From an uncultured Gammaproteobacteria bacterium (GTDB taxonomy: Bacteria > Patescibacteriota > Patescibacteriia > Magasanikbacterales > UBA922): a DNA stretch of 64,000 bases. The stretch spans positions 11,532 to 75,531 of the forward strand of contig CAYFPJ010000004.1 in the NCBI GenBank assembly GCA_964344965.1, written 5' to 3'. Within the stretch, counting starts at the first letter, position 1; the number at the start of each line of letters is the position of its first letter. The notes under the pieces were generated by a model, which was given only the letters and a program-made list of their open reading frames with translations, did no database searches and was not told the origin of the DNA. Positions 1-64,000 of the stretch are shown here, piece by piece. The translations under genes and the position numbers were made by a program.

Positions 1-74
1 GATTAAATAGATTAACACGGATAAAATACGTGCTAATCCGTTCGATCCGTGTCATCTGTGTTCCATTTCCTAAA

Positions 75-542
75 CTAGCTATCACCCAATCCTTCCAAAA
101 TCTGCTCCGCATGATTTCCAGTCTCTACTTTCTTAAATATTTTGATAATTTTTCCTTTTTCATCGATCACAAAAGTAGTCCGATGAGTCCCCTGGTAAGT
201 CCGGCCCATAAATTTCTTCTCACCCCACACTCCATATTTCTCCACAATTTTCTTATCTTCGTCAACAATTAAATCAAAGGGTAAATCAAACTTCTCACTA
301 AACTTCTGGTGAGATTTTTGATTATCGGTACTGACCCCCAAAACAACAAAGCCTTTCTTCTTGAGAAGCTCATAATTATCTCGCAAGTTACAAGCCTCTT
401 TGGTGCAGCCTGGAGTATTATCTTTGGGATAAAAAAATAAAATAACTTTTTTGCCAATAAAATCTGCAAGAGAAATCTTTTCTCCATTTTGATTTAGGCC
501 AGAAAATTTTGGTGCTTTGTCTCCTTGTTTTAGATGTGTCAT
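75..542 (-). CDS. bcp: peroxiredoxin / thiol peroxidase Bcp (AhpC/TSA family)
   Basis: 155-aa ORF with the peroxiredoxin active-site context PKDNTPGCT and Bcp-like sequence overall. Confidence 0.85.
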   Translation of the reverse strand: MTHLKQGDKAPKFSGLNQNGEKISLADFIGKKVILFFYPKDNTPGCTKEACNLRDNYELLKKKGFVVLGVSTDNQKSHQKFSEKFDLPFDLIVDEDKKIVEKYGVWGEKKFMGRTYQGTHRTTFVIDEKGKIIKIFKKVETGNHAEQILEGLGDS

Positions 543-628
543 AAGTATGTTGTGTTGATTAGCTAATTTCTCCCCCTTTAGAAGGGGGAGTTAGAGGGGG
601 TTGCCTTGTTTAGCCCGGCAACCCCACC

Positions 629-1744
629 CTAGCCCTCCCCTTCTAAAGGGGAGGGAATAAAATCTAAGTTAGTTTTCAATTCACTCAAAATCCCTTCCAA
701 CTCCTCTATCGACTTCACTCGTACCAAGCGAGCACGAAATTCTTTGATCCCCGGAATAGGCATCGGCATACGTGAACTTTTGAAATACCAAGAAAGATGT
801 TTCCGGAAGGTGACAATGGTTGTTTTTTCCAAATCTTCTGCAGTGACACCTTCACTCCTATTCCTCGCAGACATGGCCCGCACTTTGGCTTGATTCTTCA
901 CATGTAGTTTTGCGTGCTCAAGAATTATAGGGATACGTTCATTAATTGATATAGGCAGTTGATCGGAAAGATCCTTCGCCTGCGGCTCAGGATGCCCCAA
1001 GGCGCTCTTGGCTTGTTTGAAGAACCAAGGATTACCAAGAGCACCTCTAGCAATCAAAACTCCATCTGCTCCAGTTTGCTCTAGACATTCCCAGACCTGT
1101 GCAGGCTGATGGATGTCTCCATTGGCAAGCAGTGGGACAGTGGCAATCTCTTTGGCCTGGCGAATCCTCTCCCAATCTGACACACCTGAATAACCCTGGG
1201 CTTTGGTCCGGCCGTGGATAGTGATAAGCTCTGCGCCAGCTTCTTCCATCGCTGGGATGAAGGTTTTGAATCTATCTGGATCACTCCAGCCTAGGCGGAT
1301 CTTCACTGATAATGGTGTCTCCCCTATCTCTTTTTTCATGGCTTTCACAATACTCGCTGCCAAATCAGGTTCTGTCATCAGAGCACAGCCATTGAAATTT
1401 GAAGTAAGCTTGTAGACTGGACAGCCCATATTGATGTCGATTCCTTCTGGATTGGCGTGCTCCATGACTATTGCAGCAGCTCTCGCCATAGTCTCTGGGT
1501 CTGCCCCAAAAATCTGCTGGACTATAGGTCTTTCTTCTTCTACAAAGTCTGTCATCCCAAGCGTTTTTTCATTATCACGAACTAGGGCCTCGCTAGAGAC
1601 CATTTCTCGGAATACAATATCAGCTCCACCGATCTTACGGACAATCTGACAAAATGCTGAGTCTGTCATATCTGCCATGGGCGAGAGGGCTAATATTGGT
1701 CTATTTTTTGATTGTATATTTTGTATCCAATTGCTCATAATCAA
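629..1744 (-). CDS. dus: tRNA-dihydrouridine synthase (Dus family, TIM-barrel FMN enzyme)
   Basis: 371-aa ORF; Dus-like motifs (LAPMADMTD, INMGCP, KIRLGW, LANGDI); the last ~9 codons and the stop lie inside G-rich palindromic element E1. Confidence 0.85.
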   Translation of the reverse strand: MIMSNWIQNIQSKNRPILALSPMADMTDSAFCQIVRKIGGADIVFREMVSSEALVRDNEKTLGMTDFVEEERPIVQQIFGADPETMARAAAIVMEHANPEGIDINMGCPVYKLTSNFNGCALMTEPDLAASIVKAMKKEIGETPLSVKIRLGWSDPDRFKTFIPAMEEAGAELITIHGRTKAQGYSGVSDWERIRQAKEIATVPLLANGDIHQPAQVWECLEQTGADGVLIARGALGNPWFFKQAKSALGHPEPQAKDLSDQLPISINERIPIILEHAKLHVKNQAKVRAMSARNRSEGVTAEDLEKTTIVTFRKHLSWYFKSSRMPMPIPGIKEFRARLVRVKSIEELEGILSELKTNLDFIPSPLEGEG

Positions 1745-2553
1745 AAAGGGCTCTTTATATTTTTCAAGGCGGGATTTGTTACTTTTGTATAAATTTGAGT
1801 TGTCCGGATGTTTGTATGTCCAAGTAATTCCTGTACATATCTAATGTCTACTCCATTTTCAAGCAGATGCGTGGCAAAACTGTGGCGCAGTGAATGAAAT
1901 GTGGCCTTTTTTGAAATACCAGACATTCGGAGAGCGTTTTCAAATATTTTTTGAACACTTCGCACTGCCATATTTCCTCCCCTATTGCTGACAAAAAGAT
2001 ACTCATCAGCAGTTCTTCCGGCTATCATAGAACGTAATTCAGAGACCAACTTGTCAGGAAGAACAGTGATACGATCTTTTTTGCCTTTTGCCTGTTTAAT
2101 ATGAATGGATAATTGTTCTGGATCTATATCTCCTACTTTTAAATTAACCAATTCGCTGATCCGTAGTCCAGCGGCATAAGATAGTGAGATAATCAATTTA
2201 TGTTTGGTATTGTTTATTTGCTCAATTATCTGCTGTATTTGATTTCTAGATAAAATGATTGGGATTTTTTTGCTCTTTTTTGGGTGTCGCAATGGTATGT
2301 AATCATTTCTTTGATATATTTCTCTGAATAAATAATTTATGGCATTGGCAATCAGGGAGAGTGTCTGTGGAGCATACCCTTTTTGTTGGGAGTAAACAAA
2401 AAACTGTTTAATTTCTTCTTCTGATAGTTCTTTTGGTATTTTTTTGGTGTGAGAACACAAGTCTTGAATTATGCGGACATAAGATGATATTGTTTTCTTG
2501 CTGTAATTGCGGAGTTTCATCTCCTGTGTTACTATATCAATAAGTTTTGGCAT
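1741..2553 (-). CDS. tyrosine-type site-specific recombinase / phage integrase family
   Basis: 270-aa ORF; C-terminal catalytic region HSLRHSFATHLLENGVDIRYVQELLGHTNIRTTQIYTKV (R..H..R..Y signature). Confidence 0.85.
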   Translation of the reverse strand: MPKLIDIVTQEMKLRNYSKKTISSYVRIIQDLCSHTKKIPKELSEEEIKQFFVYSQQKGYAPQTLSLIANAINYLFREIYQRNDYIPLRHPKKSKKIPIILSRNQIQQIIEQINNTKHKLIISLSYAAGLRISELVNLKVGDIDPEQLSIHIKQAKGKKDRITVLPDKLVSELRSMIAGRTADEYLFVSNRGGNMAVRSVQKIFENALRMSGISKKATFHSLRHSFATHLLENGVDIRYVQELLGHTNIRTTQIYTKVTNPALKNIKSPF

Positions 2554-2873
2554 ATTTTTTTGTCAAAAAGTACAGATATACTACATTATTTGTATATATT
2601 ACGCAAGAAGTTCGTATATACACTAGTTAGCTGAAATATCCCTTTTCTTTTTATTCCGCCTACGGCGGGATTTGTTCCAAAAATTTTCAAATTTCTTTTT
2701 CCAATTAGGAGTCCTTCGGACAATTATTTTATAGGGGAATAATTTGGAGTCTCGCTGTATGCTCAGCTCGACACTTTATTTATCTAAAATACGCCCTGGT
2801 CTGAACTTTTAATACGATTTGACATATTTAAGATTTAGTGCTATAGTTTGAATACAATATTCTATATTAAACT

Positions 2874-4010
2874 ATGTCCAACCCATCTTTTAAGGCTGGC
2901 AGCTTCTCCAAGCAATATGAATACAAAAGCTTCTCTCCCAGTCCAATAAACCAACCTTTCCACTGGTCTGACGAGCGTATTGATGTACTACTCGCAGATG
3001 CTATGCGCTATCTTGGCGAACTCAATGCCTATTCTTTGCTTGTACCTGACGTAGATTTTTTTATCAAAATGCACGTTATCAAAGAAGCGAACGTTTCGAG
3101 CAAAATCGAAGGAACAAAAACGGAATTGGATGAAGCTCTGATGACAGAAGAAGAAATTGACCCAGAAAAACGAGATGATTGGGAAGAAGTACAAAACTAC
3201 ATCAAAGCAATCAACCATTCTATCAAGAAACTCGACAAGCTCCCACTTTCGATGCGTCTCATAAAAGAATCACACAAGATATTACTCTCTGGTGTGCGCG
3301 GATCTGGTAAGCAACCGGGCAAAGTACGCACCAGTCAAAACTGGATTGGTGGATCATCACTGACAGATGCCTACTTCATTCCACCACATCACAGTGAACT
3401 TTCTGATCTGCTGAGTGACCTTGAAAAGTTTTGGCACAACAAAAAATTGCATGTTCCAGATCTCATCCGTATTGCACTCTCGCACTATCAATTCGAGACT
3501 ATTCACCCATTCCTCGATGGAAACGGACGTATTGGTCGCCTTCTCATTACACTCCACCTTGTGTCTCTCGGATATCTCAGAAAGCCATGCTTGTATTTGT
3601 CCGATTACTTCGAAAAACATCGTCGACAGTATTATGATGCGCTCGACAGACCTAGACAAAGTGATGATATCGAGCACTGGATCCGTTTCTTTCTAAACGG
3701 TGTGCTTGAGACTGCAAGAAAAGGAACTGAAACATTTGAGCAGATTGTTGCGCTCAGAAAAAAATACGAGGATATTATTGAAGCAAAAGTAGGGCTCCGT
3801 AGACAGAAAACTGCAAAGCAGCTCCTGCTTCATTTTTTCTCTGACCCTATTATGTCTGTAAAGCAGATGCAAGAAGTGCTTGACTGTAGCTTCCCTACCG
3901 CCAGTGCATTGGCAGCTGATTTTGAAAAGATTGGACTTTTGAAAGAAAAAACCGGCTATTCGAGAAACCGTATTTTTGTGTTGGAGGAGTATTTGAATTT
4001 GTTTAGGTAG
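2874..4010 (+). CDS. Fic/DOC family protein (putative AMPylase)
   Basis: 378-aa ORF with the canonical Fic motif [12 protein letters not shown]. Confidence 0.85.
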
Positions 4011-4066
4011 GGTAAAATACAATCACAAAGAAAAAAACATACTCTTAAAACTCAACACTACATACT

Positions 4067-6103
4067 ATGCCAAAATCAATCGAACCAAATATAGCAGACC
4101 TCGTAAACGGCTGGCTAAAGACCTACAAGCTCGACTACAAGTTAGGGCAGGAATCTTTGAATACGGAAATCGACAAAGCGCTGACTGACTACTTCACAAA
4201 GAATGGCGGTTCGGGCGCCAATCGACCCGATGCAAAGCTCCTTCTGCAGGATAAAAACCTCGATTTTTTTCCGGTTCTGATCGAATACAAAGGCTACAAA
4301 GACAAGCTCGTTAAACAGGGCAGTGATGGGCAGGTAGAAAATAAAACTACCAAGAACGAGCCGAATTTCAAAAATATGAATTCCTACGCTGTGAACGGAG
4401 CGGTGCACTATGCCAACGCCCTTTTGCACCACACCAGCTACACCGATGTTATCGCTATTGGTGTCACTGGACACAAAGACGAGACAGAAAAAATCCATCA
4501 CGAAATTGGCGTGTATTTTGTATCAAAAAGCAATCTTGGAGCCGGTCAGAAAGTTGGTGAATACACCGATTTGTCATTTTTGAAGGCAGAAAATTTTGAT
4601 GAGTTTATCGAAAAGGTAAAGAGTTTAAGTCTCACTCAAGAAGAAATCGACAAGCTCAAAGAACAGCGAGAAAAAGAAATAAATGCTAGCCTTGTAAAGC
4701 TCAATAACGATATTTATCAAAACGAAAAAGGCTTGGGAGAAAATGACCGCGTCTATCTTGTAGCCGCCTCCATCATTGCCACCATTGGTATCCCGGGCAA
4801 AGTGTCACCTCTTGAAAAATCAGACCTCAAGTCCTCTAGCGAAAAAGGAAATACCGATGGCGACATCATGGTCAGAAAGATTAAAGCCTTTTTGAGTGAA
4901 AAAGCGCTACCAGAAGAGAAAAAGGATCTCATTTTGCGCACACTCCAAAACACCCTCACAACCAACAACATAAACAAAGTAGAAAATGGTGAAAGTCAAC
5001 TCAAACGAGTGTTCTCTAAAATCGTAGACGACCTCGGCATTTATTACAAAATTGGTCTCACAACAGACTTTACCGGCAAACTCTTTAACGAAATGTACGG
5101 CTGGCTTGGCTTCTCTCAAGACAAGCTCAATGATGTGGTTCTTACCCCCTCATACGTAGGAACACTTCTCGTAAAATTAGCACGTGTCAACAAAGATTCC
5201 TATGTGTGGGACTTCGCGACTGGTTCGGCAGGGCTTTTGGTCGCGGCAATGAATGAGATGCTCAACGATGCCAAACAATCTATCAAATCTCCCGATAAAC
5301 TTACGCAAAAAGAAATCAAAATCAAGACCGAGCAGCTTCTCGGACTTGAGCTCCTCTCCAGTGTGTACATGTTGGCGATTCTCAACATGATCCTCATGGG
5401 CGACGGTAGTTCAAACATTTTGAATCAAGATTCCTTGAAAGACTTTGACGGAAAATACGGCTTTGGCAAAACCGATAGTGATTTCCCAGCCGATGCCTTC
5501 ATCCTTAATCCACCATATTCTGCCCCAGGGAACGGTATGAATTTTGTCGAAAAAGCCCTTGGTATGATGGGCAGAGGCTACGCGGCTATCATCATCCAAA
5601 GCTCAGCCGGCAGTGGGAAGGCAATAGAATACAACAAACGCATACTCCAAAAACACACGCTCATTGCGAGCATTAAAATGCCAGATGATTTGTTCATCGG
5701 CAAGTCAAGCGTGCAGACACGTGTGTATGTGTTCAAGGTAAATGAAAAGCACCAACTAGACGAGATGGTGAAGTTTATTGATTTTACAAACGACGGCTAC
5801 ACCAGAACCAACCGCAAAAAAGCCAGCAATAACCTACGCGACACCGATAACGCCAAAGAGCGCTATGAGGAACTCGTAAACCTCGTACGCTTTGGCAAGA
5901 GCAAGCTTAATATTTTTACTGAAGCCGAATACTACGAAAACACCATCGATCCAGACAATGGCGCCGACTGGAACCAATCCGCGCCAATAGATACCACACC
6001 AACCATCGCCGATTTTAAAAAGACCGTTGGTGATTATCTCGCGTGGGAAGTTGGCAATATCTTAAAACAGCAAACCAAAGACGAGCCGTCGGGAAAAGCC
6101 TAG
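4067..6103 (+). CDS. hsdM: N6-adenine DNA methyltransferase, type I R-M HsdM-like
   Basis: 678-aa ORF; SAM-binding motif DFATGSAG and catalytic NPPY motif; immediately followed by an HsdS-like gene. Confidence 0.75.
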   Translation: MPKSIEPNIADLVNGWLKTYKLDYKLGQESLNTEIDKALTDYFTKNGGSGANRPDAKLLLQDKNLDFFPVLIEYKGYKDKLVKQGSDGQVENKTTKNEPNFKNMNSYAVNGAVHYANALLHHTSYTDVIAIGVTGHKDETEKIHHEIGVYFVSKSNLGAGQKVGEYTDLSFLKAENFDEFIEKVKSLSLTQEEIDKLKEQREKEINASLVKLNNDIYQNEKGLGENDRVYLVAASIIATIGIPGKVSPLEKSDLKSSSEKGNTDGDIMVRKIKAFLSEKALPEEKKDLILRTLQNTLTTNNINKVENGESQLKRVFSKIVDDLGIYYKIGLTTDFTGKLFNEMYGWLGFSQDKLNDVVLTPSYVGTLLVKLARVNKDSYVWDFATGSAGLLVAAMNEMLNDAKQSIKSPDKLTQKEIKIKTEQLLGLELLSSVYMLAILNMILMGDGSSNILNQDSLKDFDGKYGFGKTDSDFPADAFILNPPYSAPGNGMNFVEKALGMMGRGYAAIIIQSSAGSGKAIEYNKRILQKHTLIASIKMPDDLFIGKSSVQTRVYVFKVNEKHQLDEMVKFIDFTNDGYTRTNRKKASNNLRDTDNAKERYEELVNLVRFGKSKLNIFTEAEYYENTIDPDNGADWNQSAPIDTTPTIADFKKTVGDYLAWEVGNILKQQTKDEPSGKA

Positions 6104-7246
6104 CCCCACTCGACAAGAAGCTACAAAAAGTTGAGTGGGGCGAATACAAGCTTGAGGACTTGTTTGTTGTTCAAACCGTCAAAAGTATCGACGAAGGAAA
6201 ATTAACCCTAGTCGATCACAAACAAGATGGATTATTTGAATTTGTAGGCAGGACGAGAGTTGGAAACGGAATAAAGGGCTATACAAAGAAATTAGATCTT
6301 GAGCCCAACCCTGAAGAGACAATTTCAATTACTCAAATTGGAACTATTGTTGCGCAACTGAGAAAAGAAAAATGGTATGCGAGCCAAAACATATTTTCTC
6401 TTACTCCAAAAGCAGAATATAAGAAGCTATTTTTCCTATACGGTGTTGCGGCAGTAGATAAGGCGCTGGTGAGTACATTTTCTGATGGTTATTCAAACTT
6501 ATCCGACGTTGAAAAAATTAAAGAAATTGAGAATCAAACTCCCCATCAAAAACGGTAAAATAGATTTTGCGTTTATGGAGAACTTCATAGCGGAGCTGGA
6601 GGCGGAGCGGATAGCGGAGCTGGAGGCGTATTTGGTAGCAAGCGGACTTAAAGACTATACGTTGACCAAGGAAGAAAAGAAAGTGTTGGCGGAGTTTGAA
6701 AGTGAAAACGTCACGTGGGGAGAATTCAAAATTGGTGATCTGTTTGCAATCAATCCTACGAAGTACTACAGGTTATCTAATGAGGAAATACTCTCAGGAA
6801 ATGGCAAAGTGCCTTTAGTCTCAAACTCCTCAACTAATAATGGAGTAATGGGATTTTCCGAATTGAAAGCAAACAACAGTGGAAATACCATAACTTGTTC
6901 TGACACAACTCTTGGCGCAGAAACCATGTACTACCAAAAGAATGACTTTATTGGTTATTCTCATATTCAACATTTTGTCCCAAAATTTGAGAGGTTTAAC
7001 AGACATATTGCAAGTTTCATTGTTTCTGCATCCAGAGTATCAACTTCAAAAAAGTATAATTATGGTCAAAAATTTAATCGAGAAGCAATGAATGGGACTG
7101 AAATTCAACTTTTGTCCAAAAACAACCAACCAGACTACAAAAAAATGGAGGCGTTTATTTCTGCTATCCAAAAACTGGTGATTAAAGATGTTGTGGAGTA
7201 CGCAGACAAAAAAATTGCTGCAACCAAAAAAGTGGTAAAGAAGTAA
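6043..7246 (+). CDS. hsdS: type I R-M specificity subunit HsdS with two target-recognition domains; the reading frame switches between two overlapping ORFs (6043-6558 and 6485-7246)
   Basis: Two ORFs with TRD-like sequence; central conserved region carries a tandem repeat [14 protein letters not shown] (direct DNA repeat ATAGCGGAGCTGGAGGCG); A6 tract near 6508; overlaps the hsdM 3' end. Confidence 0.6.
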
Positions 7247-7268
7247 TTACATCTAAATTAAACTAAAT

Positions 7269-7679
7269 ATGAACAACACAATCACAATTCAAACAATCGT
7301 AAAAACTCCGATTGAAAAAGTCTGGGAGTATTGGACAGAAACAAAACACATTTCCAACTGGGCTGCTAGTGGCGAATGGGAAGCAAGCGCGAAAAGTAAT
7401 GATCTGCGTGTTGGCGGTACGTTTAACACGCGTATGCAGGCAAAAGACGGTAGTGCTGGATTTGATTTTGTTGGTGAGTACACAACTGTCGTCCCTCATG
7501 AGCGTATCGAATACACCATGGATGATGACCGCAAAGTCAAAGTAGTTTTTGAGAAGGTTTCAGAAGGAGTAAAAATTGTTGAGAGTTTTGAGGCCGAGAA
7601 AGAGAATTCAGAAGAGGTACAAAAAGAGGGATGGCAAGGAATACTTGATAATTTTAAAAAGTATGCCGAGAAGCAGTAA
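7269..7679 (+). CDS. SRPBCC superfamily protein (Aha1/START-like)
   Basis: 136-aa ORF with an AHSA1-like sequence pattern (WEYWT...GGTF...). Confidence 0.6.
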   Translation: MNNTITIQTIVKTPIEKVWEYWTETKHISNWAASGEWEASAKSNDLRVGGTFNTRMQAKDGSAGFDFVGEYTTVVPHERIEYTMDDDRKVKVVFEKVSEGVKIVESFEAEKENSEEVQKEGWQGILDNFKKYAEKQ

Positions 7680-7950
7680 AACCCATACGACACTGTCAAA
7701 CGGGGCGCTCCATAGAGTACCGAAGGACTTACGCGCGGCACTTGAGGCTTCCTCAAAAGCGCACAGCACATGGGAAGACACTACTCCGCTTGCACGTAAT
7801 GAGTGGATTTGTTGGGTTGAAAATGCAAAAAAAGAAGAAACACGAATGAAGCGAATTCGCATTGCCAAAGAAAATCTTGCAGCAGGAAAACGCCGACCAT
7901 GCTGCTGGCCAGGTTGTCCACATCGAAAGAAGAGAGTTTTAAAAAAGTAA
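7663..7950 (+). CDS. YdeI/OmpD-associated family protein (DUF1801-like)
   Basis: In-frame ATG at 7663 inside ORF 7576-7950; C-terminal pattern W...AK.EETR.KRI typical of the YdeI family. Confidence 0.5.
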   Translation: MPRSSKTHTTLSNGALHRVPKDLRAALEASSKAHSTWEDTTPLARNEWICWVENAKKEETRMKRIRIAKENLAAGKRRPCCWPGCPHRKKRVLKK

Positions 7951-7977
7951 CGTGTTATTTTAACTAACATTTGGCAT

Positions 7978-8373
7978 ATGAAAAAACAAAAAGTGGGATA
8001 TGTAGACGGCTATGTCCTCGTTGTCCCAAAAAAGAAGGTGACCGCGTACAAAAAAATGGCGCGGGAGGCTGGAAAACTTTGGATAGAGCATGGTGCGCTT
8101 GGCTTAAAAGAATGTATGGGTGACGACTTGCGTCCTGATATGGATGGATATCCGGTACTCCAGTTTCCAACAATGGTCAAGCCAAAACCGAGCGAGACAA
8201 TTTGGTTCTCATATATTGAATACAGATCAAAGAAACATCGTGACCAAGTAAATAAAAAGGTGGCAAAAGACATGGAAGAATATCAGAAAAAACATCCGGA
8301 TCATATGAAAGACATGCCGTTTGATCCAAAACGCATGGCCTTTGGAGGATTTAGCGTGGAGGTGGGATACTAA
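7978..8373 (+). CDS. DUF1428 family protein
   Basis: 131-aa ORF; N-terminus YVDGYVLVVPKKKVTAYKKMA matches the DUF1428 pattern. Confidence 0.55.
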   Translation: MKKQKVGYVDGYVLVVPKKKVTAYKKMAREAGKLWIEHGALGLKECMGDDLRPDMDGYPVLQFPTMVKPKPSETIWFSYIEYRSKKHRDQVNKKVAKDMEEYQKKHPDHMKDMPFDPKRMAFGGFSVEVGY

Positions 8374-8392
8374 GATTACTTATAAATTTTCA

Positions 8393-8536
8393 ATAAAAGT
8401 AAATTTGGTTTAAGTAAGACTTCATCGGGCCATCCCCGCAGCAAGCTGCGGGGTATTGGCAGAAAATCTTATTTCAACCAATGTTAGTTTTCACTTTTTC
8501 GATGCAAGCATCGAGGAATAAAACCGCTTAAAGATT
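8393..8536 (+). repeat. ~145-bp interspersed repeat, copy A (internal hairpins CCCCGCAGC-AA-GCTGCGGGG and TCGATGC-AA-GCATCGA)
   Basis: Near-identical to copies at 29509, 37571, 40056 and 43439. Confidence 0.9.
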
Positions 8537-8556
8537 CAATCATAACGCATAACTAT

Positions 8557-9000
8557 ATGAACACAAAACACCCAATCGTACACTTCGAAATTCCAGCTGA
8601 CGATGTTGAGCGCGCGCAAGCGTTTTATCAGGAAACCTTTGGTTGGGGATTCCACAAATTTGATATGCCTAGCGACGGATCAACCGGTGGTGATCCATAC
8701 TATGGCGTCAGCACCACCGAAGTTGACGAAAACCACATGCCAACAAAACCAGGAACCATTAACGGTGGACTCATGAAACGCAAAGCACCTGGGCAACCGT
8801 TTATGAACTACATTCAGGCAGAGAGTATCGACGACGTGCTGCCAAAAATCAAAGAGCATGGTGGAGAGATAACCTTGCCAAAAACAGAAATCGCGCCTGG
8901 CATGGGCTGGATTGCTGCATTCAAAGATACCGAAGGCAACATGATGGGACTGCACGAACTCTCCGCCGAGCACAAAAAGAAAATGAAGGGAGAAAAGTAA
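8557..9000 (+). CDS. VOC/glyoxalase-bleomycin resistance family protein
   Basis: 147-aa ORF with a glyoxalase-like fold signature (HFEIP...FGW...GG...G..). Confidence 0.6.
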   Translation: MNTKHPIVHFEIPADDVERAQAFYQETFGWGFHKFDMPSDGSTGGDPYYGVSTTEVDENHMPTKPGTINGGLMKRKAPGQPFMNYIQAESIDDVLPKIKEHGGEITLPKTEIAPGMGWIAAFKDTEGNMMGLHELSAEHKKKMKGEK

Positions 9001-9004
9001 ACAT

Positions 9005-9889
9005 ATGCAAAAAATAGTTCCTCATCTCTGGTTTGAAACAAAAGCGAAAGAAGCGGTTGACTTCTATACGTCCATCTTCCCGAATTCAAAAACGCTATTT
9101 TCCGAAAAATTCCGCAGCACGCCATCAGGTGATATGGATATTATCGGGTTTGAAATTCTTGGATACGAATTTCAAGCGCTGGGTGCCGGACCACTCTACA
9201 CACCAAACCCATCTATTTCATTTATGATCAACTTTGATCCATCGCAGGATCAGGATGCTCGAAAGCGTATTGATGAGGTATGGGAGAACCTGCTCGTGGG
9301 CGGCAAAGTGCTCATGGATATTGATGCGTATCCATTTAGTGAACGGTATGGATGGGTCGAAGACAAATACGGATTTTCGTGGCAACTCATCTACACAAAA
9401 CCAGAAGGTGACGAACGGCCGCTAGTACTCCCCTCGTTCCTGTTTGTCACCGAAAGCGCAGAGCAAGCAGAAGAAGCAACAGACTTTTATCTTTCTGTAT
9501 TCAAAAATGCGAAACGCGGCAATCTGGCTCACTACCCTGTAGGAAGCGAACCAAACAAAGCAGGAGCCGTGATGTTTACGGACTTTACACTCGAAAACCA
9601 ATGGTTCGTGGCAATGGATGGAAGCAGCAAAATGCACGATTTTTTCTTTAATGAAATGGTGTCATGTATTATCCGCTGTCAGGACCAAAAAGAAATTGAT
9701 TACTACTGGAACAAACTCTCTGCAGTACCGGAGTCTGAACAATGCGGCTGGATAAAAGACAAGTACGGCATTTCGTGGCAGATTGTTCCAGAAAATATGG
9801 GAGAACTTATGAAAAGTGATGCCCAAGTACAAGCAATGCTCAAAATGAAAAAAATTATCATTGCTGATCTGGAGAGTGCGGGTAAATAA
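9005..9889 (+). CDS. tandem PhnB-like/3-demethylubiquinone-9 3-methyltransferase-like (VOC superfamily) domain protein
   Basis: 294-aa ORF with two repeated halves (VPHLWF..., YGFSWQ / YGISWQ). Confidence 0.6.
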   Translation: MQKIVPHLWFETKAKEAVDFYTSIFPNSKTLFSEKFRSTPSGDMDIIGFEILGYEFQALGAGPLYTPNPSISFMINFDPSQDQDARKRIDEVWENLLVGGKVLMDIDAYPFSERYGWVEDKYGFSWQLIYTKPEGDERPLVLPSFLFVTESAEQAEEATDFYLSVFKNAKRGNLAHYPVGSEPNKAGAVMFTDFTLENQWFVAMDGSSKMHDFFFNEMVSCIIRCQDQKEIDYYWNKLSAVPESEQCGWIKDKYGISWQIVPENMGELMKSDAQVQAMLKMKKIIIADLESAGK

Positions 9890-9906
9890 TATTAGAAAAA
9901 CCTCAT

Positions 9907-10437
9907 ATGCAACACTGGAGAGACCAGGCGGAAAAAAATGGATTGAATATACAAGAGCATGGCAGTTGTCAATTATGTGGTGCTCAGGTTGATGGCGGTA
10001 TTGCAGAATGTGTTACTATGTCAGATATTGTCACCCACAAGCTCAACCACGAAGATGCTGTGGCAAACATGACGATTTTTCTTTGTACAGATGCCCATGC
10101 GCTGCAGCACTCGGAAATTCACGGGCGATGGAACAACCATTTTCATCTTGCTCGTCTCCATTTGATTTTGAACAAAAACATACACTGGAATTATGAGCTT
10201 TCTCCAAAACTCAGTAGTGTAATTGACAAATACAAAACTCTGCATCCAGACAACAGAATATCTGCACCAGAACCAAAACAACGCGGGGCTTTTACAGTTT
10301 TTGAGCTAGGGAAAACGAGCGACCCAAAAGAATACGTAGATCTTGTTCAGCGTTGGGCAACAGAAGTACACGAAACCTATGCTTCAGGACACCATACTGC
10401 AGAAGACATTTCCGGTTTGCTTGCGGCAGAGAACTAA
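9907..10437 (+). CDS. hypothetical protein
   Basis: 176-aa ORF with no recognised motif; stop immediately abuts palindromic element E2. Confidence 0.5.
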   Translation: MQHWRDQAEKNGLNIQEHGSCQLCGAQVDGGIAECVTMSDIVTHKLNHEDAVANMTIFLCTDAHALQHSEIHGRWNNHFHLARLHLILNKNIHWNYELSPKLSSVIDKYKTLHPDNRISAPEPKQRGAFTVFELGKTSDPKEYVDLVQRWATEVHETYASGHHTAEDISGLLAAEN

Positions 10438-10440
10438 GAA

Positions 10441-10497
10441 GTGTTTGGGGGAGGGGCAATTCACCCCTTTAATTCCCCTCTTCCCCCTCCCCCAAAC
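10441..10497. repeat. G/C-run palindromic element E2 (GTTTGGGGGAGGGG...CCCCTCCCCCAAAC)
   Basis: Nested perfect inverted repeat; member of the family at 571, 32403, 58803, 47659 and 36841. Confidence 0.8.
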
Positions 10498-10735
10498 GGA
10501 AAAAGAAATTTGCACTAAAGTACAAGTGTCCCCTTGAAAATTTTTAAAATAATCCCGATTTCATCGGGAAAGAGAAAAGGAATACACCAGCCAACAGCGT
10601 ATATCTGGTTCGCGCTTGGGCTATCGCCCAAATGCTCACCCATATCCCGACTACGTTAGGACATCAGATATACGCGAACGTTAGCTAAAATTGTGCAAAT
10701 TTTTCTTCATTTTTCCAACCGCTAAAATAAAAAAT

Positions 10736-11443
10736 ATGGAACAACGAACAAATAAACCTACCCAAAACAAAAAGAACATTTGGGCAATTATTGTCCCTAT
10801 AATCGCAACTACTCTGATTGTCGGCGGTCTAATTTATTGGTGGCAAAATCAACAATTCCAAAAATACGAGACAAAAATTGAAAGTATAAAAACTGAATTG
10901 CAAAGCAAAGAAACAAATGAATTGTCACTACTCAAAGAAATCGAACAATTAAAAAAACAAGCGCAAGATAGTGAAACCGGCGAAACAGAAAACATCGCAC
11001 AAACCACAGGTGACGTGTTTGGAGACAAGTATGCAAACAATACCTACAATTTCAGTTTCACTATTCCCTCAAGCTGGGTATTTCAAAAAGAAGAACAAAA
11101 CATTGGTGGCGATCCTATCCGTCTTTATTTAACTGTTCCAGGATTTAAGGAAAAAACCTTGCCAGGAGCAGATTATATACTTTCAATTTCTGTCACCGAA
11201 AGAATTTTTGAAGAAGAATATCAATACGTGGGTAGGAATGTCAGCAAAGAAAGTGAAGAAAAAATCACTGTCGCCGGTAGAGAAGCAGTCAAAAGAATTG
11301 GCCGACATGAGTTTGGCGGGTATTTGACAGTCGTAATTTTACCAAATGAGAATAACACAATTGGGTTGGTTTTGCGCACCAATGAAGAACCTTATGCTTC
11401 ACAATTCAAGACCTTGTTAGACTCATTCGAATTTGCGGAGTAA
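10736..11443 (+). CDS. hypothetical membrane-anchored coiled-coil protein
   Basis: N-terminal TM helix (IWAIIVPIIATTLIVGGLIYWW) followed by a coiled-coil region. Confidence 0.55.
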   Translation: MEQRTNKPTQNKKNIWAIIVPIIATTLIVGGLIYWWQNQQFQKYETKIESIKTELQSKETNELSLLKEIEQLKKQAQDSETGETENIAQTTGDVFGDKYANNTYNFSFTIPSSWVFQKEEQNIGGDPIRLYLTVPGFKEKTLPGADYILSISVTERIFEEEYQYVGRNVSKESEEKITVAGREAVKRIGRHEFGGYLTVVILPNENNTIGLVLRTNEEPYASQFKTLLDSFEFAE

Positions 11444-11547
11444 AAAATAAGCACAATAACATATAGCAGACTCGTGTATCCTCACTCTTCCAAATTTGAC
11501 TTATCTTTTCTTTGTCGGTATATTGTAAGTAAAGTAATCTCTAGAAT

Positions 11548-11766
11548 ATGCGCAAAATTAGCATGAAAAATGTCGTGTGGAAAGAGGGTAAGCACTATGT
11601 ATCTTGGAATCTCAATACTGGAGTTTCCAGTTTTGGTAATACAAAAAAAGAAGCTCTTGCAATGCTCCAAGAAGCGCTAGAACTTCACCTAGAGGATGTA
11701 CCTGCTTCTAAAGTACAAAAAATTGAAAGACCTGTTCTAGAATCCATGATACTAAAACATGCCTAG
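11548..11766 (+). CDS. hicB: HicB-family antitoxin (UPF0150)
   Basis: 72-aa ORF, HicB-like; overlaps the downstream HicA-like ORF by 8 nt. Confidence 0.7.
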   Translation: MRKISMKNVVWKEGKHYVSWNLNTGVSSFGNTKKEALAMLQEALELHLEDVPASKVQKIERPVLESMILKHA

Positions 11767-11986
11767 ACCAATTTCACTAAAGATAGTATTAAGAGTCCTA
11801 CAAGAAAAGGGCTTCTTTTTTGTGAGACAAAAGGGGTCTCACGCCCGTTTTGAAAAGAAAACAAAAGGTAAAACGTTCAAAGTAACAGTGAAAGTTGGGA
11901 GCAAAGAGATTCCACATGGCACTTTTCAGTCTATTTTGCTTCAATCTGGATTGAAAGAGGATGATTTTAGAAACGTGAAAAAATAA
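11759..11986 (+). CDS. hicA: HicA-family mRNA interferase toxin (YcfA-like)
   Basis: 75-aa ORF with the HicA pattern VLQEKGFFFVRQKGSHARF. Confidence 0.75.
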   Translation: MPRPISLKIVLRVLQEKGFFFVRQKGSHARFEKKTKGKTFKVTVKVGSKEIPHGTFQSILLQSGLKEDDFRNVKK

Positions 11987-12056
11987 GTCAAACTTCTGCT
12001 ATACGCGAACGTTATCCAAAATACTTGCAAAAAATTTTAGGAGAAATTAACATAGT

Positions 12057-12419
12057 ATGAAAACAACACCAAGCCACAACGAAAGAATGGCAAACATGAC
12101 ATTTGCATCAGTATACCCACACTACCTAACAAAGATAAAAAAGAAAGACAGAACAAAAAAAGAACTACACGAAGTAATAACGTGGTTGACTGGATTCGAT
12201 GAAAAAAAGATCCAAAAAATGATCACAGAAAAAGTGACATTCCAAACATTCTTTGAAAAAGCAAAGCTCAATCCAAATGCCCACCTCATCACAGGAGTGA
12301 TATGTGGCTATCGGATAGAAGAAATCGAAAATCCACTCACACAAAAAGTGAGATACCTCGACAAACTTGTTGACGAATTGGCAAAAGGAAAAACCATGGA
12401 TAAAATTTTGCGTAAATAA
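12057..12419 (+). CDS. DUF2200 family protein
   Basis: 120-aa ORF; MTFASVYP...KKDRTKKELHEVITWLTGF matches the DUF2200 signature. Confidence 0.6.
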   Translation: MKTTPSHNERMANMTFASVYPHYLTKIKKKDRTKKELHEVITWLTGFDEKKIQKMITEKVTFQTFFEKAKLNPNAHLITGVICGYRIEEIENPLTQKVRYLDKLVDELAKGKTMDKILRK

Positions 12420-12436
12420 TATAATATTACAAAAAA

Positions 12437-13594
12437 ATGAAAGCCTCTAATAACAAAATATTCTCTATTGTCGGCACCATCATCACACTGCTCCTACTTG
12501 TCTTCCCCACTCATGCCACAAGCGCACAGCAGATAGATGATATAAACCTAGAAAGCCCCCCAGTGCAAAAAGACAAATTTTATCGCGCGATAGTGACAGA
12601 CGAACCAGAAGAGACCATGATTACAGAATTTGGGCAGACCCTACTCATCCAAAAAATACCACTTGAAATTGAAAACGGGCCAGAAAAAGGAAAAAAACTA
12701 GAACTAGACTTCAGTATCTCAGCCGGTAGTCCAGGTAGTACCAGACTTTCCAAATCAGACAAAGTAATAGTGGCCAAAAGTGTATTTGGTGAGGATGTGA
12801 CCTATTATATCAGCGATGTATACAGACTCAATTCCCTATGGCTTCTGTGCGGACTATTCTTGCTCTTAGCACTAATTTTTGCCAAATGGTCTGGTCTGCG
12901 AGCCCTTTTTGGACTTCTTATCAGTTTTGCCGTCATCATATGGTTTATTGTCCCAAAAATCATAGATGGTCATAACTCCCTAATTATTGGATTTGTCGGG
13001 ACACTCATCATTGCCACAGCATCTATTTTTATTGCCCATGGCTTCCGATCACGTACCACCATTGCTTTTGTAAGTACTGTCACCACCATACTTCTGACAA
13101 TACTGCTGGCCATACTTTTTACCAACCTCATGCATTTGTTTGGGCTAGGTAGTGAAGAGGCATTTTATTTACAAGCCACTCCAGAAAAAATATTTAATTT
13201 ACGTGGTATTTTGCTAGCTGGTATCATTATCGGAACCCTGGGAGTGCTTGACGATATCACCACAGCCCAAGCTGCAGTAGTAGAAGAATTACACAAGGCA
13301 AATCCTTCTCTTAGCATTCGAGAATTATTCACCAGAGGATCTTCAGTAGGACGAGAGCACATCATCTCACTAGTCAACACTCTAGTCCTAGCCTACACAG
13401 GAGCATCTTTACCACTACTCTTGCTATTCGATATCTACGAACGTCCGACATGGATTATCTTGAATAGTGAAATAGTAATTGAAGAGATAGTGCGAATGCT
13501 GATAGGAAGTATGGCCCTAATTCTGGCTGTGCCACTTACCACAGGGCTGGCAGCATGGTATTATGGCAGAAAGAAAAATATAGAAAATAAATAA
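12437..13594 (+). CDS. YibE/F family membrane protein
   Basis: 385-aa ORF with a signal/TM start, periplasmic domain, then multiple TM helices; GVLDDITTAQAA motif. Confidence 0.65.
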   Translation: MKASNNKIFSIVGTIITLLLLVFPTHATSAQQIDDINLESPPVQKDKFYRAIVTDEPEETMITEFGQTLLIQKIPLEIENGPEKGKKLELDFSISAGSPGSTRLSKSDKVIVAKSVFGEDVTYYISDVYRLNSLWLLCGLFLLLALIFAKWSGLRALFGLLISFAVIIWFIVPKIIDGHNSLIIGFVGTLIIATASIFIAHGFRSRTTIAFVSTVTTILLTILLAILFTNLMHLFGLGSEEAFYLQATPEKIFNLRGILLAGIIIGTLGVLDDITTAQAAVVEELHKANPSLSIRELFTRGSSVGREHIISLVNTLVLAYTGASLPLLLLFDIYERPTWIILNSEIVIEEIVRMLIGSMALILAVPLTTGLAAWYYGRKKNIENK

Positions 13595-13602
13595 TAAAAT
13601 TT

Positions 13603-13953
13603 ATGTTGTTAAAAGGAGTGGTGAAAAAAGGAACAGGTAAAGGCAGGAGAAGAGGTGTTCCAACAGCAAATATTATTATCGAAGAGAGACATTATAATTT
13701 CTTAAGAGAGGGAGTATACGCAGCCTGGACAAAACTAGACGGAAAGACTTATAAGTCAGCATTTTCTGCCCAAATAGAAAAAAGAAAGATACAAGTTCAC
13801 CTCATAGACTATACTGGAGATGACTTCTATGAAAAAGAAATAGAGATAGACCTATATCAGCAAATATCCCAAATGGAAGATTTCAACGATGAAGAAGAGC
13901 TGGCACAAAAAATACAAAGAGATATATCGATTGCCAGAGAGTGTCTCCAGTAG
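13603..13953 (+). CDS. riboflavin kinase (flavokinase domain only)
   Basis: 116-aa ORF; G.V..GTGKGRRRGVPTANI matches the flavokinase GxVxxGxxxGRxLGFPTAN motif. Confidence 0.7.
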   Translation: MLLKGVVKKGTGKGRRRGVPTANIIIEERHYNFLREGVYAAWTKLDGKTYKSAFSAQIEKRKIQVHLIDYTGDDFYEKEIEIDLYQQISQMEDFNDEEELAQKIQRDISIARECLQ

Positions 13954-13994
13954 CAAACTGAAATTATTTTACAAATTTATTTTAGAATTAAGCT

Positions 13995-14504
13995 ATGAAA
14001 AAATATTTTATCCTAATTCCTATATTATTTATTGCCATATTTCTAACGGGATGCACCAAAACAGAATATGAGTCAGACAGTCAAAATCCAACAAATGAAG
14101 AGGTTTCTGATAATTGGCAAAATTATAGTGACGAGCAGCATAATTTTGAATTTCAATATATAAAAAATGGCAATTCATCCATCTCATACGAAGGTAGACC
14201 AACCGGACTAATATTTTCTGTCCAAAAAGATGGAGTGGAAGCCTTATATGGAAAATTTGAAAAAGAAGAAAATAAAATTTCTTCAGAGTGTAAAGATGAC
14301 CAAGAAGATATCGGAGAAATTGAAATCGGAGGAATACCCACAAGAAAATGTAGTAATCATAAAAAATCTTCTTGGAGTGCAACTATTCAAAAAGAAAATA
14401 TAGATGAGACATTTGATACTTACACTATGACCTGTAGCAACGAAAGAGATAATTTTTATTCTTACTGCGATCAACTTCTTTCAACCTTCAAATTTGTAAA
14501 CTAA
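13995..14504 (+). CDS. hypothetical lipoprotein
   Basis: Signal peptide with lipobox LTGC. Confidence 0.6.
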   Translation: MKKYFILIPILFIAIFLTGCTKTEYESDSQNPTNEEVSDNWQNYSDEQHNFEFQYIKNGNSSISYEGRPTGLIFSVQKDGVEALYGKFEKEENKISSECKDDQEDIGEIEIGGIPTRKCSNHKKSSWSATIQKENIDETFDTYTMTCSNERDNFYSYCDQLLSTFKFVN

Positions 14505-14614
14505 ATCTCAAGCCAGCTAAAAAATCAACTTTCCTGTCCACTATCAAGAAGTTGATTTTTTGTTTATAAAGCTGTATCATAGTTTGAAGTGATAAAAAAT
14601 AACTTAATTAAATT

Positions 14615-16252
14615 ATGGAAAAAGAGCAACAACCAAAACAAGTAGGTAAGCCGTATCTCCTATTCAAAAAAGAACAGGCTCAACAAAAAAAAGAATTTGA
14701 TGTCATTGTTGTTGGCTCTGGTACTGGCGGACTGAGCGTCGCTTCTATACTGGCTCAAGAAGGAAAAAAAGTTTTGGTACTAGAGCAACACTACGTCATC
14801 GGAGGCTACACTCATGCTTTTGAACGCAAAGGTTATATCTGGGATATAGGATTGCACTATGTCGGCAATGTCCATATCAAAAATACCCTACTGAATAAAG
14901 TATTTCGTTACATTAGTAAAGAAAAACTAGAATGGGAACCACTTGACGACATCTATGACCGCGTAGTTTTTGGAGATACAGAATATGAATTTCCTAGAGG
15001 AAGAGCCAATTTTAAAGCAAAACTAAAAGAATATTTTCCTGATGAAAAAGATCGCAATTCTATTGACGCATATTTCGAACTGTTAGATCAAGTAAGTAAA
15101 ATAAGTGGAGGATTTTTTGCCGAAAAAGTATTACCAGAATTTCTCGCCAAAATACTTGGCCCCATGTTGCGCAAGAAGGTCCTAAAATTTTCAGACCAAT
15201 ACACGCTACCAGTCCTAAAATCAATCACAGACAACGAAAAACTAATTGGAGTGCTGACAGCACAGTATGGTGACTATGGTCTACATCCTAGTAAGAGCAG
15301 CTTCTACATGCATGCCACTCTCGCCAATCACTATATGGAAGGTGCCGGCTATCCTCTGGGCGGGGGACCAAGCTTTGCTAAGACAATAGTACCAATCATT
15401 GAAGAAGCTGGCGGTGAAGTCCTGATGCAAGCTTCTGTAAAACAAGTAATTGTAGAAAATAATACAGCAATCGGAGTAGAAATGGCTGATGGTGAAAAAA
15501 TATATGCTAGTACTGTAGTCAGTGGTGCCGGAGCAGTGAACACCTATGAGCACCTACTTCCAAAAGAAATAGCAGAAAAGCATGGTATAAAAGAACAACT
15601 GGAAAAACTTTCACCTTCACTAGCTCATATGGGGCTTTATGTAGGAATAAAAGAGCCAACCGAGAATTTAAACCTGCCAAAATGTAATTACTGGCTCTTC
15701 CCAGACGAGTACGATCATGAAAAAAACCAAGCAAATTACAAAGACATCAATTCTCCCCTACCTATTGCTTTTGCTTCATTCCCCTCTGCCAAGGATCCAA
15801 TGTCTGAAAAAAACCATCCAGGCAGAACCACTGCTGAAGTGATTATTCTATTGCCTGACACTTGGTTTGAGAAGTGGAAAGGTACAGCTTGGAAAAAGCG
15901 CGATGAAGAGTATGAGGCTCTAAAAGAAAAAGTTGCAGAACAAATGTTTGAACAATTGTACAGAATTGCACCACAGCTGAAAGGAAAAGTAGACTATTAT
16001 GAAGTGTCCTCTCCCCTATCAACTATTCATTTCTCAGGACACCGTCGTGGTGAGATATATGGCGCAGCACTAGATCCGGATCGCTTCAGACAAAAATTCT
16101 TGAAACCAATTACTCCAGTCAAAAATTTCTTCATGACCGGACAAGACGCTATGGTCGCTAGTATCTCTGGCGGAGTGATGGGAGGAGTACTAGCAGCAAC
16201 AGCAATATTGAAAAAGAATATCATATGGAAAATAACTCGAAAAATGAAATAA
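14615..16252 (+). CDS. FAD-dependent oxidoreductase, phytoene desaturase/CrtI-like family
   Basis: 545-aa ORF with an N-terminal FAD-binding motif DVIVVGSGTGGLSVA...LVLEQH...GG. Confidence 0.7.
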   Translation: MEKEQQPKQVGKPYLLFKKEQAQQKKEFDVIVVGSGTGGLSVASILAQEGKKVLVLEQHYVIGGYTHAFERKGYIWDIGLHYVGNVHIKNTLLNKVFRYISKEKLEWEPLDDIYDRVVFGDTEYEFPRGRANFKAKLKEYFPDEKDRNSIDAYFELLDQVSKISGGFFAEKVLPEFLAKILGPMLRKKVLKFSDQYTLPVLKSITDNEKLIGVLTAQYGDYGLHPSKSSFYMHATLANHYMEGAGYPLGGGPSFAKTIVPIIEEAGGEVLMQASVKQVIVENNTAIGVEMADGEKIYASTVVSGAGAVNTYEHLLPKEIAEKHGIKEQLEKLSPSLAHMGLYVGIKEPTENLNLPKCNYWLFPDEYDHEKNQANYKDINSPLPIAFASFPSAKDPMSEKNHPGRTTAEVIILLPDTWFEKWKGTAWKKRDEEYEALKEKVAEQMFEQLYRIAPQLKGKVDYYEVSSPLSTIHFSGHRRGEIYGAALDPDRFRQKFLKPITPVKNFFMTGQDAMVASISGGVMGGVLAATAILKKNIIWKITRKMK

Positions 16253-17505
16253 CAAATCATGATAAAGAAATGCGTATCGTGATTATTGGTGCTGGAGCGG
16301 CAGGACTGACAGCTGCCTCCGCACTTCGTGACAAAGGATATCAGAATATCACAATCCTCGAGCGCAGTGACCATGCTGGGGGGAAATGTTCTACGGTAGA
16401 CATAGATGGCAAAAATTATGAACTGGGAGCTGGCATGATAGCCAAGAGCAACACTACTGTTTTAAACTTTGTAAAAAAATATAAAATTCCACTAGCCCAA
16501 GTACCTTTTGGGGCAACAGTCATAACAAAAGAGGCACCAAGAGAAACGGAAAAAAAATTAACACTCCCCCATAGTCTAAAGATCATCCATCAGGCACTGT
16601 GGACTTATCGTAGATTACAAAAAAAGTATAAACTAAAAAAACCTGGTTTCTTCAATATCGACCACCAAGAGCTTTCCATGTCCTTTGCTAAGTTTGCCAA
16701 GAAATACAAAATTGAAGATCTGGCACGCAATTTTGAATTATCACATACTGGATTTGGGTATGGATACTTCGCAGATGTGCCAGCAGCCTATGTTCTAAAA
16801 TATTTCTCATTAGGAATCATGCTATCTTCTGTGACACGACGTATGTATGTTTTTCCAAACGGCATCCAACGACTGTGGACCAGGGTAGCAGAAGACTTTA
16901 GCATCATGTACGATACAAACATCACAAAAATAGTGAGAAAAAATTCTCAAATATCTATTGAAATAGAAGGAAAAAAAGACCCTCTAGTTTGTGATAAAAT
17001 TATTATTACTTCACCACTAGACGAACTTGCAGAATTCTTGGATGTGAATAATCAAGAAAAAAATTTATTCTCTCAAATCCAATATATTGATTATCGTGTC
17101 TTAGTGTGCGAACTGGAAGGATTCCCACGCAAAACTGGATATGCTTCTTACAATTTTTTCTCATCACGAGCAGGGTGTCCAGTATTTTGGTACCACAGAC
17201 ACAAAGATACAGACATCACTATATTCTATGCACTGGCTGACTTTGAAATGTCAGATGATCAAGTCACAAATAAAACCAGCGAATTCGTCACCAAAATGGG
17301 CGGCAAGGTAAAGAGGGTAGAAAGAGTAATTCGTTGGAAATACTTTCCACACGTTTCAGAAGAAAGAATCAGAGAAGGATACTATGATAAATTAGAAAGC
17401 TTACAAGGCCAAAACAATACTTATTATGCTGGAGAGCTGATGAACTTTAGTACTGTTGGTTTGACTTCACAGTATGCAGAATATCTAGTAAATAAATTTT
17501 TTTAA
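16225..17505 (+). CDS. FAD-dependent amine-oxidase-like oxidoreductase
   Basis: Rossmann motif RIVIIGAGAAGLTAA...ILERSDHAGGK; start may be the internal ATG at 16270. Confidence 0.65.
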   Translation: MENNSKNEITNHDKEMRIVIIGAGAAGLTAASALRDKGYQNITILERSDHAGGKCSTVDIDGKNYELGAGMIAKSNTTVLNFVKKYKIPLAQVPFGATVITKEAPRETEKKLTLPHSLKIIHQALWTYRRLQKKYKLKKPGFFNIDHQELSMSFAKFAKKYKIEDLARNFELSHTGFGYGYFADVPAAYVLKYFSLGIMLSSVTRRMYVFPNGIQRLWTRVAEDFSIMYDTNITKIVRKNSQISIEIEGKKDPLVCDKIIITSPLDELAEFLDVNNQEKNLFSQIQYIDYRVLVCELEGFPRKTGYASYNFFSSRAGCPVFWYHRHKDTDITIFYALADFEMSDDQVTNKTSEFVTKMGGKVKRVERVIRWKYFPHVSEERIREGYYDKLESLQGQNNTYYAGELMNFSTVGLTSQYAEYLVNKFF

Positions 17506-17508
17506 TAC

Positions 17509-17811
17509 TTGCACTATGGAACAAAAAAAGACTTCACAAAAGAATTCTCTATCCAAAAGAAAAAACTTCGTCCCTGGGCAATATTATTGCTTGCAATTGC
17601 CATTTCTGTCGTTTTAGTACTGCCAATTTTATCTATTACTGTTGGTATTGACAAAGCACTACTCTCTCACTATTTGGTCTTATCTGCAATTCTCTCAATA
17701 ATTTCTGCAATCAAAGTAATAAAATTTTCCAAATGTCCAAACTGTAAAAAATACATGGGCAGAGACATAGGAAAATTTTGTCCGAACTGTTCAGTACAGA
17801 CACAAGAATAA
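17509..17811 (+). CDS. hypothetical small membrane protein with a C-terminal zinc-ribbon (CPNC...CPNC)
   Basis: 100-aa ORF with TM helices and two CxxC pairs. Confidence 0.5.
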   Translation: MHYGTKKDFTKEFSIQKKKLRPWAILLLAIAISVVLVLPILSITVGIDKALLSHYLVLSAILSIISAIKVIKFSKCPNCKKYMGRDIGKFCPNCSVQTQE

Positions 17812-17820
17812 TTATTTAAA

Positions 17821-18318
17821 ATGTTTATGCCTCGTCATTACTCTCAAACTTTTGGTGTCGTAGGAGCCATATTGGAAAAAGATGGTAAGATTGCTTTGGT
17901 AAAAGAATCAGGAACAAAAAAACACCCAGATAATGGCAAGTGGAATCACCCAGCTGGCTGGCTTGACGTAGGAGAAGATCCTATTGTTGGGGCCAAGAGA
18001 GAGGCGGAAGAAGAAACTGGCTACAAATTTACACCCACATCTCTTTTGGGGATCTACTCACTAGTGCGTAACGATGTTGAAAAAGACTGCGGTGGTACTC
18101 CACATCCAATAAAAATGATCTTTGTCGGAGAAATAGATACAAACAACCAGTCGCCTCTTTCAGAAGACGTGTCAGAAGTAAGATGGTTTACACCACAAGA
18201 AATATACGACATGGATCAAAGCACACTAAGAGACGCTGACATAAAGACAATGGTGAAGAATTATTTTGAAGGAAAGAAATATCCACTGGAGGTCCTCTCT
18301 CATTATGTTCAAGAGTGA
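17821..18318 (+). CDS. NUDIX hydrolase
   Basis: Nudix box [23 protein letters not shown]. Confidence 0.8.
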
Positions 18319-18334
18319 TCATAAGTCATTTTTT

Positions 18335-18706
18335 ATGCCTAATCAATACAACTATCTCACTCCCGAGGAGCAAGAAGTAATTATAAACAAAGGAACTGAA
18401 AAACCCTTCAGTGGTGAGTTTGTAAATCATCATGAAGTAGGCACATACGTTTGTCGACAATGCAACTCCCCTCTTTATAGATCTGAAGACAAATTTGATT
18501 CTCACTGCGGCTGGCCCAGCTTTGATGATGAAATACCTGGGGCAGTAAATCACCTCCAAGATGCTGACGGAAGAAGAACAGAAATAATCTGCAATAATTG
18601 CAGCGGCCATCTTGGACATGTCTTTGAAGGAGAAAAAATGACTGCCAAAAATACTAGACACTGCGTCAACTCTATCTCTCTCAAATTTATTCCTCAAAAA
18701 AATTAG
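18335..18706 (+). CDS. msrB: peptide-methionine (R)-S-oxide reductase MsrB
   Basis: GTYVCRQC...HCGWPSF...[12 protein letters not shown] (SelR motifs); start taken at the internal ATG 18335. Confidence 0.85.
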
Positions 18707-18758
18707 TATCCATTAGTATTATTGGCATAAATTCGCATATTAGCATTATTATTCGCAT

Positions 18759-19241
18759 ATGGAAAAAGCATATTTTGCCGGCGGCTGCTTCTGGGGCGTA
18801 GAATACTTCTTTGCCAAGCAACCAGGAGTAATGGAAACCACTGTCGGCTACATCGGTGGTCACAAAGAAAATCCAACTTACAAAGAAGTCTGCAATAAAA
18901 CCACTGGTCATATCGAAGCCATGGAGGTGGTGTTTGATGAAGACAAGACAAGTTTTGAAGATTTGGCAAAGCTATTTTTTGAAATTCATGATCCGACTCA
19001 AGTGAATGGCCAAGGGCCAGACATTGGTGAGCAGTACAAGTCTGCTATTTTTTATACTGATGATGAACAAAAAAGTAAATCAGAAGAACTAATTGCTATT
19101 TTGAAAGAAAAAGGGTACGATGTGGTTACAAAGCTGATCAAGGCCGAAAAATTCTGGCCAGCCGAGGACTATCACCAAGATTACTATGATAAGAAAGACT
19201 CTACGCCGTATTGTCATAGTTATGTTAAAAAATTTGATTGA
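18759..19241 (+). CDS. msrA: peptide-methionine (S)-S-oxide reductase MsrA
   Basis: AYFAGGCFWGVE active-site motif. Confidence 0.85.
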   Translation: MEKAYFAGGCFWGVEYFFAKQPGVMETTVGYIGGHKENPTYKEVCNKTTGHIEAMEVVFDEDKTSFEDLAKLFFEIHDPTQVNGQGPDIGEQYKSAIFYTDDEQKSKSEELIAILKEKGYDVVTKLIKAEKFWPAEDYHQDYYDKKDSTPYCHSYVKKFD

Positions 19242-19247
19242 TAAAAT

Positions 19248-19958
19248 ATGGATAGAACAGAACCAGGAGGACCAAATCCAGAACAACTAGCTAAAGAAGA
19301 GCGTGAAAAGCATCTCAGAGAAACTACAGAAATACTGAAAGAAAAAGATAATAGGAATCACAAACTGTCTATTGAAGGATGGAGGCTTTTGGCAGAGCAC
19401 GAAGATTATGAAACTTATAGAAATATGGGTTATAACATTTTATATCAATTAGAGGTTGGGCTAGTCAGTAGACTATTCGGTGGCCCTGAAAATCTGAGAG
19501 GGAAAACTATCATACTTCTTGGTGGGGCAAAAAACTTTAGAATAAAGGATAAAAATAGTAGAGCAAAAAATTTATCACCAGCAGAAATACTCGCATTGCA
19601 TGGAGCGAAAGTGATTGTTGTTGATTTATATATCGACAAAAAAGATTTTTTACCAATACCAGGCATTACTGTCTTAGAAGGTAATCTAAAAGACCTAAGC
19701 CTAGAGAAAAAAGCAGACTTGCTAGTAACCCAATCTGTTTTCACAAACAGAATGGCACCTGATTTTTTCAATGAAACATTAGAGGCTTCGAAAGATCTGG
19801 CATTGCTTCAAGCTCATATTTGTGCCCAATTTGAATCCCCTTACCCTAAATTAAAGGAAGAAGAATTGCCTGGAAAAGTACTATTTTGTGACACAAAAAA
19901 AGAAGGTGAGGGTTTTAATGGTCGCACACATTTTCTCATTATAGACAATCAAGAATAA
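19248..19958 (+). CDS. hypothetical protein
   Basis: 236-aa ORF with no recognised motif. Confidence 0.5.
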   Translation: MDRTEPGGPNPEQLAKEEREKHLRETTEILKEKDNRNHKLSIEGWRLLAEHEDYETYRNMGYNILYQLEVGLVSRLFGGPENLRGKTIILLGGAKNFRIKDKNSRAKNLSPAEILALHGAKVIVVDLYIDKKDFLPIPGITVLEGNLKDLSLEKKADLLVTQSVFTNRMAPDFFNETLEASKDLALLQAHICAQFESPYPKLKEEELPGKVLFCDTKKEGEGFNGRTHFLIIDNQE

Positions 19959-20035
19959 GATATATAAAAACTTGACAACAAACTTGACAACAATCCCACA
20001 TTGATCTAAAATACAAAAACTTACAACCAAACCAC

Positions 20036-20252
20036 ATATATTACGGAAGTGAGGTGAGATTCCTCCACTGTGCCGCAACGGTAATTGGTCTTCCTAGTCT
20101 TCACGGATAAGCACCTTGTAAAAAGGGACTTGTCCGGCGAAGCTTTAGCGAAGCCGGAGTCCGGTCTGTGTATATGTGCAATTCCCGAGCAGGAAAACAA
20201 GTAAATTGTCTTTACTTTTTGCCATCTTCCTGACTCTCTGGAAGATTTTTTT
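20036..20252 (+). promoter_or_regulatory. candidate cobalamin (B12) riboswitch with an intrinsic-terminator expression platform
   Basis: GGUGAGAUUCC, GCAACGGUAA and a B12-box-like AGCCGGAGUCCGGUC element resemble the RF00174 core; hairpin TCTTCC-N8-GGAAGA followed by T7 at 20225-20252; lies upstream of DUF4430 genes. Confidence 0.55.
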
Positions 20253-20261
20253 ATACTAAAA

Positions 20262-20368
20262 ACGTCATTGCGAGGAGTCTGAAAGAACGACGTGGCAATC
20301 TCAGTGTCTGTAAGTAAAAACGCGAGATTACCACGTCGTGTGGCTTCGCCCACCCCTCGCAATGACGA
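20262..20368. mobile_element. MITE-like element M1 with 15-bp terminal inverted repeats CGTCATTGCGAGGAG / CCTCGCAATGACG
   Basis: Homologous copies at 43314, 44727 and 47153; inserted between the riboswitch terminator and the first gene of the cluster. Confidence 0.8.
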
Positions 20369-20398
20369 AAATATTTACCAAAATCAGTCAATAAATTT

Positions 20399-21040
20399 AT
20401 GCAAAACACAAATTCAAAAATCCTTATCTTTGCGCTATTACTCCTACTTGCTGGAGCTGCTTGCAACCAAATAACAATACCAGAATCTCCATATGAATCT
20501 GATAAATCAGAAAAGATTGAAATAACAATAGATTCAGATTTGGAGATAGAACAAGTACCAAAAGTAGAAGAAGAGCTCCCGCCTGATGACACTCCCCCAC
20601 CAACTATAGTAGAAAAAAAAGTAGAAGAAAAACTGGAAATAGAAGATGGGTCCACGGCGCCAATAGATGTAGTCCCGCAGAAGCAGTCAAGGAATTATGA
20701 AAGTAAATACAAGAATAACACAGATAAAGAAAAAAGAGATGTGCTGATAACCTCATTTCTAGTACAAGACGAAGAGTATAATATAGAAATTCCCGAAGGT
20801 AGTACAGGCTACGATCTAATGCAGAGTGCTAGTACCCAATCAAATTTCACTTTCTCTGCCAAAAATTTTCCTGGTCTTGGTTATTTCATTGAAGAAATCA
20901 ATGGTCAAAAAAATGATCATATGAAAGGAATCTACTGGATTTATTATATCAACGGCGAAAAAGCAAAAGTAGGTATATCGAATTATTTATTAACTAATGG
21001 AGACATAATTGAATGGAAGTATGAAAATGAAAAATTTTAA
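20399..21040 (+). CDS. DUF4430 domain lipoprotein (transcobalamin beta-domain-like)
   Basis: Signal peptide with lipobox (LLLAGAAC); C-terminal DUF4430-like region YWIYYINGEKAKVGISNYLLTNGDIIEWKYE. Confidence 0.6.
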   Translation: MQNTNSKILIFALLLLLAGAACNQITIPESPYESDKSEKIEITIDSDLEIEQVPKVEEELPPDDTPPPTIVEKKVEEKLEIEDGSTAPIDVVPQKQSRNYESKYKNNTDKEKRDVLITSFLVQDEEYNIEIPEGSTGYDLMQSASTQSNFTFSAKNFPGLGYFIEEINGQKNDHMKGIYWIYYINGEKAKVGISNYLLTNGDIIEWKYENEKF

Positions 21041-24017
21041 ACCACTCCTGACAGGAATATTTATAATTGCAATACTAATCGCTCAACCCACTAGTGCAGA
21101 AGAGGTCAATATAGAGATGACTGCAAATAGTGAAGAAATTGTGGTGGAATCAATTGCAATAATATCTGAAGAAGAGATCATCCCAGATGATATTTTCATT
21201 ACAAATGAAAATATCACTGAAATGCAGAATGATGTTTCTGAAAATGAAACTAAATTTATCTTCGAAGAAACAATAGATGGTAATAATTTCGAAATAATTG
21301 CTGATGTCAGTAGTGGGAATAAAACAACTACATTCAGTATAGAAAACCTTTCAGATGCAGTTGCGATAGATTCTGTAGAACTCGAAGAAAAAAATGCTGA
21401 AGAAGATAACACAGGTACAGATATTCAAGATGAAAAAAATATAGAATCAAACATAGAAACCACCACCATCCACCTCCAACTAGAAACTATCGACGGTACC
21501 ATATTTGATAAAGAAGATTATGTGGTGGAAAGTTGTGAGTATGCTGATCAGTATGTCCTTACTGCTTGGTGCGCAATCCAGCAAGTAGCTGAAGAAGAAG
21601 GTTTGGGGCTGGATTATACAGATTATGGTGGTGATCTTGGTATATTTTTGGTATCAATCACATCAGATTTTGGTACACACAATTATCCAAGTTTCTTTGT
21701 AAATAATGAATGGGGACCCGGTCTTAGCAACTATCATTTACAAGAATATGATCATATTTTACTTGTCGGAGAGACATACCCCCTAAAACTAGATGTATCC
21801 ACGACTACGCCAGAAATAGGTACTACTACGACCATATCTGTCTATGAGGCAGGTTATGATGAGAATTGGAATGCTGGTTGGTTTTTGTCTGTGAGCAGTA
21901 CAATACTTGTCAATGGAGAAACCGTAGACAGTGACAGTGGAGTTTATCCGCTTGATGTTACCACTACTAGTGAATATCTGGTCCATGCTGTGAAAGATGG
22001 ATTTGTGGGGACTGGGGAGTTGACTATTAGTCCTTATAAAATAGAGGAAGCAGCTGCAGAGGTCATAAACTACCCCACCACCACCATCCACCTCCAACTA
22101 GAAACTATCGACGGTACCATATTTGATAAAGAAGATTATGTGGTGGAAAGTTGTGAGTATGCTGATCAGTATGTCCTTACTGCTTGGTGCGCAATCCAGC
22201 AAGTAGCTGAAGAAGAAGGTTTGGGGCTGGATTATACAGATTATGGTGGTGATCTTGGTATATTTTTGGTATCAATCACATCAGATTTTGGTACACACAA
22301 TTATCCAAGTTTCTTTGTAAATAATGAATGGGGACCCGGTCTTAGCAACTATCATTTACAAGAATATGATCATATTTTACTTGTCGGAGAGACATACCCC
22401 CTAAAACTAGATGTATCCACGACTACGCCAGAAATAGGTACTACTACGACCATATCTGTCTATGAGGCAGGTTATGATGAGAATTGGAATGCTGGTTGGT
22501 TTTTGTCTGTGAGCAGTACAATACTTGTCAATGGAGAAACCGTAGACAGTGACAGTGGAGTTTATCCGCTTGATGTTACCACTACTAGTGAATATCTGGT
22601 CCATGCTGTGAAAGATGGATTTGTGGGGACTGGGGAGTTGACTCTATCACCAATAACAACGACAGGAGATCAGACAGAAGAAGAAATAGAAGATGATCCT
22701 CCTGGCAATGGCGGGAGCGGAGGAGGCACTTCAAAACCAAATACAGAAACATCTCTAGAAATAATGATTAACAAAGCTTTTGAATACTTGTATAATGAAC
22801 AGCTGGAAGATGGCAGCTTTGAGATAACTCCATTTACAGACTGGGTGGCGATTGCCTTTGGTAAGTATGATTTTTCTGATGATCTCTTTACAACAGCAAA
22901 AAATAATTTAAAAACATTTCTGCAAGATGTATCTGAAAATGAATTAACACTTTTAACTGATTATGAACGGCACATCCTTGCCCGATCAGCACTTGATCTT
23001 GACGGGTATATTTACCAACAAAATATTTTAGATAAATTTGATGGTCAGCAATTTGGTAGTCCCGCTTTGATCAATGATGATATATTTGCTATTATTTCTT
23101 TGTGTGAAATTGGATACTGCATAAATGAGATAGAAACTGCGGCTGAAAATATCCGGAATGATTTTGTAGCTGATAATTTTTATGGTATTGATCTGACTGC
23201 TGCGGCCATTCGAGCTTTATTATTTATATATCCAAGCACAGATGAAGCTATTGCAAATGCCAAAGTACATCTCCAGAAAAACCAAGAATTAGATGGTGGA
23301 TTCAATAGTGAGGACGGAAGAGTAGATTCCACTAGCTGGGTAATGGATGCCATTGGTAAGATTGGCGATACTAGCTTTGACGGATGGACAAATAATGGTA
23401 AAACACCTTTGGATTACCTATCTGAAGTTCAAAATGACGATGGTAGTTTTGGAGAAACCAACAAAGTATGGTCTACAGCCTATGGTCTCATAGCTCTATC
23501 GCATGACTGGTCACTAGAGCCTGGCACAGAAAATAATCTTGTCAACGAAGATGAAACTACCAAAGAAAATAATTCTACAAATCAAAGTAGTGGATCAAAT
23601 ATTGTCATAAATACTACCACTACTACAGAAATAATGATTGACGAGAATCCTACTTCTACTCTTGATTTTATTATTGAGACCCCAAACAGCACTCCATCTT
23701 CAACTACCAAAGCAGAACAATCGGAAGAAAGCAATGATGAAGAAAAAAAAGGTAATGAAAATGTGAATAATAAGTCTACCAAAGACACAGTTTCTGTCGA
23801 AATAGTTCCTGAAGTGACACCAGTGAGGGCAATACTAGGTAAAAAAATTAATGACCAAGGTAATAGTATCGAAAAAGAAATAATAACTGATGAAAAAAAT
23901 GAAAAACAAAAAATAGTGCCAGTAAAAAATGAAAATAAATCATTCATAAATATAATCATGAACTTCATTTACAACATATTTTCTTCTGGTTTAAAATTTT
24001 TAAGTAATCTGATATAA
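21009..24017 (+). CDS. large secreted/anchored surface protein: signal peptide, acidic region, 2x (DUF4430-like + Ig-like) modules, Gly-rich linker, alpha/alpha-toroid (prenyltransferase/terpene-cyclase-like) domain, Thr/Ser-rich stalk, C-terminal TM anchor
   Basis: 1002-aa ORF; internal near-identical 206-aa tandem duplication; LEDGSFEITPFTDWVAIAFG... repeats resemble prenyltransferase alpha-alpha repeats. Confidence 0.7.
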   Translation: MNGSMKMKNFKPLLTGIFIIAILIAQPTSAEEVNIEMTANSEEIVVESIAIISEEEIIPDDIFITNENITEMQNDVSENETKFIFEETIDGNNFEIIADVSSGNKTTTFSIENLSDAVAIDSVELEEKNAEEDNTGTDIQDEKNIESNIETTTIHLQLETIDGTIFDKEDYVVESCEYADQYVLTAWCAIQQVAEEEGLGLDYTDYGGDLGIFLVSITSDFGTHNYPSFFVNNEWGPGLSNYHLQEYDHILLVGETYPLKLDVSTTTPEIGTTTTISVYEAGYDENWNAGWFLSVSSTILVNGETVDSDSGVYPLDVTTTSEYLVHAVKDGFVGTGELTISPYKIEEAAAEVINYPTTTIHLQLETIDGTIFDKEDYVVESCEYADQYVLTAWCAIQQVAEEEGLGLDYTDYGGDLGIFLVSITSDFGTHNYPSFFVNNEWGPGLSNYHLQEYDHILLVGETYPLKLDVSTTTPEIGTTTTISVYEAGYDENWNAGWFLSVSSTILVNGETVDSDSGVYPLDVTTTSEYLVHAVKDGFVGTGELTLSPITTTGDQTEEEIEDDPPGNGGSGGGTSKPNTETSLEIMINKAFEYLYNEQLEDGSFEITPFTDWVAIAFGKYDFSDDLFTTAKNNLKTFLQDVSENELTLLTDYERHILARSALDLDGYIYQQNILDKFDGQQFGSPALINDDIFAIISLCEIGYCINEIETAAENIRNDFVADNFYGIDLTAAAIRALLFIYPSTDEAIANAKVHLQKNQELDGGFNSEDGRVDSTSWVMDAIGKIGDTSFDGWTNNGKTPLDYLSEVQNDDGSFGETNKVWSTAYGLIALSHDWSLEPGTENNLVNEDETTKENNSTNQSSGSNIVINTTTTTEIMIDENPTSTLDFIIETPNSTPSSTTKAEQSEESNDEEKKGNENVNNKSTKDTVSVEIVPEVTPVRAILGKKINDQGNSIEKEIITDEKNEKQKIVPVKNENKSFINIIMNFIYNIFSSGLKFLSNLI
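21459..22650 (+). repeat. near-perfect tandem duplication (2 x 618 bp) inside the 21009-24017 CDS
   Basis: Copy 1 begins at 21459 and copy 2 at 22077; about 574 bp identical at nucleotide level before divergence at 22033 / 22651. Confidence 0.9.
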
Positions 24018-24415
24018 TGAATTACACTCCAAAAAAAGTCAATATGTATACAAAATTAGGTAAAATTGGAATGGTAATTACCACTGTACTAATCATTGGT
24101 GTTGGATGCAATAGTGTCAAAAAAATCACCTATATTTATAACGTAGAAATCTTCAAGTCAGACATGTATTCTGATACTCATAAGATAGAAATGGAAAAAG
24201 ATAACACAAATCTAGCAGTTCTAACAAAAAAAATTGATCCAGAAGCACAAACACAGTCTATAAACGGACAAGAAACAGTGACAAAGCTAGAAGGAGTAAT
24301 CTCTACTCTCAGCAAAGAATGGAAAATATATATAAATAGTACTAGTCCAGAATTCATTAATCTTGCCGACGTGACGGTCCAAGCTTCAGACCAGATTGAA
24401 TGGCGCTACGAATAA
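24017..24415 (+). CDS. small DUF4430-like protein
   Basis: 132-aa ORF with N-terminal TM/signal; C-terminal ...QASDQIEWRYE pattern like the DUF4430 proteins upstream. Confidence 0.5.
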   Translation: MNYTPKKVNMYTKLGKIGMVITTVLIIGVGCNSVKKITYIYNVEIFKSDMYSDTHKIEMEKDNTNLAVLTKKIDPEAQTQSINGQETVTKLEGVISTLSKEWKIYINSTSPEFINLADVTVQASDQIEWRYE

Positions 24416-24423
24416 AAAATATT

Positions 24424-24960
24424 ATGAAAGATAAAAATAAAGTGTTGATAGTCCTTTTATTAATTCTAATTGGAGCCTCAGCCAGATTATTCCCACACCC
24501 TGCCAACTTCGCTCCAATCGGAGCGATAGCAATATTCGGAGCACTGTACCTGCCGCGAAAAATTGCTCTTGTTGCTCCCCTACTAGCTATGTTTGCTAGT
24601 GACATCTTCATTGGATTTTATAGTTGGCAGATGATGGTGGCAGTGTATTTTGGGTTTGTAATCATGGGGATGATTGGTCTTCAAGTCAGGAAAAATAAAA
24701 AATTTAGTACTATTCTCGGCGGGACCTTACTAGGATCTTTCCTATTTTTCTTATTAACCAATGCTGCTGTTTGGGCTTTTGGGACCATGTATACTCTTGA
24801 TCTATCTGGACTAATGCAGAGTTATTACATGGCTATTCCGTTCTTTAGGAACAGCCTTGCCGGTGATTTATTTTATACTGCTGTACTAGTAGGTGCTTTT
24901 GAAGGATTGCAATATTATTATAGGATTCAGAATACAAAAAAAGAAATCTTGAATTCTTAA
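24424..24960 (+). CDS. polytopic membrane protein, putative ECF-transporter S-component-like (5-6 TM)
   Basis: ~178 aa, hydrophobic throughout; genomic association with DUF4430 genes and the riboswitch. Confidence 0.45.
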   Translation: MKDKNKVLIVLLLILIGASARLFPHPANFAPIGAIAIFGALYLPRKIALVAPLLAMFASDIFIGFYSWQMMVAVYFGFVIMGMIGLQVRKNKKFSTILGGTLLGSFLFFLLTNAAVWAFGTMYTLDLSGLMQSYYMAIPFFRNSLAGDLFYTAVLVGAFEGLQYYYRIQNTKKEILNS

Positions 24961-24980
24961 ATCATACAAATAATATTATA

Positions 24981-25011
24981 AAAAACTCTCTTAAATTAAG
25001 AGAGTTTTTTT
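24981..25011. terminator. bidirectional intrinsic terminator
   Basis: Hairpin ACTCTCTTAA-A-TTAAGAGAGT flanked by an A-run and a T-run. Confidence 0.7.
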
Positions 25012-25033
25012 GTCAGCAATTGTTGAAATATTC

Positions 25034-25228
25034 TTATTTTTCTTCTGGAGAAGAACCTTCTGGCAGATCACCTTCTTCAGGAGTTGCAGGAGGAAAAACA
25101 TCTGCATTAGGATCACTTCTTTCTCTTTGTGCTTCAGCCCCTATGCAATCACAACCTTCTTTCAAGGGCTTGCCACAAGTTGTACAACACTTTACCTCAC
25201 CCTCCTTACCACTTCCATATGACACCAT
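25034..25228 (-). CDS. hypothetical small Cys-rich protein (KCCTTCGKPLKEGCDC)
   Basis: 64-aa ORF at the 3' end of a minus-strand operon; overlapped by plus-strand ORFs, so uncertain. Confidence 0.3.
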   Translation of the reverse strand: MVSYGSGKEGEVKCCTTCGKPLKEGCDCIGAEAQRERSDPNADVFPPATPEEGDLPEGSSPEEK

Positions 25229-25316
25229 ATATTTTTTATTAATTATAATACTATTTTTAACATTGATCTAAGACTTAAAATTCTATGAACTATGAACCAA
25301 GAACTGTGCACTCAGA

Positions 25317-26747
25317 TCACCCAAAGATCTGATCCCCATCATCATAGGTAATATCACCAGAATCAGTCATGTATTTTGGGGCAGTTTTTTCAAATTCTGC
25401 CACCTTATCTTCTGGTGCAGACAATAGTTCAATAGGTAGACCAACAGGCGGCTCGGAAGTCTTGAGACTGGCTGTCTGAATCTGTGGAGTAGCAACATGA
25501 GACATTGGAAAATGCCAAATTGTAGCCAATTCTTCAATATTCAAGACATAGCGCTTCTTACCTATCCAAGGATTACGTTTTTTATAGGCTTTCATCATTA
25601 TATTTTTTCTAAAGTTATCCCTTCTTTCTTTCATGAAATATTCTGTCGATGTAATATATTTTGGCAAAAGAGCATTGGAGTAGGGATTGTTGAACTGATT
25701 CACTGCCCCCACCAAAGAATTTATTCCTCTAGATGGATTGTATACTTCTTTTTTGGCAACATAGACTGTCCTAATCTTGGTCTTAAATCCGAGCTTGCTG
25801 ATCTTATTTTCCATAGCTTCAAGCAACTTCTTCTTCCCAGGTGTTAAGTACAAAATTTGATTGGGAGGTCCATCATCCTTAGAAGAAGAAGTGGATCCAC
25901 CCTCTGTACGAATTCCTCCAGCCAACTGGGCACTGACCTCTTCAAAACTTCTGGCAAACTCATTTGTGAGAGGGTTATCAAAGACCCAACCAAGCATGCC
26001 TGGCTTACTCTTTTCTTTTTCACCAATAAGTTCTTTGATCTTCTTTATGCATCCCTTTTTCCAACGAAATTCCTGTAGAGGCTCGATAATAATTTGATAC
26101 CACATCTGCTCTCCTGGTCCAATCCTACTGAAACTCTCCAAAAAAGTACCCATAGGATCTTTCAAGACAGTATCTTTTGAGATGTTGTGTTCAAACTCTT
26201 GGTACATACGAATTGGATAGGCCTCATGCTGTGTCAAGACAAAATCAGCTGCCCACATCTTGTGAGTGTCACTTGGATACTTGTCTGGAATTCCTTCTGT
26301 ATAATCCTCTACCTCAGTAATTTCTGCTTCTGGATATTGAGCATAGACAGCTGCTTCGATCACATCCTGGTATTTATCAAGTGTGCGAATCAAAAACTGG
26401 ATATAACCCTCAATACTCACAATCTCAAAACTAAATTGGTTTTGATAAAATCCATGCCAATACTTCGTACCAATACTTGGTACCTCCATCACACTGAATA
26501 TGTGAGTAAATAGCTGCTCCACAGCTTTGGGGGTCTGTACATTCATCGGAGGAATATCTATAGCCAAAAGCACGTGTTTAAAATCTTTTTTTAAAATTTT
26601 CCTCTTGTAGGAATAGAGCTCATAAAAACCGGCGTACAACAAAAGATACACCAACACAGACCAACCTCCTGCTGCTATAAATCTATAAATTATTTCAAAA
26701 GTTGACTCGCTTGTTATGTAGTCAATGATGATATCCATAGCTGACAA
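25317..26747 (-). CDS. hypothetical N-terminally membrane-anchored protein
   Basis: 476-aa ORF with 2 N-terminal TM helices and a large soluble domain. Confidence 0.6.
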   Translation of the reverse strand: MSAMDIIIDYITSESTFEIIYRFIAAGGWSVLVYLLLYAGFYELYSYKRKILKKDFKHVLLAIDIPPMNVQTPKAVEQLFTHIFSVMEVPSIGTKYWHGFYQNQFSFEIVSIEGYIQFLIRTLDKYQDVIEAAVYAQYPEAEITEVEDYTEGIPDKYPSDTHKMWAADFVLTQHEAYPIRMYQEFEHNISKDTVLKDPMGTFLESFSRIGPGEQMWYQIIIEPLQEFRWKKGCIKKIKELIGEKEKSKPGMLGWVFDNPLTNEFARSFEEVSAQLAGGIRTEGGSTSSSKDDGPPNQILYLTPGKKKLLEAMENKISKLGFKTKIRTVYVAKKEVYNPSRGINSLVGAVNQFNNPYSNALLPKYITSTEYFMKERRDNFRKNIMMKAYKKRNPWIGKKRYVLNIEELATIWHFPMSHVATPQIQTASLKTSEPPVGLPIELLSAPEDKVAEFEKTAPKYMTDSGDITYDDGDQIFG

Positions 26748-26749
26748 AA

Positions 26750-26911
26750 TTATACTTCAAGTATTTTGTAAACTCCCAAGTATACAACAATCACAAAAAA
26801 GCCGGACCACCACCAACCAAGCTGGCCAGACTTGTATCCAGCAAAGAATGCAAGCAGACAGACAAAAGCAGCAATGAAAGAGATAAAATGTCTAATAAAT
26901 TCTTCAGACAT
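26750..26911 (-). CDS. hypothetical 53-aa small membrane protein (not in the ORF track)
   Basis: ATG at 26911 and stop at 26750, 3 nt before the start of the 25317-26747 gene; one TM helix plus a WWW motif. Confidence 0.4.
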   Translation of the reverse strand: MSEEFIRHFISFIAAFVCLLAFFAGYKSGQLGWWWSGFFVIVVYLGVYKILEV

Positions 26912-27129
26912 AATAAATATTTAACTAATGAATATAGGACTGATATTAAGTTTTACCTATTTTTGACCAAAAGAGAGCCAAAATATTAACTTATTTTTTA
27001 GACACAATTGTGTAAGTCCAAAGACGAGTTTCGGGGCTAAAAAATAAGTTAGTATTTTGGTGGGTTTGAAAAACTTGATATGAGTTCATAGTTTTAGAAG
27101 TATATCACAAAATCTACCTGGTAACTATC

Positions 27130-27492
27130 TCAAGAAGCAGAAACAGATGATAATAATTCTTTTACAGAATTTATATCTGCTTTTATTTTTTTTATTAATT
27201 CTCTGTCAGATTCAAACTTCTCAATCGAAGCAACCTGCTGGACAGGATCTATCTCCAGATAGTCACCATAAAAATCAGGCCCTTTATAATCAATCAAGTA
27301 AATTTCAACCTTCCAAACAGGATCTTCTCTCACCACCATTGAGCAAGGATATTTCTTTTTTTTAAAATGACACCAAGCAGCATATACACCTGAGCCAAAC
27401 TTTACTTCTTTTTTTGTACAATCCAAATTGGCCGTAGGAAATCCATAGACCTTACCCATTTTGTCTCCACCTATCACTATTCCACCAAACAT
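27130..27492 (-). CDS. riboflavin kinase domain protein (second paralog)
   Basis: GKVYGFPTANL motif; paralog of 13603-13953. Confidence 0.7.
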   Translation of the reverse strand: MFGGIVIGGDKMGKVYGFPTANLDCTKKEVKFGSGVYAAWCHFKKKKYPCSMVVREDPVWKVEIYLIDYKGPDFYGDYLEIDPVQQVASIEKFESDRELIKKIKADINSVKELLSSVSAS

Positions 27493-27652
27493 AATATAAA
27501 TTTAAAACTTGTGAACCCCTTCCTGGGCCAGAGAGCCCGAGGGCGTCAGGGTCAAAAGAAATGGAACTGTGGCAGGGCCACAAAGTGTTTATTTCACTAT
27601 AGATATTTTATTCTAGTATCTGTGTAATCTATTTTAATCTGTGTAATCAATG

Positions 27653-28120
27653 TCATAAAAGAGCCATCTCCACTGCTGCCTTACCCCACTCATAGCCACT
27701 ATTTTTTGAGCCACTAGAACGCTCTATGGCCTGATCCTCTGTCAGACAAGTTAGAACTCCGTAAATTATAGGAATATCGTTGTATATACTTAATTTCATG
27801 ATAGCATTAGTGACTGTCTCAGCAATATACTCAAAATGCATAGTTTCACCCTTGATGAGAGACCCTAGACAAACAACTACATCAAGATTATTTTCTTTGA
27901 TTATTCTGCTAGTGGCAAATGGTATTTCAAAAGCTCCGGGAACATTGCGTATTATGATATTTTTCTCCAAAACTTCTGATTCTAGCAGAGCCAATTTACA
28001 CCTCTCAAGCAAGGCGTCTGTAATATGACTATTCCAACGACTTGTCACAATACCTACTTTCAATTTTGCACCACTCATCTTACCAAATTCTATACCCTTG
28101 CCCATACAAATAGCGATCAA
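27653..28120 (-). CDS. ribH: 6,7-dimethyl-8-ribityllumazine synthase
   Basis: KVGIVTSRWNSHITDALL...VPGAFEIP...VVCLGSLIKGETMHFEY; true start may be the ATG at 28078. Confidence 0.85.
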   Translation of the reverse strand: MIAICMGKGIEFGKMSGAKLKVGIVTSRWNSHITDALLERCKLALLESEVLEKNIIIRNVPGAFEIPFATSRIIKENNLDVVVCLGSLIKGETMHFEYIAETVTNAIMKLSIYNDIPIIYGVLTCLTEDQAIERSSGSKNSGYEWGKAAVEMALL

Positions 28121-29383
28121 CTAATTAAGTAAAATTTCGACTGCTTTTTCAAGTCCTTTATCAATATAATCAACACTTTCTAGATCCTCCTCCCCTTCTG
28201 GTGACACAAACATTTCTTCTACAATTATATCCGGCACAATCCCCTCTCCATCTATCATCCTGTCATCTGGAGTCAACCATTTGGCAATAGTAAGTTTTAT
28301 GGCAGACCCATCTGGGAGTACTTCAAAATCCTGAACAGAGCCTTTCCCAAAGGTCTGAACTCCTACAATGGTAGCCAATCCGTGATCTTGAAGAGCTCCA
28401 GCCACTATCTCTGACCCTGAGGCTGTGCCTCCGTCAACAAGTACTACAGTAGGGATATCTGCTAATCTATGTTTACCTCTTGTCTTGTGCTCGTTACTTT
28501 TTATATTGGCAAATTGCTCTTTCACTATCACTCCACTGGTGACCCATTCACTAGCTATATCAATAGAAGTCTCCAAAAAACCACCAGGATTGAGACGAAG
28601 ATCAAGCACAATACCTTCTGGAGGAGACAAAGCCATCCCTCGGACTACTTTATCAAATTCAGGCCAGGTTGTTTCATTGAAATAACTTACCCTGATATAG
28701 GCAATATTATCTTCTCTCATTTCAAACAAAACAGTTGGCACGTTTATAGTATCACGAATAATTTCTATGTCTTCGGCAGTATCAAATCCATTGTGAGTGA
28801 CAGTAAGTGTCACCACCGTACCACCCCCCCCTCGAATTTTGGACACAGCATCTTCGAGAGACATACCAAATGTCTCTTCTCCATCAATAGCATATATCTT
28901 ATCTCCTGCCACCAAACCTGCTTTCTCGGCTGGAGATTCTGGCAAAGGCGCCACAATGATTAGTTGCTCATTACGAATACCAATCTCCGCTCCAATTCCT
29001 TCAAATTCTCCAGAAAGCCCCTCGGTAAATTCTTTGGCTTTTACAGGAGGAAAATATGTAGAATAGGGGTCGTCTATACCCTCCACGAGTCCAGAGATTG
29101 CCCCATAAAAAAGATCTACATCGCTAATTGACTGATGATCGACATGCTTTTTCTTGATCTTGTCCCATATTTCCCAAAATTGCTCAAAACTAACTTCTGG
29201 AGACCTTGTCTCAGAATAGAGATCAATAACTTTGCCCAATTCAACCTCACCATTGCTATCAAAAATTTCACTTTTAAGTGCATACCCTTGGCCAATATAA
29301 AAACCAAAAGCAAAAAATAAAGCTAGTCCAATTAGTATTTTCCAAGTATTTATTTTGGATGAATTTTTTGTTGATTCTTCCAT
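28121..29383 (-). CDS. ctpA: C-terminal processing peptidase (S41 family, CtpA/Prc-like) with a PDZ domain
   Basis: PDZ region GLVAGDKIYAIDGEE; S41 motifs VVLVDGGTASGSEIVAGALQD and GKGSVQ. Confidence 0.85.
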   Translation of the reverse strand: MEESTKNSSKINTWKILIGLALFFAFGFYIGQGYALKSEIFDSNGEVELGKVIDLYSETRSPEVSFEQFWEIWDKIKKKHVDHQSISDVDLFYGAISGLVEGIDDPYSTYFPPVKAKEFTEGLSGEFEGIGAEIGIRNEQLIIVAPLPESPAEKAGLVAGDKIYAIDGEETFGMSLEDAVSKIRGGGGTVVTLTVTHNGFDTAEDIEIIRDTINVPTVLFEMREDNIAYIRVSYFNETTWPEFDKVVRGMALSPPEGIVLDLRLNPGGFLETSIDIASEWVTSGVIVKEQFANIKSNEHKTRGKHRLADIPTVVLVDGGTASGSEIVAGALQDHGLATIVGVQTFGKGSVQDFEVLPDGSAIKLTIAKWLTPDDRMIDGEGIVPDIIVEEMFVSPEGEEDLESVDYIDKGLEKAVEILLN

Positions 29384-29508
29384 AAACTAAAGCAAATTAG
29401 GCAGAGTACGCAGAATAGGCCAAATAAGCAAAAGATGTAGTGGCATTAATTTCGTATCCTTAATCTGCATACTCTGCTTATTCTGCTTTGACTATCCAAG
29501 TTTAATAA

Positions 29509-29652
29509 ATAAAAGTAAATTTGGTTTAAGTAAGACTTCATCGTGCCATCCCCGCAGCAAGCTGCGGGGTATTGGCATAAAATTCTATTTCAACCAATGT
29601 GAGTCTTCACTTTTTCGATGCAAGCATCGAGGAATAAAACCACTTAAAGATT
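29509..29652 (+). repeat. ~145-bp interspersed repeat, copy B (most divergent, ~8 substitutions)
   Basis: Sequence identity to copies A, C, D and E. Confidence 0.9.
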
Positions 29653-29686
29653 TAATGATATCTAACATCTCTGACAAATCTAAAAA

Positions 29687-30994
29687 TCATTGGTCTTCCA
29701 AGCGTTCAATTTCCACACCTATACCACGTAAATTCTTGATCAAGTCAGCATAACCTCTCTCGAGAGGATAAACATTTCTTAGTACTGATTTACCACTGGC
29801 AGCGATCATGGCAATCAATATTGCCATACCAGGACGAATGGCAGGAGGGCAGATCAAATCATTTCCTTTTAGGCTTGTGGGCCCCTCCACCATCACTCTG
29901 TGCGTATCCAACATCAGTACATTCCCACCCAATTTGCCAAGTTCTAGGATGTACTGAGCTCTATTTTCATACACCCAATCATGGACAAGTGTCTTACCTT
30001 TTACTTGGGTAAGTACTGGAGCAAAAAGAGGTAGATTATCGATATTCAAACCAGGAAAGGGGCGGCCGTAAAGTTTGTCTGACAGGGCAAGTAAATTCGA
30101 AGGCTTAATCACTAAATCCACGATATTGAAATGACCATTTTTTGACTTACGCTTTCCTGTAATCTTATATTTCTGACCCATTACTTTTAATTTTTCAAGT
30201 TCTAATTCGAGAAAGTCTAGTGGGCAATTTTTGATAGTCAAATTCGACTTGGTGGTAATAGCCAAAGAAATCCAAGTCATGGCGACAATCGGGTCTGGCA
30301 TAATATGGTAAGCAGTCACTGATTTTAACTTTTTGACTCCTGTAATGACCAGAGTGGTGGTGCCAACACCTTCTATCTTGGCTCCAGCAGTATTCAAAAA
30401 ATGACAAAGATCTTGGACCATGTAGTTTGAAGAAGCAAACTTAATAGTAGTCTTACCGGGAGCCAAAACAGCTGCCATTATGGCATTTTCAGTTGGTGTA
30501 TCCCCAGATTCATACATCACTATATCGGCTGATCGAATTGGCTTATTTTTGACATCGTAGTACTTTGCCTTAGAGGTCACAGAAATCCCAAATTTCTCCA
30601 GAGCAAAAAGATGAGGTTTGATAGTGCGAGCCCCAAGCTTGCAACCTCCAGATTTGTAAATTTTGTATGATTTTTCTCTAGATGCTAGAGCGCCGATTAG
30701 GAGTAGAGATGCTCTAGTTTTTTCACAAGCATACTTGTGAATATTTTCCATTTTCAATTTTTTACTACTATCAATTACCAGGGTGGTCTTACCAATTCTT
30801 TCTACTGTCACCCCAACGCTGTCTAATATTTCCAAAAACCTATCCACTTCTACAATATTAGGGACATCTTTCAAAGTGACCCTACCTCGCACCATGAGGG
30901 AAGCACAAAGGATGGCGACAGTGGAATTTTTTGCAGTACTTGTCTTGATTTCCCCCTTTAGGGACTTACCACCTTTTATAATAAATTTGGCCAT
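29687..30994 (-). CDS. murA: UDP-N-acetylglucosamine 1-carboxyvinyltransferase
   Basis: 435-aa ORF of the EPSP-synthase family with a MurA-like N-terminus and the K..ST.KN motif. Confidence 0.85.
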   Translation of the reverse strand: MAKFIIKGGKSLKGEIKTSTAKNSTVAILCASLMVRGRVTLKDVPNIVEVDRFLEILDSVGVTVERIGKTTLVIDSSKKLKMENIHKYACEKTRASLLLIGALASREKSYKIYKSGGCKLGARTIKPHLFALEKFGISVTSKAKYYDVKNKPIRSADIVMYESGDTPTENAIMAAVLAPGKTTIKFASSNYMVQDLCHFLNTAGAKIEGVGTTTLVITGVKKLKSVTAYHIMPDPIVAMTWISLAITTKSNLTIKNCPLDFLELELEKLKVMGQKYKITGKRKSKNGHFNIVDLVIKPSNLLALSDKLYGRPFPGLNIDNLPLFAPVLTQVKGKTLVHDWVYENRAQYILELGKLGGNVLMLDTHRVMVEGPTSLKGNDLICPPAIRPGMAILIAMIAASGKSVLRNVYPLERGYADLIKNLRGIGVEIERLEDQ

Positions 30995-30999
30995 AAATA

Positions 31000-32397
31000 T
31001 TGATTTTTTGGCTTAATTACGGTAGTATTATACTTGAAAAAATACGAAAAAGCAACCCTCGCTTTATGCCTTACCCAGTTATAATACTGACTAGAAAAAT
31101 TAGAATAGCAATCATGGTTTCACTAATTGTGGCATTTTTTATTATCTCTCCCATAGTGCTTCTGTACACTGCAGGCTATAGATATGATTTCAAAAATCAT
31201 AAAATCAAAGAAACAGGAGTAATTAGTATTGACATCAAACCAAAAGATGCAACTGTATACCTAAATGGTGTCAAACTACAGGATAAAATCCCCGTCCGCC
31301 TGACCAATCGTTTACCTGGAAACTATAGTATAAAAATCACCAAAGAAGGCCACCAAGATTGGCAAAAAAATATTACTGTTGAGAGTAAAAAAAGTAGTTA
31401 TATTAAGGATATTATCCTATATAAAGAAAATCTACCTTCAAAAATACTAGATCTTGATGACACACTAGTGTCTGTCCAACCCAGTCTCCACAGTAGATAC
31501 ATTGCAAATATTTATAAAATAAAAAATATTTTTGAAATAAAAATACTAGACCCAAAGGAAGCCAAGGAAATCCTAGTATTGAGAGAAAAATTAGACAGTA
31601 TCCCAGAAATAGAATGGTCAAAAAATGGTAATGAAATTTCTATAAAAACAAGAGAAGAAAATAATGAAAAAATAACTCTTTTCTCTGCAAACAAAAATAG
31701 TATTATAAATAGTTATGCTATAACTTCAAAAAATGGTCTTTCCAAAATCCAATGGTCTGATGGAAAATTATTTGTCCAAGATGGTACAAAAATAAAAATA
31801 ATTGAAGAAAACAATATTGAAACAATTGCAACAAGCTCATCTACTATCTGGTTTGCAGACAACAAAAATGATTTTTGGTATATTGATCTTTCTTCAAATA
31901 ATCTGAAAACTACCATAGATGGGCAAGAGAAATCAATTCACTTTCCACTAAAAAATATAAATAAAATAATTAATGCAACAGAAAATACTACCATTGTGCA
32001 AAATGATAACAAAAAAATTTCAATAATAAAGCACAATGGAAAAGAGGTAGAGAATGTAAAAAATATTCCCTCAACTTTTTTTGTATACAACGATGATCTA
32101 AAAGAGTGGATTGCCTGGGATCAGTGGGAAATATGGCATATCTACCAAGACGGTAGCTCAAAGCTGCTAAGTAGGCTCGATCGCTCCATAGATAATATCT
32201 CTATACTAGACAAATTTGGCAATTTGATTTTACTTTCAAAAAACAAAATATTAGCATTTGATCCAAATTACCATGTCACTCATACTCTAGTAGAAGATGC
32301 AGAAGTAAAAAAAATGTGGACTGACATAGAGAATAGAACTCTGTATTTTATTGGTTCACACAGTGGCGAGGAAGGAATGTACGAATTAGAGTATTAA
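31000..32397 (+). CDS. PEGA-domain membrane-anchored protein
   Basis: N-terminal TM helix; PEGA-like segment DIKPKDATVYLNGV...PGNYSIKITKEGHQDW. Confidence 0.55.
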   Translation: MIFWLNYGSIILEKIRKSNPRFMPYPVIILTRKIRIAIMVSLIVAFFIISPIVLLYTAGYRYDFKNHKIKETGVISIDIKPKDATVYLNGVKLQDKIPVRLTNRLPGNYSIKITKEGHQDWQKNITVESKKSSYIKDIILYKENLPSKILDLDDTLVSVQPSLHSRYIANIYKIKNIFEIKILDPKEAKEILVLREKLDSIPEIEWSKNGNEISIKTREENNEKITLFSANKNSIINSYAITSKNGLSKIQWSDGKLFVQDGTKIKIIEENNIETIATSSSTIWFADNKNDFWYIDLSSNNLKTTIDGQEKSIHFPLKNINKIINATENTTIVQNDNKKISIIKHNGKEVENVKNIPSTFFVYNDDLKEWIAWDQWEIWHIYQDGSSKLLSRLDRSIDNISILDKFGNLILLSKNKILAFDPNYHVTHTLVEDAEVKKMWTDIENRTLYFIGSHSGEEGMYELEY

Positions 32398-32402
32398 AAA
32401 AC

Positions 32403-32500
32403 TTCCCCTTTTGGAGGAGGTCGGGAAAGGTTCGTACCAACATAGAGGATATTGATTTACGACAACGAACCCCCTCTAACTCCACCTAAAAGGGGGAGAA
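32403..32500. repeat. G/C-run palindromic element E3
   Basis: TTCCCCTTTTGGAGG ... stem GGTTCGT/ACGAACC ... CCACCTAAAAGGGGGAG. Confidence 0.75.
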
Positions 32501-32520
32501 TTTTATTTATATCGACAAAT

Positions 32521-33621
32521 CTACATCTCAATAATAGTCTTGTCCCCCACCACCATTCTATGACCAGACTTCTCATCATCTTTTTTCTTTTTCAATTTTA
32601 CCCCTTTACCAATCAAACTATCATGAATCTTTATTTCACAGTCTATATAAGCATTGTCAAGAATAATACTATCTTCTAAAGTCGTATTATACACTTCTGT
32701 ACCTTGCCCTATAGTAACGTTTGGTCCAATCTGACAATTCTCTAGGATACAATTTTCACCAATCATGACAGGTCCATTTATTTTAACATTATCACCAACC
32801 TGTGAACCAATTCCTATTTTGACATTGCCAGATATGTCTGGAGAATCATTTTTTGTATTATTATCTCCATCATTATCAAAATGACGATTATCCATCTTTT
32901 CCAGCAAAAGATTATTTGCTGTAATAAGATCTTCAACTTTGCCAGTATCCTTCCACCAACCAGTAATCTCCTTGTAACCGACCTTACTCCCCTGTTTCAA
33001 TAAGTAGGAATGAATGCTTGATATTTCATATTCCCCTCTGGCGCTTTTTTCAATATTTTGAAAAGCATCAAAAAATATATCAGGACCATAGAGATAAATA
33101 CCAGTAACAGCAAAATTATTTGGTGGGTTACTGGGTTTCTCTATCACGTCTACCAAATTTTTATTCTCATCAAATATCGGCACTCCAAATCTCTGTGGAT
33201 CCTTTACTTCAGACAAAGCCAACATACTGTCATAGTTACCATTTTCAAATTCAGCAAATAGACCGCTGATGTCTCCAAAGAGGATATTATCAGACAAATA
33301 AAACATAAAAGGGTCACTGCCGATAAATTCTTTTGCTTCATTTACGACATGGGCAATTCCCTGCGGACCACCAGTCTGCTCAAAAAACTTAATGCTTATT
33401 CCCCAGTGCCCACCATCACCAATAAAATCTTGCAAACTAGTATCCCCTGGATTGGTATTGATGAAAATTTCTTCCACTCCAGCGTTCACTGCTTTTTCAA
33501 TAGCATGAAAAATCATTGGTTTGTTGGCAAGTGGCAGGAGATGCTTGTTGATTGTTGTTGTAACCGGATGCAAGCGAGTTGCTCTACCTCCACCGGTGAG
33601 AATTGCTTTACGAATTTTCAT
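32521..33621 (-). CDS. sugar-phosphate nucleotidyltransferase with a C-terminal left-handed beta-helix (RmlA/GlmU-like)
   Basis: N-terminal motif AILTGGGRATRLHPVTTTINKHLLP followed by C-terminal hexapeptide repeats. Confidence 0.75.
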   Translation of the reverse strand: MKIRKAILTGGGRATRLHPVTTTINKHLLPLANKPMIFHAIEKAVNAGVEEIFINTNPGDTSLQDFIGDGGHWGISIKFFEQTGGPQGIAHVVNEAKEFIGSDPFMFYLSDNILFGDISGLFAEFENGNYDSMLALSEVKDPQRFGVPIFDENKNLVDVIEKPSNPPNNFAVTGIYLYGPDIFFDAFQNIEKSARGEYEISSIHSYLLKQGSKVGYKEITGWWKDTGKVEDLITANNLLLEKMDNRHFDNDGDNNTKNDSPDISGNVKIGIGSQVGDNVKINGPVMIGENCILENCQIGPNVTIGQGTEVYNTTLEDSIILDNAYIDCEIKIHDSLIGKGVKLKKKKDDEKSGHRMVVGDKTIIEM

Positions 33622-33660
33622 AACACAGATTACACAAATTTTTACGGATTATACAGATCA

Positions 33661-33994
33661 CTATTTTGTAGTAAAGTGAACCATTCCAAAGGCAAAAAGA
33701 AAACAAAGTATGTAAGCTACTACAAAATTTATCCAGTGTGTGTTTGTAAATTTATCATTGAAAAAAATAAGAATCAAACTAAAAAATATCGCTGCAATGG
33801 CACCGTACACCCCCCCCCACAAGAAAATCCTTAGCCGCCACCTTTGTTTCCATAGTTATCAGTACATAAGAAATTGCAAACACAATTGGAATACCTCCAA
33901 TTGCCCCAGCCAACTTAGGTCCGGCAAATTTAGCAATAATTAAAATAATAGCTGTAACCACAGCCGATGCTAAACTTTTTAAAATAATTTCCAT
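33661..33994 (-). pseudogene. GtrA-like small polytopic membrane protein, interrupted or phase-variable at a G9 tract
   Basis: ORF 33779-33994 stops shortly after a G9 run (plus-strand C9 at 33810-33818); a one-G-shorter tract gives a 111-aa protein with two additional TM helices ending at 33661. Confidence 0.45.
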
Positions 33995-34070
33995 AATAGA
34001 TTTGTTAATTAATTTTATGTTTTAAGATAAAATTTTTGTTCCATGCTATATGTTACATGCTCCATGAAAA

Positions 34071-35171
34071 TTACCACCAAACCAGCCTCTTAACCACCAC
34101 CCAATAATAAACCTTCATCACTGGATTGCCAATATATTTCAAAAGTGGATTGTCCATTGCTTTTTCTTGAAAATAAATTCCTGGGACTGAGTAGCTAAGT
34201 AGATAGCGATCACTTACTTTTCTAATTTTCTGAATATACTTTCTCTTCTTCAGCCATAGTTTCCAGCTACTCGACTTGAGCCAATATTGATAGACTTCTT
34301 TCTTCTTGTCAGCCCACCCTCCCTTGAATGCAAAAATCCATAGACCAATCTCAAGGGCAAGGGCCATTGGTAGTAGTAATAATAATGTTGGCCAACGGAA
34401 AAACATCAGCATCACTCCATAGCGATTGCGCTCCATCCAATAAAATTTGGTTATGCTACGGCTAAATTGATATTTATGATAAAAAATGGAATCACTGACG
34501 AGGGCAATTTTATACCCAGCAGCACGAAGTCGAAAAGCCCATTCCAAATCTTCGTGGTAAAGAAAGAAATCATTATCCCAGGTACCAAATTTTTTGATCA
34601 TTTCGGTACTAACCATGAGAGCCGCTCCACTAGCATAAGGGACTTCTTTTACTTTCGGATAAGTGATATCTCGATATTTCATCCGATAGTTATTACAATA
34701 CCCAAAACCAAGATAGTGAAACATATTGCCATCACTATTAATAAGGTCTGTCTCTGGATGAAGAAGCATGAGAGACTGAGCCAGGCCGATATTTTTATCA
34801 CCTTCCATTGCTTCTACTAGAGGTTCAAAGGCATTGGCGGCCAGAAAGCCATCATTGTTGTGAAAAAAGACATAATCAAAATCATGTTCAATCGCCCAAT
34901 CTACACCAGCATTATTCCCACCAGCAAACCCTAGATTTTCTTTCTGGGCGAGAAGTGTAGTGTGAGGTAATTCATTGCCAGACAAAGGCATGACATTATC
35001 CTCAATATAGCGAACTGACGGACCATGTTTTGGATGAGGATTGTCAACAATTACAAATTCCAACTTGTCTTTGGGATAAGTTATTTTTTTCAGTGAAGAA
35101 ACCACGTCCTCGATATAAGGCTCGCAGTGGAAGGAAAGGTAAATGATAGCGATCTTTGGATGTGAATCCAT
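34071..35171 (-). CDS. family 2 glycosyltransferase (GT2)
   Basis: GT-A N-terminal domain (IAIIYLSFHC...VIVDN) and DxD-like motif. Confidence 0.8.
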   Translation of the reverse strand: MDSHPKIAIIYLSFHCEPYIEDVVSSLKKITYPKDKLEFVIVDNPHPKHGPSVRYIEDNVMPLSGNELPHTTLLAQKENLGFAGGNNAGVDWAIEHDFDYVFFHNNDGFLAANAFEPLVEAMEGDKNIGLAQSLMLLHPETDLINSDGNMFHYLGFGYCNNYRMKYRDITYPKVKEVPYASGAALMVSTEMIKKFGTWDNDFFLYHEDLEWAFRLRAAGYKIALVSDSIFYHKYQFSRSITKFYWMERNRYGVMLMFFRWPTLLLLLPMALALEIGLWIFAFKGGWADKKKEVYQYWLKSSSWKLWLKKRKYIQKIRKVSDRYLLSYSVPGIYFQEKAMDNPLLKYIGNPVMKVYYWVVVKRLVWW

Positions 35172-35235
35172 AAATTTTAATCCTAAATCATAAATCTAAA
35201 ATCCTAAATAAAAATAACATTTATGATTTAGGATT

Positions 35236-36081
35236 TTAGATTTTAGATTTATAATACTTATGATTCCCCCGCCATTTCCACAAGTATTTTATCCAACTCT
35301 TGGCATGGATTCTGGCCAATTTATTTTTAAATAAAGCTTTGAAAATTCCAGGTACTTTGGCCGATTCTCTAGCATGAGCATGCTTGATAACTATATCATG
35401 AACATAGTATACAGGCCAGCCAGTCTCCCACATCCTGTGACACCAGTCAGCGTCCTCTAGATACATGAAATAGCGATCGTCAAACCAGCCAATCTCATCG
35501 ACCACTTCCTTTCGAACCACCATTGCAGCCCCCAGTACCCAGTCCACAGGACGGGTCTCATCATGATCAAAATCTTTCATAATTAGCTTGTCGGCATGGC
35601 GTCTTACCCATTTGTATTTCTTATCAAAATTTATTTGTTTGAAGGGTTTGATAAGGATTGATGACAAATCAAATCTATAGCACGAATACTGCAAACTACC
35701 ATCCATATTTTGCAACTTCGGACCAATACAACCTATCTTTGGATGGGCATCCATGTATTTAACAATCCGCTCAATAGTCTGAGAATTTTCGAGGATGATA
35801 GTATCTCTATTGAGAGCAAAATAATAGCGCGCTTCACAGGCTTTGAAGCCATGGACATTCCCTTTACCAAATCCTACATTACCACCAGAATCTACATAAA
35901 GAACATCTGGAAACTGACGCGCCAAGTCTCCACGAATACCGTCTACATTACCAGAATTGTCAGCAACAGTTATCTGGACATCGTACTGACAATCAACAAT
36001 ATCCGCAACCAAAGATTCAACAGCTCGCAGGATGTCGTCTTTACATTTGTAGTTGAGTAAGGTTATGTTGATGTCTTTCAT
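35236..36081 (-). CDS. family 2 glycosyltransferase (GT2)
   Basis: GT-A fold with YLEDADWCHRMWETGW, typical of rhamnosyl/GT2 enzymes. Confidence 0.8.
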   Translation of the reverse strand: MKDINITLLNYKCKDDILRAVESLVADIVDCQYDVQITVADNSGNVDGIRGDLARQFPDVLYVDSGGNVGFGKGNVHGFKACEARYYFALNRDTIILENSQTIERIVKYMDAHPKIGCIGPKLQNMDGSLQYSCYRFDLSSILIKPFKQINFDKKYKWVRRHADKLIMKDFDHDETRPVDWVLGAAMVVRKEVVDEIGWFDDRYFMYLEDADWCHRMWETGWPVYYVHDIVIKHAHARESAKVPGIFKALFKNKLARIHAKSWIKYLWKWRGNHKYYKSKI

Positions 36082-36162
36082 GGAACACGAATTTTAACAC
36101 GAATCAACACGAATATTTTTAACAAAAATTATTAACAAAATTTGTGCATATTCGTGTTAAGA

Positions 36163-37281
36163 TTAGTGTTTCCACCACTTCCTTATCTCCCTCCAACTTA
36201 TTTTTCGCCTACCTCTTATTTCATATCTCTTATTTCTCAAATCCTTCCTATTCTTCCACACCTCCTTAAGTCCCTTCAATACACTTCTGTCAAACAAAAG
36301 AAACCAGCCAAACTTCTTCAATTCATACCATTTTATCCACAAAAAATCAAGTAGCCAGTTTTGCCAATACTCGTTTTTGTAAATAGTCATTAATTGATTT
36401 TTGTAACTATGATATTTCACCCAGTTGGATTGCTTTTTTTTGTTTTTGGAGGCAAAGAAGTCTCCTGTGTTCTCCAATCCCTCAGCAGAGCGATCATGAT
36501 AAGCGACTGTATCTAGAAGTACACAAGCCTTATACCCAGCTTGTCTAAGACGAAAAGCCAAATCTACGTCTTCTTTATAAGAACCGTAGCTCTGGTCCAA
36601 AAAAGTTCCATCAGAAAACTGAACTGCCTCAGCAGCCTGACGACGAAGCATGGGGAAAGCTCCAGACACTCCGAACACTTCCATAGCGTCCCCCTGGGTG
36701 CGATAGCTAGTCATTACTTTTGGCTTAATCTTTTCCCACTCCTTACCAGTATATTTCTCTATCACCCGCCGATTCCGAAATACTTTCAAACCAAGTGAGT
36801 CAATTTTATTTGTAAATGAGCACTGAAGCAAGGAAAAATCCGCCCCCCCTTGTAGGGGGGGCTGGGGGGGGTTATCACCAAGCACACCAAAATCCCACCG
36901 CATTAGTCTAGGACTCACCGCAGCCACATCTTTTCGAATATCCATAAACTTCACCATCCTTTCAAAACAGTTTTTCAAAAGATACATATCCTGATTAAGA
37001 AGCAAAAAATATTCTGATTGCTGATCACCGCTCACTGATCTCTGGTATAGCAAATTATGACCTCCTGCAAAGCCAAGATTTTCTCTGTTTTCGATCAGCC
37101 TCACCTCAACTGGAAAATCTGCTATCTCAGCTTTGATACTAGCAGCAGTGTCATCACTAGATCCATTATCAAGTACCACGAGTCGCCAATTTGTAAACTC
37201 TTGTTTGCGTAGAGAGTCAAAAAGATATGGAACATATTTGGCTCCATTCCAAGTAACCAGTTGTACTACTAATTTAGACAT
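36163..37281 (-). CDS. family 2 glycosyltransferase (GT2) carrying an in-frame palindromic-element insertion
   Basis: GT2 motifs (VVLDNGSSDDT, DMYLL); element E6 at 36841-36876 encodes GDNPPQPPLQGGA in frame. Confidence 0.8.
   Translation of the reverse strand: MSKLVVQLVTWNGAKYVPYLFDSLRKQEFTNWRLVVLDNGSSDDTAASIKAEIADFPVEVRLIENRENLGFAGGHNLLYQRSVSGDQQSEYFLLLNQDMYLLKNCFERMVKFMDIRKDVAAVSPRLMRWDFGVLGDNPPQPPLQGGADFSLLQCSFTNKIDSLGLKVFRNRRVIEKYTGKEWEKIKPKVMTSYRTQGDAMEVFGVSGAFPMLRRQAAEAVQFSDGTFLDQSYGSYKEDVDLAFRLRQAGYKACVLLDTVAYHDRSAEGLENTGDFFASKNKKKQSNWVKYHSYKNQLMTIYKNEYWQNWLLDFLWIKWYELKKFGWFLLFDRSVLKGLKEVWKNRKDLRNKRYEIRGRRKISWREIRKWWKH
36841..36876. repeat. G/C-run palindromic element E6 (CCCCCCCTTGTAGGGGGGG + GGGGGGGGTTATC), intragenic and in frame
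   Basis: Perfect hairpin with 7-bp G/C arms inside a CDS. Confidence 0.75.
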
Positions 37282-37570
37282 GTGTATTAAATAATTTTGT
37301 GTAGCCTGTCGGCTGAAACTTTATAGAAGACAGATTCCAAATGACTAACTGTACTGTTAGTTTTGACATATATCAATACGCTTTTCCTAAAATATAAAAT
37401 TTGGTTGAAAGTCTTTAAACTACATGTGAAGCGCCTAATTTTTTATCTATTTCATCCAAAAAATTTTCCCATCCAAGATTACGTAAAGAATATAATATTT
37501 GCTCTAGTTCTTCTAGTGTGTCTATGTCTTGATTATATTCCAACAAAATATTCTTTAATCTAGACATAAA

Positions 37571-37715
37571 ATAAAAGTAAATTTGGTTTAAGTAAGACTT
37601 CATCGGGCCATCCCCGCAGCAAGCTGCGGGGTATTGGCAGAAAATCTTATTTCAACCAATGTTAGTTTTCACTTTTTCGATGCAAGCATCGAGGAATAAA
37701 ACCGCTTAAAGATTT
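37571..37715 (+). repeat. ~145-bp interspersed repeat, copy C
   Basis: Identical to copy D; the 3' end supplies the last 17 codons and stop of gene 37662-38204. Confidence 0.9.
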
Positions 37716-38204
37716 AAGTTCCAATTCTATTTCTTTGCCAATTCTTCCATAAAAAATCTCTTTTGATTTTGGCATTCTCTTGGTTTTTCTGTTTGTGACG
37801 TTAGTTACGATATCTCCATGGGCAGACGTATTGACAGCCATCATGTTTCTTAAAAAAAATTTTCTCTCCTCTTCAGATAAAGAATTATTCCAACCGCCCT
37901 GATTCAAAAAATTAGAAAAGGCTCTAACACAATCAAATCCGTAATGCAATTCTACCCATAAAAAAAACAGGTGTTGATCAGTCGGGCTTCCTCTAGAAAC
38001 CCTAAAACTTTCTGTAATAAAAGAAATAAACGATTGTCTGGTAATCCGATCCCCTTCCCGATACAAAACAATATCATCCTTACTCTGCGGAGCATTCTCC
38101 GGATCAAAATCTTCTGGTGTCAAAAAATAACGTTCAGGTTTACCTGTGTCTCGTGCATCTGTTTGAGTGACATCTGGTCTACGACCTGGTTTTGGGTCTG
38201 TCAT
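37662..38204 (-). CDS. hypothetical protein
   Basis: 180-aa ORF whose C-terminus is encoded by repeat copy C. Confidence 0.5.
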   Translation of the reverse strand: MTDPKPGRRPDVTQTDARDTGKPERYFLTPEDFDPENAPQSKDDIVLYREGDRITRQSFISFITESFRVSRGSPTDQHLFFLWVELHYGFDCVRAFSNFLNQGGWNNSLSEEERKFFLRNMMAVNTSAHGDIVTNVTNRKTKRMPKSKEIFYGRIGKEIELELKSLSGFIPRCLHRKSEN

Positions 38205-38229
38205 ATATTTAAAAACTTAGCAAACTTAG

Positions 38230-39144
38230 CTACTTAGACAACTTAGCAAGGCGATCATTCACCCACGCCATCCCAATCCCCACTGGTCTCAACAAAGCAA
38301 TCCACACCCATTTGTACCACGGTTCCCATTTTTGAAAATAACTGAGCATTGACTTGGTAAATTGCTTCTGCTTCCAGAGTGTCGTCCTTTTTTTAAAACT
38401 TTGTCCGACATAGTCGACGCAAGTGATAATTGGTGTATATATTACTTTGTAGCCATGACGCTTCGCTTCCCGACAAATATCGACATCTTCGTACCAGATA
38501 AAATAGCGTGGATCAAAGGCCCAGCCAGTCTTATCAAGAAACTCTCGTCGCATGAGCATGAATGAGCCACGGATAGAATCTACTTCTTGCTCCTGATCTG
38601 GATCCATATCCCGCATGTGGTATTTATTTAAGATGCTTGGAAAAACGTGAGGGATCTTCAAAATCAAAGCTATCTGCTCCCATAGTTTTGGCAATCTCCG
38701 TGGTGAAGCATTCCAAACAAAATTTCCTTCGCGGTCCACTAACTTGACGCTGACAATGCCCACTTCCTTGTGAGACTTCATCCAATCAAGAATTTTGTCA
38801 AGGCTCCCTGGCTCGACGCGCATGTCAGGATTGAGAAATAATATATATTCTCCTGTTGTTTTTTTTAGTCCTTGATTGTTGGCAGCACCAAACCCCAAAT
38901 TCTTTTCATTTGATATTACATGTACTGATGAAAAATCTTTTGACCTCAAAAACTCTACAGTCCCATCTGTTGATCCATTGTCCACCACAATTTCTTCACA
39001 ACTAATCTTTTCACACCCATCAAAAACAGAACGAATCTGTTCTTCGATCCGTTCTTTGGAATTCCAAGTGACTGTAATGATTGATAGGTCCATAAAAGTC
39101 TGTTTGTGATCTTTTTTCCTGTTATATTCTTTTAGAGATTCCAT
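38230..39144 (-). CDS. family 2 glycosyltransferase (GT2)
   Basis: ITVTWNSKERIEEQIRSV...VVDNGSTDGT. Confidence 0.8.
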   Translation of the reverse strand: MESLKEYNRKKDHKQTFMDLSIITVTWNSKERIEEQIRSVFDGCEKISCEEIVVDNGSTDGTVEFLRSKDFSSVHVISNEKNLGFGAANNQGLKKTTGEYILFLNPDMRVEPGSLDKILDWMKSHKEVGIVSVKLVDREGNFVWNASPRRLPKLWEQIALILKIPHVFPSILNKYHMRDMDPDQEQEVDSIRGSFMLMRREFLDKTGWAFDPRYFIWYEDVDICREAKRHGYKVIYTPIITCVDYVGQSFKKRTTLWKQKQFTKSMLSYFQKWEPWYKWVWIALLRPVGIGMAWVNDRLAKLSK

Positions 39145-39147
39145 ATG

Positions 39148-39618
39148 TCAATCGAATGATGACTCCAAACCATCTAGGACACTAACAAGTAGACCGAAAT
39201 TCAACTCCACATTCTCTTCTGAAGGTCTCTCACCTTTTTCACCAATATTGTGTATCATGATCTTTATCTCTGATAAGTGATGATCAAAGGCATCAATAAA
39301 AATAATATCTGAACCACTATCATTGACCAACTTAGCAAATCGAGAGCGTATATCATCCAACGTCTCGTTCACTTCTTCAGGACTCATCTTTTCTCCTCTT
39401 ATTGGACGTACGTCTCTATCAAAATTTCCCCTTCTAACTAACCTAGCAATTACAGTACGTGCTCTACCAATGGACCCACTGATTAATCTTATTCTAGCTC
39501 TCATAGTATCTGGATCAATTTCTAGTTTTTGTCTCTCTTCTATATTCTTTCTATATGCCACAAAATCAATCACATTGTTACCTCCTCCTGGTTTTTTAGT
39601 ATCAGACATATTTATCAA
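39148..39618 (-). CDS. hypothetical protein
   Basis: 156-aa ORF tightly packed with its neighbours. Confidence 0.45.
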   Translation of the reverse strand: MINMSDTKKPGGGNNVIDFVAYRKNIEERQKLEIDPDTMRARIRLISGSIGRARTVIARLVRRGNFDRDVRPIRGEKMSPEEVNETLDDIRSRFAKLVNDSGSDIIFIDAFDHHLSEIKIMIHNIGEKGERPSEENVELNFGLLVSVLDGLESSFD

Positions 39619-39655
39619 ACTATAGTAATGACTTTAAAAAACTTATTTACTTGAT

Positions 39656-40048
39656 CTAAGAGACAACTGACAACATTATTTTCTTTCTAACTTTTTCTTG
39701 TAGAAAACTAATAGTTGTGCGAGCTTTTTTTGTGTCAATTTCATCCTCTTTATCCATAACTAATTCCCTGAGATCAATAAAATCTTCACCAGGATCCTCG
39801 TCTTGAGCTCTACCACGCCCTTCTTCCGGAATCAAGGGGTCTGCACCATTGGCATGGATATATTTTCTTTTACTGTTTAGAAAAATGACATTTGAGCCGT
39901 CATCTGGATAAACCTCTTCCAAGTTATCAGAATTCCTAGATCCTGACAAAAAACCATGTGGATCAAAGTCATTTATATGACTAGTAGACACTTCTTTCAA
40001 TAAAAGACCAAGCTCACCCTCTTCCCACAACGGCCAATTCTCCCGCAA
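39656..40048 (-). CDS. hypothetical acidic protein
   Basis: 130-aa ORF with no ATG near the 5' end; would need a TTG start. Confidence 0.35.
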   Translation of the reverse strand: MRENWPLWEEGELGLLLKEVSTSHINDFDPHGFLSGSRNSDNLEEVYPDDGSNVIFLNSKRKYIHANGADPLIPEEGRGRAQDEDPGEDFIDLRELVMDKEDEIDTKKARTTISFLQEKVRKKIMLSVVS

Positions 40049-40055
40049 AAAATCA

Positions 40056-40200
40056 ATAAAAGTAAATTTGGTTTAAGTAAGACTTCATCGGGCCATCCCC
40101 GCAGCAAGCTGCGGGGTATTGGCAGAAAATCTTATTTCAACCAATGTTAGTTTTCACTTTTTCGATGCAAGCATCGAGGAATAAAACCGCTTAAAGATTT
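40056..40200 (+). repeat. ~145-bp interspersed repeat, copy D
   Basis: Identical to copy C; supplies the stop codon of gene 40191-40718. Confidence 0.9.
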
Positions 40201-40718
40201 AAATCTGTTATACTTTTTGTTATTTCTTCCCCCAATATTTCAGCCAAAATTTCCATTTTCCCTGCTGCAATTTCTTGTCGAACCTCGTAAGATTGCTTGT
40301 TCAATTCCACCAACTTATCATCAACATCATAGATAGAAGGTGTCCAAGATTCTCCCTCTCGATATACAGAATAATTTATTTCATGCAATTGTAAATAATT
40401 ATTCAACGCTCTTTTTTCTTCGTCAGTCAAATTTGGATACCTCTTTTTGAATTCTTCAAATATTATTTTTGAAAATGCTATAGTGAGTTCATACTGATAC
40501 CACTCTCTATCTAAATCACAATCTCCATGTTCCAAATCATCAGGAAAAAGACTGAGGGGATATTTTTTGGCATCTTTTTTTGTAGCCAAAGCATCATCCC
40601 TACCCAGAGTGTCTCTGTAAGTCTCTAACTTTCTTTTTTCTTTGATGAGTCTTTCTAATTGTTGTGTAATTTGCCTTCCAGCCTCTGCACTTGGCCACTT
40701 ACCTTGCAGTATTCCCAT
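40191..40718 (-). CDS. hypothetical protein
   Basis: 175-aa ORF. Confidence 0.5.
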   Translation of the reverse strand: MGILQGKWPSAEAGRQITQQLERLIKEKRKLETYRDTLGRDDALATKKDAKKYPLSLFPDDLEHGDCDLDREWYQYELTIAFSKIIFEEFKKRYPNLTDEEKRALNNYLQLHEINYSVYREGESWTPSIYDVDDKLVELNKQSYEVRQEIAAGKMEILAEILGEEITKSITDLNL

Positions 40719-40731
40719 ATTTTATTTATTT

Positions 40732-41586
40732 TCAGATATTTAGATTTTTATTTTCTGCATATTTCTCCATTGTGTCCCGCATCCCTACATGCACTTCCCG
40801 CATTTCAATCCCAATACTAGCCAAATTTTCTGAAGCAAGAAAATTATTAGATCTACCTTTTGTGGCAAGACCTTGTTTTACCAAGTCATCATTGGTGATC
40901 CATTCATTGGTATGAGTAGGATCCACAAGTTCTTCATAGAGATCAATAATCTCACGATGCTTGAGAATGCCAGGATTGGTGACGTGAAAAATACCTTCTG
41001 CTTTTTTTTCTAGCAGCTGATAAAACACATCTACCATGTCATCGACAATCGTCACACTATTTTCCACATCAATCACCTTTGGAAAGCTAGCTAGCTTGTC
41101 GATCATGTTATTTGGTGATGGGATGTGATCAATAGGCATGCGAATGCGAGCAATCCCCACTTTTGGCAAAGTAGACAAGACAAGATCAGCCGCCCACTTG
41201 GCACGAGAGTAGGTCACTTCAGTTGGATTACCCATGTCTCCTTCTCGCCACCTCTTATCCTCATGTGGTGAGTCACCGTAGAAGATACAACCAGATCCAA
41301 TATGAAGAAGGTAAATATTTCGCTCCTGACAAGCCTCGGCAATAGTGATTGGTAGCTTGGTATTGCCAAGCATGGTTTCCAGAGGATGATCCTCACACCA
41401 GTCTACATTTGGCTTGCCACGTACTCCTGCGGCGTTCAAAACTGCATCTGGCTGATGCTCGTCAATAAGTTTTAGTACATCTTCTTTGGAGTTAATTCTT
41501 TCAGCAGACAAAACTGAATCTGACCAATCCTTGTGACAACGCTTACCTACATATCCAGCTCCGATAATTAATATCTTCATAAACAA
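40732..41586 (-). CDS. NAD(P)-dependent sugar-nucleotide reductase/epimerase, RmlD-like (dTDP-4-dehydrorhamnose reductase family)
   Basis: N-terminal Rossmann motif ILIIGAGYVG; short-chain epimerase/RmlD-like overall; adjacent to rmlB. Confidence 0.6.
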   Translation of the reverse strand: MFMKILIIGAGYVGKRCHKDWSDSVLSAERINSKEDVLKLIDEHQPDAVLNAAGVRGKPNVDWCEDHPLETMLGNTKLPITIAEACQERNIYLLHIGSGCIFYGDSPHEDKRWREGDMGNPTEVTYSRAKWAADLVLSTLPKVGIARIRMPIDHIPSPNNMIDKLASFPKVIDVENSVTIVDDMVDVFYQLLEKKAEGIFHVTNPGILKHREIIDLYEELVDPTHTNEWITNDDLVKQGLATKGRSNNFLASENLASIGIEMREVHVGMRDTMEKYAENKNLNI

Positions 41587-41616
41587 GTTTGTAAATTAAA
41601 AATTTCAAATTAAAAA

Positions 41617-42621
41617 TTATTCACGTCCGTACCACTCCTCATAATAATCCTGATACGCTCCACTCTTACACCTCTCTACCCATTCTTGATTATTTTGATA
41701 CCATTCGATCATCTCTCTTAGAGCGTATTCAAACTTTACCTGAGGTTTCCAACCAAGTTCATTTTTTGCTTTAGAAAAATTAATAGCATAACGACGATCA
41801 TGACCTGGACGATCTTTGACAAAATCAATACTGCTTTCATCTTTATCCATCAACATCAAAAGAGTCTTGGTCAAATCAAGGTTTGTCATTTCACTATCTC
41901 CACCAAGACAATATGTCTCCCCTATTTTTCCATTCTTAATAATTACCTCAATCCCACGAGCGTGATCATCTACATGGATCCAGTCACGAACCTGGAGACC
42001 GTCACCATACACTGGAACTTTCTTTCCTTCCATTAGGTTGGAAATAAAAAGTGGTATCAACTTCTCTGGAAACATGTACGGACCATAGTTGTTGGAACAG
42101 TTTGATATAGTAACCTGCAATCCATAAGTATGAAAATAGGATCTTACCAGATGATCAGATGCTGCCTTGGATGCAGAGTAAGGACTACGAGGATCATAAG
42201 ATGTAGATTCATCAAAGGCAGGATCCTCTGGCTTCAAAGCTCCAAAAACTTCATCTGTCGAAACATGATGAAAACGCTTCTGATATTCTCTAGCAGCATC
42301 TAAAAGAACTTGTGTACCGAGAACATTGGTACGAACGAATGCACTAGGATCTAGGATAGAACGATCGACATGGGATTCTGCTGCAAAATGTACAACAACA
42401 TCGACATCTTTCACTGTCGCAAAGACCAAATCACGATCACAGATATCACCCTTTACAAAAGAATAATTTTGATTGTCTTTTAAATCTTTTAAATTTTCAA
42501 GATTACCGGCATAAGTGAGTAAATCAAAATTAACAATCTCATCTTCTGAATTGCTCTCCATCCAATAACGAATAAAATTTGATCCAATAAACCCAGCACC
42601 GCCAGTTACCAATAGACGCAT
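41617..42621 (-). CDS. rmlB: dTDP-glucose 4,6-dehydratase
   Basis: MRLLVTGGAGFIGSNF...; TDEV and YSASK catalytic motifs. Confidence 0.85.
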   Translation of the reverse strand: MRLLVTGGAGFIGSNFIRYWMESNSEDEIVNFDLLTYAGNLENLKDLKDNQNYSFVKGDICDRDLVFATVKDVDVVVHFAAESHVDRSILDPSAFVRTNVLGTQVLLDAAREYQKRFHHVSTDEVFGALKPEDPAFDESTSYDPRSPYSASKAASDHLVRSYFHTYGLQVTISNCSNNYGPYMFPEKLIPLFISNLMEGKKVPVYGDGLQVRDWIHVDDHARGIEVIIKNGKIGETYCLGGDSEMTNLDLTKTLLMLMDKDESSIDFVKDRPGHDRRYAINFSKAKNELGWKPQVKFEYALREMIEWYQNNQEWVERCKSGAYQDYYEEWYGRE

Positions 42622-42722
42622 AAACGACAAATTAAATTAAATCACTATATTATTTACTAAATAAAGTTCGTGGTACTGGTGACGGGTAGGTCCCAGCACC
42701 GCCAGTTACCAACAATTTCATA

Positions 42723-43106
42723 TTATTTTACAATATACTCGTAGCTGTCATCTGTACGCAAAGGAAAATTACTAAAAACCACCACTATTGCTGACTCCTC
42801 TCCGACATTGGTAGTTGAATGAGCTACTAGGTTGGGGATATGAATGACATCTCTTCCCGGTACCAACTTCATGTCTTTTCTTTTTTTGGAAACGACGTGC
42901 TCCATTTTTAGAGAGACATCACCCTTTTCTGCATAAATCATTATCCTATTTTCTTTGTGATAATGATTGCCGGTAGTAACTCCAGGATCAATAACCAAAC
43001 GAGACATATAGATGTCTCCCACTTTTACACTAGACAAAACTCTACCAGGCTTACTAGCATCATCTTTCATCTTGAAATGAGTGATAAATTCTTCTTTTCT
43101 GTTCAT
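42723..43106 (-). CDS. cupin-domain protein, possible dTDP-sugar epimerase/isomerase (RmlC/FdtA-like)
   Basis: 127-aa beta-rich ORF with cupin-like HYHKEN...H motifs, in a sugar-nucleotide gene context. Confidence 0.45.
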   Translation of the reverse strand: MNRKEEFITHFKMKDDASKPGRVLSSVKVGDIYMSRLVIDPGVTTGNHYHKENRIMIYAEKGDVSLKMEHVVSKKRKDMKLVPGRDVIHIPNLVAHSTTNVGEESAIVVVFSNFPLRTDDSYEYIVK

Positions 43107-43127
43107 AAAGCCACATTGTTTAATCCC

Positions 43128-43282
43128 GACCTCGTTCCTCGGTACGGGACGAGAGATCGGTTTAACCTGCCTGCCGGTCTTCGACTATGAAGCTCAGACT
43201 GAATAGCAGGCAGGTTCCCCGGGGCTTGCCCCGGAAAAATTGGTCAAGGACTTGCCCTGGAGTTCATACCATTGATTTATTT
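43128..43282 (+). repeat. ~150-nt structured element, family F copy 1 (three hairpins; shared 30-nt module TCCCGACCTCGTTCCTCGGTACGGGACGAG)
   Basis: Homologous to the reverse complement of 63790-63965. Confidence 0.7.
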
Positions 43283-43313
43283 TGAATTACGAAAAACTCT
43301 AATCTCGTCATTG

Positions 43314-43412
43314 CGAGGAGTGCGCGAAGCAAGCACGACGTGGCAATCTAGACTTTGGAAGTGTAGATTGCTTCGTCATCCCGTACTTCGTCGGGATTCC
43401 TCGCAATGACGA
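43314..43412. mobile_element. MITE-like element M2 (TIR TCGTCATTGCGAGGAG)
   Basis: Same TIRs as M1, M3 and M4. Confidence 0.8.
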
Positions 43413-43438
43413 AAATGCAATTTAACGAGTAGTGTGAA

Positions 43439-43582
43439 ATAAAAGTAAATTTGGTTTAAGTAAGACTTCATCGGGCCATCCCCGCAGCAAGCTGCGGGGT
43501 ATTGGCAGAAAATCTTATTTCAACCAATGTTAGTTTTCACTTTTTCGATGCAAGCATCGAGGAATAAAACCGCTTAAAGATT
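43439..43582 (+). repeat. ~145-bp interspersed repeat, copy E
   Basis: Identity to copies A, C and D. Confidence 0.9.
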
Positions 43583-43709
43583 AAAATTGATATTTTCCTT
43601 ATTTTAGCAAAATATGAATTTTCCGCATATCTATTTTCTAAAAATATTTAGCTAAATTAAGCCAAACGAGTCTAATTCACACTACTCGTAATTTAGTAAT
43701 TCAAAATAA

Positions 43710-44246
43710 TTATTTATGTAAAAAATGATGATGAACAAGAGCCCAAGCCGCCATAGTCTGTCCGTCCCAGATATCATTACGACGAATCATTTCATCTACT
43801 TCATCTGGCCTGCGATACATTACTTCTATATCTTCTGTGTCATCAAGGTCCATTTCCTGTTGTTCACTCAAGTGAGCTATGAAGACATGGGTAGTGTCCT
43901 TGGTATATCCATTGGCAGGTTGAAATTCTCCAACCTTGATAAATTCATCAGCCAAATATCCTGTTTCTTCTGCTAGCTCCTCTTTGGCAGCCTCTAAAGC
44001 TGTCTGACCATCTTTCAATCCTCCTCCTGGAAATTCAATACTCTCCTTATTAGTCAGGTATCTAGATTGCAAAATCAAAACCAAACGACCATCTGGTAAT
44101 ACTGGAACCACGATAGACATCCCACTAAGCTCTGAATAATAATAGTCACCTATATCACCGTTTGGTAATTCATAAGTGTCATGCTTGTAAGTATACCAAG
44201 GATTCTCGTGCAGTGTTTCTTCTGATAATTTTTTGAGGTGTTTCAT
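43710..44246 (-). CDS. NUDIX hydrolase (ADP-ribose pyrophosphatase-like)
   Basis: Nudix box GGGLKDGQTALEAAKEELAEETGY. Confidence 0.8.
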   Translation of the reverse strand: MKHLKKLSEETLHENPWYTYKHDTYELPNGDIGDYYYSELSGMSIVVPVLPDGRLVLILQSRYLTNKESIEFPGGGLKDGQTALEAAKEELAEETGYLADEFIKVGEFQPANGYTKDTTHVFIAHLSEQQEMDLDDTEDIEVMYRRPDEVDEMIRRNDIWDGQTMAAWALVHHHFLHK

Positions 44247-44295
44247 AAGTCATTATAATATCAGTAAAATCTATATAAATCAGTCTGAATTAATG

Positions 44296-44697
44296 CTAAA
44301 ACAATTTGGCAACCTCTTCTACAGAAGTATCACCAGCATTATTAATAATAGAATGGATATTTCCTCCCCCATCACCCTTCCAACGAGGTAAGATATGAAC
44401 ATGTAGATGTGACACCTCTTGTCCACCTGCCTCTCCATGATTCCAACCAACGTTGAATCCATCTGGATGAAGAGTGGATTCTAGTTTTTCCATCACTTTC
44501 TCAATAGATAAAAAAAGATCTTTGGAAAGTTCTTTATTCAGGTCAAACAAATTTTCTGCATGTACTTTTGGCACCAGTACTGTATGACCTTTGGCACGAG
44601 GGTTTATATCCAAAAAGGCGAGAAAGTGTGCATCCTCATACACAGTATGATTTGGTATTTCTCCTCCTACAATTTTACAAAAAATACAGTCTTTCAT
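44296..44697 (-). CDS. HIT family hydrolase
   Basis: Histidine triad HLHVHILPR. Confidence 0.85.
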   Translation of the reverse strand: MKDCIFCKIVGGEIPNHTVYEDAHFLAFLDINPRAKGHTVLVPKVHAENLFDLNKELSKDLFLSIEKVMEKLESTLHPDGFNVGWNHGEAGGQEVSHLHVHILPRWKGDGGGNIHSIINNAGDTSVEEVAKLF

Positions 44698-44726
44698 AGG
44701 TTATAATAAATTCTTTAAAACATAAA

Positions 44727-44837
44727 ACTATCATTTTCGTCATTGCGAGGAATGAAACGCAGTGGAATGACGAAGCAATCTACACTTTGGACGTGTAGAT
44801 TGCCACGTCGCTCCTTCGTCGCTCCTCGCAATGACGA
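44727..44837. mobile_element. MITE-like element M3
   Basis: TIRs TCGTCATTGCGAGGA / CCTCGCAATGACGA; internal palindrome GCAATCTACACTTTGGACGTGTAGATTGC. Confidence 0.8.
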
Positions 44838-44898
44838 ATTTTAGATATTTATAGTACAAATTAACTTATACTTACTCTGCAATATTATCAATATTTAG

Positions 44899-47127
44899 CT
44901 ATTTTTTCAAGTCAATATTCCAAATCAGAAAGTCACCCAGCTGCTCAGGTGTGGAGCTGGAAAATTCTGACATTTTTGCTTCCTTTTCCTCATCTACATC
45001 TTTTATTGGCAACACAACCCAACACCTCTCATGTCCAGTGATATTAGATATCTCAGATAAGACACTTTGTTCTGGATTTTCTATCATTTCAGATAATAAT
45101 GAAACTCTCTTCTCTTGGGCAAATTGGTAATCAATAGGAAATCCGCCACCGACAATTTTTTGAGATGACCTCGACTCAAGAGCAAGAAGAATCCAAGTAT
45201 TTGCTAAAACACACTGACTATCTTCATTTTTATGCTTCCAAACATAATTGGCCGCATTATATTCATCTAGACTGACAACTCTCATATCAGGACCAGTCGC
45301 AAATGATGTCGTGCCCACCCAAGAAAATAATACTACCAATGACAAAATAACCACATTCCTATACCTTGCTCTCATTTTCTCAAAATTAATCTTACTCAAA
45401 CCAAAAACAAAATAAACAAATATGACTATAGAAAAAATTGGATCAAGACGGCGGACAAATGATCTGTCTCCCTCGAGGAAAAACCAACCTATCAAATATC
45501 CAGCCACAATACTCGTAGCAAAAAGATTAAAAATCAACCAAACTATTTTTTTCTTATATAATGATCTCCAGAGTCCAAATATTGCTAAGCCAAAAATAAT
45601 TGAAACACCAAGCATCATTGGCCAACGCCAGTCAGTGAAGAAGCTCGATACAAAAGCATAATCTGGAGTATGATTGATAAGAATATTGCCACTAAGCATA
45701 TCATGAGGGCGAATAGCACTAGCATAGTACCAGCCACTAAACTGGCCGAGCATCTGCTTAATCTGGTTCACAAAGTCCCAAGATTGAGGAAGGTGGCTAG
45801 CTCTACTGACTATTTCTATAATTGGAAAAAATAAGATGGCAAAAATTGTTGAGAATGAGATAGTTATTTTTCTAAAAATTTTATTGCCACGAAAATCTAT
45901 ATTCTTGAAAAATAAAGAAATTAAAATCACAAACCAAATCAAAATGAAATACAGTGTGTACCCAAACAGCATGGAGACTGCAAAAAATAATGCCAAATTC
46001 CTTCCCCTCTTACCCCCACTATCCAAATATTGCAACCACAGCATCAACGTGAATAAGAAGAATAATAATCCCAAACTAACAGGCAGAGCAAGGCTCCCAA
46101 GAGCTTGTAGGGTAAATGGGATTAGTGATAAGAATGAAAAAAACAAACCAGCCCGCCACGAACCAAACATGATTCGACCAATTCGTAATAAAACTATCGG
46201 CAAAACTATAGACCATAAGAAAACCATCATCCACTTGTTGACTGCCAACAAATCAATATCTAGGGTGGCAGATAAAAGCACGCCAGATCCCCAGAGATGA
46301 CCATAAAGATACTTGTGTGGCACGACCAAAGCTTCTGGCACATCTATGCCTGCTACTTCACGCCAGCTAGCTTCATCCCCAAACAAAACTGGCAAAACAG
46401 ACTGACCACCCAACAATTGATTCTCGACAGCCACATGTCTCCATACATCCCCGCCCCAAGGCATCTCATGAGACAATGGTAAATAAAGATGCATGACTAG
46501 AGACTGAACAATAATCAAAAATAACAAAGTCTTGATCTTGTGCTTTGAACAAACTAATATCCCTAGCACGAAAATAGACAAAAAAGTAAGAGGTAAAACA
46601 AGTTTATCAATACTTTGCCAAGGAGAATTCAAAACTTCTGTGCCATTTGATTTGAGAAGTAAGAAAAATATCAATGAAGCAAGTAGTAAAAAAATTCCCA
46701 ACAAAATATTATTTTTCTTAAACATTACAAAGCCAAATTTCTTTTTTCCATTTTCAGAAAGTCCTCTTTTTCTTTTTTTCTTAACAATCAAAAAAAGCAG
46801 ATAGCTAAATATTGCTAAAGTTAAATATACTGACCACAAAAGCATGGGAGTCAGCTTGTACCAGACGACCAAGACAGAGCTGAACAAACCTAGCAAAGTG
46901 AAAACTGTAAAAAATGAAAATACCACCGTCATCCAATCCTTATACTTCATCCCAAAAATACGATGCAAAACACAACGCCAATATTCTCCTACAAACCATA
47001 GATAGACGACAAATAGCAAAATTCCAGCAAATTTGCTATGCCAAACAGTCAGTTGGAGATATAACAAAAATAGCAGAACTGCCAACTTACCAACTTCTAT
47101 CAATTTTATCCTATACAAAAATTTCAC
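44899..47127 (-). CDS. large polytopic membrane protein (~16 TM plus C-terminal soluble domain), GT-C-like glycosyltransferase/polymerase candidate
   Basis: 742-aa ORF; paralogous to 47346-49556 (SPWQSIDK vs SPWQAVNH, GGDVWRHVA vs GFDAFIHRA). Confidence 0.6.
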   Translation of the reverse strand: MKFLYRIKLIEVGKLAVLLFLLYLQLTVWHSKFAGILLFVVYLWFVGEYWRCVLHRIFGMKYKDWMTVVFSFFTVFTLLGLFSSVLVVWYKLTPMLLWSVYLTLAIFSYLLFLIVKKKRKRGLSENGKKKFGFVMFKKNNILLGIFLLLASLIFFLLLKSNGTEVLNSPWQSIDKLVLPLTFLSIFVLGILVCSKHKIKTLLFLIIVQSLVMHLYLPLSHEMPWGGDVWRHVAVENQLLGGQSVLPVLFGDEASWREVAGIDVPEALVVPHKYLYGHLWGSGVLLSATLDIDLLAVNKWMMVFLWSIVLPIVLLRIGRIMFGSWRAGLFFSFLSLIPFTLQALGSLALPVSLGLLFFLFTLMLWLQYLDSGGKRGRNLALFFAVSMLFGYTLYFILIWFVILISLFFKNIDFRGNKIFRKITISFSTIFAILFFPIIEIVSRASHLPQSWDFVNQIKQMLGQFSGWYYASAIRPHDMLSGNILINHTPDYAFVSSFFTDWRWPMMLGVSIIFGLAIFGLWRSLYKKKIVWLIFNLFATSIVAGYLIGWFFLEGDRSFVRRLDPIFSIVIFVYFVFGLSKINFEKMRARYRNVVILSLVVLFSWVGTTSFATGPDMRVVSLDEYNAANYVWKHKNEDSQCVLANTWILLALESRSSQKIVGGGFPIDYQFAQEKRVSLLSEMIENPEQSVLSEISNITGHERCWVVLPIKDVDEEKEAKMSEFSSSTPEQLGDFLIWNIDLKK

Positions 47128-47152
47128 AATATTTTCGATCTAAAAAAACGAT

Positions 47153-47257
47153 TCGTCATTGCGAGGAGCGACGAAGGAGCGACGCGGCAATCTCATTGTG
47201 TGTAGGTAAAACTTTGAGATTGCCACGTCGTTCTTTCAGACTCCTCGCAATGACGAA
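47153..47257. mobile_element. MITE-like element M4 (inverted relative to M1)
   Basis: Sits in the divergent promoter region between the two paralogous membrane-protein genes. Confidence 0.8.
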
Positions 47258-47345
47258 CTAACCTGTGGCCGAAAATTGATTATTAACATCAAATTCTATA
47301 TACTGTTCTCTAGAAACTATAGCTAAATATAGCAAAAAAGGCAAT

Positions 47346-49556
47346 ATGAAGAACGTTTCCAAAAAACAATACCTGATAGCTGCAAGCGGCGCTACATTAC
47401 TTTTGTTATTGAACATTTTCTTTTTGAACAGTATCTTGATTGGCATCACAGCCATCATCCTCTATGGCTACGTTTTCAGCAGATTTATCGCTGATATTTT
47501 TTTGTCAGAAGAAAACCAAGGCAGACTATTTTATGGCTTTTTACTACTCCTGACTGGAGAGATACTAACCAACACTGCCCTCTACTATCTCCACGGCATC
47601 ACACCAGTCACCGTTGCCATCGCCCTACTTCTACCGTTCCTACTATTTCTATCATCAAAATCTCTCCCCCTTTATAAGGGGGAGATGGCCGCAGGCCAGA
47701 GGGGGTTGCGTGGCAGAGCCCCATTTCTTGGCATAGCCAACATCCTCCTAAACATCGCTCTCCTCACAACTCTCTTCCTAAACCAAACAACATCCCTAAT
47801 GCCCTCCCCCTGGCAAGCGGTAAACCACTGGTTTTTCATCACCTTCGCTATTTCCACTGCATTTCTAATCCTGTTCGTCTCTAAAAATAAAAATTATCAG
47901 ACTAGCATCTTCGCAATGGCAGTGCACCTGTTTGTGATGTTTGGTGTGGCAGCCATCCTCTATCCACTGGGCTATGGCTTCGATGCCTTCATCCACCGCG
48001 CAACTGAAGAATGGATCTTACTGAATGGTAGTATCTTGCCAAAAACTCCTTACTATATTGGCCAGTACAGTCTAGTTGCTTGGCTGGCTCATATTACTTC
48101 CCTGCCAATTTTCTATCTTGATGTCTATCTTGTCCCGATCTTAGCGTCTATTTCCTTGCCAATCGTAGTTTCCAATGTGCTAAAAAAAATCTGGAACATA
48201 CCGTACAAAGTTGGAATCCTTCTCACACTTTTCATTCCTTTCATCCCCTTTCTTTCTCTTCATCTCACCACTCCTCACAACCTGGTAATCTTATTTACAA
48301 TTCTTATTGTCTTCACCACTCTTGGCTATTTGAAAAATAAAACACCCCTAATTATTCCCTTCTCCCTCTCCCTCGCTTCTCTCGCCACCCACCCCCTAGT
48401 CGCTGCTCCTACTTTTGTTTTTCTTATTGCAACAATGATCATTAAAAAAACATCCGCCAGAGGACGGACCAGCCTCTGGCTGGAAAAACTATCTCCTATC
48501 TCCTATCTCCTATCTTTTTTACTAATCACCCTCACAGTCCCAATTCTCTTCATCCTCAACAATTTCCTCGCCAATGCTCCCCTACCAACATTCACCAATC
48601 CTCTGTCAAGTCTACCTTACTTCCTAGAACTCTTTGCCCGCCCCTACTGGTATCTTGAAAATGCTCCGATAATTTATGAACTCCTCTACACTTGGCAACT
48701 TTTGATAATTCCAATTGCGATTTCCCTCTGCTTCGCTGGATTTTTCATATCCAAAAAAAAGCTCAAAGCTGAGTATCTATTTCCAATAGCAACAATATCA
48801 TTCTTCCTCAGTGCCTGGCTCCTACGCAGTTGGATCGTCTTCCCCGACGTCGTCTCCTACGAACAAGGCGACTATCCCCTCCGCCTCCTCAAAACCAGCC
48901 TCATCTTCATCCTCCCCTTCGGAACGTTCATGATTTATAAAATACTTGCAAACTTGCAAACTTACAAACTTACAAACTTAAGCAAAACCAGAAAAACAGC
49001 AATGACTATCACGTTAGTGACAATCATCTCAGCATCGCTCATGCTCTCCTTCTACTTCTCCTATCCTCAAAGAAACATCAAATCCCGCTTCCCCGGCTTC
49101 AATATCACCGCTGCTGATTTCCAGGCTGTCGAATGGATTCATGAAAGAGAGAAAAAAACTTTCCGAAGCATAGGAAGGATTGATGGACCCTCTTTATTTT
49201 TATCGACACAAGTCGCAGAAATCGATTACATTGTACTATCAAATCAACTTGTCTCTGCTAGCGCGCTCACAAAATACAGCTTTGCCAAATATTTCCAAAC
49301 TGAGTCAGGAGAAATATTTTACTATTCAATCCCTACTGGTGGAAAACTATACCAACAATACGGCAAGATGCTCTATGAAGGACAAAAGCGAGAGTATATG
49401 GAAGATGCCATGCAGATTGCTGGAGTGGACAAAGCTTACTTTGTCGTAAACTCTTACTGGGCCAATGCTGATAAAATTATTGAAGGAGCGAAAGAAAGTG
49501 CTGATGGTTGGGAAGTGATTAATAATCAAGTCTGGATTTTTATTTATGAAAAATAA
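47346..49556 (+). CDS. large polytopic membrane protein, paralog of 44899-47127, with an in-frame palindromic-element insertion
   Basis: 736-aa ORF; element E5 at 47659-47716 encodes LPLYKGEMAAGQRGLRGRAPF in frame. Confidence 0.6.
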   Translation: MKNVSKKQYLIAASGATLLLLLNIFFLNSILIGITAIILYGYVFSRFIADIFLSEENQGRLFYGFLLLLTGEILTNTALYYLHGITPVTVAIALLLPFLLFLSSKSLPLYKGEMAAGQRGLRGRAPFLGIANILLNIALLTTLFLNQTTSLMPSPWQAVNHWFFITFAISTAFLILFVSKNKNYQTSIFAMAVHLFVMFGVAAILYPLGYGFDAFIHRATEEWILLNGSILPKTPYYIGQYSLVAWLAHITSLPIFYLDVYLVPILASISLPIVVSNVLKKIWNIPYKVGILLTLFIPFIPFLSLHLTTPHNLVILFTILIVFTTLGYLKNKTPLIIPFSLSLASLATHPLVAAPTFVFLIATMIIKKTSARGRTSLWLEKLSPISYLLSFLLITLTVPILFILNNFLANAPLPTFTNPLSSLPYFLELFARPYWYLENAPIIYELLYTWQLLIIPIAISLCFAGFFISKKKLKAEYLFPIATISFFLSAWLLRSWIVFPDVVSYEQGDYPLRLLKTSLIFILPFGTFMIYKILANLQTYKLTNLSKTRKTAMTITLVTIISASLMLSFYFSYPQRNIKSRFPGFNITAADFQAVEWIHEREKKTFRSIGRIDGPSLFLSTQVAEIDYIVLSNQLVSASALTKYSFAKYFQTESGEIFYYSIPTGGKLYQQYGKMLYEGQKREYMEDAMQIAGVDKAYFVVNSYWANADKIIEGAKESADGWEVINNQVWIFIYEK
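47659..47716. repeat. G/C-run palindromic element E5 (CTCCCCCTTTATAAGGGGGAG + GGGGGTTGCG...), intragenic and in frame
   Basis: Perfect hairpin inside a CDS. Confidence 0.75.
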
Positions 49557-49644
49557 AAATAATCTCGATTGTATTGTATTTTCTGAATTTTTATGTAAAA
49601 TAACTTTATAGAGAATCTCGTAAACCTATTTTAACCACAAACCT

Positions 49645-50292
49645 ATGACATATGAAGATCTAGTAAGAAGAGGTGTAGAATTAATAAGATATCAAGAACG
49701 ACCAACACCAGATCAGATAACAGGAGAAGCAACAAAACTAGCAGTAGAGGCAACGAAAGCTGATGAACCTATATATGGAATGGATGCAGCTGCTACTGTT
49801 GCTCGTCAAAGACAAGAAACAAGCAAAAATGTTATAGAAAGATTTCAACAAGCAGTAGAAGATGAGAACACAGCTGTTCTTCAAGGAACTCTCTGGGAGG
49901 TGTGGGAAGTAGAAGACTGTAAGATCTTGCTAGCAACCATGGAAGAAATCAAAGCACAGATAATCCTGGAAAACACAGCTCTAAAATTAAGAGAAGAAAG
50001 CTATGAAGAAAGAACTAGAGAATTGGAAGAGTGGTCTTATGGAAACATATACAAAGAAGGAATCGAAAATTTTTTACCAAAACTAAAAGCATTGGTATCT
50101 GTACTTGAAAAAATAACCACAGAAGGAGAACCTAGCGGTCATCTAAGAAGACTGTACGCCGGATGGTCCGAAGAGCAAATACAACAATATTATGATCGAG
50201 CAAAAGAACTAGTTGACGAACTAGAAGATAAGCTAGAAGATGCTCCTGGAGAGGATGATGGTTATTATGATGATGGTTACGATGACTGGTAA
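49645..50292 (+). CDS. hypothetical acidic coiled-coil protein
   Basis: 215-aa ORF with a very acidic C-terminus (DDGYYDDGYDDW). Confidence 0.5.
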   Translation: MTYEDLVRRGVELIRYQERPTPDQITGEATKLAVEATKADEPIYGMDAAATVARQRQETSKNVIERFQQAVEDENTAVLQGTLWEVWEVEDCKILLATMEEIKAQIILENTALKLREESYEERTRELEEWSYGNIYKEGIENFLPKLKALVSVLEKITTEGEPSGHLRRLYAGWSEEQIQQYYDRAKELVDELEDKLEDAPGEDDGYYDDGYDDW

Positions 50293-50293
50293 T

Positions 50294-51484
50294 TTACTCG
50301 TTGTATAACTTCTCTAGTTTCCCTACATACCCCCCTTCCGACCTCCCCGTGGTCGGAATTTTTTTACTCATTTTTTCAACCTCTTCTCTATTCTTCACGC
50401 ACCATTGCAACTTTTCTCCCAAAGACTCATTATCCCCTGCCTCAAAAGTAAACCCATTCTCCCCTTCTTCAATTAATTCTGCAATCCCTTCAATTCTGCT
50501 GGCAAGTACTGGCACACCAAAAGAAAGACTCTCAAAAATAACTGTTGGCGAATTCTCATAGCAGAGAGACGGCACAATAGTAATATCAGTCTTAGAAAAC
50601 AACCCTGGCAATTCATCACGACCCACCCGACCATGCACCACAATATTTTCACCACCTTCAGCCAAATCTTTTACATCCCCCAAAGCCGACCCGTCCCCCA
50701 CCACATGCAGTTCGCAATTTGCGTTAGTTTTGACAAACTGCTTAAAAATCCGAAGCAAAAACAAAATGCCCTTGTGCTCTTCAATCTGCCCCAAATACAA
50801 AAAACTAAACAAATCATTTTCCCCTTTCCCCTTTCCCCTTTCCCCTTTCCCCTCACTAAACGTCATCGGATTCCTCACCACCACAAACTTCGAGCTAGCA
50901 AAAAATCCTCGCTCCTTATAAAAATCAAGTAAAAATTGTGAAGGAGAAATCACAACCTCAGGAGAAGCAAAGAGCTTCTTCATAATCCAAGTATAGACTC
51001 TTGTTGGCCATCCTGTGTAACGCCAGCTATTTTCTTCTTTTTTCAAAATAATTCCGCTGGGTTCCACTAGCTGAACATCATGAACAGTGTGGATGTGACG
51101 AATGTCCAGGGAACGAATGGTGCGTGGGATGAGAAAGCTAAGTCCCATTAAATTATGAGTGTGAACAATATCTGGTTTTTCCCAAGTCAAAATTTTCTTT
51201 ACTTCACTACTTACAGAAAAATTAAAAGTATCAACAATATGCCACAAAAAACGTGACAAAAAATCATGTTTGTGTGCTTCAGTATAAAAAAAAGTATTCT
51301 TCGGCTTGATGCGGTAAATCTTCAAATCATCACTTTCTTCTACCCCTGGATCATCCGGTGTGCTGGTAATCAAAACAACACTATTCCCAGCCGCCATAAG
51401 CCCCTCCACAGTCTTCCTCACTACCTGCTCTGCCCCACCACGAGCATAAGGAGGATATAAATTGTTGATAATGCAAATTTTCAT
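50294..51484 (-). CDS. family 4 glycosyltransferase (GT4, GT-B fold)
   Basis: N-terminal YPPYARGGAEQVV motif; C-terminal EGFG.P..EA-like region; contains a (TTTCCCC)x5 repeat at 50821-50855. Confidence 0.8.
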   Translation of the reverse strand: MKICIINNLYPPYARGGAEQVVRKTVEGLMAAGNSVVLITSTPDDPGVEESDDLKIYRIKPKNTFFYTEAHKHDFLSRFLWHIVDTFNFSVSSEVKKILTWEKPDIVHTHNLMGLSFLIPRTIRSLDIRHIHTVHDVQLVEPSGIILKKEENSWRYTGWPTRVYTWIMKKLFASPEVVISPSQFLLDFYKERGFFASSKFVVVRNPMTFSEGKGERGKGKGENDLFSFLYLGQIEEHKGILFLLRIFKQFVKTNANCELHVVGDGSALGDVKDLAEGGENIVVHGRVGRDELPGLFSKTDITIVPSLCYENSPTVIFESLSFGVPVLASRIEGIAELIEEGENGFTFEAGDNESLGEKLQWCVKNREEVEKMSKKIPTTGRSEGGYVGKLEKLYNE

Positions 51485-51487
51485 AGA

Positions 51488-51568
51488 AAACAATCCGGAT
51501 ATCCAGATAATCCAGATCTACAGATGACTATCCGGAAAATCTGGATTATCTGGATATCCGGATTGTTT
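51488..51568. promoter_or_regulatory. perfect 30-bp inverted repeat with a 21-bp spacer, built from ~8 copies of ATCYRGAT, immediately upstream of the GT4 start
   Basis: Arms 51488-51517 and 51539-51568 are exact reverse complements. Confidence 0.7.
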
Positions 51569-51694
51569 AAGTATAACACAAAACCCCCGTTCGCAAATAA
51601 CCTCCCGTCTTGTCCCCAAATATACTTAGAAACAAAACGGGCAGTGCGAACGGAGGTTCCACTGCACCGCCCCGCACGAAGCGGGAAAGTGCCA

Positions 51695-51823
51695 CTACCG
51701 CCTCTTACCCTTCTTGGGCCTGGGCGGGCGACACTTCTTCGCATCACGCTTAGTTGCGTGATACTTGCCGCATCCTTTAGTGCGGCAGGCGTAACCCTTA
51801 AGGACGTGGTGCTTGACTTTCAT
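51695..51823 (-). CDS. hypothetical 42-aa basic zinc-ribbon-like protein (MKVKHHVLKGYACRTKGCGKYHATKRDAKKCRPPRPKKGKRR) in a GC-rich island
   Basis: Strong SD GGAGGG 6 nt upstream of the ATG; hairpin plus T-run downstream; GC-rich codon usage atypical for this window; not in the ORF track (<60 aa). Confidence 0.4.
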   Translation of the reverse strand: MKVKHHVLKGYACRTKGCGKYHATKRDAKKCRPPRPKKGKRR

Positions 51824-52018
51824 TGGAACCCTCCATCGCCCCGGTTAACTGGGCGTTAAGAATTATAAAACCAAAAACTCTCTCTCTTGTCAACACCTTT
51901 CCCACATTTATCCCACAGAGGAGTGCTTGGAATACTTGTCGAACTCCTATATTTGGGATAATATAAAAAAACCAACAACACCTATAAACTAAGAACTATT
52001 GGCTATGAACTATTCATT

Positions 52019-53461
52019 ATGAACATAAAAGACGTAGAAAAAATCCCACCCCAAAACCTCGAAGCAGAGAAATCTCTCCTCGGGGCTATTTTGCTTGACA
52101 AAGATGCCATGTTGAAGATTGCTGATGATGTAGAAGTAGATGATTTTTACAAGAGAGCTCATAGTGACATTTATCAATCCATCCTCGAGCTATATAATAA
52201 AAACGAACCAATCGATGTTTTGACCCTTGGTAATAAACTAGAAGAAAAAAATAAAATAGCAGAGATTGGTGGTAGAAGCTATTTGGTGGAACTTTCCAAT
52301 GTTGTTCCCACGACAACGCATATCAAAGAATACGCCAATATAGTCCGTAAAAAATCTACACTTAGAAAATTATTACGTGCTGCCCATGAAATCTCTGGTC
52401 TTGGCTATCAAGACAATACTGACGATGTAGACAATATTCTTGATAAAGCCCAACAACACCTGCACGGTATTACTCAGAAGCATCTCAAGCAAACCTTCAC
52501 CCCAATCAGTGACGTCCTTAGTAATACTTTCGAGAGAATAGATGAGTTACATCGCGAAAAAGGAAAATTGCGTGGCATACCAACAGGATTTAAAAAATTA
52601 GATAATCTGCTAGCTGGATTCCAAAAATCTGATCTGATCATTCTGGCGGCTCGTCCTTCTGTCGGTAAGACTTCTCTTGCTCTAGATTTTGCTCGCCACA
52701 CTGCAATTCGTGGTAAAGCTAAGGTCGGAATGTTTTCTCTTGAGATGAGCAAAGAACAGCTTGTGGACAGACTGCTTTGTGCAGAAGCTAATGTCGACTT
52801 ATGGAAGATGAGAACAGGAAATCTATCAGACCGTCCAGATAGTAGTGATTTCCCACGGATCGGTAATGCTATGGGTAAGCTATCTGAGGCAAAGATATTT
52901 ATCGATGACACAGCTGGTCAAAATGTCATGCAGATCCGCACTAAGGCTCGTAGACTCCAAGCTGAGCACGGACTAGATTTGATCATTATTGATTATTTGC
53001 AGCTGATGAACTCTACTCGCAACCGTGGCAGTGACAATCGTGTCCAAGAGGTGGCAGAGATGAGTCGAGGGCTCAAGCTTCTCGCTCGTGAGATCAATGT
53101 CCCGGTCCTCTGCCTTTCTCAGCTTTCTCGTGCTGTCGAACAAACCAAGCCAGCCATCCCGAAGTTGTCACATTTGCGAGATTCTGGTAGTATTGAGCAG
53201 GATGCTGATGTTGTAATGTTCATTTACCGTAAAGCTGCTGACAGGAATTATCGCATCGAAGATATCCCTCCAGACGAGATGGCTCTAGCTGAGATTCATA
53301 TTGCCAAGCACAGAAATGGACCTACAGGAGTAGTCAAAACATTCTTTGACCAAGAAAGAGCTAGTTTCAAAAATCTAGACTCCACCTTCGGCCCCCCACC
53401 CCCTCCAGTGCCTCAAGCAACCTCTCCAGTACCCCAACCCAAACCAGTCCCGTCATTTTAA
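52019..53461 (+). CDS. dnaB: replicative DNA helicase DnaB
   Basis: Walker A ARPSVGKTSLAL and RecA-like motifs; Pro-rich C-terminal tail. Confidence 0.9.
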   Translation: MNIKDVEKIPPQNLEAEKSLLGAILLDKDAMLKIADDVEVDDFYKRAHSDIYQSILELYNKNEPIDVLTLGNKLEEKNKIAEIGGRSYLVELSNVVPTTTHIKEYANIVRKKSTLRKLLRAAHEISGLGYQDNTDDVDNILDKAQQHLHGITQKHLKQTFTPISDVLSNTFERIDELHREKGKLRGIPTGFKKLDNLLAGFQKSDLIILAARPSVGKTSLALDFARHTAIRGKAKVGMFSLEMSKEQLVDRLLCAEANVDLWKMRTGNLSDRPDSSDFPRIGNAMGKLSEAKIFIDDTAGQNVMQIRTKARRLQAEHGLDLIIIDYLQLMNSTRNRGSDNRVQEVAEMSRGLKLLAREINVPVLCLSQLSRAVEQTKPAIPKLSHLRDSGSIEQDADVVMFIYRKAADRNYRIEDIPPDEMALAEIHIAKHRNGPTGVVKTFFDQERASFKNLDSTFGPPPPPVPQATSPVPQPKPVPSF

Positions 53462-53604
53462 AAGAATACGCAAAGTACGAAGAAGAACAAAAAGCTTATT
53501 CTGCCTAATCTGCTTATTTTGCTTACTTTGCTCACAAATAGCAGCAAAAACCGACATTTAATAATTCACCATGTAAATATCCTACATGTTGTAATCAAAA
53601 CCCT

Positions 53605-53907
53605 ATGTTCAACAAACTAAAGCAATTCAAAGACATGCGTAGTCAAGCTAAGACTATCCAAAGTGCTTTGTCTGAAGAATCAGTCACTGTCAAAGAAGCC
53701 GGTGATAAAGTTCTCCTCACTATGGATGGCAACATGAAATTGACTGGCCTAGCCATTGACGACGAACTGATGTCTCCTGGTAAAAAAGATAAACTAATAA
53801 AAGCGATTAAAGATGGTCACGAAAGTGCCATGAAGAAGATGCAGCGTGTAATGGCGATGAAAATGAAAGAGATGGGTGGATTTCCAGATATTCCTGGTCT
53901 AAGCTAG
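53605..53907 (+). CDS. ybaB: YbaB/EbfC nucleoid-associated protein
   Basis: 100-aa ORF matching the YbaB family; lies upstream of recR. Confidence 0.8.
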   Translation: MFNKLKQFKDMRSQAKTIQSALSEESVTVKEAGDKVLLTMDGNMKLTGLAIDDELMSPGKKDKLIKAIKDGHESAMKKMQRVMAMKMKEMGGFPDIPGLS

Positions 53908-53929
53908 ATCTATTTAGCAAAATTTATTT

Positions 53930-55036
53930 ATGGGTGGCAGAAAACCCACCAACAGAGAGTTTCAAGAAGAGCAAGAGTTTCATGCTTTTATTTTAGATTT
54001 TTTAAATACCATCAAAAGCCTAGAAGCATTTGAGGAAAGAGATAAATTTATTGCCGAATCCATAGAATCGGTTACAAATGAAAGAAATTTAGAATATATT
54101 TTGTCTCAGATACCCACGATTGGATTATTAGGAAATGAAACTGCCAAAATATTGATTTTTATCGGAGAAAGAGATGTCTTAATAGACAATTTAGATTGTT
54201 TCACGGGACTTAGTTCTAGTATATCCAAAGAGCTAAGAATTGATGAGGAAGATAAAAAAAGGCTACAAGACTATAATCTCATCTTTGGCGATCCAAAAAC
54301 AGAAGAAGATGAAGAAATAATTGACTCACCAACAAAATTTATTGATGAAAATGGGGCTGGAGTTATGCTAATAGGCAAGCTTCACTCGGCTACCAATAAA
54401 CGAGGAAGAGAAATGGCAGGAAGACTTATTATATCCAATATTGATGTCTTTCCAGATCCTTACCAGATAATCACCCTTCTTGTTGAAGAAAACCTATATA
54501 AATTTATCTTCTCAAACAAAGCACACTTCTTTCACACTACTGAGCTCAATCGTAGGCGTATAGCCGAGATAATAATTGCTGAAGGAGAAGCACATCCAGA
54601 AAGAATAAAATACCTTTGTGGTAAATTAATTTTATTTGAAAAAAAAGAATTGGGGAAAACAGTAGCACTGGCAATACTCAAATGGGGAACCCAAAAAGAT
54701 GTCATGAGATTTGACGACTATTTCGATAGATTCCATGGACTCGACATGGAGATAGCAAAACTATTGATAGATAGGGACTTATCACATAAAGTTATAGACA
54801 ATTGGTCAATATTCATAGACATGGACTATGGTGAATGCCTGAACCATATGATCTCACAAGGTCCCAGTGCAGCAATGCAAATACTTATCCGTGTAAAACA
54901 AATTCCTCGCCAATATCTTACCGACGAACTAGCGAAAAATCTATTGGCAATGGGACTGGCAGATGTGTTTTTTTATCGAGGCAGGCCTTCATATTTTCAA
55001 TTAAATCCTGAAACAGAAAAAGAATATAATATTTAG
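53930..55036 (+). CDS. hypothetical protein
   Basis: 368-aa ORF inserted between ybaB and recR. Confidence 0.5.
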   Translation: MGGRKPTNREFQEEQEFHAFILDFLNTIKSLEAFEERDKFIAESIESVTNERNLEYILSQIPTIGLLGNETAKILIFIGERDVLIDNLDCFTGLSSSISKELRIDEEDKKRLQDYNLIFGDPKTEEDEEIIDSPTKFIDENGAGVMLIGKLHSATNKRGREMAGRLIISNIDVFPDPYQIITLLVEENLYKFIFSNKAHFFHTTELNRRRIAEIIIAEGEAHPERIKYLCGKLILFEKKELGKTVALAILKWGTQKDVMRFDDYFDRFHGLDMEIAKLLIDRDLSHKVIDNWSIFIDMDYGECLNHMISQGPSAAMQILIRVKQIPRQYLTDELAKNLLAMGLADVFFYRGRPSYFQLNPETEKEYNI

Positions 55037-55076
55037 TTAGGTATTGATAAAACCAACTTAGATCCATAAACTTCAT

Positions 55077-55670
55077 ATGTACACTAGGTCTATAGAAAAC
55101 CTAATCAAATCCTTCTCCAAGCTCCCAACAGTCGGCCCACGCACGGCCGAACGTTTTGTTTTTCATCTTCTACGCTCGGGAAAGAAGGATGTCGGAGAAC
55201 TTACTCTCGCTTTGAAAAATTTGATTGATAATATCAAGAGCTGTGAACAATGCTGGGACTTTGCTGAGCAGTCTCCCTGTGAGATCTGTGCTGATTCCAG
55301 GCGAGACCAGTCCCAAATCTGTGTCGTCACCCAGCCCCAAGACTTGCAAGTTATGGAAAAGACTGGCGCTTACCAAGGACTCTACCACATTCTTCGTGGG
55401 ATCTTGAAACCTGGAGATGAAAGAAATATAAAATTTTTGAAAATAAAAGAATTGTTAGATAGAATCAGAAAACCAGCTATAAAAGAAGTAATCCTCGCCC
55501 TCAATCCAGATCTACCTGGTGAGACGACCATGATGTATATTGAGAAGCAAATCAAAGCTCAGAATCCTGAAACTAAAATTACTCGCTTGGCCAGAGGTCT
55601 ACCGATGGGCAGTGATGTGCAGTATGCGGATGAGGTGACACTTGGGAGTGCGCTAAAAAATCGTAATTAA
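55077..55670 (+). CDS. recR: recombination protein RecR
   Basis: HhH N-terminus, C4 zinc finger CEQCWDFAEQSPCEIC and Toprim domain. Confidence 0.9.
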   Translation: MYTRSIENLIKSFSKLPTVGPRTAERFVFHLLRSGKKDVGELTLALKNLIDNIKSCEQCWDFAEQSPCEICADSRRDQSQICVVTQPQDLQVMEKTGAYQGLYHILRGILKPGDERNIKFLKIKELLDRIRKPAIKEVILALNPDLPGETTMMYIEKQIKAQNPETKITRLARGLPMGSDVQYADEVTLGSALKNRN

Positions 55671-55709
55671 AAAACCTACCTAGTCAGGTGGGTTTTTATA
55701 TCCAAAAAT

Positions 55710-56063
55710 TTAAACCAAACCAACAAGCGGCTTAATCTCCCTCACATCATCTTCCACTCGCCTCAACCGCTCCCCCATAAACGTCACCTCCTGATCTCTC
55801 TTTTCTACCAGGCCAACAATCTTATCAAGCGTATTCGAAATACCCCGCAAGTCATCTTTTGTAGCCATATTTTCTTCGATTCTATCAAGTCTATCAGAGT
55901 GATCAACGACAGCCAGCACGATATTGTCAAGTTTCCCATCATGTTCTGTTACTTTGCGAGAAATAAAATCAAGCTGCTTGTCGTGCTCTGTGACTTTATG
56001 AGCAATAAAATCAATCTGCTCTTCATGCGCTTCTGGTCTTTGTTCTTGTGTATTATTTTTCAT
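55710..56063 (-). CDS. hypothetical coiled-coil protein with an internal repeat (IDFIAHKVTEHDKQLD / FISRKVTEHDGKLD)
   Basis: 117-aa ORF. Confidence 0.5.
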   Translation of the reverse strand: MKNNTQEQRPEAHEEQIDFIAHKVTEHDKQLDFISRKVTEHDGKLDNIVLAVVDHSDRLDRIEENMATKDDLRGISNTLDKIVGLVEKRDQEVTFMGERLRRVEDDVREIKPLVGLV

Positions 56064-56215
56064 AGTGACAGTAGTATAGCCACCCCAAAGACTCCCGTCA
56101 ATCTCAAGAACGAAATAACCCCAAAATAAACATTTCGATTAAAAAACCCACCTAACCAGGCGGGCTCAATATTCGTGCTGTCTGTCTTCATTCGTGTTAT
56201 TCGCTAAAATTCGTG

Positions 56216-56530
56216 TTATTTGACAGTACCAATCTTCACCTTTGTCTTCTTCTGTCTATGACCAATCACCCTCTTGTAGCGAACTTTACGCTTGAACTTC
56301 ACGACGCGAATCTTCTTGTCGCGAGTCTGGGACTCAACAGTGGCGGCAACACTTACCCCTTCGAGATAAGGAGTACCGATCTGTACATCAGAGCCGTCTT
56401 CCTTAGCCAAAAGAAGAACTTTTTCAAAAACTACTTCCTTACCAGGTTCGACGTCTAATTTTTCAATTTTTAGAGTTTGTCCTGACTTGATCAGGTATTG
56501 CTTACCGCCGGTCTGAATTACTGCGAACAT
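56216..56530 (-). CDS. rplU: 50S ribosomal protein L21
   Basis: MFAVIQTGGKQY...; bL21 family. Confidence 0.9.
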   Translation of the reverse strand: MFAVIQTGGKQYLIKSGQTLKIEKLDVEPGKEVVFEKVLLLAKEDGSDVQIGTPYLEGVSVAATVESQTRDKKIRVVKFKRKVRYKRVIGHRQKKTKVKIGTVK

Positions 56531-56641
56531 ATTTTTTAGGTATTAGGTATTTAGGTTATAGGTGTTTAGGAAATTTACCCACCGGAGCTTTAGCGTAGGT
56601 GAGCGTGAATAGTTTACCTGTTTTCAACCAATAAGTCAAGT

Positions 56642-57109
56642 CTAGTCCTCCACAAGGGACATTTTGTCCCCTATTTTGAGGTCATGTGCTACTGCCCAGC
56701 CAGATTGAAGCTCTAAGACCATAGTAGAGTCAATTCTAGGTGTATATACCCGCAATTGCTCCTCTGGGACATCTTCTGGCTCCACACTAGGTGCAATGTC
56801 CACCACCTCACCCTTATCTAGCCAGATAATATCAATTGGAAAATTCATGTCCCTCATCACTATGCCATGTTGCCCTGGAAATTCAAACAAAAACAACATT
56901 CCTTGATTTTGTTCCAACTTATTCCTTCCTCCCAAACCTTTGTATCTCTGTTGGATAGTTTTGGGTAGCCAAACATTCAGAATCTCACCGTTTAGGAAGA
57001 CTTTTTTCACTGGGATCCTGTATTGCCAAAATTGTAGTGCCACAAAAGCAATGAAAAAAATTGTTAGAAAAAAGATTCCGATTTTGCTTACTTTAATTTG
57101 GTTAGGCAT
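56642..57109 (-). CDS. DUF192 domain protein
   Basis: N-terminal TM helix; GMLFLFEF...IDIIWLD pattern. Confidence 0.65.
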   Translation of the reverse strand: MPNQIKVSKIGIFFLTIFFIAFVALQFWQYRIPVKKVFLNGEILNVWLPKTIQQRYKGLGGRNKLEQNQGMLFLFEFPGQHGIVMRDMNFPIDIIWLDKGEVVDIAPSVEPEDVPEEQLRVYTPRIDSTMVLELQSGWAVAHDLKIGDKMSLVED

Positions 57110-57188
57110 ATTTTCCTATATCCTATAACGTATAACCTATAGCCTATATGTAACTAACACATACAGGTTACAAGTTATAAGTTACACG

Positions 57189-58241
57189 TTATAAGCCTTT
57201 CTTCTTACTAAACCAAACTCCCAAAAGTAACATCAAAATAAACAGTAGCACCAAAGCAATCATCTTCTCACTACTCTGCAAAAATAACGTCGTTACCCCA
57301 AACAAAAATGAAATAGCATACATGAGAAGCACTGCTTGCTTTTGGGTCAGGCCAGATTCAATCAGTTTGAAATGCAAGTGCTCACTGTCCCCAACATGGA
57401 TTGGTTTTTTCTTTTGGATCCTTCTTATTATAACACGAATTACGTCTAGTGCGGGGATACCCATTACTAGAAGTGTGGTAGCAATCTTACCGCCAGAAAT
57501 AATAGCTAAGGCCCCGATCATAAAGCCAGTAAATAGACTACCACCTTCGCCCAAGAATATCTTGGCTGGATGCCAATTCCAGGCCAAAAATCCAAGACAG
57601 CTACCAGCAAAAATAATTGACAAGAGTGCTACTTCTGGTTGATACCATGGCTCCTGGAGACTAAGAGCGAAGATCATCATCGCCCCAATAGTGACCACAC
57701 CAGTAACCAATCCGTCTAACCCATCAAGAAACTTGGTGGTAAACATCATTCCCATCAACCAAAAGAAAACTACCAAATCTGCCAAAATTACCCAATTACC
57801 CAAACCAGCAAGCGACAGAGTCCACTGGTCTAGAGAAACTACCCCGCCCCAAGGATTAGTAATTTCATGAGGCCCAATGCCAAAAGCAATAATGATAGTA
57901 GCAGCCAAAATTGGAAAAATAATTTGTTTTTTTGCCCTCAGATTGTACTTATCATCCAGTAGACCTCCAATCATCAAGACCAGACCTCCCCAAAACAAAC
58001 CCCAAATATGGCGTGGTAATACATCATTTCCAAAATGACTGGAAAGCAAAAGAAAAGTAATCAAAAAAAAGCTAAAAAAAATTGCCATTCCTCCTCCGAG
58101 TGGAATTTTCTTCTTGTGAATCTTACGTTTCTCTGTCCGAGGAGCGTCTACAATGTGATACTTCTGCATCAAGATCCGAACCAGAGCAGTGGCAAAAAGA
58201 GAGGCAAAAAAAGTAATAATAAAATAACCAAAATATTGCAT
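57189..58241 (-). CDS. MraY/WecA-family polyprenyl-phosphate N-acetylhexosamine-1-phosphate transferase (likely MraY)
   Basis: 10-11 TM helices; DD..D motif (LLDDKYNL); DGLDGL motif; H-rich loop PIHVGDSEHLHF. Confidence 0.6.
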   Translation of the reverse strand: MQYFGYFIITFFASLFATALVRILMQKYHIVDAPRTEKRKIHKKKIPLGGGMAIFFSFFLITFLLLSSHFGNDVLPRHIWGLFWGGLVLMIGGLLDDKYNLRAKKQIIFPILAATIIIAFGIGPHEITNPWGGVVSLDQWTLSLAGLGNWVILADLVVFFWLMGMMFTTKFLDGLDGLVTGVVTIGAMMIFALSLQEPWYQPEVALLSIIFAGSCLGFLAWNWHPAKIFLGEGGSLFTGFMIGALAIISGGKIATTLLVMGIPALDVIRVIIRRIQKKKPIHVGDSEHLHFKLIESGLTQKQAVLLMYAISFLFGVTTLFLQSSEKMIALVLLFILMLLLGVWFSKKKGL

Positions 58242-58443
58242 AATTTGTATATGACAATGTCAACTAATATTGTACCTCAATCTATATTCTTTTACAAAAC
58301 AAAAAAAGACCCCAACCTCGCTCACTCCTTGCCAATATTTCCAATAAACCTGTCCTGCGAAGCTTCAGCGAAGCAGGATGAAAATATCAGCAAGTCGCGC
58401 GAGGCCAAGGTCCTCTCCAAATGCGTGACTCTAGCCCTTTCCT

Positions 58444-58707
58444 CTAGGAGCGCCGAAGCTCCGTACGGAGCCAAGCGACGAAGCAGACCACAAAGACAAG
58501 CGCCAGTGGCACAAACAGGGCCAAAGAAAAAGGCTCTGAAGCTGCCGCCCACAGTCCCACAAAAGGACTGAAACAGACGGCCGCCACAGCACCAAATCCC
58601 GGGCTCTTCTCAACACGCCAGCAAAACAGCGCGCCGAGGGCCAGGTAGGTGCTAACGATCCACCCCACAATAACCATTTCCGCCTCCGCGGCGATATGAG
58701 GGTTCAT
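58444..58707 (-). CDS. hypothetical small membrane protein encoded in a GC-rich island
   Basis: ~87 aa from an internal ATG preceded by GAGGG; 2-3 TM helices; overlapping alternative-frame ORFs look like GC-driven artefacts. Confidence 0.4.
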   Translation of the reverse strand: MNPHIAAEAEMVIVGWIVSTYLALGALFCWRVEKSPGFGAVAAVCFSPFVGLWAAASEPFSLALFVPLALVFVVCFVAWLRTELRRS

Positions 58708-58802
58708 TCCCTCTCTTCTTACTTTTTTTGTCAAAAATTAAGAAGAGAAAGAATGTAAAACATGTAAAAAATAAACCACAGAAATAGTGGTTTGTCAATT
58801 AT

Positions 58803-58912
58803 TATATTATCCCTCCCCTTTTAGGGGAGGTTAGGAGGGGTTACGGACTACCAAAATCTTTCTTGCTAAGTAACCCCCTCTAGCTCCCCCTAAAAGGGGG
58901 AGAAATTTTAAC
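58803..58912. repeat. G/C-run palindromic element E4 (three hairpins)
   Basis: CCTCCCCTTTTAGGGGAGG; GGAGGGGTTAC...GTAACCCCCTC; CTCCCCCTAAAAGGGGGAG; overlaps the stop of the Clp ATPase gene. Confidence 0.8.
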
Positions 58913-61646
58913 CCCTCTCCACCCTAATTTCACAACCTGCTCCCAATACCACCACATCTCTCCGTTGCAATTTATTTGAAAGCAGCAAGTCAGCAAGTTG
59001 ATTTTCTACTTTATTCTGTATTGCTCTACGCATCGGACGAGCCCCAAATTCTGGATCAAACCCTACTTCAGCGAGAGATTCGAGAGCAGCCTCTTCCACG
59101 CGCATTCCGATCCCCTTGATCGCCAGATCCTTCTCTACCCGCTTCAGCATCAAGCCAGCAATCTTCTTGATTTCTTCCCTGTTCAATGCTTTGAAAAGTA
59201 CGATGCCATCAAAACGATTGAGGAATTCTGGTTTGTAATATTTTTTCAATTCTCCACGAACAATATCTTGACGAATACTCTCTAGATCGACTCCTTCTCT
59301 GATCTTGTCCTGGACATAGGCAGTACCAGCATTACTGGTTGCAATGATTATCGTATTGGTGAAATCGATCACCCGACCGACACTGTCAGTCAGTCGCCCA
59401 TCATCAAACACTTGCAAAAACAGATTGAGAATATCAGGATCAGCCTTTTCCATCTCATCTAGAAGTACCAAGGAAAAAGGATTTTGTCGCACTGCTTCTG
59501 TCAGAAGTCCTGTCCCTTGCTGACCAGGTTGGCCAATTAGGCGATAGACTCCACTCTTGTCCTGATACTCACTCATATCGACTCTGATCATCCTCTCTTC
59601 TCCACCAAAGTAGACATTGGCAATAGTCTTGGCAAGCTCAGTCTTACCCACACCAGTCGGTCCGAGGAATAGGAAATTGGCAATCGGCCTATTCTCTGAT
59701 CTCATCTGGGCTCTAGCTCTACGAAGAGCACTAGCCACGAGGACCACGGCTTCATCTTGACCAATGACCCGCTTGTGCATTTCATCCTCCAGGCGCAATA
59801 ATTTGCTAGACTCATCTTCTGAGATGCTAGTCACCGGTATGCCAGTCTTACTGCCGACAATAGCTGCCACATCATCTCCTGTCACAATCTGATTTTTACC
59901 TCTTTTTCTTCTAGTGTAAGCGGCTGCTTCTGTCATCAATTCTATTGCACTTTCTGGCAAATTCTTGTCATGAAGAAACTTCGTAGCCAGCTGGACAGAT
60001 TGTGCCAGAGCATCATAAGAAAAAAATACTCTATGCTTGTATTCTGACAAACCAACTTTTGACTCTAGTACTTGGATAGCTTGGTTTTGATTCATTTCAT
60101 TGATATCTACTCTCACCAAGGCCTGAGAAATCTCTGAGTCCAAAATATATTTATTGAACCCATCGAGAGTGGTGGTAGCAAAAGAAAAGAAACGATCTGT
60201 GCCAATGAACTCAGCTAAGGTCTCTGAGACATCAAGCCCTTCTCCTCCGTCACCTTTGGCTCCTGCTCCGACCAGGTCATGAATATTATTTATAAATAAA
60301 ATAATATTTTTGGCTCTAGCCACCTCGTGCATGATCTGAATCAACCTCTGCTGAGCGCCACTGACTGTAGTACCGGCCAAAAGAGAGGAAGTAGAGATTT
60401 GAACCAACCTCTTGTCTTTTAGCAAATTTGGAACATTTTCTTCTACCATCCTCTGAGCAATACCTTCGATGATACTCATCTTACCTACTCCACGATTACC
60501 AACCAAAAGGGCACTCTGAGCACCGCCTTCAATGATACGGAAAAGTTGGTCTATCTCCTTCTCTCTTGCTACACAAGGAAAAAGTTGACCAAACTTGGCA
60601 GACAGAGTCAAATCTTGACTAAATCGATTTAAAAAAGGAGTAGCTATGGCAGTCATAGCACGATCCATACCATGCTTACTTCTACGAGCCGCAGCTTTTT
60701 TGAACTTTTGATGCTGCCGACGAAGATTTTCTCCAATTCTAAGCCACTCAATGACATTGACAAGTTTTTGTTGATCCACCTTCAGGTCATACAATAATTC
60801 CTGGAGAGCTTGAGATTGCATCACTGTAGCATGAAGTAGCTCTGTCACGTGGACATAATCTTGCTTGGCGCGGTAAGCATATTCATACGCATGAAATAAA
60901 ATTTGCTCTGCATCATCACTTCTTTCTAAACTATTACCTAAAAATCTTTTGGCGACAAGGGCTCGGAGCTGCTTAGCTGGAATACTAAGTCTAGCAAAAA
61001 CCCCCTCAATTCCTGGCACAGAAAGCAAAGTATAAAAAACGTGAAAAGAGTTTATATTGACTTTTTTACCAGACCCTGGAGCACTGTATGATTTTTCAAT
61101 TACTTGCAGAGCTTCTTCTGTGAATACTTTAGAGATGTCTTTTTTGTTTTTTCTAGAAAATTTCTTCACTTGAGACCAGTCCGAAAGAATCTCCACATTA
61201 CTATTTTCAGCAGTATTATACGAATAATTTTCTACTGCCTCAATTTTTTTGTGTCCAGCTATTATTCGATAGATAAAAAAAGAAAAAGAGGCAATAGCCA
61301 ACCAAAAAAAAGCTTGGGTCATGCCAGGACCCTCTTGCCAAAAGCTTGCAGAAAAAATATCCAACCACAACTTCTGGCTATCAACTCGCCAAAAAAATAA
61401 CCCAAGAAAACCAACAAAAAAAATAATAGAACCGAAAATTTCAAACTTTTGCAAAAAATGAGTAGCTTTTCTCAAAAGAATATGATACCTGGTCAGAGGG
61501 CGTCCCCAATATAACAACTTTTCGCGCACTGCATAAGCCACACCATGTTTACGACAAACATAGCAAGGACGCGGACCACTGTAACCTTTGGCATCACACT
61601 GACTACAGACAAGCAAGGGAATTTTTTCTTGAGCATCAAATTGCAT
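58908..61646 (-). CDS. Clp/Hsp100 AAA+ ATPase (ClpC/ClpA-like) with an unusual N-terminal zinc-ribbon and two predicted TM helices
   Basis: 912-aa ORF; Clp_N repeats; AAA2 Walker A GPTGVGKT; AAA1 P-loop reads GNRGVGKMS; N-terminus CSQCDAKGY...CYVCRKHG followed by two hydrophobic helices. Confidence 0.8.
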   Translation of the reverse strand: MQFDAQEKIPLLVCSQCDAKGYSGPRPCYVCRKHGVAYAVREKLLYWGRPLTRYHILLRKATHFLQKFEIFGSIIFFVGFLGLFFWRVDSQKLWLDIFSASFWQEGPGMTQAFFWLAIASFSFFIYRIIAGHKKIEAVENYSYNTAENSNVEILSDWSQVKKFSRKNKKDISKVFTEEALQVIEKSYSAPGSGKKVNINSFHVFYTLLSVPGIEGVFARLSIPAKQLRALVAKRFLGNSLERSDDAEQILFHAYEYAYRAKQDYVHVTELLHATVMQSQALQELLYDLKVDQQKLVNVIEWLRIGENLRRQHQKFKKAAARRSKHGMDRAMTAIATPFLNRFSQDLTLSAKFGQLFPCVAREKEIDQLFRIIEGGAQSALLVGNRGVGKMSIIEGIAQRMVEENVPNLLKDKRLVQISTSSLLAGTTVSGAQQRLIQIMHEVARAKNIILFINNIHDLVGAGAKGDGGEGLDVSETLAEFIGTDRFFSFATTTLDGFNKYILDSEISQALVRVDINEMNQNQAIQVLESKVGLSEYKHRVFFSYDALAQSVQLATKFLHDKNLPESAIELMTEAAAYTRRKRGKNQIVTGDDVAAIVGSKTGIPVTSISEDESSKLLRLEDEMHKRVIGQDEAVVLVASALRRARAQMRSENRPIANFLFLGPTGVGKTELAKTIANVYFGGEERMIRVDMSEYQDKSGVYRLIGQPGQQGTGLLTEAVRQNPFSLVLLDEMEKADPDILNLFLQVFDDGRLTDSVGRVIDFTNTIIIATSNAGTAYVQDKIREGVDLESIRQDIVRGELKKYYKPEFLNRFDGIVLFKALNREEIKKIAGLMLKRVEKDLAIKGIGMRVEEAALESLAEVGFDPEFGARPMRRAIQNKVENQLADLLLSNKLQRRDVVVLGAGCEIRVERG

Positions 61647-61716
61647 AATGAAAAAACTAATTTACGAGTGATATGAATTAATTTTTACAATTGACTGAAT
61701 TAATTAGCATAACTTG

Positions 61717-62076
61717 TTAACTTATTATGACTGACAGAGAAAGCATATAAACTACAAAAATAGGAAAAACCAGCCACAAAAAGAAGACAGACAAGAGCAA
61801 TAAAAACCAAAAAAGTAAAGCTATTGATCTGAATATAATATTAAAAAATCTAATAAACACACTCATCAGGCGACCCTGGATATCTCTCTGCCCAAACATA
61901 GGGACAAAAATATTTTTCAACCACAGCATCGGAGCAAGACGACTATTGCCACCTTGAAAAACATTCCACAGACCAGCCCCCACCCACAACAAACCACCAG
62001 AATACCACCATACTGGAAAATAAAAAAAATCCAACACCAACTTAATAATGAGCCTCTGGAAAACAATAAAAAACAT
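61717..62076 (-). CDS. hypothetical small membrane protein
   Basis: 119-aa ORF with 3-4 TM helices. Confidence 0.45.
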   Translation of the reverse strand: MFFIVFQRLIIKLVLDFFYFPVWWYSGGLLWVGAGLWNVFQGGNSRLAPMLWLKNIFVPMFGQRDIQGRLMSVFIRFFNIIFRSIALLFWFLLLLSVFFLWLVFPIFVVYMLSLSVIIS

Positions 62077-62270
62077 ACAAATAAATTATCAGTGTAATCA
62101 ATCAAAAATCAGTGTAATCAATGTTTAAATTGTACCACAAAAACAAAAAAACTCCCACACAAATGAGAATCTTTGGCACCCAGCTAGAGCCAAGCAACCA
62201 AGTGTCTATCAAGAAAAAAACTGAAGAAACAATTTATCTAGTTGCTAGTTATTGATTACTAGTCACAATG

Positions 62271-62615
62271 CTATCTAAGAGCAACAGCCGTGCCAACTGG
62301 TGTGAGATATTCTGGACTATCGACAGTCACTAGATTCAATTCTGTAATTCTATTCTGAATTGACTCCATAGAACGATACTCAGCTATCTCGACATTGATC
62401 TTTCTATTTTCTCTTTCGAGTTCTACGATCTGTCTTTCCAAATCACTAATCTCAAAACCTTTGGTAGATACAGAATTCGTCTGGAAAACATAGAGAACTC
62501 CAAACAAAATCATCATCACAATCAATCCAACCCGAAAAGAACTGCTGACTATCAACTTCTGGAGAGCTTGTTTTTTTTGTCTTAATGTTGGTTTTTGTTT
62601 TAAATAAGCATTCAT
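62271..62615 (-). CDS. ftsL: cell division protein FtsL/DivIC-like (septum formation initiator)
   Basis: Single TM helix plus coiled coil; immediately downstream of rsmH, as in dcw clusters. Confidence 0.6.
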   Translation of the reverse strand: MNAYLKQKPTLRQKKQALQKLIVSSSFRVGLIVMMILFGVLYVFQTNSVSTKGFEISDLERQIVELERENRKINVEIAEYRSMESIQNRITELNLVTVDSPEYLTPVGTAVALR

Positions 62616-62719
62616 AAGTATCGCGATTTTGTATATAAGTTATAGTAAGAAAGTTAAATATTATAGTTGAAAATAATCTGTACTGACATGAGATGACGAT
62701 AACGGTGACCAATTACTGA

Positions 62720-63694
62720 CTACAATTTTTCTACCACTCGTAACTTTGCAGATCTGGACCTAGGATTATGTTCACGCTCCCTGTCACTACAGACAATAGG
62801 TTTTTTTGTGACAATATTGATACTTTTTCCTTTCTGTGATTTGAAATAGTGCTTCACAATCCTATCTTCCAGAGAATGAAATGATATCACAGCCAGCCTA
62901 CCCCCACTTGCCAACAAATCTATTGCCTGGGGCAATGTACGCTCTATCACACCGATTTCATCATTTACAATGATTCTAAGAGCTTGAAAAGTTTTGGTAG
63001 CCGGGTGAGTCCCACCTACCCAAGGAATTTTATTTTCATCTTTTATTTTTAATTTTTTTCTATAAACCTCGAGGACAATATCCACCAAATCACCGACAGT
63101 CTCTAAAACAAACTTCTCTCTTTTTTCTACTACTAGTCTAGCCATCTCCTTACTTAGTTTTTCTTCACCACATTCTCGAAATATTTTTTCTAGCTCTTCT
63201 TCACTTTTTTTGTTCAAATGTTCTGCCGCGGTACACTTACCATATAGCGGCTTACCATCATATGACAAAGGTGGATTATCTGCGAGGTGGATACACTTCA
63301 GACGCATGTCATAGCGCATGTCTAGAGGTTCTTCTTTGTTTTGGAATGAGAATCCTCTTCCGCGCTCTTGAAACTGTGGACTAGACCAACCCAAGTCAAT
63401 GAGTATTGAATTAACTGGCGCAAAATCATGTGTTTTTATTATCTCTGATAAATTTTCAAAATTATCTCTTTCAAAAATTACTCTGTCAGAAAACTGATGT
63501 AAAAATTTTTTGGATCTTAGGAGTGACTCAGGGTCAGCATCTATACCGAGCAGTCTCCCGTCTGGACTAGTTGCTTCTAATATTTTTTCAGAATGACCGG
63601 CATCACCAATGGTGCAATCGACGACATTAATCCCTGGCTTCAGTTTTAGAAATTCAAGTACCTCTTCCAAAAGTACCGGCACATGACGTAACAT
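62720..63694 (-). CDS. rsmH: 16S rRNA (cytosine1402-N4)-methyltransferase RsmH (MraW)
   Basis: HVPVLLEEVL...DCTIGDAGHS...DLGWSSPQ motifs; start taken at the internal ATG 63694. Confidence 0.85.
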   Translation of the reverse strand: MLRHVPVLLEEVLEFLKLKPGINVVDCTIGDAGHSEKILEATSPDGRLLGIDADPESLLRSKKFLHQFSDRVIFERDNFENLSEIIKTHDFAPVNSILIDLGWSSPQFQERGRGFSFQNKEEPLDMRYDMRLKCIHLADNPPLSYDGKPLYGKCTAAEHLNKKSEEELEKIFRECGEEKLSKEMARLVVEKREKFVLETVGDLVDIVLEVYRKKLKIKDENKIPWVGGTHPATKTFQALRIIVNDEIGVIERTLPQAIDLLASGGRLAVISFHSLEDRIVKHYFKSQKGKSINIVTKKPIVCSDREREHNPRSRSAKLRVVEKL

Positions 63695-63789
63695 ATATTT
63701 TAAATTCTGTGTAATCCTTAAAATCCACGTAATCTGTGTAGGCATAAATGACCTCAGACGTCGGCGCCATACATAAATACCAACGCCTG

Positions 63790-63965
63790 AGATCTTCGAC
63801 CATATTACTTATCCGGCGTAGCTCCTGCCTGCCGGCAGGCAGGTTAGGGAAGCCGGAATCAAAGGTATGAACCCCAGGGCAAACCCTGGACCTTTTTTTC
63901 CGAGGCAATCCTCGGGTAATCAAACCAACCCCTCGTCCCGTACCGAGGAACGAGGTCGGGACTAA
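63790..63965 (-). repeat. ~150-nt structured element, family F copy 2 (inverted relative to copy 1)
   Basis: Reverse complement begins with the same 30-nt module as 43128 and shares the hairpin modules. Confidence 0.7.
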
Positions 63966-64000
63966 ATACCAAGATCAAACATCTCTTCAGCAATCTTATT

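Follow-up and report, generated by a model that had tools for sequence, protein, structure and literature searches.

Periscope Proteins such as SasG, Rib and Sgo_0707 are bacterial surface proteins of variable length with highly identical repeats at the DNA level (PMC8201768). A gene that we analyzed in a 64,000-nucleotide stretch of DNA (the window) belongs to this known kind of locus, with high-identity domain repeats and length variation of the Periscope type. It shares with the Periscope Proteins a surface protein with domain-encoding repeats that are identical in DNA (here 567 bp at 100%), a copy number that differs between otherwise identical genomes (here a 998-aa and a 792-aa allele, both from assemblies) and the mechanism put forward for it, recombination within the gene between repeats of high identity. 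Unlike them, the window gene has two copies and a unique linker in place of a perfect tandem array, and it comes from an uncultured, ultra-small bacterium of the Patescibacteria (CPR). A further probable difference is that the Periscope repeats form a rod-like stalk, whereas the module of the window protein is anchor-distal, lies N-terminal of an α/α-toroid and includes a putative ligand-binding domain; the low-complexity region beside the anchor is more likely to be the spacer than are the modules. A relative with at least four tandem units (P0007) stands nearer to the classical Periscope picture than the window gene does.

The locus also resembles tandem domains under concerted evolution, in that the copies cluster by genome, identity appears to switch abruptly to saturated divergence over the three codons at the tract edge, and an independent partial tract occurs in a relative (L032). 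It departs from typical cases in that conversion in the window would have covered nearly the whole module, with no donor/recipient differences left from which to map the event. Covering essentially the whole module, such a conversion would mimic a fresh duplication.

The third point of comparison is the transcobalamin, intrinsic factor and haptocorrin group, in which a PF01122 α domain is combined with a DUF4430-type β domain (PMC4350170). The window protein has in common with transcobalamin the β-domain fold in the N-terminal half of its module, an α/α-toroid, a homolog with precomputed matches to both PF01122 and PF14478 (P0004) and a B12 context, its operon being cobalamin-riboswitch-associated in relatives. 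It differs in the reversed order, with the β modules first and the toroid second, in having one to at least four β modules across the family, each with an added Ig-like domain, and in being a bacterial protein with a predicted membrane anchor.

Anatomy of the repeat

When each base of the window is compared with the base 618 positions downstream, 567 consecutive positions match, which excludes chance and delimits two direct copies with no mismatches and a period of 618 (Table 1). Both copies are in frame, comprise 189 codons apiece and lie inside the ORF of the host gene. The original prediction described a near-perfect 618-bp tandem duplication, with the repeat ending at 22650, in a giant gene. 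The repeat is actually perfect, it ends at 22643 and the gene has 998-1002 codons; moreover, identity at the 618-bp offset is restricted to 567 of the 618 positions, the remaining 51 bp forming a unique linker between the copies. This linker occurs once in the window at up to three mismatches. The sequence preceding copy 1 and that following copy 2 do not match it, their identity of about 30% being what chance alone would give. The true extent of the repeat comes from the direct offset comparison; Tandem Repeats Finder, with a longest period of 500, missed it, and a general repeat search gave only a 300-nt reference copy.

At the 3' edge of the tract, immediately beyond the 567 identical bases, the conserved xSP domain-end motif reads ISP (ATT AGT CCT) versus LSP (CTA TCA CCA), with saturated codon differences but over three codons only, while the 5' edge adjoins non-homologous sequence. 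The identity tract takes in 189 of about 192 homologous codons, i.e., essentially the whole module. The linker, which opens with the conserved domain-end motif of the family, is similar to the inter-unit linker VSPQELVEETILT of the closest relative (P0002). Its confidence in the AF2 model is low, which is consistent with a flexible linker.

Table 1. Positions in the window of the repeat, its host gene and the adjoining operon elements
Feature	Position	Strand	Basis or remark
AdoCbl (cobalamin) riboswitch-like aptamer, sub-threshold	20028..20139	+	RF01482 32.9 bits, E 2e-4, full model length
Upstream operon gene, 213-aa secreted DUF4430 protein	20399..21040	+	PF14478 E 2.3e-17
Host gene, 998-aa protein	21021..24017	+	ATG 21021; mechanical ORF starts TTG 21009
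Predicted Sec signal peptide MKMKNFKPLLTGIFIIAILIAQPTSA	21021..21098	+	by eye from translation
Module copy 1	21459..22025	+	residues 147-335; offset-618 identity
Inter-module linker, in-frame, 51 bp, ISPYKIEEAAAEVINYP	22026..22076	+	single occurrence; missing from L001 and L002
Module copy 2	22077..22643	+	residues 353-541; 100% identical to copy 1
α/α-toroid domain, squalene-hopene-cyclase/prenyltransferase-like repeats	22743..23525	+	family profile versus PDB
C-terminal hydrophobic segment, putative membrane anchor	23943..24014	+	inferred from translation and homolog alignment
Downstream small protein, weak DUF4430-like C-terminus	24017..24415	+	PF14478 E 0.01, below cut-off
DUF6580 integral membrane protein, candidate transporter component	24400..24960	+	PF20221 E 3.7e-48

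Architecture of the host protein and fold of the module

From the N-terminus, the protein is composed of the signal peptide, an acidic region, the two identical modules, a Gly-rich linker, the α/α-toroid domain, a low-complexity Ser/Thr/Asn/Glu region and the hydrophobic anchor, an architecture common to six homologs at 31-40% identity, the range of its nearest relatives. The signal-peptide-like N-terminus and the hydrophobic C-terminus, which in the homologs ends in ...YLGWKFL..., are by inspection conserved across these proteins. They bear out the earlier description of a surface protein, and we predict a secreted, C-terminally anchored one. ORF sizes in the window had suggested a set of phage structural genes, among them one for a tape-measure protein; this candidate was dropped, as the translations are those of ordinary cellular genes and of the signal-peptide/DUF4430/toroid protein.

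The module was originally proposed to be a DUF4430-like domain followed by an Ig-like one, and this assignment holds: residues about 1-105 of the unit constitute a transcobalamin-β-like, DUF4430-type domain and residues about 106-189 an Ig-like domain, a β sandwich in the AF2 model (pLDDT 91.9 for the whole unit). A Foldseek search with the whole two-domain unit yielded generic tandem-Ig matches only (TM about 0.29), and the transcobalamin-β matches required the single-domain model of the N-terminal half (pLDDT 95.1). With that model, PDB matches 1-18 are the β domains of transcobalamin, haptocorrin and intrinsic factor, together with the DUF4430 protein 3u7z, at TMq 0.53-0.69 and TM 0.56-0.69, while sequence identity to the eukaryotic transcobalamin-type proteins is 8-15%. 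The window's own unit has no match to PF14478 at E<=1. Six of nine homologous units do match it (best E 4.2e-6), so that the window unit belongs to DUF4430 by transitive homology.

For the toroid, the family profile recovers squalene-hopene cyclase in the PDB (E 2.2e-6); the window sequence gives weak PF13243 matches, and homologs carry precomputed matches to PF13243, PF00432 and PF01122. Its fold class is that of the transcobalamin α domain. Given transcobalamin-β-like modules, a toroid and an anchor in a protein whose operon is cobalamin-riboswitch-associated in relatives, we consider it probable that its role is to capture corrinoids (B12) outside the cell.

A one-module allele in assemblies of the same strain

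Public short-read assemblies contain the same region at 100% identity over about 29 kb, except that 618 bp are missing. The protein that they encode has 792 aa, starts at the same ATG (P0001) and is without exactly 206 codons, that is, one module plus the linker. It was assembled from runs ERR2281801 and ERR2281802. One of these contigs (L001) equals window positions 11021-22025 and 22077-34017 at 100.000%; the linker is missing from it and from a second contig (L002). If the window is written as p-A-x-A-q, with A for the module and x for the linker, deleting A+x gives exactly the short allele. At the level of assemblies, copy number varies at the locus, as originally suggested, with 998-aa and 792-aa alleles in a 100.000% identical background, both known from assemblies. 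The accompanying warning of assembly problems was also apt, given that the two alleles stem from different assemblies.

De Bruijn graph assemblers such as MEGAHIT and Minia would be expected to break contigs at unpruned loops. The MEGAHIT k127 one-module contig covers window positions 8414-37692, and both its ends lie inside copies of a 148-nt dispersed repeat, indicating that the assembler breaks at repeats of about k-1; yet the contig is unbranched through the single module. Thus, the short allele looks genuine rather than collapsed. An independent Logan contig (k=31) from ERR2281802 likewise passes unbranched through one module. This assembler behavior points to a linker branch that is absent from the samples of ERR2281801 and ERR2281802 or below the pruning threshold there. 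All public assemblies found for the strain have one module. The two-module protein is not on record by exact look-up in a 15-billion-protein collection, and the 51-bp linker has no exact match in JGI metagenome contigs. A protein search for linker fragments with a 137-aa junction peptide gave no match and missed the 792-aa protein too, the query being uninformative.

Module number and conversion tracts across the family

Of the 50 relatives that have one or more full-length units, 36 have one module and 14 have two. Units 1 and 2 of the two-module relatives are usually 27-43% identical to each other, and in a tree of units, unit 1 groups with unit 1 and unit 2 with unit 2 across genomes, the pattern of positional orthology, whereas the two copies of the window cluster by genome and not by position. 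Deep nodes of this tree are weakly supported (bootstrap 42-54). The closest relative (P0002) has two modules, and the window module groups with its unit 2 (53% versus 41% identity; bootstrap 75). The best relative in a scan of GTDB representatives is 34-37% identical. Judged by these units, the two-module arrangement is old and widespread in the family. The original reading is supported in part: copy number varies between assemblies of the strain, but a very recent duplication is not upheld, since two modules are old in the family.

Traces of recombination between units are also seen in relatives. In one (L032), the two modules share a 277-bp tract of 95.3% nucleotide identity that is confined to the DUF4430-like half and flanked by sequence of 33-51% identity, which argues that conversion operates in the family. 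In the closest relative, the Ig halves are 70-82% identical compared with 45-60% for the other halves. P0007 has at least four tandem units of 202 aa at 98% identity (protein level), in an array that is fully tandem, linker included.

Operon and cobalamin riboswitch

The riboswitch-like element upstream of the large gene scores below the RF01482 gathering threshold of 50 bits; it surfaced only with E-value thresholds, and at gathering thresholds Rfam has no match anywhere in the window. The best promoter-like site in a promoter scan (19984-20012) lies just before it. At the same position, 8 of the 22 relatives tested have an above-gathering match to RF01482 or RF01689. A homolog of the 213-aa secreted DUF4430 protein is encoded immediately upstream in 76 of 82 loci, a set including 6 from outside the scan for relatives; homologs of the downstream small protein occur in 8 loci, and in at least 38 relatives the DUF6580 gene is adjacent to the large gene. 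An NCBIfam search of the neighboring genes gave no match, and PDB sequence searches with the DUF6580 and DUF4430 neighbors returned nothing useful. In a limited literature library, no papers were found on PRJEB17505, on DUF6580 or on transcobalamin together with Patescibacteria.

Origin of the two alleles

We favor as the probable history that the window is a two-module allele homogenized by intragenic gene conversion and that the short allele arose from it by recombinational deletion. The ancestor would have had a module-linker-module arrangement, in which gene conversion, as in concerted evolution, overwrote one module with the other. The conversion tract would have stopped at the non-homologous linker and flanks, which is why the 51-bp linker would have kept its unique sequence. 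Perfect direct repeats of 567 bp, left by the conversion, would readily undergo homologous recombination or slippage, with the loss of a module and the linker together, 618 bp exactly, and the 792-aa allele as the product. Three modules could arise by unequal exchange between two-module copies. The step from two modules to one would be easy but, with the linker lost, not exactly reversible from the short allele.

The recent 618-bp tandem duplication of the original prediction, by unequal crossing-over or slippage from a one-module ancestor, would likewise account for perfectly identical, head-to-tail, in-frame copies with a period of 618 and for a one-module allele in the same strain. It predicts, however, identity over the full period, whereas 51 of the 618 bp have no counterpart on either side: a tandem duplication cannot make a unique linker. 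The one-module allele and all other parts of the window lack the linker, so that the short allele could not have given rise to the long one, and we regard this reading as extremely improbable. A one-module lineage could also have gained a second copy and, separately, a linker, with no ancestral second module overwritten, for instance by template switching with filler DNA or by duplication of module and linker followed by the precise loss of one linker. One-module proteins are the family majority, P0007 shows that fully tandem arrays with their linker arise, and with relatives at no more than 40% identity the immediate ancestor may have had one module or two. Such a course nevertheless takes two events or more, against a single one for conversion, and it sits poorly with a linker that opens with the domain-end motif of the family and resembles the one in P0002, with the two modules of that closest relative and with the clear conversion tract in L032; we therefore hold it to be unlikely.

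The remaining alternatives question one allele or the other. The two-module structure might be an assembly product, a loop from a minority or foreign variant in a dominant genome with one module. Loops are classically mis-resolved at exact repeats such as these of 567 bp, the window contains five copies of the 148-nt repeat and so was made with a repeat-resolving method, and the one-module state of all public contigs found for the strain, with the two-module protein not on record, points the same way. Against this, the linker is a novel, in-frame sequence typical of the family, which an assembly error would not invent; real molecules must have it joined to the end of one module and the start of another, so that even then some part of the population carries a two-module allele. 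We judge an assembly product decidedly unlikely, including, for example, a loop made by another strain whose diverged first module shares only its last k bases with the window module. Conversely, only the two-module allele might be real and the 792-aa allele a short-read repeat collapse, with no polymorphism. Short-read assemblers often mishandle repeats longer than the read, and both one-module contigs are short-read products. Yet an unpruned linker branch would break a de Bruijn contig at the module borders, the MEGAHIT contig breaks at 148-nt repeats at both ends while passing through the module, and one module is also what another assembler (Logan, k=31) yields for a second run, all of which makes a collapse highly unlikely.

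Implications

Under the favored history of conversion followed by deletion, the locus would be a clean example of gene conversion mimicking a fresh duplication, given away by a linker that is not duplicated; the sequence by itself then suffices to infer that the polymorphism runs from long to short. Users of this metagenome-assembled genome should note that the length of the gene depends on allele and assembler (998 versus 792 aa), and should treat the module count as uncertain.

The unit that varies is a transcobalamin-β-type module, probably not a passive stalk repeat, and it lies in a cobalamin-riboswitch-linked operon conserved across Patescibacteria. These bacteria are thought to need other organisms for their cofactors. 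Should the module bind corrinoids, the locus would offer a natural comparison of one- and two-module forms of a B12 capture protein. We tentatively raise the further possibility, which we consider somewhat doubtful, of an undescribed Patescibacteria-wide B12-scavenging system in which recombination-driven changes in module number tune the capacity or reach of corrinoid capture. Such a system may comprise, in order, a cobalamin riboswitch, a secreted DUF4430 protein, an anchored "inverted transcobalamin", which may carry from one to at least four β-domain+Ig modules before its α/α-toroid, and the DUF6580 membrane protein. What varies within the population may then be a nutrient receptor, rather than an adhesin stalk, in an auxotrophic, host-dependent cell.

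Anatomy of the repeat

Base-by-base comparison at an offset of 618 shows 567 consecutive matches and no mismatch between the two modules of the large gene, and the flanks of the match fall to ~30% identity, i.e., the random level. The original prediction thus had the coordinates and period right, save that it placed the end at 22650 instead of 22643, and it called near-perfect a repeat that is actually perfect. Both copies lie in frame within a single ORF, and the 51 bp between them encode ISPYKIEEAAAEVINYP; this linker occurs only once in the window, even with three mismatches permitted. Since the linker is unique and identity extends over 567 bp only, the structure of the locus is p-A-x-A-q (A, the module; x, the linker; p and q, the flanks) and not two abutting units, contrary to the complete 618-bp tandem duplication proposed before. 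Tandem Repeats Finder, with a longest allowed period of 500, did not detect the pair in the window; find_repeats did detect it, listing a reference copy of just 300 nt.

Feature coordinates (window positions unless a relative's locus is named)
Feature	Coordinates	Strand	Details
AdoCbl riboswitch-like aptamer	20028-20139	+	full-length, sub-threshold; RF01482, 32.9 bits (gathering 50), E 2e-4
Secreted DUF4430 protein gene	20399-21040		upstream neighbor of large gene; E 2.3e-17
Large gene	21009/21021-24017	+	998 aa counted from ATG
First module	21459-22025		567 bp
Linker	22026-22076		51 bp
Second module	22077-22643		567 bp
Small DUF4430-like protein gene	24017-24415		downstream of large gene
DUF6580 membrane protein gene	24400-24960		downstream of large gene; E 3.7e-48
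DUF8128 protein gene	25317-26747	-	476 aa
Flavokinase-domain ORF	13603-13953	+	116 aa
Flavokinase-domain ORF	27130-27492	-	120 aa
Lumazine synthase gene	27653-28120		
148-nt element, five copies	8392-8539, 29508-29655, 37570-37717, 40055-40202, 43438-43585	+	
Conversion tract, locus L032	6098-6374 vs 6725-7001		Candidatus Magasanikbacteria JACPSK010000006.1; 277 bp
Group I intron, locus L029	7850-8099	-	RF00028, 61 bits

A one-module allele in public assemblies

The best database match of the window protein, P0001, is 100% identical to it and, at 792 aa, shorter by exactly 206 residues (189 + 17). Two contigs carry its gene, a 28.7-kb MEGAHIT contig assembled from run ERR2281801 (PRJEB17505) and a Logan contig from run ERR2281802; their DNA is 100.000% identical to the window on both sides, with a 618-bp gap as the sole difference. 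The MEGAHIT contig (k=127) covers window positions 8414-37692, and each of its ends falls within a copy of the dispersed 148-nt element (the first and third copies in the table), overlapping by ~k-1 bases. From the behavior of the assembler, we infer that the linker branch was absent from this de Bruijn graph or pruned as low-depth. That the contig breaks at repeats of ~k-1 bases yet passes unbranched through the 567-bp module argues that the one-module allele is probably genuine and dominant in the ERR2281801 and ERR2281802 samples. The window would represent either another sample or a variant threaded by a repeat-resolving assembler. An exact look-up found no record of the two-module protein in the protein collection, and the linker has no match in JGI metagenome contigs.

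Module number and conversion across the family

Of the relatives with full-length units, 36 carry a single module and 14 carry a pair. The modules within a two-module protein are usually just 27-43% identical, and same-position modules of different species reach 76-91%, a pattern showing that the two-module architecture is old. P0002, which at 40% identity is the closest relative, carries two modules joined by the linker VSPQELVEETILT, similar to that of the window; the window module clusters with the second module of P0002 (53% vs 41% identity, bootstrap 75). Directly past the identity tract, both window copies carry the conserved domain-end motif, written as ISP (ATT AGT CCT) in one and LSP (CTA TCA CCA) in the other. 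Such all-different codons at the tract edge, here three only, are a likely mosaic signature of conversion.

In L032, the locus of a magasanikbacterial relative, the two modules share a tract with 95% nucleotide identity restricted to the DUF4430-like half, the remaining sequence being 33-51% identical. It is an independent gene-conversion tract; the process demonstrably operates in the family. In P0002, the Ig halves are 70-82% identical vs 45-60% for the other halves. A library-wide profile search recovered 749 representatives of the family, most of them with one or two units. One member, P0007 (819 aa), carries four or more 202-aa DUF4430+Ig units in perfect tandem with 98% amino-acid identity, along with an additional N-terminal Ig-like domain; it stops within the fourth unit at a contig end, a sign that the assembly may have broken within the array. 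Together, the unit counts, L032, P0002, and P0007 indicate that high-identity arrays and changes in module number are recurrent in the family, with the window as its cleanest two-copy case.

Origin of the two alleles

We consider it reasonably probable that an ancestral module-linker-module gene was homogenized through intragenic gene conversion, and that the perfect repeats so formed mediate deletion to the one-module allele: recombination at any point within the identical modules would remove A+x and yield exactly P0001, with both alleles present in the sampled population. The tandem duplication first proposed as the origin would also double the linker and give a long allele containing nothing absent from the short one. 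The linker is neither duplicated nor found in the short allele, and simple tandem duplication is therefore virtually excluded. A multi-step route, with re-duplication following ancestral loss, is unlikely.

Two further explanations place the difference in the assemblies. Mis-threading of a loop in the window's assembly is distinctly unlikely, as the linker is novel, in frame, and family-typical; collapse of the short allele in public assemblies is very unlikely, given a MEGAHIT contig bounded by repeats and the agreement of a second assembler.

The Periscope Proteins are a class of surface proteins whose domain-encoding repeats, being highly identical at the DNA level, can recombine within the gene and so vary the length of the protein (PMC8201768). 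The behavior of the window gene fits this class; however, it has only two copies, these are parted by a unique linker, and what is repeated, instead of building a stalk, is a module that lies distal to the anchor and putatively binds a ligand.

Module fold and protein architecture

The AlphaFold2 model of unit plus linker (mean pLDDT 91.9) has two beta-rich domains, with lower confidence across the linker. A structure search with the whole unit returned generic tandem-Ig structures only. With residues 1-105 of the unit modeled alone (pLDDT 95.1), every one of PDB matches 1-18 was either 3u7z, a DUF4430 structural-genomics protein, or a beta domain from transcobalamin, haptocorrin, or intrinsic factor (TM 0.53-0.69). 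The window's own unit has no match reaching Pfam DUF4430, which 6 of 9 homologous units do match (best E 4.2e-6); in transcobalamin-family proteins, DUF4430 is the C-terminal domain (PMC4350170). The fold matches and these homologous units therefore uphold the earlier label of DUF4430-like plus Ig-like. The protein, a surface protein described before as giant, is of ordinary size. A signal-peptide-like stretch and an acidic region form its N-terminal part; C-terminal to the modules come a Gly-rich linker, an alpha/alpha toroid (family profile vs squalene-hopene cyclase, E 2.2e-6; PF13243 weak), and a low-complexity region followed by a C-terminal hydrophobic segment.

Other features of the window

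The five intergenic copies of the 148-nt element have sharp boundaries and are 88-95% identical. Its predicted fold, with two GC-rich hairpins, is very stable on either strand (-48.8 kcal/mol, z ~-6). An Rfam search extended to E<=1 gave no match, and the loci of 80 relatives lack the element, a candidate MITE, REP, or small-RNA-like repeat. Two small paralogous ORFs encode only a flavokinase domain (PF01687 in public gene calls), one of them adjoining the lumazine synthase gene. Across window positions 1-64000, no Rfam family, tRNA included, reaches its gathering score.

A putative corrinoid-uptake operon

Searching one representative genome for each species, a set from which the source genome is absent, yielded 214 relatives; the 80 kept are all Patescibacteria/CPR-type MAGs (Magasanikbacteria, Paceibacterota, Parcubacteria, and others). 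A DUF4430 gene lies directly upstream of the large gene in 76 fetched loci, and a DUF6580 gene adjoins it in at least 38. In 8 of 22 relatives tested (L004, L005, L006, L008, L016, L024, L025, and L031), an AdoCbl or AdoCbl-II riboswitch above the Rfam gathering score lies directly 5' of the first operon gene; the window aptamer sits at the equivalent position, just 3' of the best promoter-like site. Downstream of the operon is a convergent DUF8128 gene, with strong homologs (E 1e-85 to 1e-136) in the same position in at least eight relatives. In L029, the locus of a relative, a group I intron lies just 3' of the homolog of the large gene.

These neighborhoods point to a B12-regulated operon of the DUF4430, large-protein, and DUF6580 genes, apparently conserved across Patescibacteria. 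Taken with the fold, they make corrinoid capture and uptake its most likely, though putative, role. The literature searched seems to contain no description of this "inverted transcobalamin" operon with its linked riboswitch in Patescibacteria; though outside the repeat finding itself, the operon is a more novel lead than the repeat.

Follow-up and report, generated by a model that had tools for sequence, protein, structure and literature searches.

The closest described counterparts of the elements analysed here are the palindrome-associated transposable elements (PATEs) of Haloquadratum, Halanaerobium and Geobacillus (PMC3119063, PMC7290912, PMC10055086). They are short, non-coding and intergenic, retain nothing of an IS200/IS605 element but its hairpin-bearing ends on the left and right, lack both inverted repeats and a target duplication, and are found 3' of a fixed pentanucleotide; their mobilisation is presumed to occur in trans. 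The definition of the family followed here is taken from PMC7290912 and PMC10055086; according to Meers et al. (PMC10055086), PATEs often encode guide RNAs of the kind considered below. Our analysis of a 64-kb stretch of DNA (the window) from the genome of a Magasanikbacteria-like Patescibacterium indicated that two hairpin-rich repeats, designated E1, are very probably non-autonomous miniature IS200/IS605 derivatives of this type.

Structure of the two E1 copies

The 30-mer TCCCGACCTCGTTCCTCGGTACGGGACGAG occurred exactly at 43124-43153 (plus strand) and 63932-63961 (minus strand) of the window, whereas no match was obtained in 100 shuffles even when up to 3 mismatches were allowed (2 observed against 0 expected), and the other E1 modules were confined to the same two sites. 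The features of the two sites are as follows.

43119-43123, plus strand: pentanucleotide TTTAA directly 5' of copy 1, a putative target or transposon-adjacent motif
43124-43277, plus strand: E1 copy 1, 105-nt core with a nested 49-nt palindrome; 97.7 bits with model R1
43126-43160, plus strand: extra 5' hairpin of copy 1, E1-specific; 13-bp stem, loop TCGGTAC
43166-43214, no strand: nested palindrome insert of copy 1, 49 nt, CCTGCCTGC-(31 nt)-GCAGGCAGG, splitting the left end between GGTTTAA and TTCC
43219-43234, plus strand: left-end hairpin HP1 of copy 1, CCGGGG-CTTG-CCCCGG, homologous, with the preceding GGTTTAATTCC, to the IS200 left end
43242-43277, plus strand: right-end module of copy 1, GGTC-AAGG-ACTTG-CCCTGG-AGTTCATACCATTGATT, comprising HP2 and tail
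43438-43582, minus strand: D1 copy, 145 nt, a related miniature element carrying IS200-type ends on both sides, in the same spacer as E1 copy 1
63813-63856, no strand: separate 44-nt palindrome block, CCGGC..CCTGCCTGCCGGCAGGCAGG..GCCGG, abutting the 3' end of copy 2 outside the 105-nt core
63857-63961, minus strand: E1 copy 2, 105 nt with perfect hairpins, in sense orientation and flanked by the mraZ stop codon and rsmH; 129.4 bits with model R1
63857-63889, minus strand: right-end hairpin HP2 and tail of copy 2, CCAGGG-TTTG-CCCTGG and GGTTCATACCTTTGATT
63900-63915, minus strand: left-end hairpin HP1 of copy 2, CCGAGG-ATTG-CCTCGG
63925-63959, minus strand: extra 5' hairpin of copy 2, from folding and model R1
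63962-63966, minus strand: TTTAG directly 5' of copy 2, formed by the last mraZ codon and its TAG stop

Once the 49-nt palindrome was removed from copy 1, the 105-nt cores aligned without gaps at 86% identity, which bears out the first-pass annotation in its claim that two similar hairpin elements are present and that their similarity is not due to chance. The same alignment contradicts its claim of a permuted module order: the cores are collinear, and the apparent permutation arises because the CCTGCCTGC..GCAGGCAGG palindrome was inserted independently, inside copy 1 and just after the 3' end of copy 2. The copies are in inverted relative orientation with their starts 20.8 kb apart, and they contain 54% G+C compared with 39% for the genome. 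Their orientation relative to the neighbouring genes is inconsistent, copy 1 being antisense to both neighbours and copy 2 sense. Copy 1, with its bulged 5' hairpin and imperfect right-end stem, is probably a decayed copy, and because of the nested palindrome and the imperfect stems it is probably no longer mobile.

HP1 and HP2 were present in every fold of E1, as subterminal hairpins on the same strand at both ends, and the folds were more stable than those of shuffled sequences (z -3.4 to -4.0); the reverse strands folded equally well. The loops are of the CUUG and GNRA types, and the conserved 5' stem contains a G-U pair. The compensatory change proposed earlier for the tetraloop stem was confirmed, since one G-C pair of HP1 in copy 1 is replaced by A-T in copy 2, and across five related sequences five of the six pairs had changed on both sides with 96.7% of cells paired.

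E1 has TCCCGACC.. at its 5' end and ..ATACCTTTGATT at its 3' end; as reverse complements the two are unrelated, and neither E1 nor D1 has terminal inverted repeats. For copy 1 and for the related elements in contigs L002 and L034, the left flank matched the right end or flank no better than in shuffles, revealing no target-site duplication. At copy 2, a 10-nt repeat was reached by 7 of 500 shuffles; it is not a duplication made by insertion, because a diverged form of it is also present at the empty site of a sister species. No reading frame was open in all copies, a six-frame peptide query of E1 had no match among 5.8 billion proteins, and no conserved promoter or terminator was found for E1.

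Relationship to IS200 elements

A search with the pattern GGTTTWATTCCNCGNNGCTTGC, which represents only the block shared by E1 and D1, matched six contigs of a viral collection. In five of these, TTTAATC, a motif absent from the pattern, was located 6-12 nt further upstream. In contig L052, a 156-aa ORF assigned to the Pfam family Y1_Tnp, 'Transposase IS200 like' (E 4e-35), lies downstream of this left end, and beyond the ORF is the hairpin CCCCGCAGCTTGCTGCGGGG and TAGTTCATT. Model R1, which was built from the E1 copies alone, gave hits to D1 and to the left ends of the IS elements with E values of 1e-4 to 8e-3, although its values on the viral contigs are not independent because these contigs were retrieved with a window-derived pattern. 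Independent support for the IS200 link is provided by TTTAATC, its spacing, the right end and the tnpA gene.

The left part of E1, in which TTTAA is followed by TC..GGTTTAATTCC, a stem, CTTG and the complementary stem, matches that of autonomous IS200 elements found in public contigs, except that an extra 5' hairpin replaces the 10 nt between TC and TTTAATTCC of the autonomous left end. Both ends of D1, CGGTTTTATTCC-TCGATG-CTTG-CATCGA and AATACCCCGCAGCTTGCTGCGGGG, correspond to both ends of the autonomous IS, and E1 combines the IS left end with a GTTCAT-type right end. As judged from these alignments, D1 matches the autonomous IS strongly at both ends, and so does E1 at its left end; homology of the E1 right end is weaker, being based only on the hairpin and GTTCAT, and the closest match to this end was another gene-less element, that of the phage-like contig L034 (36 nt at 94% identity to copy 2). 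The pentanucleotide 5' of the starting TC was TT-rich in all 16 tabulated elements (TTTAA in 8, TTAAA in 4, and TTGAA, TTTAG, TTTCA and TTTAT in one each).

The repeat search revealed five D1 copies in the window and a sixth just outside it. The four copies in addition to that listed above are as follows.

8392-8536, minus strand: D1 copy
29508-29652, minus strand: D1 copy
37570-37714, minus strand: D1 copy
40055-40199, minus strand: D1 copy

All six D1 copies are on the minus strand of the window, whatever the strand of the flanking genes, and the two E1 copies, split 1:1 between the strands, give no indication of a replication-strand bias; the direction of replication was read only from skew. 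Worldwide, E1 is known only from three full copies and one E1-like core; an exact 26-mer was absent from 185,579 GTDB genomes, and a 24-mer occurred once in 241 million metagenome records. Searches of the approximately 70 kb of this genome that could be reached, including tblastn with the L052 TnpA and searches of the window ORFs, yielded no tnpA, and the cognate transposase of E1 is therefore putative.

Empty sites in a sister species

Comparison with a sister species, whose RsmH is 79% identical and whose genes share about 66-81% DNA identity, showed that both E1 sites are empty there. The spacer between the NUDIX and cupin genes is 1 nt in the sister and 603 nt here, and between mraZ and a conserved hairpin block the sister has 28 unrelated nt where the window has 165 nt (E1 and the palindrome block); the empty site at copy 2 reads TCTAA in place of TTTAG. 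Both sites are also empty in more distant relatives, in which mraZ and rsmH abut or overlap. Since the sister sites are empty, both E1 copies are lineage-specific insertions and not conserved RNA genes. The 13.6-kb stretch that was compared exceeds its counterpart in the sister by about 3 kb, with spacers enlarged by up to 600 nt. Several repeat families contribute to this enlargement, at least two of them derived from a single-strand transposon whose ends are also found in phage-like contigs.

Proposed mechanism and alternative explanations

We classify E1 as PATE-type because it lacks inverted repeats, a target duplication and coding capacity and has a TT-rich pentanucleotide on its 5' side; the homology of its ends to autonomous IS200 elements with tnpA, its presence or absence between genomes and the stem covariation are likewise direct observations. 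E1-like elements would transpose as single-stranded DNA. On the top strand, the left end would begin with TC just after the TTTAA-like pentanucleotide, followed by GGTTTAATTCC and the 6-bp stem with its CTTG loop, with the E1-specific 35-nt hairpin inserted within this end, and the right end would consist of a 6-bp hairpin followed by GGTTCATACCTTTGATT. A Y1 (HUH) transposase, TnpA, supplied in trans, would bind the two subterminal hairpins, cut at the element boundaries, which we place to within about 4 nt for E1, and paste the strand 3' of the target pentanucleotide, leaving neither terminal inverted repeats nor a target duplication. The enzyme presumably comes from elsewhere in this genome or is brought by phage. 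Any effect on the expression of mraZ-rsmH or NUDIX-cupin would be a by-product.

The 35-nt 5' hairpin has no counterpart in the IS copies examined and, lying between the presumed cleavage site and the left-end guide and hairpin, may be incompatible with TnpA action. Two unrelated contigs carry it with 100% identity despite drift in the remainder of the element, and it is conceivable, if rather doubtful, that it is a functional addition. It may contribute to a guide-RNA scaffold resembling omega RNA, which would be transcribed from the top strand and serve a TnpB or IscB nuclease in trans, or it may represent a new left-end architecture in which the stem-loop brings the cleavage site beside the TnpA-bound hairpin. 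Either reading, if true, would extend what is known of IS200/IS605 biology to a new variant, found in Patescibacteria.

RAYTs (REP-associated tyrosine transposases) are relatives of IS200 TnpA, and E1 could instead belong to the REP/BIME-type extragenic palindromes that they spread as mosaics of independent hairpin modules. The modules are indeed combined in different ways: the 5' hairpin of contig L002 is 100% identical to that of E1 but the middle of the element differs, a D1-type hairpin is found within another element of the sister species, and the CCTGCCTGC palindrome inserts independently. We nevertheless consider this origin unlikely, as the ends of E1 and D1 match a complete IS200 with its own tnpA, the hairpin feet are TTTAATC and ATTCC with no GTAG-type tetranucleotide, only 2 copies are present in 64 kb, and no RAYT or Y1 protein was found among the window ORFs. 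The first-pass annotation had proposed a structured RNA or a recombination site. The former, for example a leader or attenuator of mraZ-rsmH with covariation arising from RNA folding, would account for the stable folds, the loop types, the G-U pair and the covarying stems, and copy 2 does lie on the sense strand within that operon. It is very unlikely, however: no Rfam family (RNase P, tmRNA, 6S, SRP, ribozymes, HEARO and others) gave a match at the gathering threshold across the whole window, only noise was obtained at E<=10 around both copies, and ARAGORN found no tRNA or tmRNA. Moreover, the reverse strands fold equally well, no conserved promoter or terminator is present, copy 1 is antisense, the spacers of the relatives lack the elements, and the same hairpins are transposon ends. 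The term recombination site is correct loosely, because the hairpins are most likely recognition sites for a putative DNA strand-transfer enzyme.

It had also been suggested that the inverted copies might act as recombination substrates and allow the intervening 20.6-kb segment (43.3-63.8 kb) to invert. The copies are inverted, but identity is exact over only 30 nt (45 nt at 91%), a length close to the minimum for homologous recombination in the case of the 30 nt. There is no sign of inversion because both junctions, NUDIX-cupin and mraZ-rsmH, are ancestral adjacencies; in addition, short-read contigs from the same sample and population span both copies in the arrangement of the window at 100% identity, this arrangement is the only one present in the assemblies of the same samples, GC skew and gene strand within the segment match the flanks, and no invertase or recombinase is adjacent, making a switch of this kind highly improbable. 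Equally hard to credit is an attachment or integration site common to Patescibacteria phage and the host chromosome, like the dRS3/NIME repeats of Neisseria. The E1-like core (R1 E 7e-8) in L034, a phage-like contig carrying integrase, invertase, exonucleases and YopX, would fit such a site; however, the phage copy is an entire two-hairpin element instead of a short core, a distance of 1.2 kb that includes another gene separates it from the integrase gene, no prophage adjoins either window copy, and IS200 homology accounts for the shared sequence. E1 is thus a genuine repeat of an ordinary selfish kind residing in gene spacers, and neither a new RNA nor an inversion switch.

Implications and comparison with known systems

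GC-rich hairpin blocks of this kind should be annotated as IS200/IS605-derived miniature elements and not as sRNA genes or regulatory leaders, and the D1 copies explain breaks in the short-read assemblies obtained from this population. In biological terms the findings are of modest but real value: a streamlined Patescibacteria genome carries enlarged operon spacers where its sister has overlapping or 1-nt junctions. The genome pair is a concrete system in which to study the spread of such elements among ultrasmall bacteria, together with any disturbance that they cause in tightly coupled operons such as mraZ-rsmH.

Among known systems, classical MITEs (Correia, RUP, Nezha) are, like E1, non-coding repeats of small size at dispersed sites; they too interrupt short-read assemblies and widen the spacers between genes. 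They have terminal inverted repeats and target-site duplications, whereas E1 has neither. REP, REPIN and BIME sequences are comparable in that they form mosaics of GC-rich palindromes outside genes, owe their movement to an HUH Y1 enzyme akin to TnpA and can act on transcripts by stabilising or terminating them. Unlike E1 and D1, whose left and right ends differ from each other and match those of an IS, REPs are units of 20-40 nt that number in the hundreds, carry a conserved GTAG at the hairpin foot and are accompanied by a single-copy RAYT gene. The autonomous IS200-type element of L052 (IMGVR_UViG_2534682207_000010, about 2850-3468) shares with E1 the left end, TTTAA followed by TC-N8-GGTTTAATTCC-stem-CTTG-stem, and a right-end hairpin, CCCCGCAG-CTTG-CTGCGGGG, followed by ..GTTCAT..; it differs in encoding the Y1 transposase, in its length of about 620 nt and in having no extra 5' hairpin, and E1 in turn has the right-end stem CCAGGG/CCCTGG and a tail about 8 nt longer. 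E1 shares with PATEs the short, non-coding, intergenic form, the hairpin-bearing IS200/IS605 ends, the absence of inverted repeats and of a target duplication, the position 3' of a fixed pentanucleotide and the presumed mobilisation in trans, and differs from them in the strictly conserved 35-nt hairpin within its left end, the nested palindrome in one copy, its Patescibacterium host and the lack of a cognate tnpA in the approximately 70 kb reached.

Structure and distribution of E1

Judged from its sequence, E1, a 105-nt hairpin element present twice in the window, is probably a miniature IS200/IS605 element of the PATE (palindrome-associated transposable element) type, here in a Patescibacterium. 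The identical 30-nt module reported for both copies, TCCCGACCTCGTTCCTCGGTACGGGACGAG, occurs exactly twice in the window, at 43124-43153 (+) and 63932-63961 (-), and had no matches in shuffled sequence with 3 mismatches permitted. The other modules named in the first-pass annotation were found nowhere in the window outside the two copies. That annotation described a real, non-random similarity correctly, except for the permuted module order that it proposed: a pairwise alignment showed the copies to be collinear. The elements and their parts are as follows.

43124-43277, plus strand: E1 copy 1, including a 49-nt palindrome at 43166-43214
63857-63961, minus strand: E1 copy 2, 105 nt
E1 part 1, forward strand: 13-bp hairpin with loop TCGGTAC
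E1 part 2, forward strand: left-end hairpin HP1, 6 bp, loop CTTG or ATTG, preceded by GGTTTRATTMC and followed by an A-run
E1 part 3, forward strand: right-end hairpin HP2, 6 bp, followed by GGTTCATACCTTTGATT

Without its palindrome, copy 1 is a 105-nt core that aligns ungapped with copy 2 at 86% identity; the CCTGCCTGC..GCAGGCAGG palindrome is thus an insert in its own right. It splits GGTTTAA from TTCC in copy 1 and, independently placed, forms its own 44-nt block after the core of copy 2 (63813-63856). A weak likeness between the loop of the copy 1 palindrome and the copy 2 flank was dropped, as 15 of 500 shuffles were as good.

E1 is rare. The exact 26-mer of the 5' hairpin was absent from 185,579 GTDB species genomes, but a 24-mer of it occurred once in 241 million metagenome records, so that homology searching yielded a third copy, at 5237-5342 of the public contig L002. 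The 31-nt hairpin core and 3' end of this copy are the same as those in the window, its middle is about 75% identical, and it adjoins two tRNA-Ser genes. Exact scans of viral contigs for the 5' hairpin, blastn against phages and plasmids, and a concatenated six-frame peptide query for E1 copies miscalled as genes all returned no matches. R1, a covariance model of the three E1 copies, found no E1 in approximately 400 kb of related Patescibacteria loci, and no paper in the literature collection searched connected REP or MITE elements to Patescibacteria.

Insertion sites in the host genome

The nearest genomes to the window are Magasanikbacteria-like Patescibacteria. We compared the E1 loci with those of a sister species (GCA_002793015.1 and JGI 3300025805), in which gene order is the same, RsmH is 79% identical, and genes share approximately 66-81% DNA identity. 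Copy 1, antisense to the genes on both sides, is positioned upstream of a cupin gene at a distance of 17 nt, in a 603-nt spacer that also houses two further repeat families; in the sister species, 1 nt separates the NUDIX stop from the cupin start. Contig L032, which runs beyond the window end, revealed that copy 2 starts immediately after the mraZ stop codon (TAG) and has the sense orientation, upstream of rsmH. The sister species is nearly identical to the window at the mraZ 3' end and in a 52-nt hairpin block upstream of rsmH; the interval between these two stretches is 28 nt of unrelated sequence there, against 165 nt (E1 and the palindrome block) in the window. More distant relatives have mraZ and rsmH directly adjoining or overlapping. 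Positions 36.0-49.6 kb are collinear with 10.5 kb of the sister genome, and much of the window's excess of about 3 kb lies in enlarged, repeat-filled spacers. E1, D1 (a second miniature repeat) and the other window repeats were absent from approximately 50 kb of sister loci. By this comparison, both E1 copies are insertions.

Relationship to IS200 elements

R1 also matched the D1 family (E about 1e-3), through the block CGGTTTWATTCC-stem-CTTG-stem-AAAAA. The copies of D1, a 145-nt element, are as follows.

8392-8536, minus strand: D1
29508-29652, minus strand: D1
37570-37714, minus strand: D1
40055-40199, minus strand: D1
43438-43582, minus strand: D1
L044 13590-13712, a public contig: sixth D1 copy, just outside the window

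D1 carries both IS200-type ends, and identity between its copies is mostly >95%. Population short-read contigs from PRJEB17505 are 100% identical to the window; several end inside repeats, mostly D1.

A pattern taken from the shared E1/D1 block alone retrieved six viral-collection contigs, five of which have TTTAATC, a sequence outside the search pattern, 6-12 nt upstream, as in E1 and D1. In one of these contigs (L052), the left end, of the form TTTAA/TC..GGTTTAATTCC-hairpin, precedes a 156-aa ORF that matches Pfam Y1_Tnp, 'Transposase IS200 like' (E 4e-35), and 3' of the ORF comes ATACCCCGCAGCTTGCTGCGGGG-TAGTTCATT; its right-end hairpin is the second hairpin of D1, and a scan with the D1 hairpin recovered it. 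The tnpA end and right end of L056 are the same as those of L052; L053 and L050 carry 'solo' forms with a single hairpin, and L054 carries a form of approximately 100 nt with two hairpins. The IS left ends, D1 and E1 align in register, with the extra 35-nt hairpin of E1 replacing 10 nt between TC and TTTAATTCC of the IS. All 16 elements begin with TC 3' of a TT-rich pentanucleotide (TTTAA in 8, TTAAA in 4). The pentanucleotide at copy 2 is the end of mraZ and thus belongs to the flank, not the element; the empty site at this position in the sister species reads TCTAA. The L052-type left end has 19 nt between its boundary and the hairpin foot, which is the spacing of IS608.

An E1 3'-motif scan found, at 7418-7499 of L034 (R1 E 7e-8), an E1-like core that lacks the 5' hairpin; L034 is a phage-like contig encoding exonucleases, an invertase, an integrase and YopX. 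This two-hairpin element is flanked by a YopX-like gene and a phrog_3243 gene, and phages may ferry such miniature elements between hosts. The compensatory stem changes first noticed between the two window copies extend to five sequences (both E1 copies, L002, L034 and D1): in a hand-made alignment with one bulged base removed, 96.7% of cells in the HP1 stem were paired, against 27-50% in slid controls, and 5 of the 6 pairs had changed on both sides.

Alternative explanations

A REP/RAYT system would account for the mosaic appearance of E1, and 'BIME-like mosaic repeat' served as an interim label until the IS200 ends turned up; however, the ends match those of a complete IS, the GTAG foot is absent and the copies are few, making this origin unlikely. 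The structured RNA suggested by the first-pass annotation, whether an RNA gene or a cis-regulatory RNA, is less likely still. Rfam gave no matches over the whole window at gathering thresholds and noise only around both copies at E<=10, so that no known RNA family accounts for the similarity, and no tRNA or tmRNA was detected. The empty orthologous sites in the sister species exclude a conserved RNA gene or operon leader; moreover, orientation is inconsistent, the reverse strands fold equally well, and neither a promoter nor a terminator is conserved. A hairpin with a T-run, considered as a terminator, is present only on the reverse strand of copies 1 and 2 and is missing in L002. The tRNA-like, attC and CRISPR readings were ruled out by anatomy.

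The inverted orientation of the copies had also raised the prospect that the approximately 20-kb segment between them inverts. This is very improbable: the NUDIX/cupin and mraZ/rsmH junctions are ancestral, contigs L026 and L032 (both from ERZ930061, the same sample) span both copies in the window arrangement, skew is uniform, and the identical stretch is just 30 nt. Equally remote is a phage att site, since L034 holds the whole element away from its integrase gene. In a search for target-site duplications and att-like direct repeats, the left flank of E1 resembled the right end or flank no more than shuffles did; a 10-nt repeat at copy 2, TTGGTATTTA (7 of 500 shuffles), is ancestral sequence and was rejected as a duplication.

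Other repeats and loci in the window

Several spacers that measure 1-72 nt in the sister species are filled here by nested palindromes of the form CGTCATTGCGAGGA...TCCTCGCAATGACG, at 20263-20373, 43300-43415, 44722-44852 and 47151-47257; a related motif, ATTCCGAGCGAGCGAAGCGAGTCGAGGAAT, is located in the mraZ-rsmH spacer of contig L003. Hairpins of a third repeat family, AACCCCCTCT..CTCCCCCT-loop-AGGGGGAG, occur at 564-655, 32468-32519, 47663-47685 and 58791-58910. A 300-nt direct repeat, 100% identical, at 21459-21758 and 22077-22376 (618 nt apart) lies within a 1002-aa ORF without a Pfam match; either part of a large surface-type protein was recently duplicated internally, or the assembly collapsed here. 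The divergent spacer upstream of dnaB contains a perfect inverted repeat of 30 nt, AAACAATCCGGATATCCAGATAATCCAGAT (51488-51517 and 51539-51568, arms 21 nt apart). At 1741-7246, a tyrosine recombinase resembling XerC (1741-2553) is encoded next to a Fic protein and a type I restriction-modification unit; the latter comprises hsdM and two hsdS-like ORFs, which carry 28-nt repeats (6139, 6719), and the layout resembles phase-variable hsdS shufflons.

The 52-nt block between mraZ and rsmH, GTCGAAGATCTCAGGCGTTGG..CCGACGTCTGAGGTCA with a 9-bp stem (window 63749-63800, minus strand; 4646-4697 of the sister contig L038), is approximately 94% identical in the sister species while the rest of the spacer differs, and is more plausible than E1 as a true regulatory or terminator hairpin. 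The same sister spacer has its own hairpin element (L038 4815-4930), which includes 24 nt 96% identical to the D1 right-end hairpin in the opposite orientation, indicating that IS200-type ends circulate in the sister genome too. Directly upstream of mraZ, just past the window end, repeated GTGT-containing motifs (TTAGTGTTAATTTGTGTCTAAATTAGTGTTTCTGTG; L032 281-320) are possibly MraZ operator repeats.

Comparison with known IS200/IS605 elements

IS200/IS605 elements lack inverted repeats, generate no target duplication and insert 3' of a specific tetra- or pentanucleotide; a hairpin needed at each end is bound by a dimer of the Y1 HUH transposase TnpA, short guide sequences at the hairpin foot select the cleavage sites, and PATEs are gene-less, end-only derivatives mobilised in trans (PMC7290912, PMC10055086). 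E1 has neither inverted repeats nor a coding frame and agrees with PATEs in every sequence-level feature that could be tested. On this basis, the tetraloop hairpin of the first-pass annotation is read as the predicted left-end TnpA site; its GGTC..GTTCATACC module is likewise read as the putative right end, and the compensatory changes as keeping hairpins that the enzyme would recognize as structure. A compatible TnpA, presumably present in this cell, would cleave at the putative E1 boundaries, placed to within about 4 nt, and transposition would presumably tolerate the 5' hairpin. No transposase was found among approximately 50 ORFs scanned in the window or by tblastn with the L052 TnpA over approximately 70 kb of this genome.

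The top strand of all six D1 copies is the window minus strand, regardless of the strand of the flanking genes (4 sense, 2 antisense); E1 is split 1:1. Dividing the skews into gene-strand and constant parts suggests, as a rough estimate, that the D1 top strand is the lagging-strand template, a preference expected for the IS200/IS605 family. Three features are mildly unusual: the strictly conserved extra left-end hairpin of E1, its nested palindrome, and the scale of spacer invasion relative to a sister genome with 1-nt gene junctions.

Follow-up and report, generated by a model that had tools for sequence, protein, structure and literature searches.

Hsp100/Clp ATPases are soluble unfoldases with tyrosine pore loops and couple to either ClpP or Hsp70. 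An ORF in the window (the whole stretch of DNA analyzed here, 64,000 nucleotides) had been predicted to encode a membrane-anchored Clp/Hsp100 ATPase, which raises the question of what kind of Hsp100 protein would be tethered to a membrane and whether it could still act as an unfoldase. The ORF is intact, with an ATG start and exactly the boundaries given in the original prediction, and all sequence strings quoted there were found and mapped to coordinates (Table 1). We refer to its product as ClpTM.

Table 1. Coordinates of ClpTM, its domains, and the neighboring genes.
Feature	Residues or length	Position	Strand	Basis and remarks
DUF192 membrane-anchored protein		56642..57109	(-)	Pfam DUF192, E 5.7e-26
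GT4 polyprenyl-phosphate sugar-phosphate transferase, WecA/MraY-like		57189..58241	(-)	Pfam Glycos_transf_4
Clp/Hsp100-like CDS (ClpTM)	912 aa	58908..61646	(-)	Pfam, PDB, and Foldseek matches
C4 zinc ribbon CSQCDAKGYSGPRPCYVC, CxxC-x10-CxxC	14-31	61554..61607	(-)	Cys 14, 17, 28, 31; cytoplasmic by predicted topology
β-hairpin with LYWG.PLT motif	35-52	61491..61544	(-)	conserved; model strands 35-40, 43-47
TM helix 1 (predicted) FEIFGSIIFFVGFLGLFFWRV	68-88	61383..61445	(-)	Kyte-Doolittle hydropathy up to 2.05; model helix 53-90
Extracytoplasmic loop (predicted)	89-111 (∼23 residues)	61314..61382	(-)	low K+R
TM helix 2 (predicted) AFFWLAIASFSFFIYRIIAG	112-131	61254..61313	(-)	Kyte-Doolittle 1.83; model helix 109-130
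Clp_N-like N-domain	175-321	60684..61124	(-)	NCBIfam ClpB positions 1-157, weak match, E 9.6e-6
N-D1 linker SK.G.DRAMTA.ATP.LN.FS.DLT	322-347	60606..60683	(-)	family-specific
D1 AAA+ module, degenerate		59895..60605	(-)	Walker A GNRGVGKMS, pore loop TTVSGA, Walker B FINNIH
D2 AAA+ module, catalytic motifs intact		59187..59894	(-)	Walker A, Walker B, sensor 1, Arg finger, sensor 2
D2 pore loop GQPGQQGTG, shortened, non-aromatic		59508..59543	(-)	E. coli ClpB/ClpA alignment
ClpB_D2-small C-terminal domain		58950..59186	(-)	Pfam PF10431, E 4.2e-24
Small helical membrane protein, conserved partner	119 aa	61717..62076	(-)	motifs YFPvWWY..G, LWLKNIFVPMfGQ.D.qGR
FtsL/DivIC-like protein		62271..62615	(-)	Pfam FtsL_2, DivIC weak; NCBIfam FtsL_Actino E 3e-8
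RsmH/MraW methyltransferase		62720..63745	(-)	Pfam Methyltransf_5, E 5.6e-93

Class and predicted N-terminal membrane module of ClpTM

From the N to the C terminus, ClpTM comprises a C4 zinc ribbon, a hairpin of two predicted transmembrane (TM) helices, a putative Clp_N-like domain, and two AAA+ modules (D1 and D2). The Pfam domains AAA, AAA_lid_9, AAA_2, and ClpB_D2-small score above the gathering threshold, and their succession (AAA with AAA_lid_9, followed by AAA_2 with ClpB_D2-small) is that of class-I Hsp100 proteins. Among PDB sequences, ClpC, ClpB, and ClpA are matched at E values of 1e-98 to 1e-132, ClpC being the best (9e-132); ClpE (29hb) and Plasmodium HSP101 (6e10, 6e11) are also among the matches. 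ClpC and ClpB are the top Foldseek matches of the ClpTM model (E 1e-55). ClpTM would be a membrane-integrated class-I Hsp100/Clp-type ATPase, as part of an explanation for which we see, as a whole, about an even chance. A scan of the ten largest remaining ORFs in the window revealed no Clp domain.

The top NCBIfam score of ClpTM is ClpB (E 1.9e-165), but the ClpB equivalog TIGR03346 is matched with 552.6 bits against a cutoff of 1232.1. The ClpA equivalogs (TIGR02639, 488 versus 993 bits; PRK11034, 366 versus 1350) and the ClpV equivalog (TIGR03345, 437.6 versus 884.95) also stay below their cutoffs, and the NCBIfam listing for ClpTM contains no ClpC-specific model. T6SS genes, the context of ClpV/TssH, are absent among the neighbors, which are dcw and envelope genes. 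Pfam finds no Peptidase_M41 in ClpTM, which thus differs from the combination of a single AAA module and M41 in FtsH.

The original prediction had noted a cysteine motif and two hydrophobic helices in the N-terminal extension, had taken the latter as a membrane anchor, and had named TM prediction and a look for orthologs with the same extension as checks. Hydropathy, charge bias, the structure model, and the orthologs all bear it out. Kyte-Doolittle hydropathy in 19-residue windows reaches at least 1.6 at residues 67–89 and 112–131 only (maximum elsewhere, 1.17), and AlphaFold2 places helices at the same two sites, with mean pLDDT values per 10-residue block of 87–94 across residues 51–90 and of 92 across residues 111–130. 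The K+R count is 5.3 ahead of TM1 and 3.7 behind TM2, compared with 1.4 in the intervening loop, a bias that fits an N-in/loop-out/C-in topology. At least one TM-like segment is present in 119 of 120 ClpTM homologs, Trp-115 and Tyr-126 of TM2 are nearly invariant, and Trp-103 of the external loop is conserved to at least 90%. The zinc ribbon forms short β-strands in the AlphaFold2 model. None of its four cysteines varies across a diverse alignment (A2), in which Tyr-46 of the adjoining β-hairpin is conserved to at least 90%.

That the extension might merely reflect a mis-called start, the case named as refuting in the original prediction, or that the gene might be a decaying pseudogene, could be read from two observations: for ∼20 of the 120 database homologs, the gene call is shorter by ∼35 residues (these ∼880-residue calls begin at an internal Met), and the catalytic motifs of D1 are lost. 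Yet the extension is kept down to 23–30% identity in ∼250 clusters (50% identity clusters), Met-1 and Phe-3 are conserved to at least 90%, and 72 of 80 species-representative loci encode the zinc ribbon in their DNA, whatever start the gene call assigns. The reading frame is uninterrupted, and D1 remains conserved, down to its degenerate motifs (see below). We therefore rejected a mis-called start, and the probability of either artifact or decay appears negligible.

The N-domain is assigned tentatively as Clp_N-like, from the NCBIfam match, from other members of the family, and from the structure model, since Pfam Clp_N gave no match in ClpTM, even when the isolated N terminus was searched. 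The domain exceeds the Pfam gathering score in two family members (P0134 and P0246), the region of ClpTM aligns with the N-domains of ClpB and ClpA, and its AlphaFold2 model has the expected eight-helix layout. The linker that follows is the most conserved segment of ClpTM (column identity 0.87 among close and 0.68 among distant members) and contains invariant residues; pLDDT is low at residues 324–334.

The two ATPase modules

The non-canonical first P-loop pointed out in the original prediction is real and conserved in the family, but it is only one symptom of a broadly degenerate D1. Compared with E. coli ClpB and ClpA, the Walker A threonine is replaced by methionine (GNRGVGKMS, residues 383–391, nt 60474–60500), the DE of Walker B by NN, the arginine fingers R331/R332 are lost, and the pore loop reads TVSG where KYRG is expected, so that the pore tyrosine is gone. 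These states are conserved in the 120 homologs (Met-390 in 110); the motifs vary in 76 distant members, none of which has the pore tyrosine. With the Mg-binding threonine of Walker A, the acidic pair of Walker B, and the trans-acting arginines all replaced or lost, D1 is predicted to be unable to hydrolyze ATP. It is still under constraint, as seen from its column identities (0.74 close and 0.52 distant, versus 0.85 and 0.68 for D2). Because D1 keeps the P-loop lysine and its overall conservation, it is most likely a structural, possibly nucleotide-binding, assembly tier.

For D2, described as canonical in the original prediction, the description holds for the catalytic motifs and fails for the pore loop. 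Walker A (GPTGVGKT, residues 662–669), Walker B, sensor 1, the arginine finger, and sensor 2 show conservation at or close to 100% in the 120 homologs and the 76 distant members. A 4-residue deletion (GQP----GQQGTG) takes out the GYVG tyrosine equivalent to Tyr-653 of ClpB, which is missing in all 120 close homologs. Across the family, the length and sequence of this loop vary, often with 4–6 residues deleted, so that the function of the pore seems to be only weakly constrained; a few basal members keep APPGY or APPGF. ClpTM consequently lacks both pore-1 tyrosines of Hsp100 proteins (KYR in D1 and GYVG in D2), and the term “unfoldase” in the original prediction, which assumes a threading pore, is unproven. 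Tyr-701 was considered as a relocated gripping residue that would make up for the deleted GYVG, and dismissed as unsupported: position 701 is aromatic in 15 of the 65 members whose loop has no aromatic and in 1 of the 11 whose loop has one, whereas both sites are non-aromatic in 50 of 76 members.

The original prediction had also proposed to look for a ClpP-binding loop and an M-domain. The ClpP-docking loop (IGF/IGL/VGF, pattern [LIVM]G[FLM]) is absent from D2 of ClpTM and from 194 of 196 family members, whereas the control, the IGL of E. coli ClpA, was detected. An M-domain is absent in all members, the D1–D2 junction spanning 31 residues in ClpTM and 29–34 in the family, compared with 151 in E. 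coli ClpB. Without the docking tripeptide, ClpTM would be unable to feed ClpP, and without the M-domain, a DnaK drive of the ClpB kind would not be expected.

Family members are publicly named “ATP-dependent Clp protease ATP-binding subunit ClpC/ClpA,” which implies an unfoldase that delivers substrates to ClpP. Consistent with these names, ClpC is the best PDB match in sequence and fold, and ClpTM shares with ClpC/ClpA a putative Clp_N-like N-domain, two AAA+ modules, the D2-small domain, and a ClpA-like junction without a long M-domain; even the short M-domain of ClpC is missing, however. ClpTM also departs from ClpC/ClpA by its zinc ribbon and TM hairpin, the dead D1, and the missing IGF/IGL loop and pore tyrosines, on the last of which the action of ClpA depends critically (PMC8666677). 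The ClpA equivalog scores are far below their cutoffs, no ClpC-specific model is listed, and, with D1 toward the membrane as the N-terminal anchor suggests, D2 would remain available to ClpP, yet the docking motif is missing. Delivery to ClpP is therefore very remote. The public labels fail the features that define ClpC and ClpA, because D1 is degenerate, the D2 pore tyrosine is deleted, and the M-domain and IGF/IGL loop are absent; hundreds of public records are probably mis-annotated.

A membrane-tethered disaggregase of the ClpB type, which would resolve aggregates at the membrane together with DnaK, would agree with the top NCBIfam score, the ClpB_D2-small domain, the lack of a ClpP loop as in ClpB/Hsp104, and the nearly identical D2 catalytic motifs. 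ClpB, however, has two hydrolytically competent rings, whereas ClpTM has an intact D2 beside a D1 with GKM, NN, and no RR. In addition, the DnaK-docking, regulatory coiled coil is missing in all members (so that Hsp70 coupling is lost as well), both pore tyrosines are gone, the protein is predicted to be membrane-integrated, and 553 bits are far under the ClpB cutoff. We consider such a disaggregase improbable.

A C4 zinc-binding module at the N terminus, ahead of the ATPase, is also found in ClpE and ClpX, where it serves adaptor or substrate recognition. In ClpTM, the TM hairpin parts the zinc ribbon from the ATPase, whereas ClpE and ClpX are soluble proteins with docking sites for ClpP. ClpTM thus has the zinc ribbon of ClpE, but not its ClpP loop, and it is set apart by the hairpin.

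The ClpTM family, its partner gene, and the operon context

The linker pattern MTA[VIL]ATPxL[DN] identified relatives in 322 species-representative genomes. These genomes and ∼250 clusters at 50% identity share the N-terminal extension and, where named, all belong to the Patescibacteria, a vast bacterial radiation with few cultivated members and largely obscure cell biology. ClpTM has the features that define the family, namely the TM hairpin, the MTA.ATP.L[DN] linker, an intact D2, the absence of an M-domain and IGF loop, and a small upstream partner gene. Full-text searches found no literature on membrane-anchored Hsp100 proteins or on this family in Patescibacteria. The family is large and previously uncharacterized; it departs at once from the rules of solubility, tyrosine pore loops, and coupling to ClpP or Hsp70, and yet is strongly conserved and widespread in Patescibacteria. 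It offers a natural experiment on an AAA+ ring without aromatic pore loops.

The gene for the 119-amino acid partner lies directly upstream of ClpTM, on the same strand, in all 80 related loci. All 5 distant loci have it directly upstream as well (hmmsearch E 1e-24 to 2e-41), and the pairing survives even a break in dcw synteny. Among those orthologous and distant loci that were inspected, the start and stop of the two genes are 3–20 nt apart or overlap. The partner matches no known family in Pfam or NCBIfam, and its AlphaFold2 model (pLDDT 95) has no fold match in the PDB (Foldseek, best E 4.5). Because the partner belongs to no characterized family, the gene linkage says nothing direct on the substrate. 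Neither the partner nor the dcw-operon context had been seen in the original prediction.

The usual gene order is mraZ-rsmH-ftsL-[partner-Clp]-GT4-DUF192. Upstream of ClpTM, the FtsL/DivIC-like gene is found in 74 and rsmH in 72 of the 80 loci, with mraZ further upstream; downstream, the GT4 gene is found in 63 and the DUF192 gene in 64. NCBIfam scores the GT4 protein as WecA (95.8 bits) and MraY (62.7 bits), both under the cutoffs. Some distant members (L087, L090) have lost the dcw association. One family member (P0157) has GT4 fused in frame to the Clp-like protein; as this occurs on one contig only and may be a frameshift artifact, the fusion is weak evidence as a Rosetta-stone link. No ncRNA or tRNA was found in the 56–64 kb region, including a 666-bp gap. 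The fixed partner pairing and the usual location next to mraZ-rsmH-ftsL provide a testable entry into envelope building and division in ultra-small bacteria.

Possible function of the ClpTM complex

Our best explanation, for which we see about an even chance, is a D2-powered membrane complex, independent of ClpP and DnaK, that acts on envelope or division proteins by remodeling or extracting them. Like its homologs ClpB and ClpC, ClpTM is expected to form a hexamer. Each subunit would place a zinc ribbon in the cytoplasm, cross the membrane with the TM hairpin and its ∼23-residue external loop, and return into the cytoplasm through a ∼45-residue flexible linker. The Clp_N-D1-D2 stack would hang below the membrane with the N-domain/D1 face toward the bilayer, D1 serving as the assembly tier and D2 as the sole motor. 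ClpTM and the 119-residue membrane protein would act as an obligate pair in presumed contact, using ATP hydrolysis by D2 to remodel or extract membrane-embedded proteins, presumably of the envelope or division machinery, at the cytoplasmic membrane face. Recognition or docking would fall to the zinc ribbon, the Clp_N-like domain, and the invariant linker ahead of D1.

FtsH, which acts on membrane proteins, provides the closest functional analogy, since its two N-terminal TM helices tether a cytoplasmic AAA+ ring below the membrane, as is predicted for ClpTM. Unlike ClpTM, FtsH has one AAA module of the classical clade, an aromatic pore loop, a fused M41 protease, and a sizeable periplasmic domain between the TM helices, whereas ClpTM combines two Hsp100-type modules with a predicted external loop of 23 residues and lacks a protease. 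Plasmodium HSP101 in PTEX is a ClpB-type, ClpP-independent Hsp100 that works at a membrane with membrane-protein partners. ClpTM resembles it as an Hsp100 without ClpP docking whose gene is paired with that of a membrane protein; HSP101, however, lacks TM helices of its own, retains the pore tyrosines and the M-domain, and feeds a pore from its D2 face.

The lack of aromatics in the predicted pore loops of both rings weighs on the best explanation, in that it counts against any pulling or threading. Together with the variable D2 loop, it would make short-range or low-grip remodeling more probable than processive unfolding. The same features could be taken to mean that the ring does not pull polypeptides at all and is an ATP-controlled switch or scaffold, in which the nucleotide state of D2 alters the conformation or oligomeric state of the complex with the partner and thereby gates the GT4 transferase or an FtsL-containing divisome. 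Torsins set a precedent for such logic, being Clp/Hsp100-related and membrane-associated, lacking aromatic pore loops, and needing the transmembrane partners LAP1/LULL1 (PMC5425593); ClpTM shares the Hsp100 relationship, the non-aromatic pore loops, and a membrane-protein partner. The obligate gene pairing and the single GT4 fusion also favor a switch. Torsins, however, are eukaryotic proteins of the ER lumen with a single AAA module and no arginine finger of their own. D2 of ClpTM itself supplies the arginine finger and sensor 2, so that its active site needs no cofactor, and the ClpTM partner is small and helical and has no AAA fold. A full two-tier ring with a retained Clp_N-like domain would moreover be expensive for a mere switch, and the APPGY or APPGF loops of basal members suggest that the ancestor probably threaded. 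A switch is thus possible, if somewhat unlikely.

A bolder form of the non-threading reading, which we regard as doubtful, is a two-gene membrane machine, so far confined to Patescibacteria, whose Hsp100 double ring, with its dead D1 and non-aromatic pore loops, would have abandoned threading and would couple D2 hydrolysis through the TM hairpins and the obligate partner to envelope or division biogenesis. If true, Hsp100 proteins would gain a further functional class, and the poorly understood CPR division apparatus a component specific to this lineage. Candidate steps, included in the same doubtful estimate, are control of the adjacent WecA/MraY-like transferase or assembly of the FtsL-containing divisome.

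N-terminal region and family of ClpTM

All sequence strings on which the original prediction was based were found in the 912-residue ORF of ClpTM and mapped back to nucleotides. The N terminus carries the expected zinc ribbon (Cys14, Cys17, Cys28, and Cys31; CxxC-x10-CxxC), and both hydrophobic stretches are present at residues 68–88 and 112–131. Only there does the Kyte–Doolittle hydropathy (19-residue means) reach 1.6 or more; elsewhere, the maximum is 1.17. In the AlphaFold2 model of ClpTM (89 homologs as input, mean pLDDT 80.7), the zinc ribbon forms short β-strands; a β-hairpin comes next, and then helices 53–90 and 109–130. Mean pLDDT values over 10-residue blocks are 87–94 across residues 51–90 and 92 across residues 111–130. 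The counts of lysine plus arginine (5.3 ahead of TM1, 1.4 within the 23-residue loop, and 3.7 behind TM2) fit a topology in which the N terminus and the ATPase lie in the cytoplasm and the short loop lies outside.

Orthologs with the same extension exist, and the N-terminal segment is conserved across a large family. A word-indexed search with ClpTM returned at least 120 proteins of 57–79% identity, about three-quarters of which span 99–100% of ClpTM; the named matches are Magasanikbacteria, Parcubacteria, or Patescibacteria. An exhaustive phmmer search of 1.84 billion representatives (at 50% identity) with residues 1–345 alone yielded 248 proteins at E up to 1e-3, 157 of them at E up to 1e-10. 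These are mostly 880–940 amino acids long and align, at 23–44% identity, mostly from query residues 1–14 on, which led us to reject a mis-called start. That the extension is an annotation artefact or the gene a decaying pseudogene is extremely improbable, as this explanation fails on features that were tested. Database entries of ∼880 amino acids represent gene calls beginning at an internal methionine, and public names of family members are generic (“ClpC,” “ClpA,” “AAA family ATPase,” or “hypothetical”).

None of the four zinc-ribbon cysteines is substituted in a diverse set of 20 aligned sequences. Read at the DNA level, the ribbon is found in 72 of 80 species loci (a regular-expression count with four missed loci added by eye), while the other eight keep the N-terminal segment and have lost the cysteines. 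The linker between the N-terminal region and D1, the first AAA+ module (residues 322–347), shows the highest conservation of all segments (column identity 0.87 in close and 0.68 in distant members), despite which it is predicted to be flexible. Its family-specific pattern, MTA[VIL]ATPxL[DN], retrieved relatives in 322 species-representative genomes.

The two ATPase modules

By homology, ClpTM is a member of the class-I Hsp100 superfamily. It contains the Pfam domains AAA, AAA_lid_9, AAA_2, and ClpB_D2-small, and among solved structures, ClpC, ClpB, and ClpA match it best in both sequence and fold. ClpTM stays far below the cut-off of every NCBIfam Clp equivalog (ClpB, 553 versus 1232; ClpA, 488 versus 993; ClpV, 438 versus 885).

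We aligned Escherichia coli ClpB and ClpA with ClpTM and its relatives. The unusual first P-loop, GNRGVGKMS (residues 383–391), is indeed present, but the degeneration of D1 extends further than originally noted. Thr213 of Walker A is replaced by Met390, Asp278–Glu279 of Walker B by Asn453–Asn454, and the arginine fingers R331/R332 by Gln and Ala; the pore loop reads TVSG in place of KYRG and is devoid of tyrosine. Among 120 close homologs, Met390 is kept in 110, and glutamate is absent from the residues listed at position 454 (N100, G12, S3, and A3). D1 Walker A and B vary among 76 distant full-length members, none of which has the D1 pore tyrosine. To judge from these motifs, D1 of ClpTM cannot hydrolyze ATP. 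Its sequence is still under constraint, given column identities of 0.74 (close members) and 0.52 (distant members), compared with 0.85 and 0.68 for D2.

The second module, D2, had been read as canonical, which holds for its catalytic motifs: Walker A (GPTGVGKT, residues 662–669), Walker B, sensor 1, the arginine finger (R811), and sensor 2 (GARPMRR). Walker A, Walker B, and sensor 1 are at or near 100% conservation in the 120 close homologs, and Walker A and B are essentially invariant in the 76 distant members; by its motifs, D2 is catalytically complete. The reading does not hold for the pore loop, where GAPPGYVGYEEGG is changed to GQP----GQQGTG and the tyrosine is absent because of the four-residue deletion. 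In the 120 close homologs, this loop is conserved at Q706 (112), P707 (111), G708 (112), Q709 (88), Q710 (96), G711 (120), T712 (87), and G713 (120). Five of the 76 distant members have a near-canonical loop (APPGY or APPGF), and most show deletions of 4–6 residues. Pore-1 tyrosines are critical to ClpA function (PMC8666677), and aromatic pore loops are described as a conserved feature of Clp/Hsp100 proteins that is critical to their processive unfolding activity (PMC5425593).

Of the further features to be checked, neither the M-domain nor the ClpP-binding loop was found. The D1–D2 junction comprises 31 residues in ClpTM, versus 151 in ClpB and 33 in ClpA, and 29–34 residues in all 196 members. 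The ClpP-docking tripeptide IGL of ClpA has no equivalent in the ClpTM alignment, and 194 of the 196 members have no [LIVM]G[FLM] motif where the ClpP loop would be. At the sequence level, ClpTM thus has a membrane-anchored, two-tier Hsp100 architecture without ClpP-docking motif, M-domain, or aromatic pore residues. A ClpB-like protein is improbable, since ClpTM lacks the M-domain and an active D1 and stays below the ClpB cut-off; a ClpC/ClpA type working with ClpP, whose loop and cut-offs likewise failed, is more improbable still. ClpTM also differs from ClpV in gene context as well as score, from ClpE in lacking the ClpP loop (ClpE being soluble), and from FtsH, which it resembles in geometry, in lacking a protease domain. 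Full-text literature searches turned up no account of an Hsp100 integrated into a membrane, nor any of the ClpTM family.

The partner–ClpTM gene pair and its possible function

ClpTM lies downstream of rsmH, an ftsL-like gene, and the ORF of a hydrophobic protein, the partner, with mraZ located further upstream.

Features of the window
Feature	Position	Strand	Description
rsmH	62720–63745		upstream of ClpTM
ftsL-like	62271–62615		between rsmH and partner
Partner	61717–62076	minus	119 aa, hydrophobic; between ftsL-like and ClpTM
ClpTM	58908–61646	minus	912 aa, ATG start
Gap ClpTM–GT4	58242–58907		666 bp
CCCCC-N-GGGGG variants	36845–36859, 47666–47682, 58886–58900		palindromes
CCTCCCC-N5-7-GGGGAGG	634–654, 58812–58830		palindrome
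Terminator-like hairpin	58773–58793		
Gap ORF	58444–58734	minus	96 aa, GC-rich, hydrophobic
GT4	57189–58241		WecA/MraY-like transferase; downstream of ClpTM
DUF192 gene	56642–57109		after GT4, followed by L21
Repeat ORF	55710–56063	minus	117 aa, downstream of L21
Large ORFs	47346–49556, 44899–47127, 25317–26747, 21009–24017		736, 742, 476, and 1002 aa
Methylase ORF	4067–6103		678 aa, N-6 DNA methylase domain

In all 80 species-representative loci, the partner ORF directly precedes ClpTM on the same strand. FtsL-like (74), RsmH (72), DUF192 (64), GT4 (63), and L21 (60) follow in frequency, many absences being truncated contigs. In five distant members (26–30% identity in the N-terminal part), a partner homolog (hmmsearch E 1e-24 to 2e-41) is directly upstream in every case, with the two genes 3–20 nt apart or overlapping. 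Since the partner stays adjacent where the dcw (division-operon) context is gone (TGT–partner–Clp in locus L087, DsbA...partner–Clp in L090), the partner–ClpTM pair is the conserved unit; the dcw/GT4 context is frequent, not universal. In one member, P0157 (1231 aa, L095:4001–7696), a Glycos_transf_4 domain (residues 968–1124), the same domain as in the usual downstream neighbor GT4, continues in frame at the ClpTM C terminus. Whether a genuine Rosetta-stone fusion or the product of a frameshift or assembly error, it comes from a single contig and counts as weak evidence.

The partner is an obligately linked small membrane protein with no family in Pfam or NCBIfam. Its model, of very high confidence (pLDDT 95), is all-helical (helices 2–25, 27–47, 49–54, and 66–118), and a fold search of the PDB gave no match (best E 4.5). 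The C-terminal ∼35 residues are strongly hydrophobic, and the motifs YFPvWWY..G and LWLKNIFVPMfGQ.D.qGR..S...R are invariant. The partner ORF is uncalled on public contig L092 (2438–3063), which encodes an identical Clp-like protein, and called on L094; the family is probably under-annotated in public records.

Based on sequence, models, and gene linkage, the reading we favor, at about even odds, is that ClpTM uses ATP to remodel membrane-embedded envelope or division proteins or to extract them. The hexamer would be suspended below the membrane with its N-domain/D1 face toward the bilayer, D1 acting as a structural, possibly nucleotide-binding tier and D2 as the only motor. Recognition or docking may involve the zinc ribbon, Clp_N, and the invariant linker as surfaces, and the partner would be a component of the membrane complex; its invariant R69/R76/R83 helix or its LWLKNIFVPMFGQ loop is a candidate contact site for the transmembrane hairpin or the 322–347 linker. 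The main rival, a possible though doubtful one, is a non-threading nucleotide switch that gates neighboring machinery. It would resemble Torsin, with which ClpTM shares the absence of aromatic pore loops and the dependence on a membrane partner; the polar and variable pore loops agree with such a switch, whereas the full ring and the self-sufficient D2 active site that ClpTM retains speak against it. Rather unlikely in our estimate is a Patescibacteria-specific two-gene envelope/division machine built on an Hsp100 ring that has lost polypeptide threading.

Further observations in the window and related loci

The gap between ClpTM and GT4 spans ∼60–130 bp in orthologous loci. Two G/C-rich palindromes directly follow the ClpTM stop codon, and then a terminator-like hairpin; such palindromes may be REP-like elements or terminators. 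The gap ORF has a GC content of 56%, and its GC3 of 61% exceeds the 37% of the Clp gene, pointing to a foreign insertion. No Pfam family matches this ORF, the gap region has no Rfam or tRNA match, and in L093 a counterpart is annotated as a gene of 87 aa.

Many species representatives carrying a Patescibacteria-type ClpTM locus are titled “uncultured Gammaproteobacteria bacterium” (L009, L017, L018, L023, L024, L034, L037, L041, L043, and others), including the complete 1.23-Mb chromosome OZ246405.1. Because synteny and sequence are Magasanikbacteria-like, these titles look like placeholders or wrong taxonomy.

Pfam (E up to 1e-5) assigned no family to any of the four large ORFs, as is typical of Patescibacteria dark matter. 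The repeat ORF contains an internal repeat (…HDKQLDFISRKVTEHDGKLDNIV…) and matches DUF16 only weakly; at its position, the metagenomic contigs L092 and L093, which encode an identical Clp-like protein, also have a called gene of 117 aa. The methylase ORF is possibly part of a restriction-modification system.
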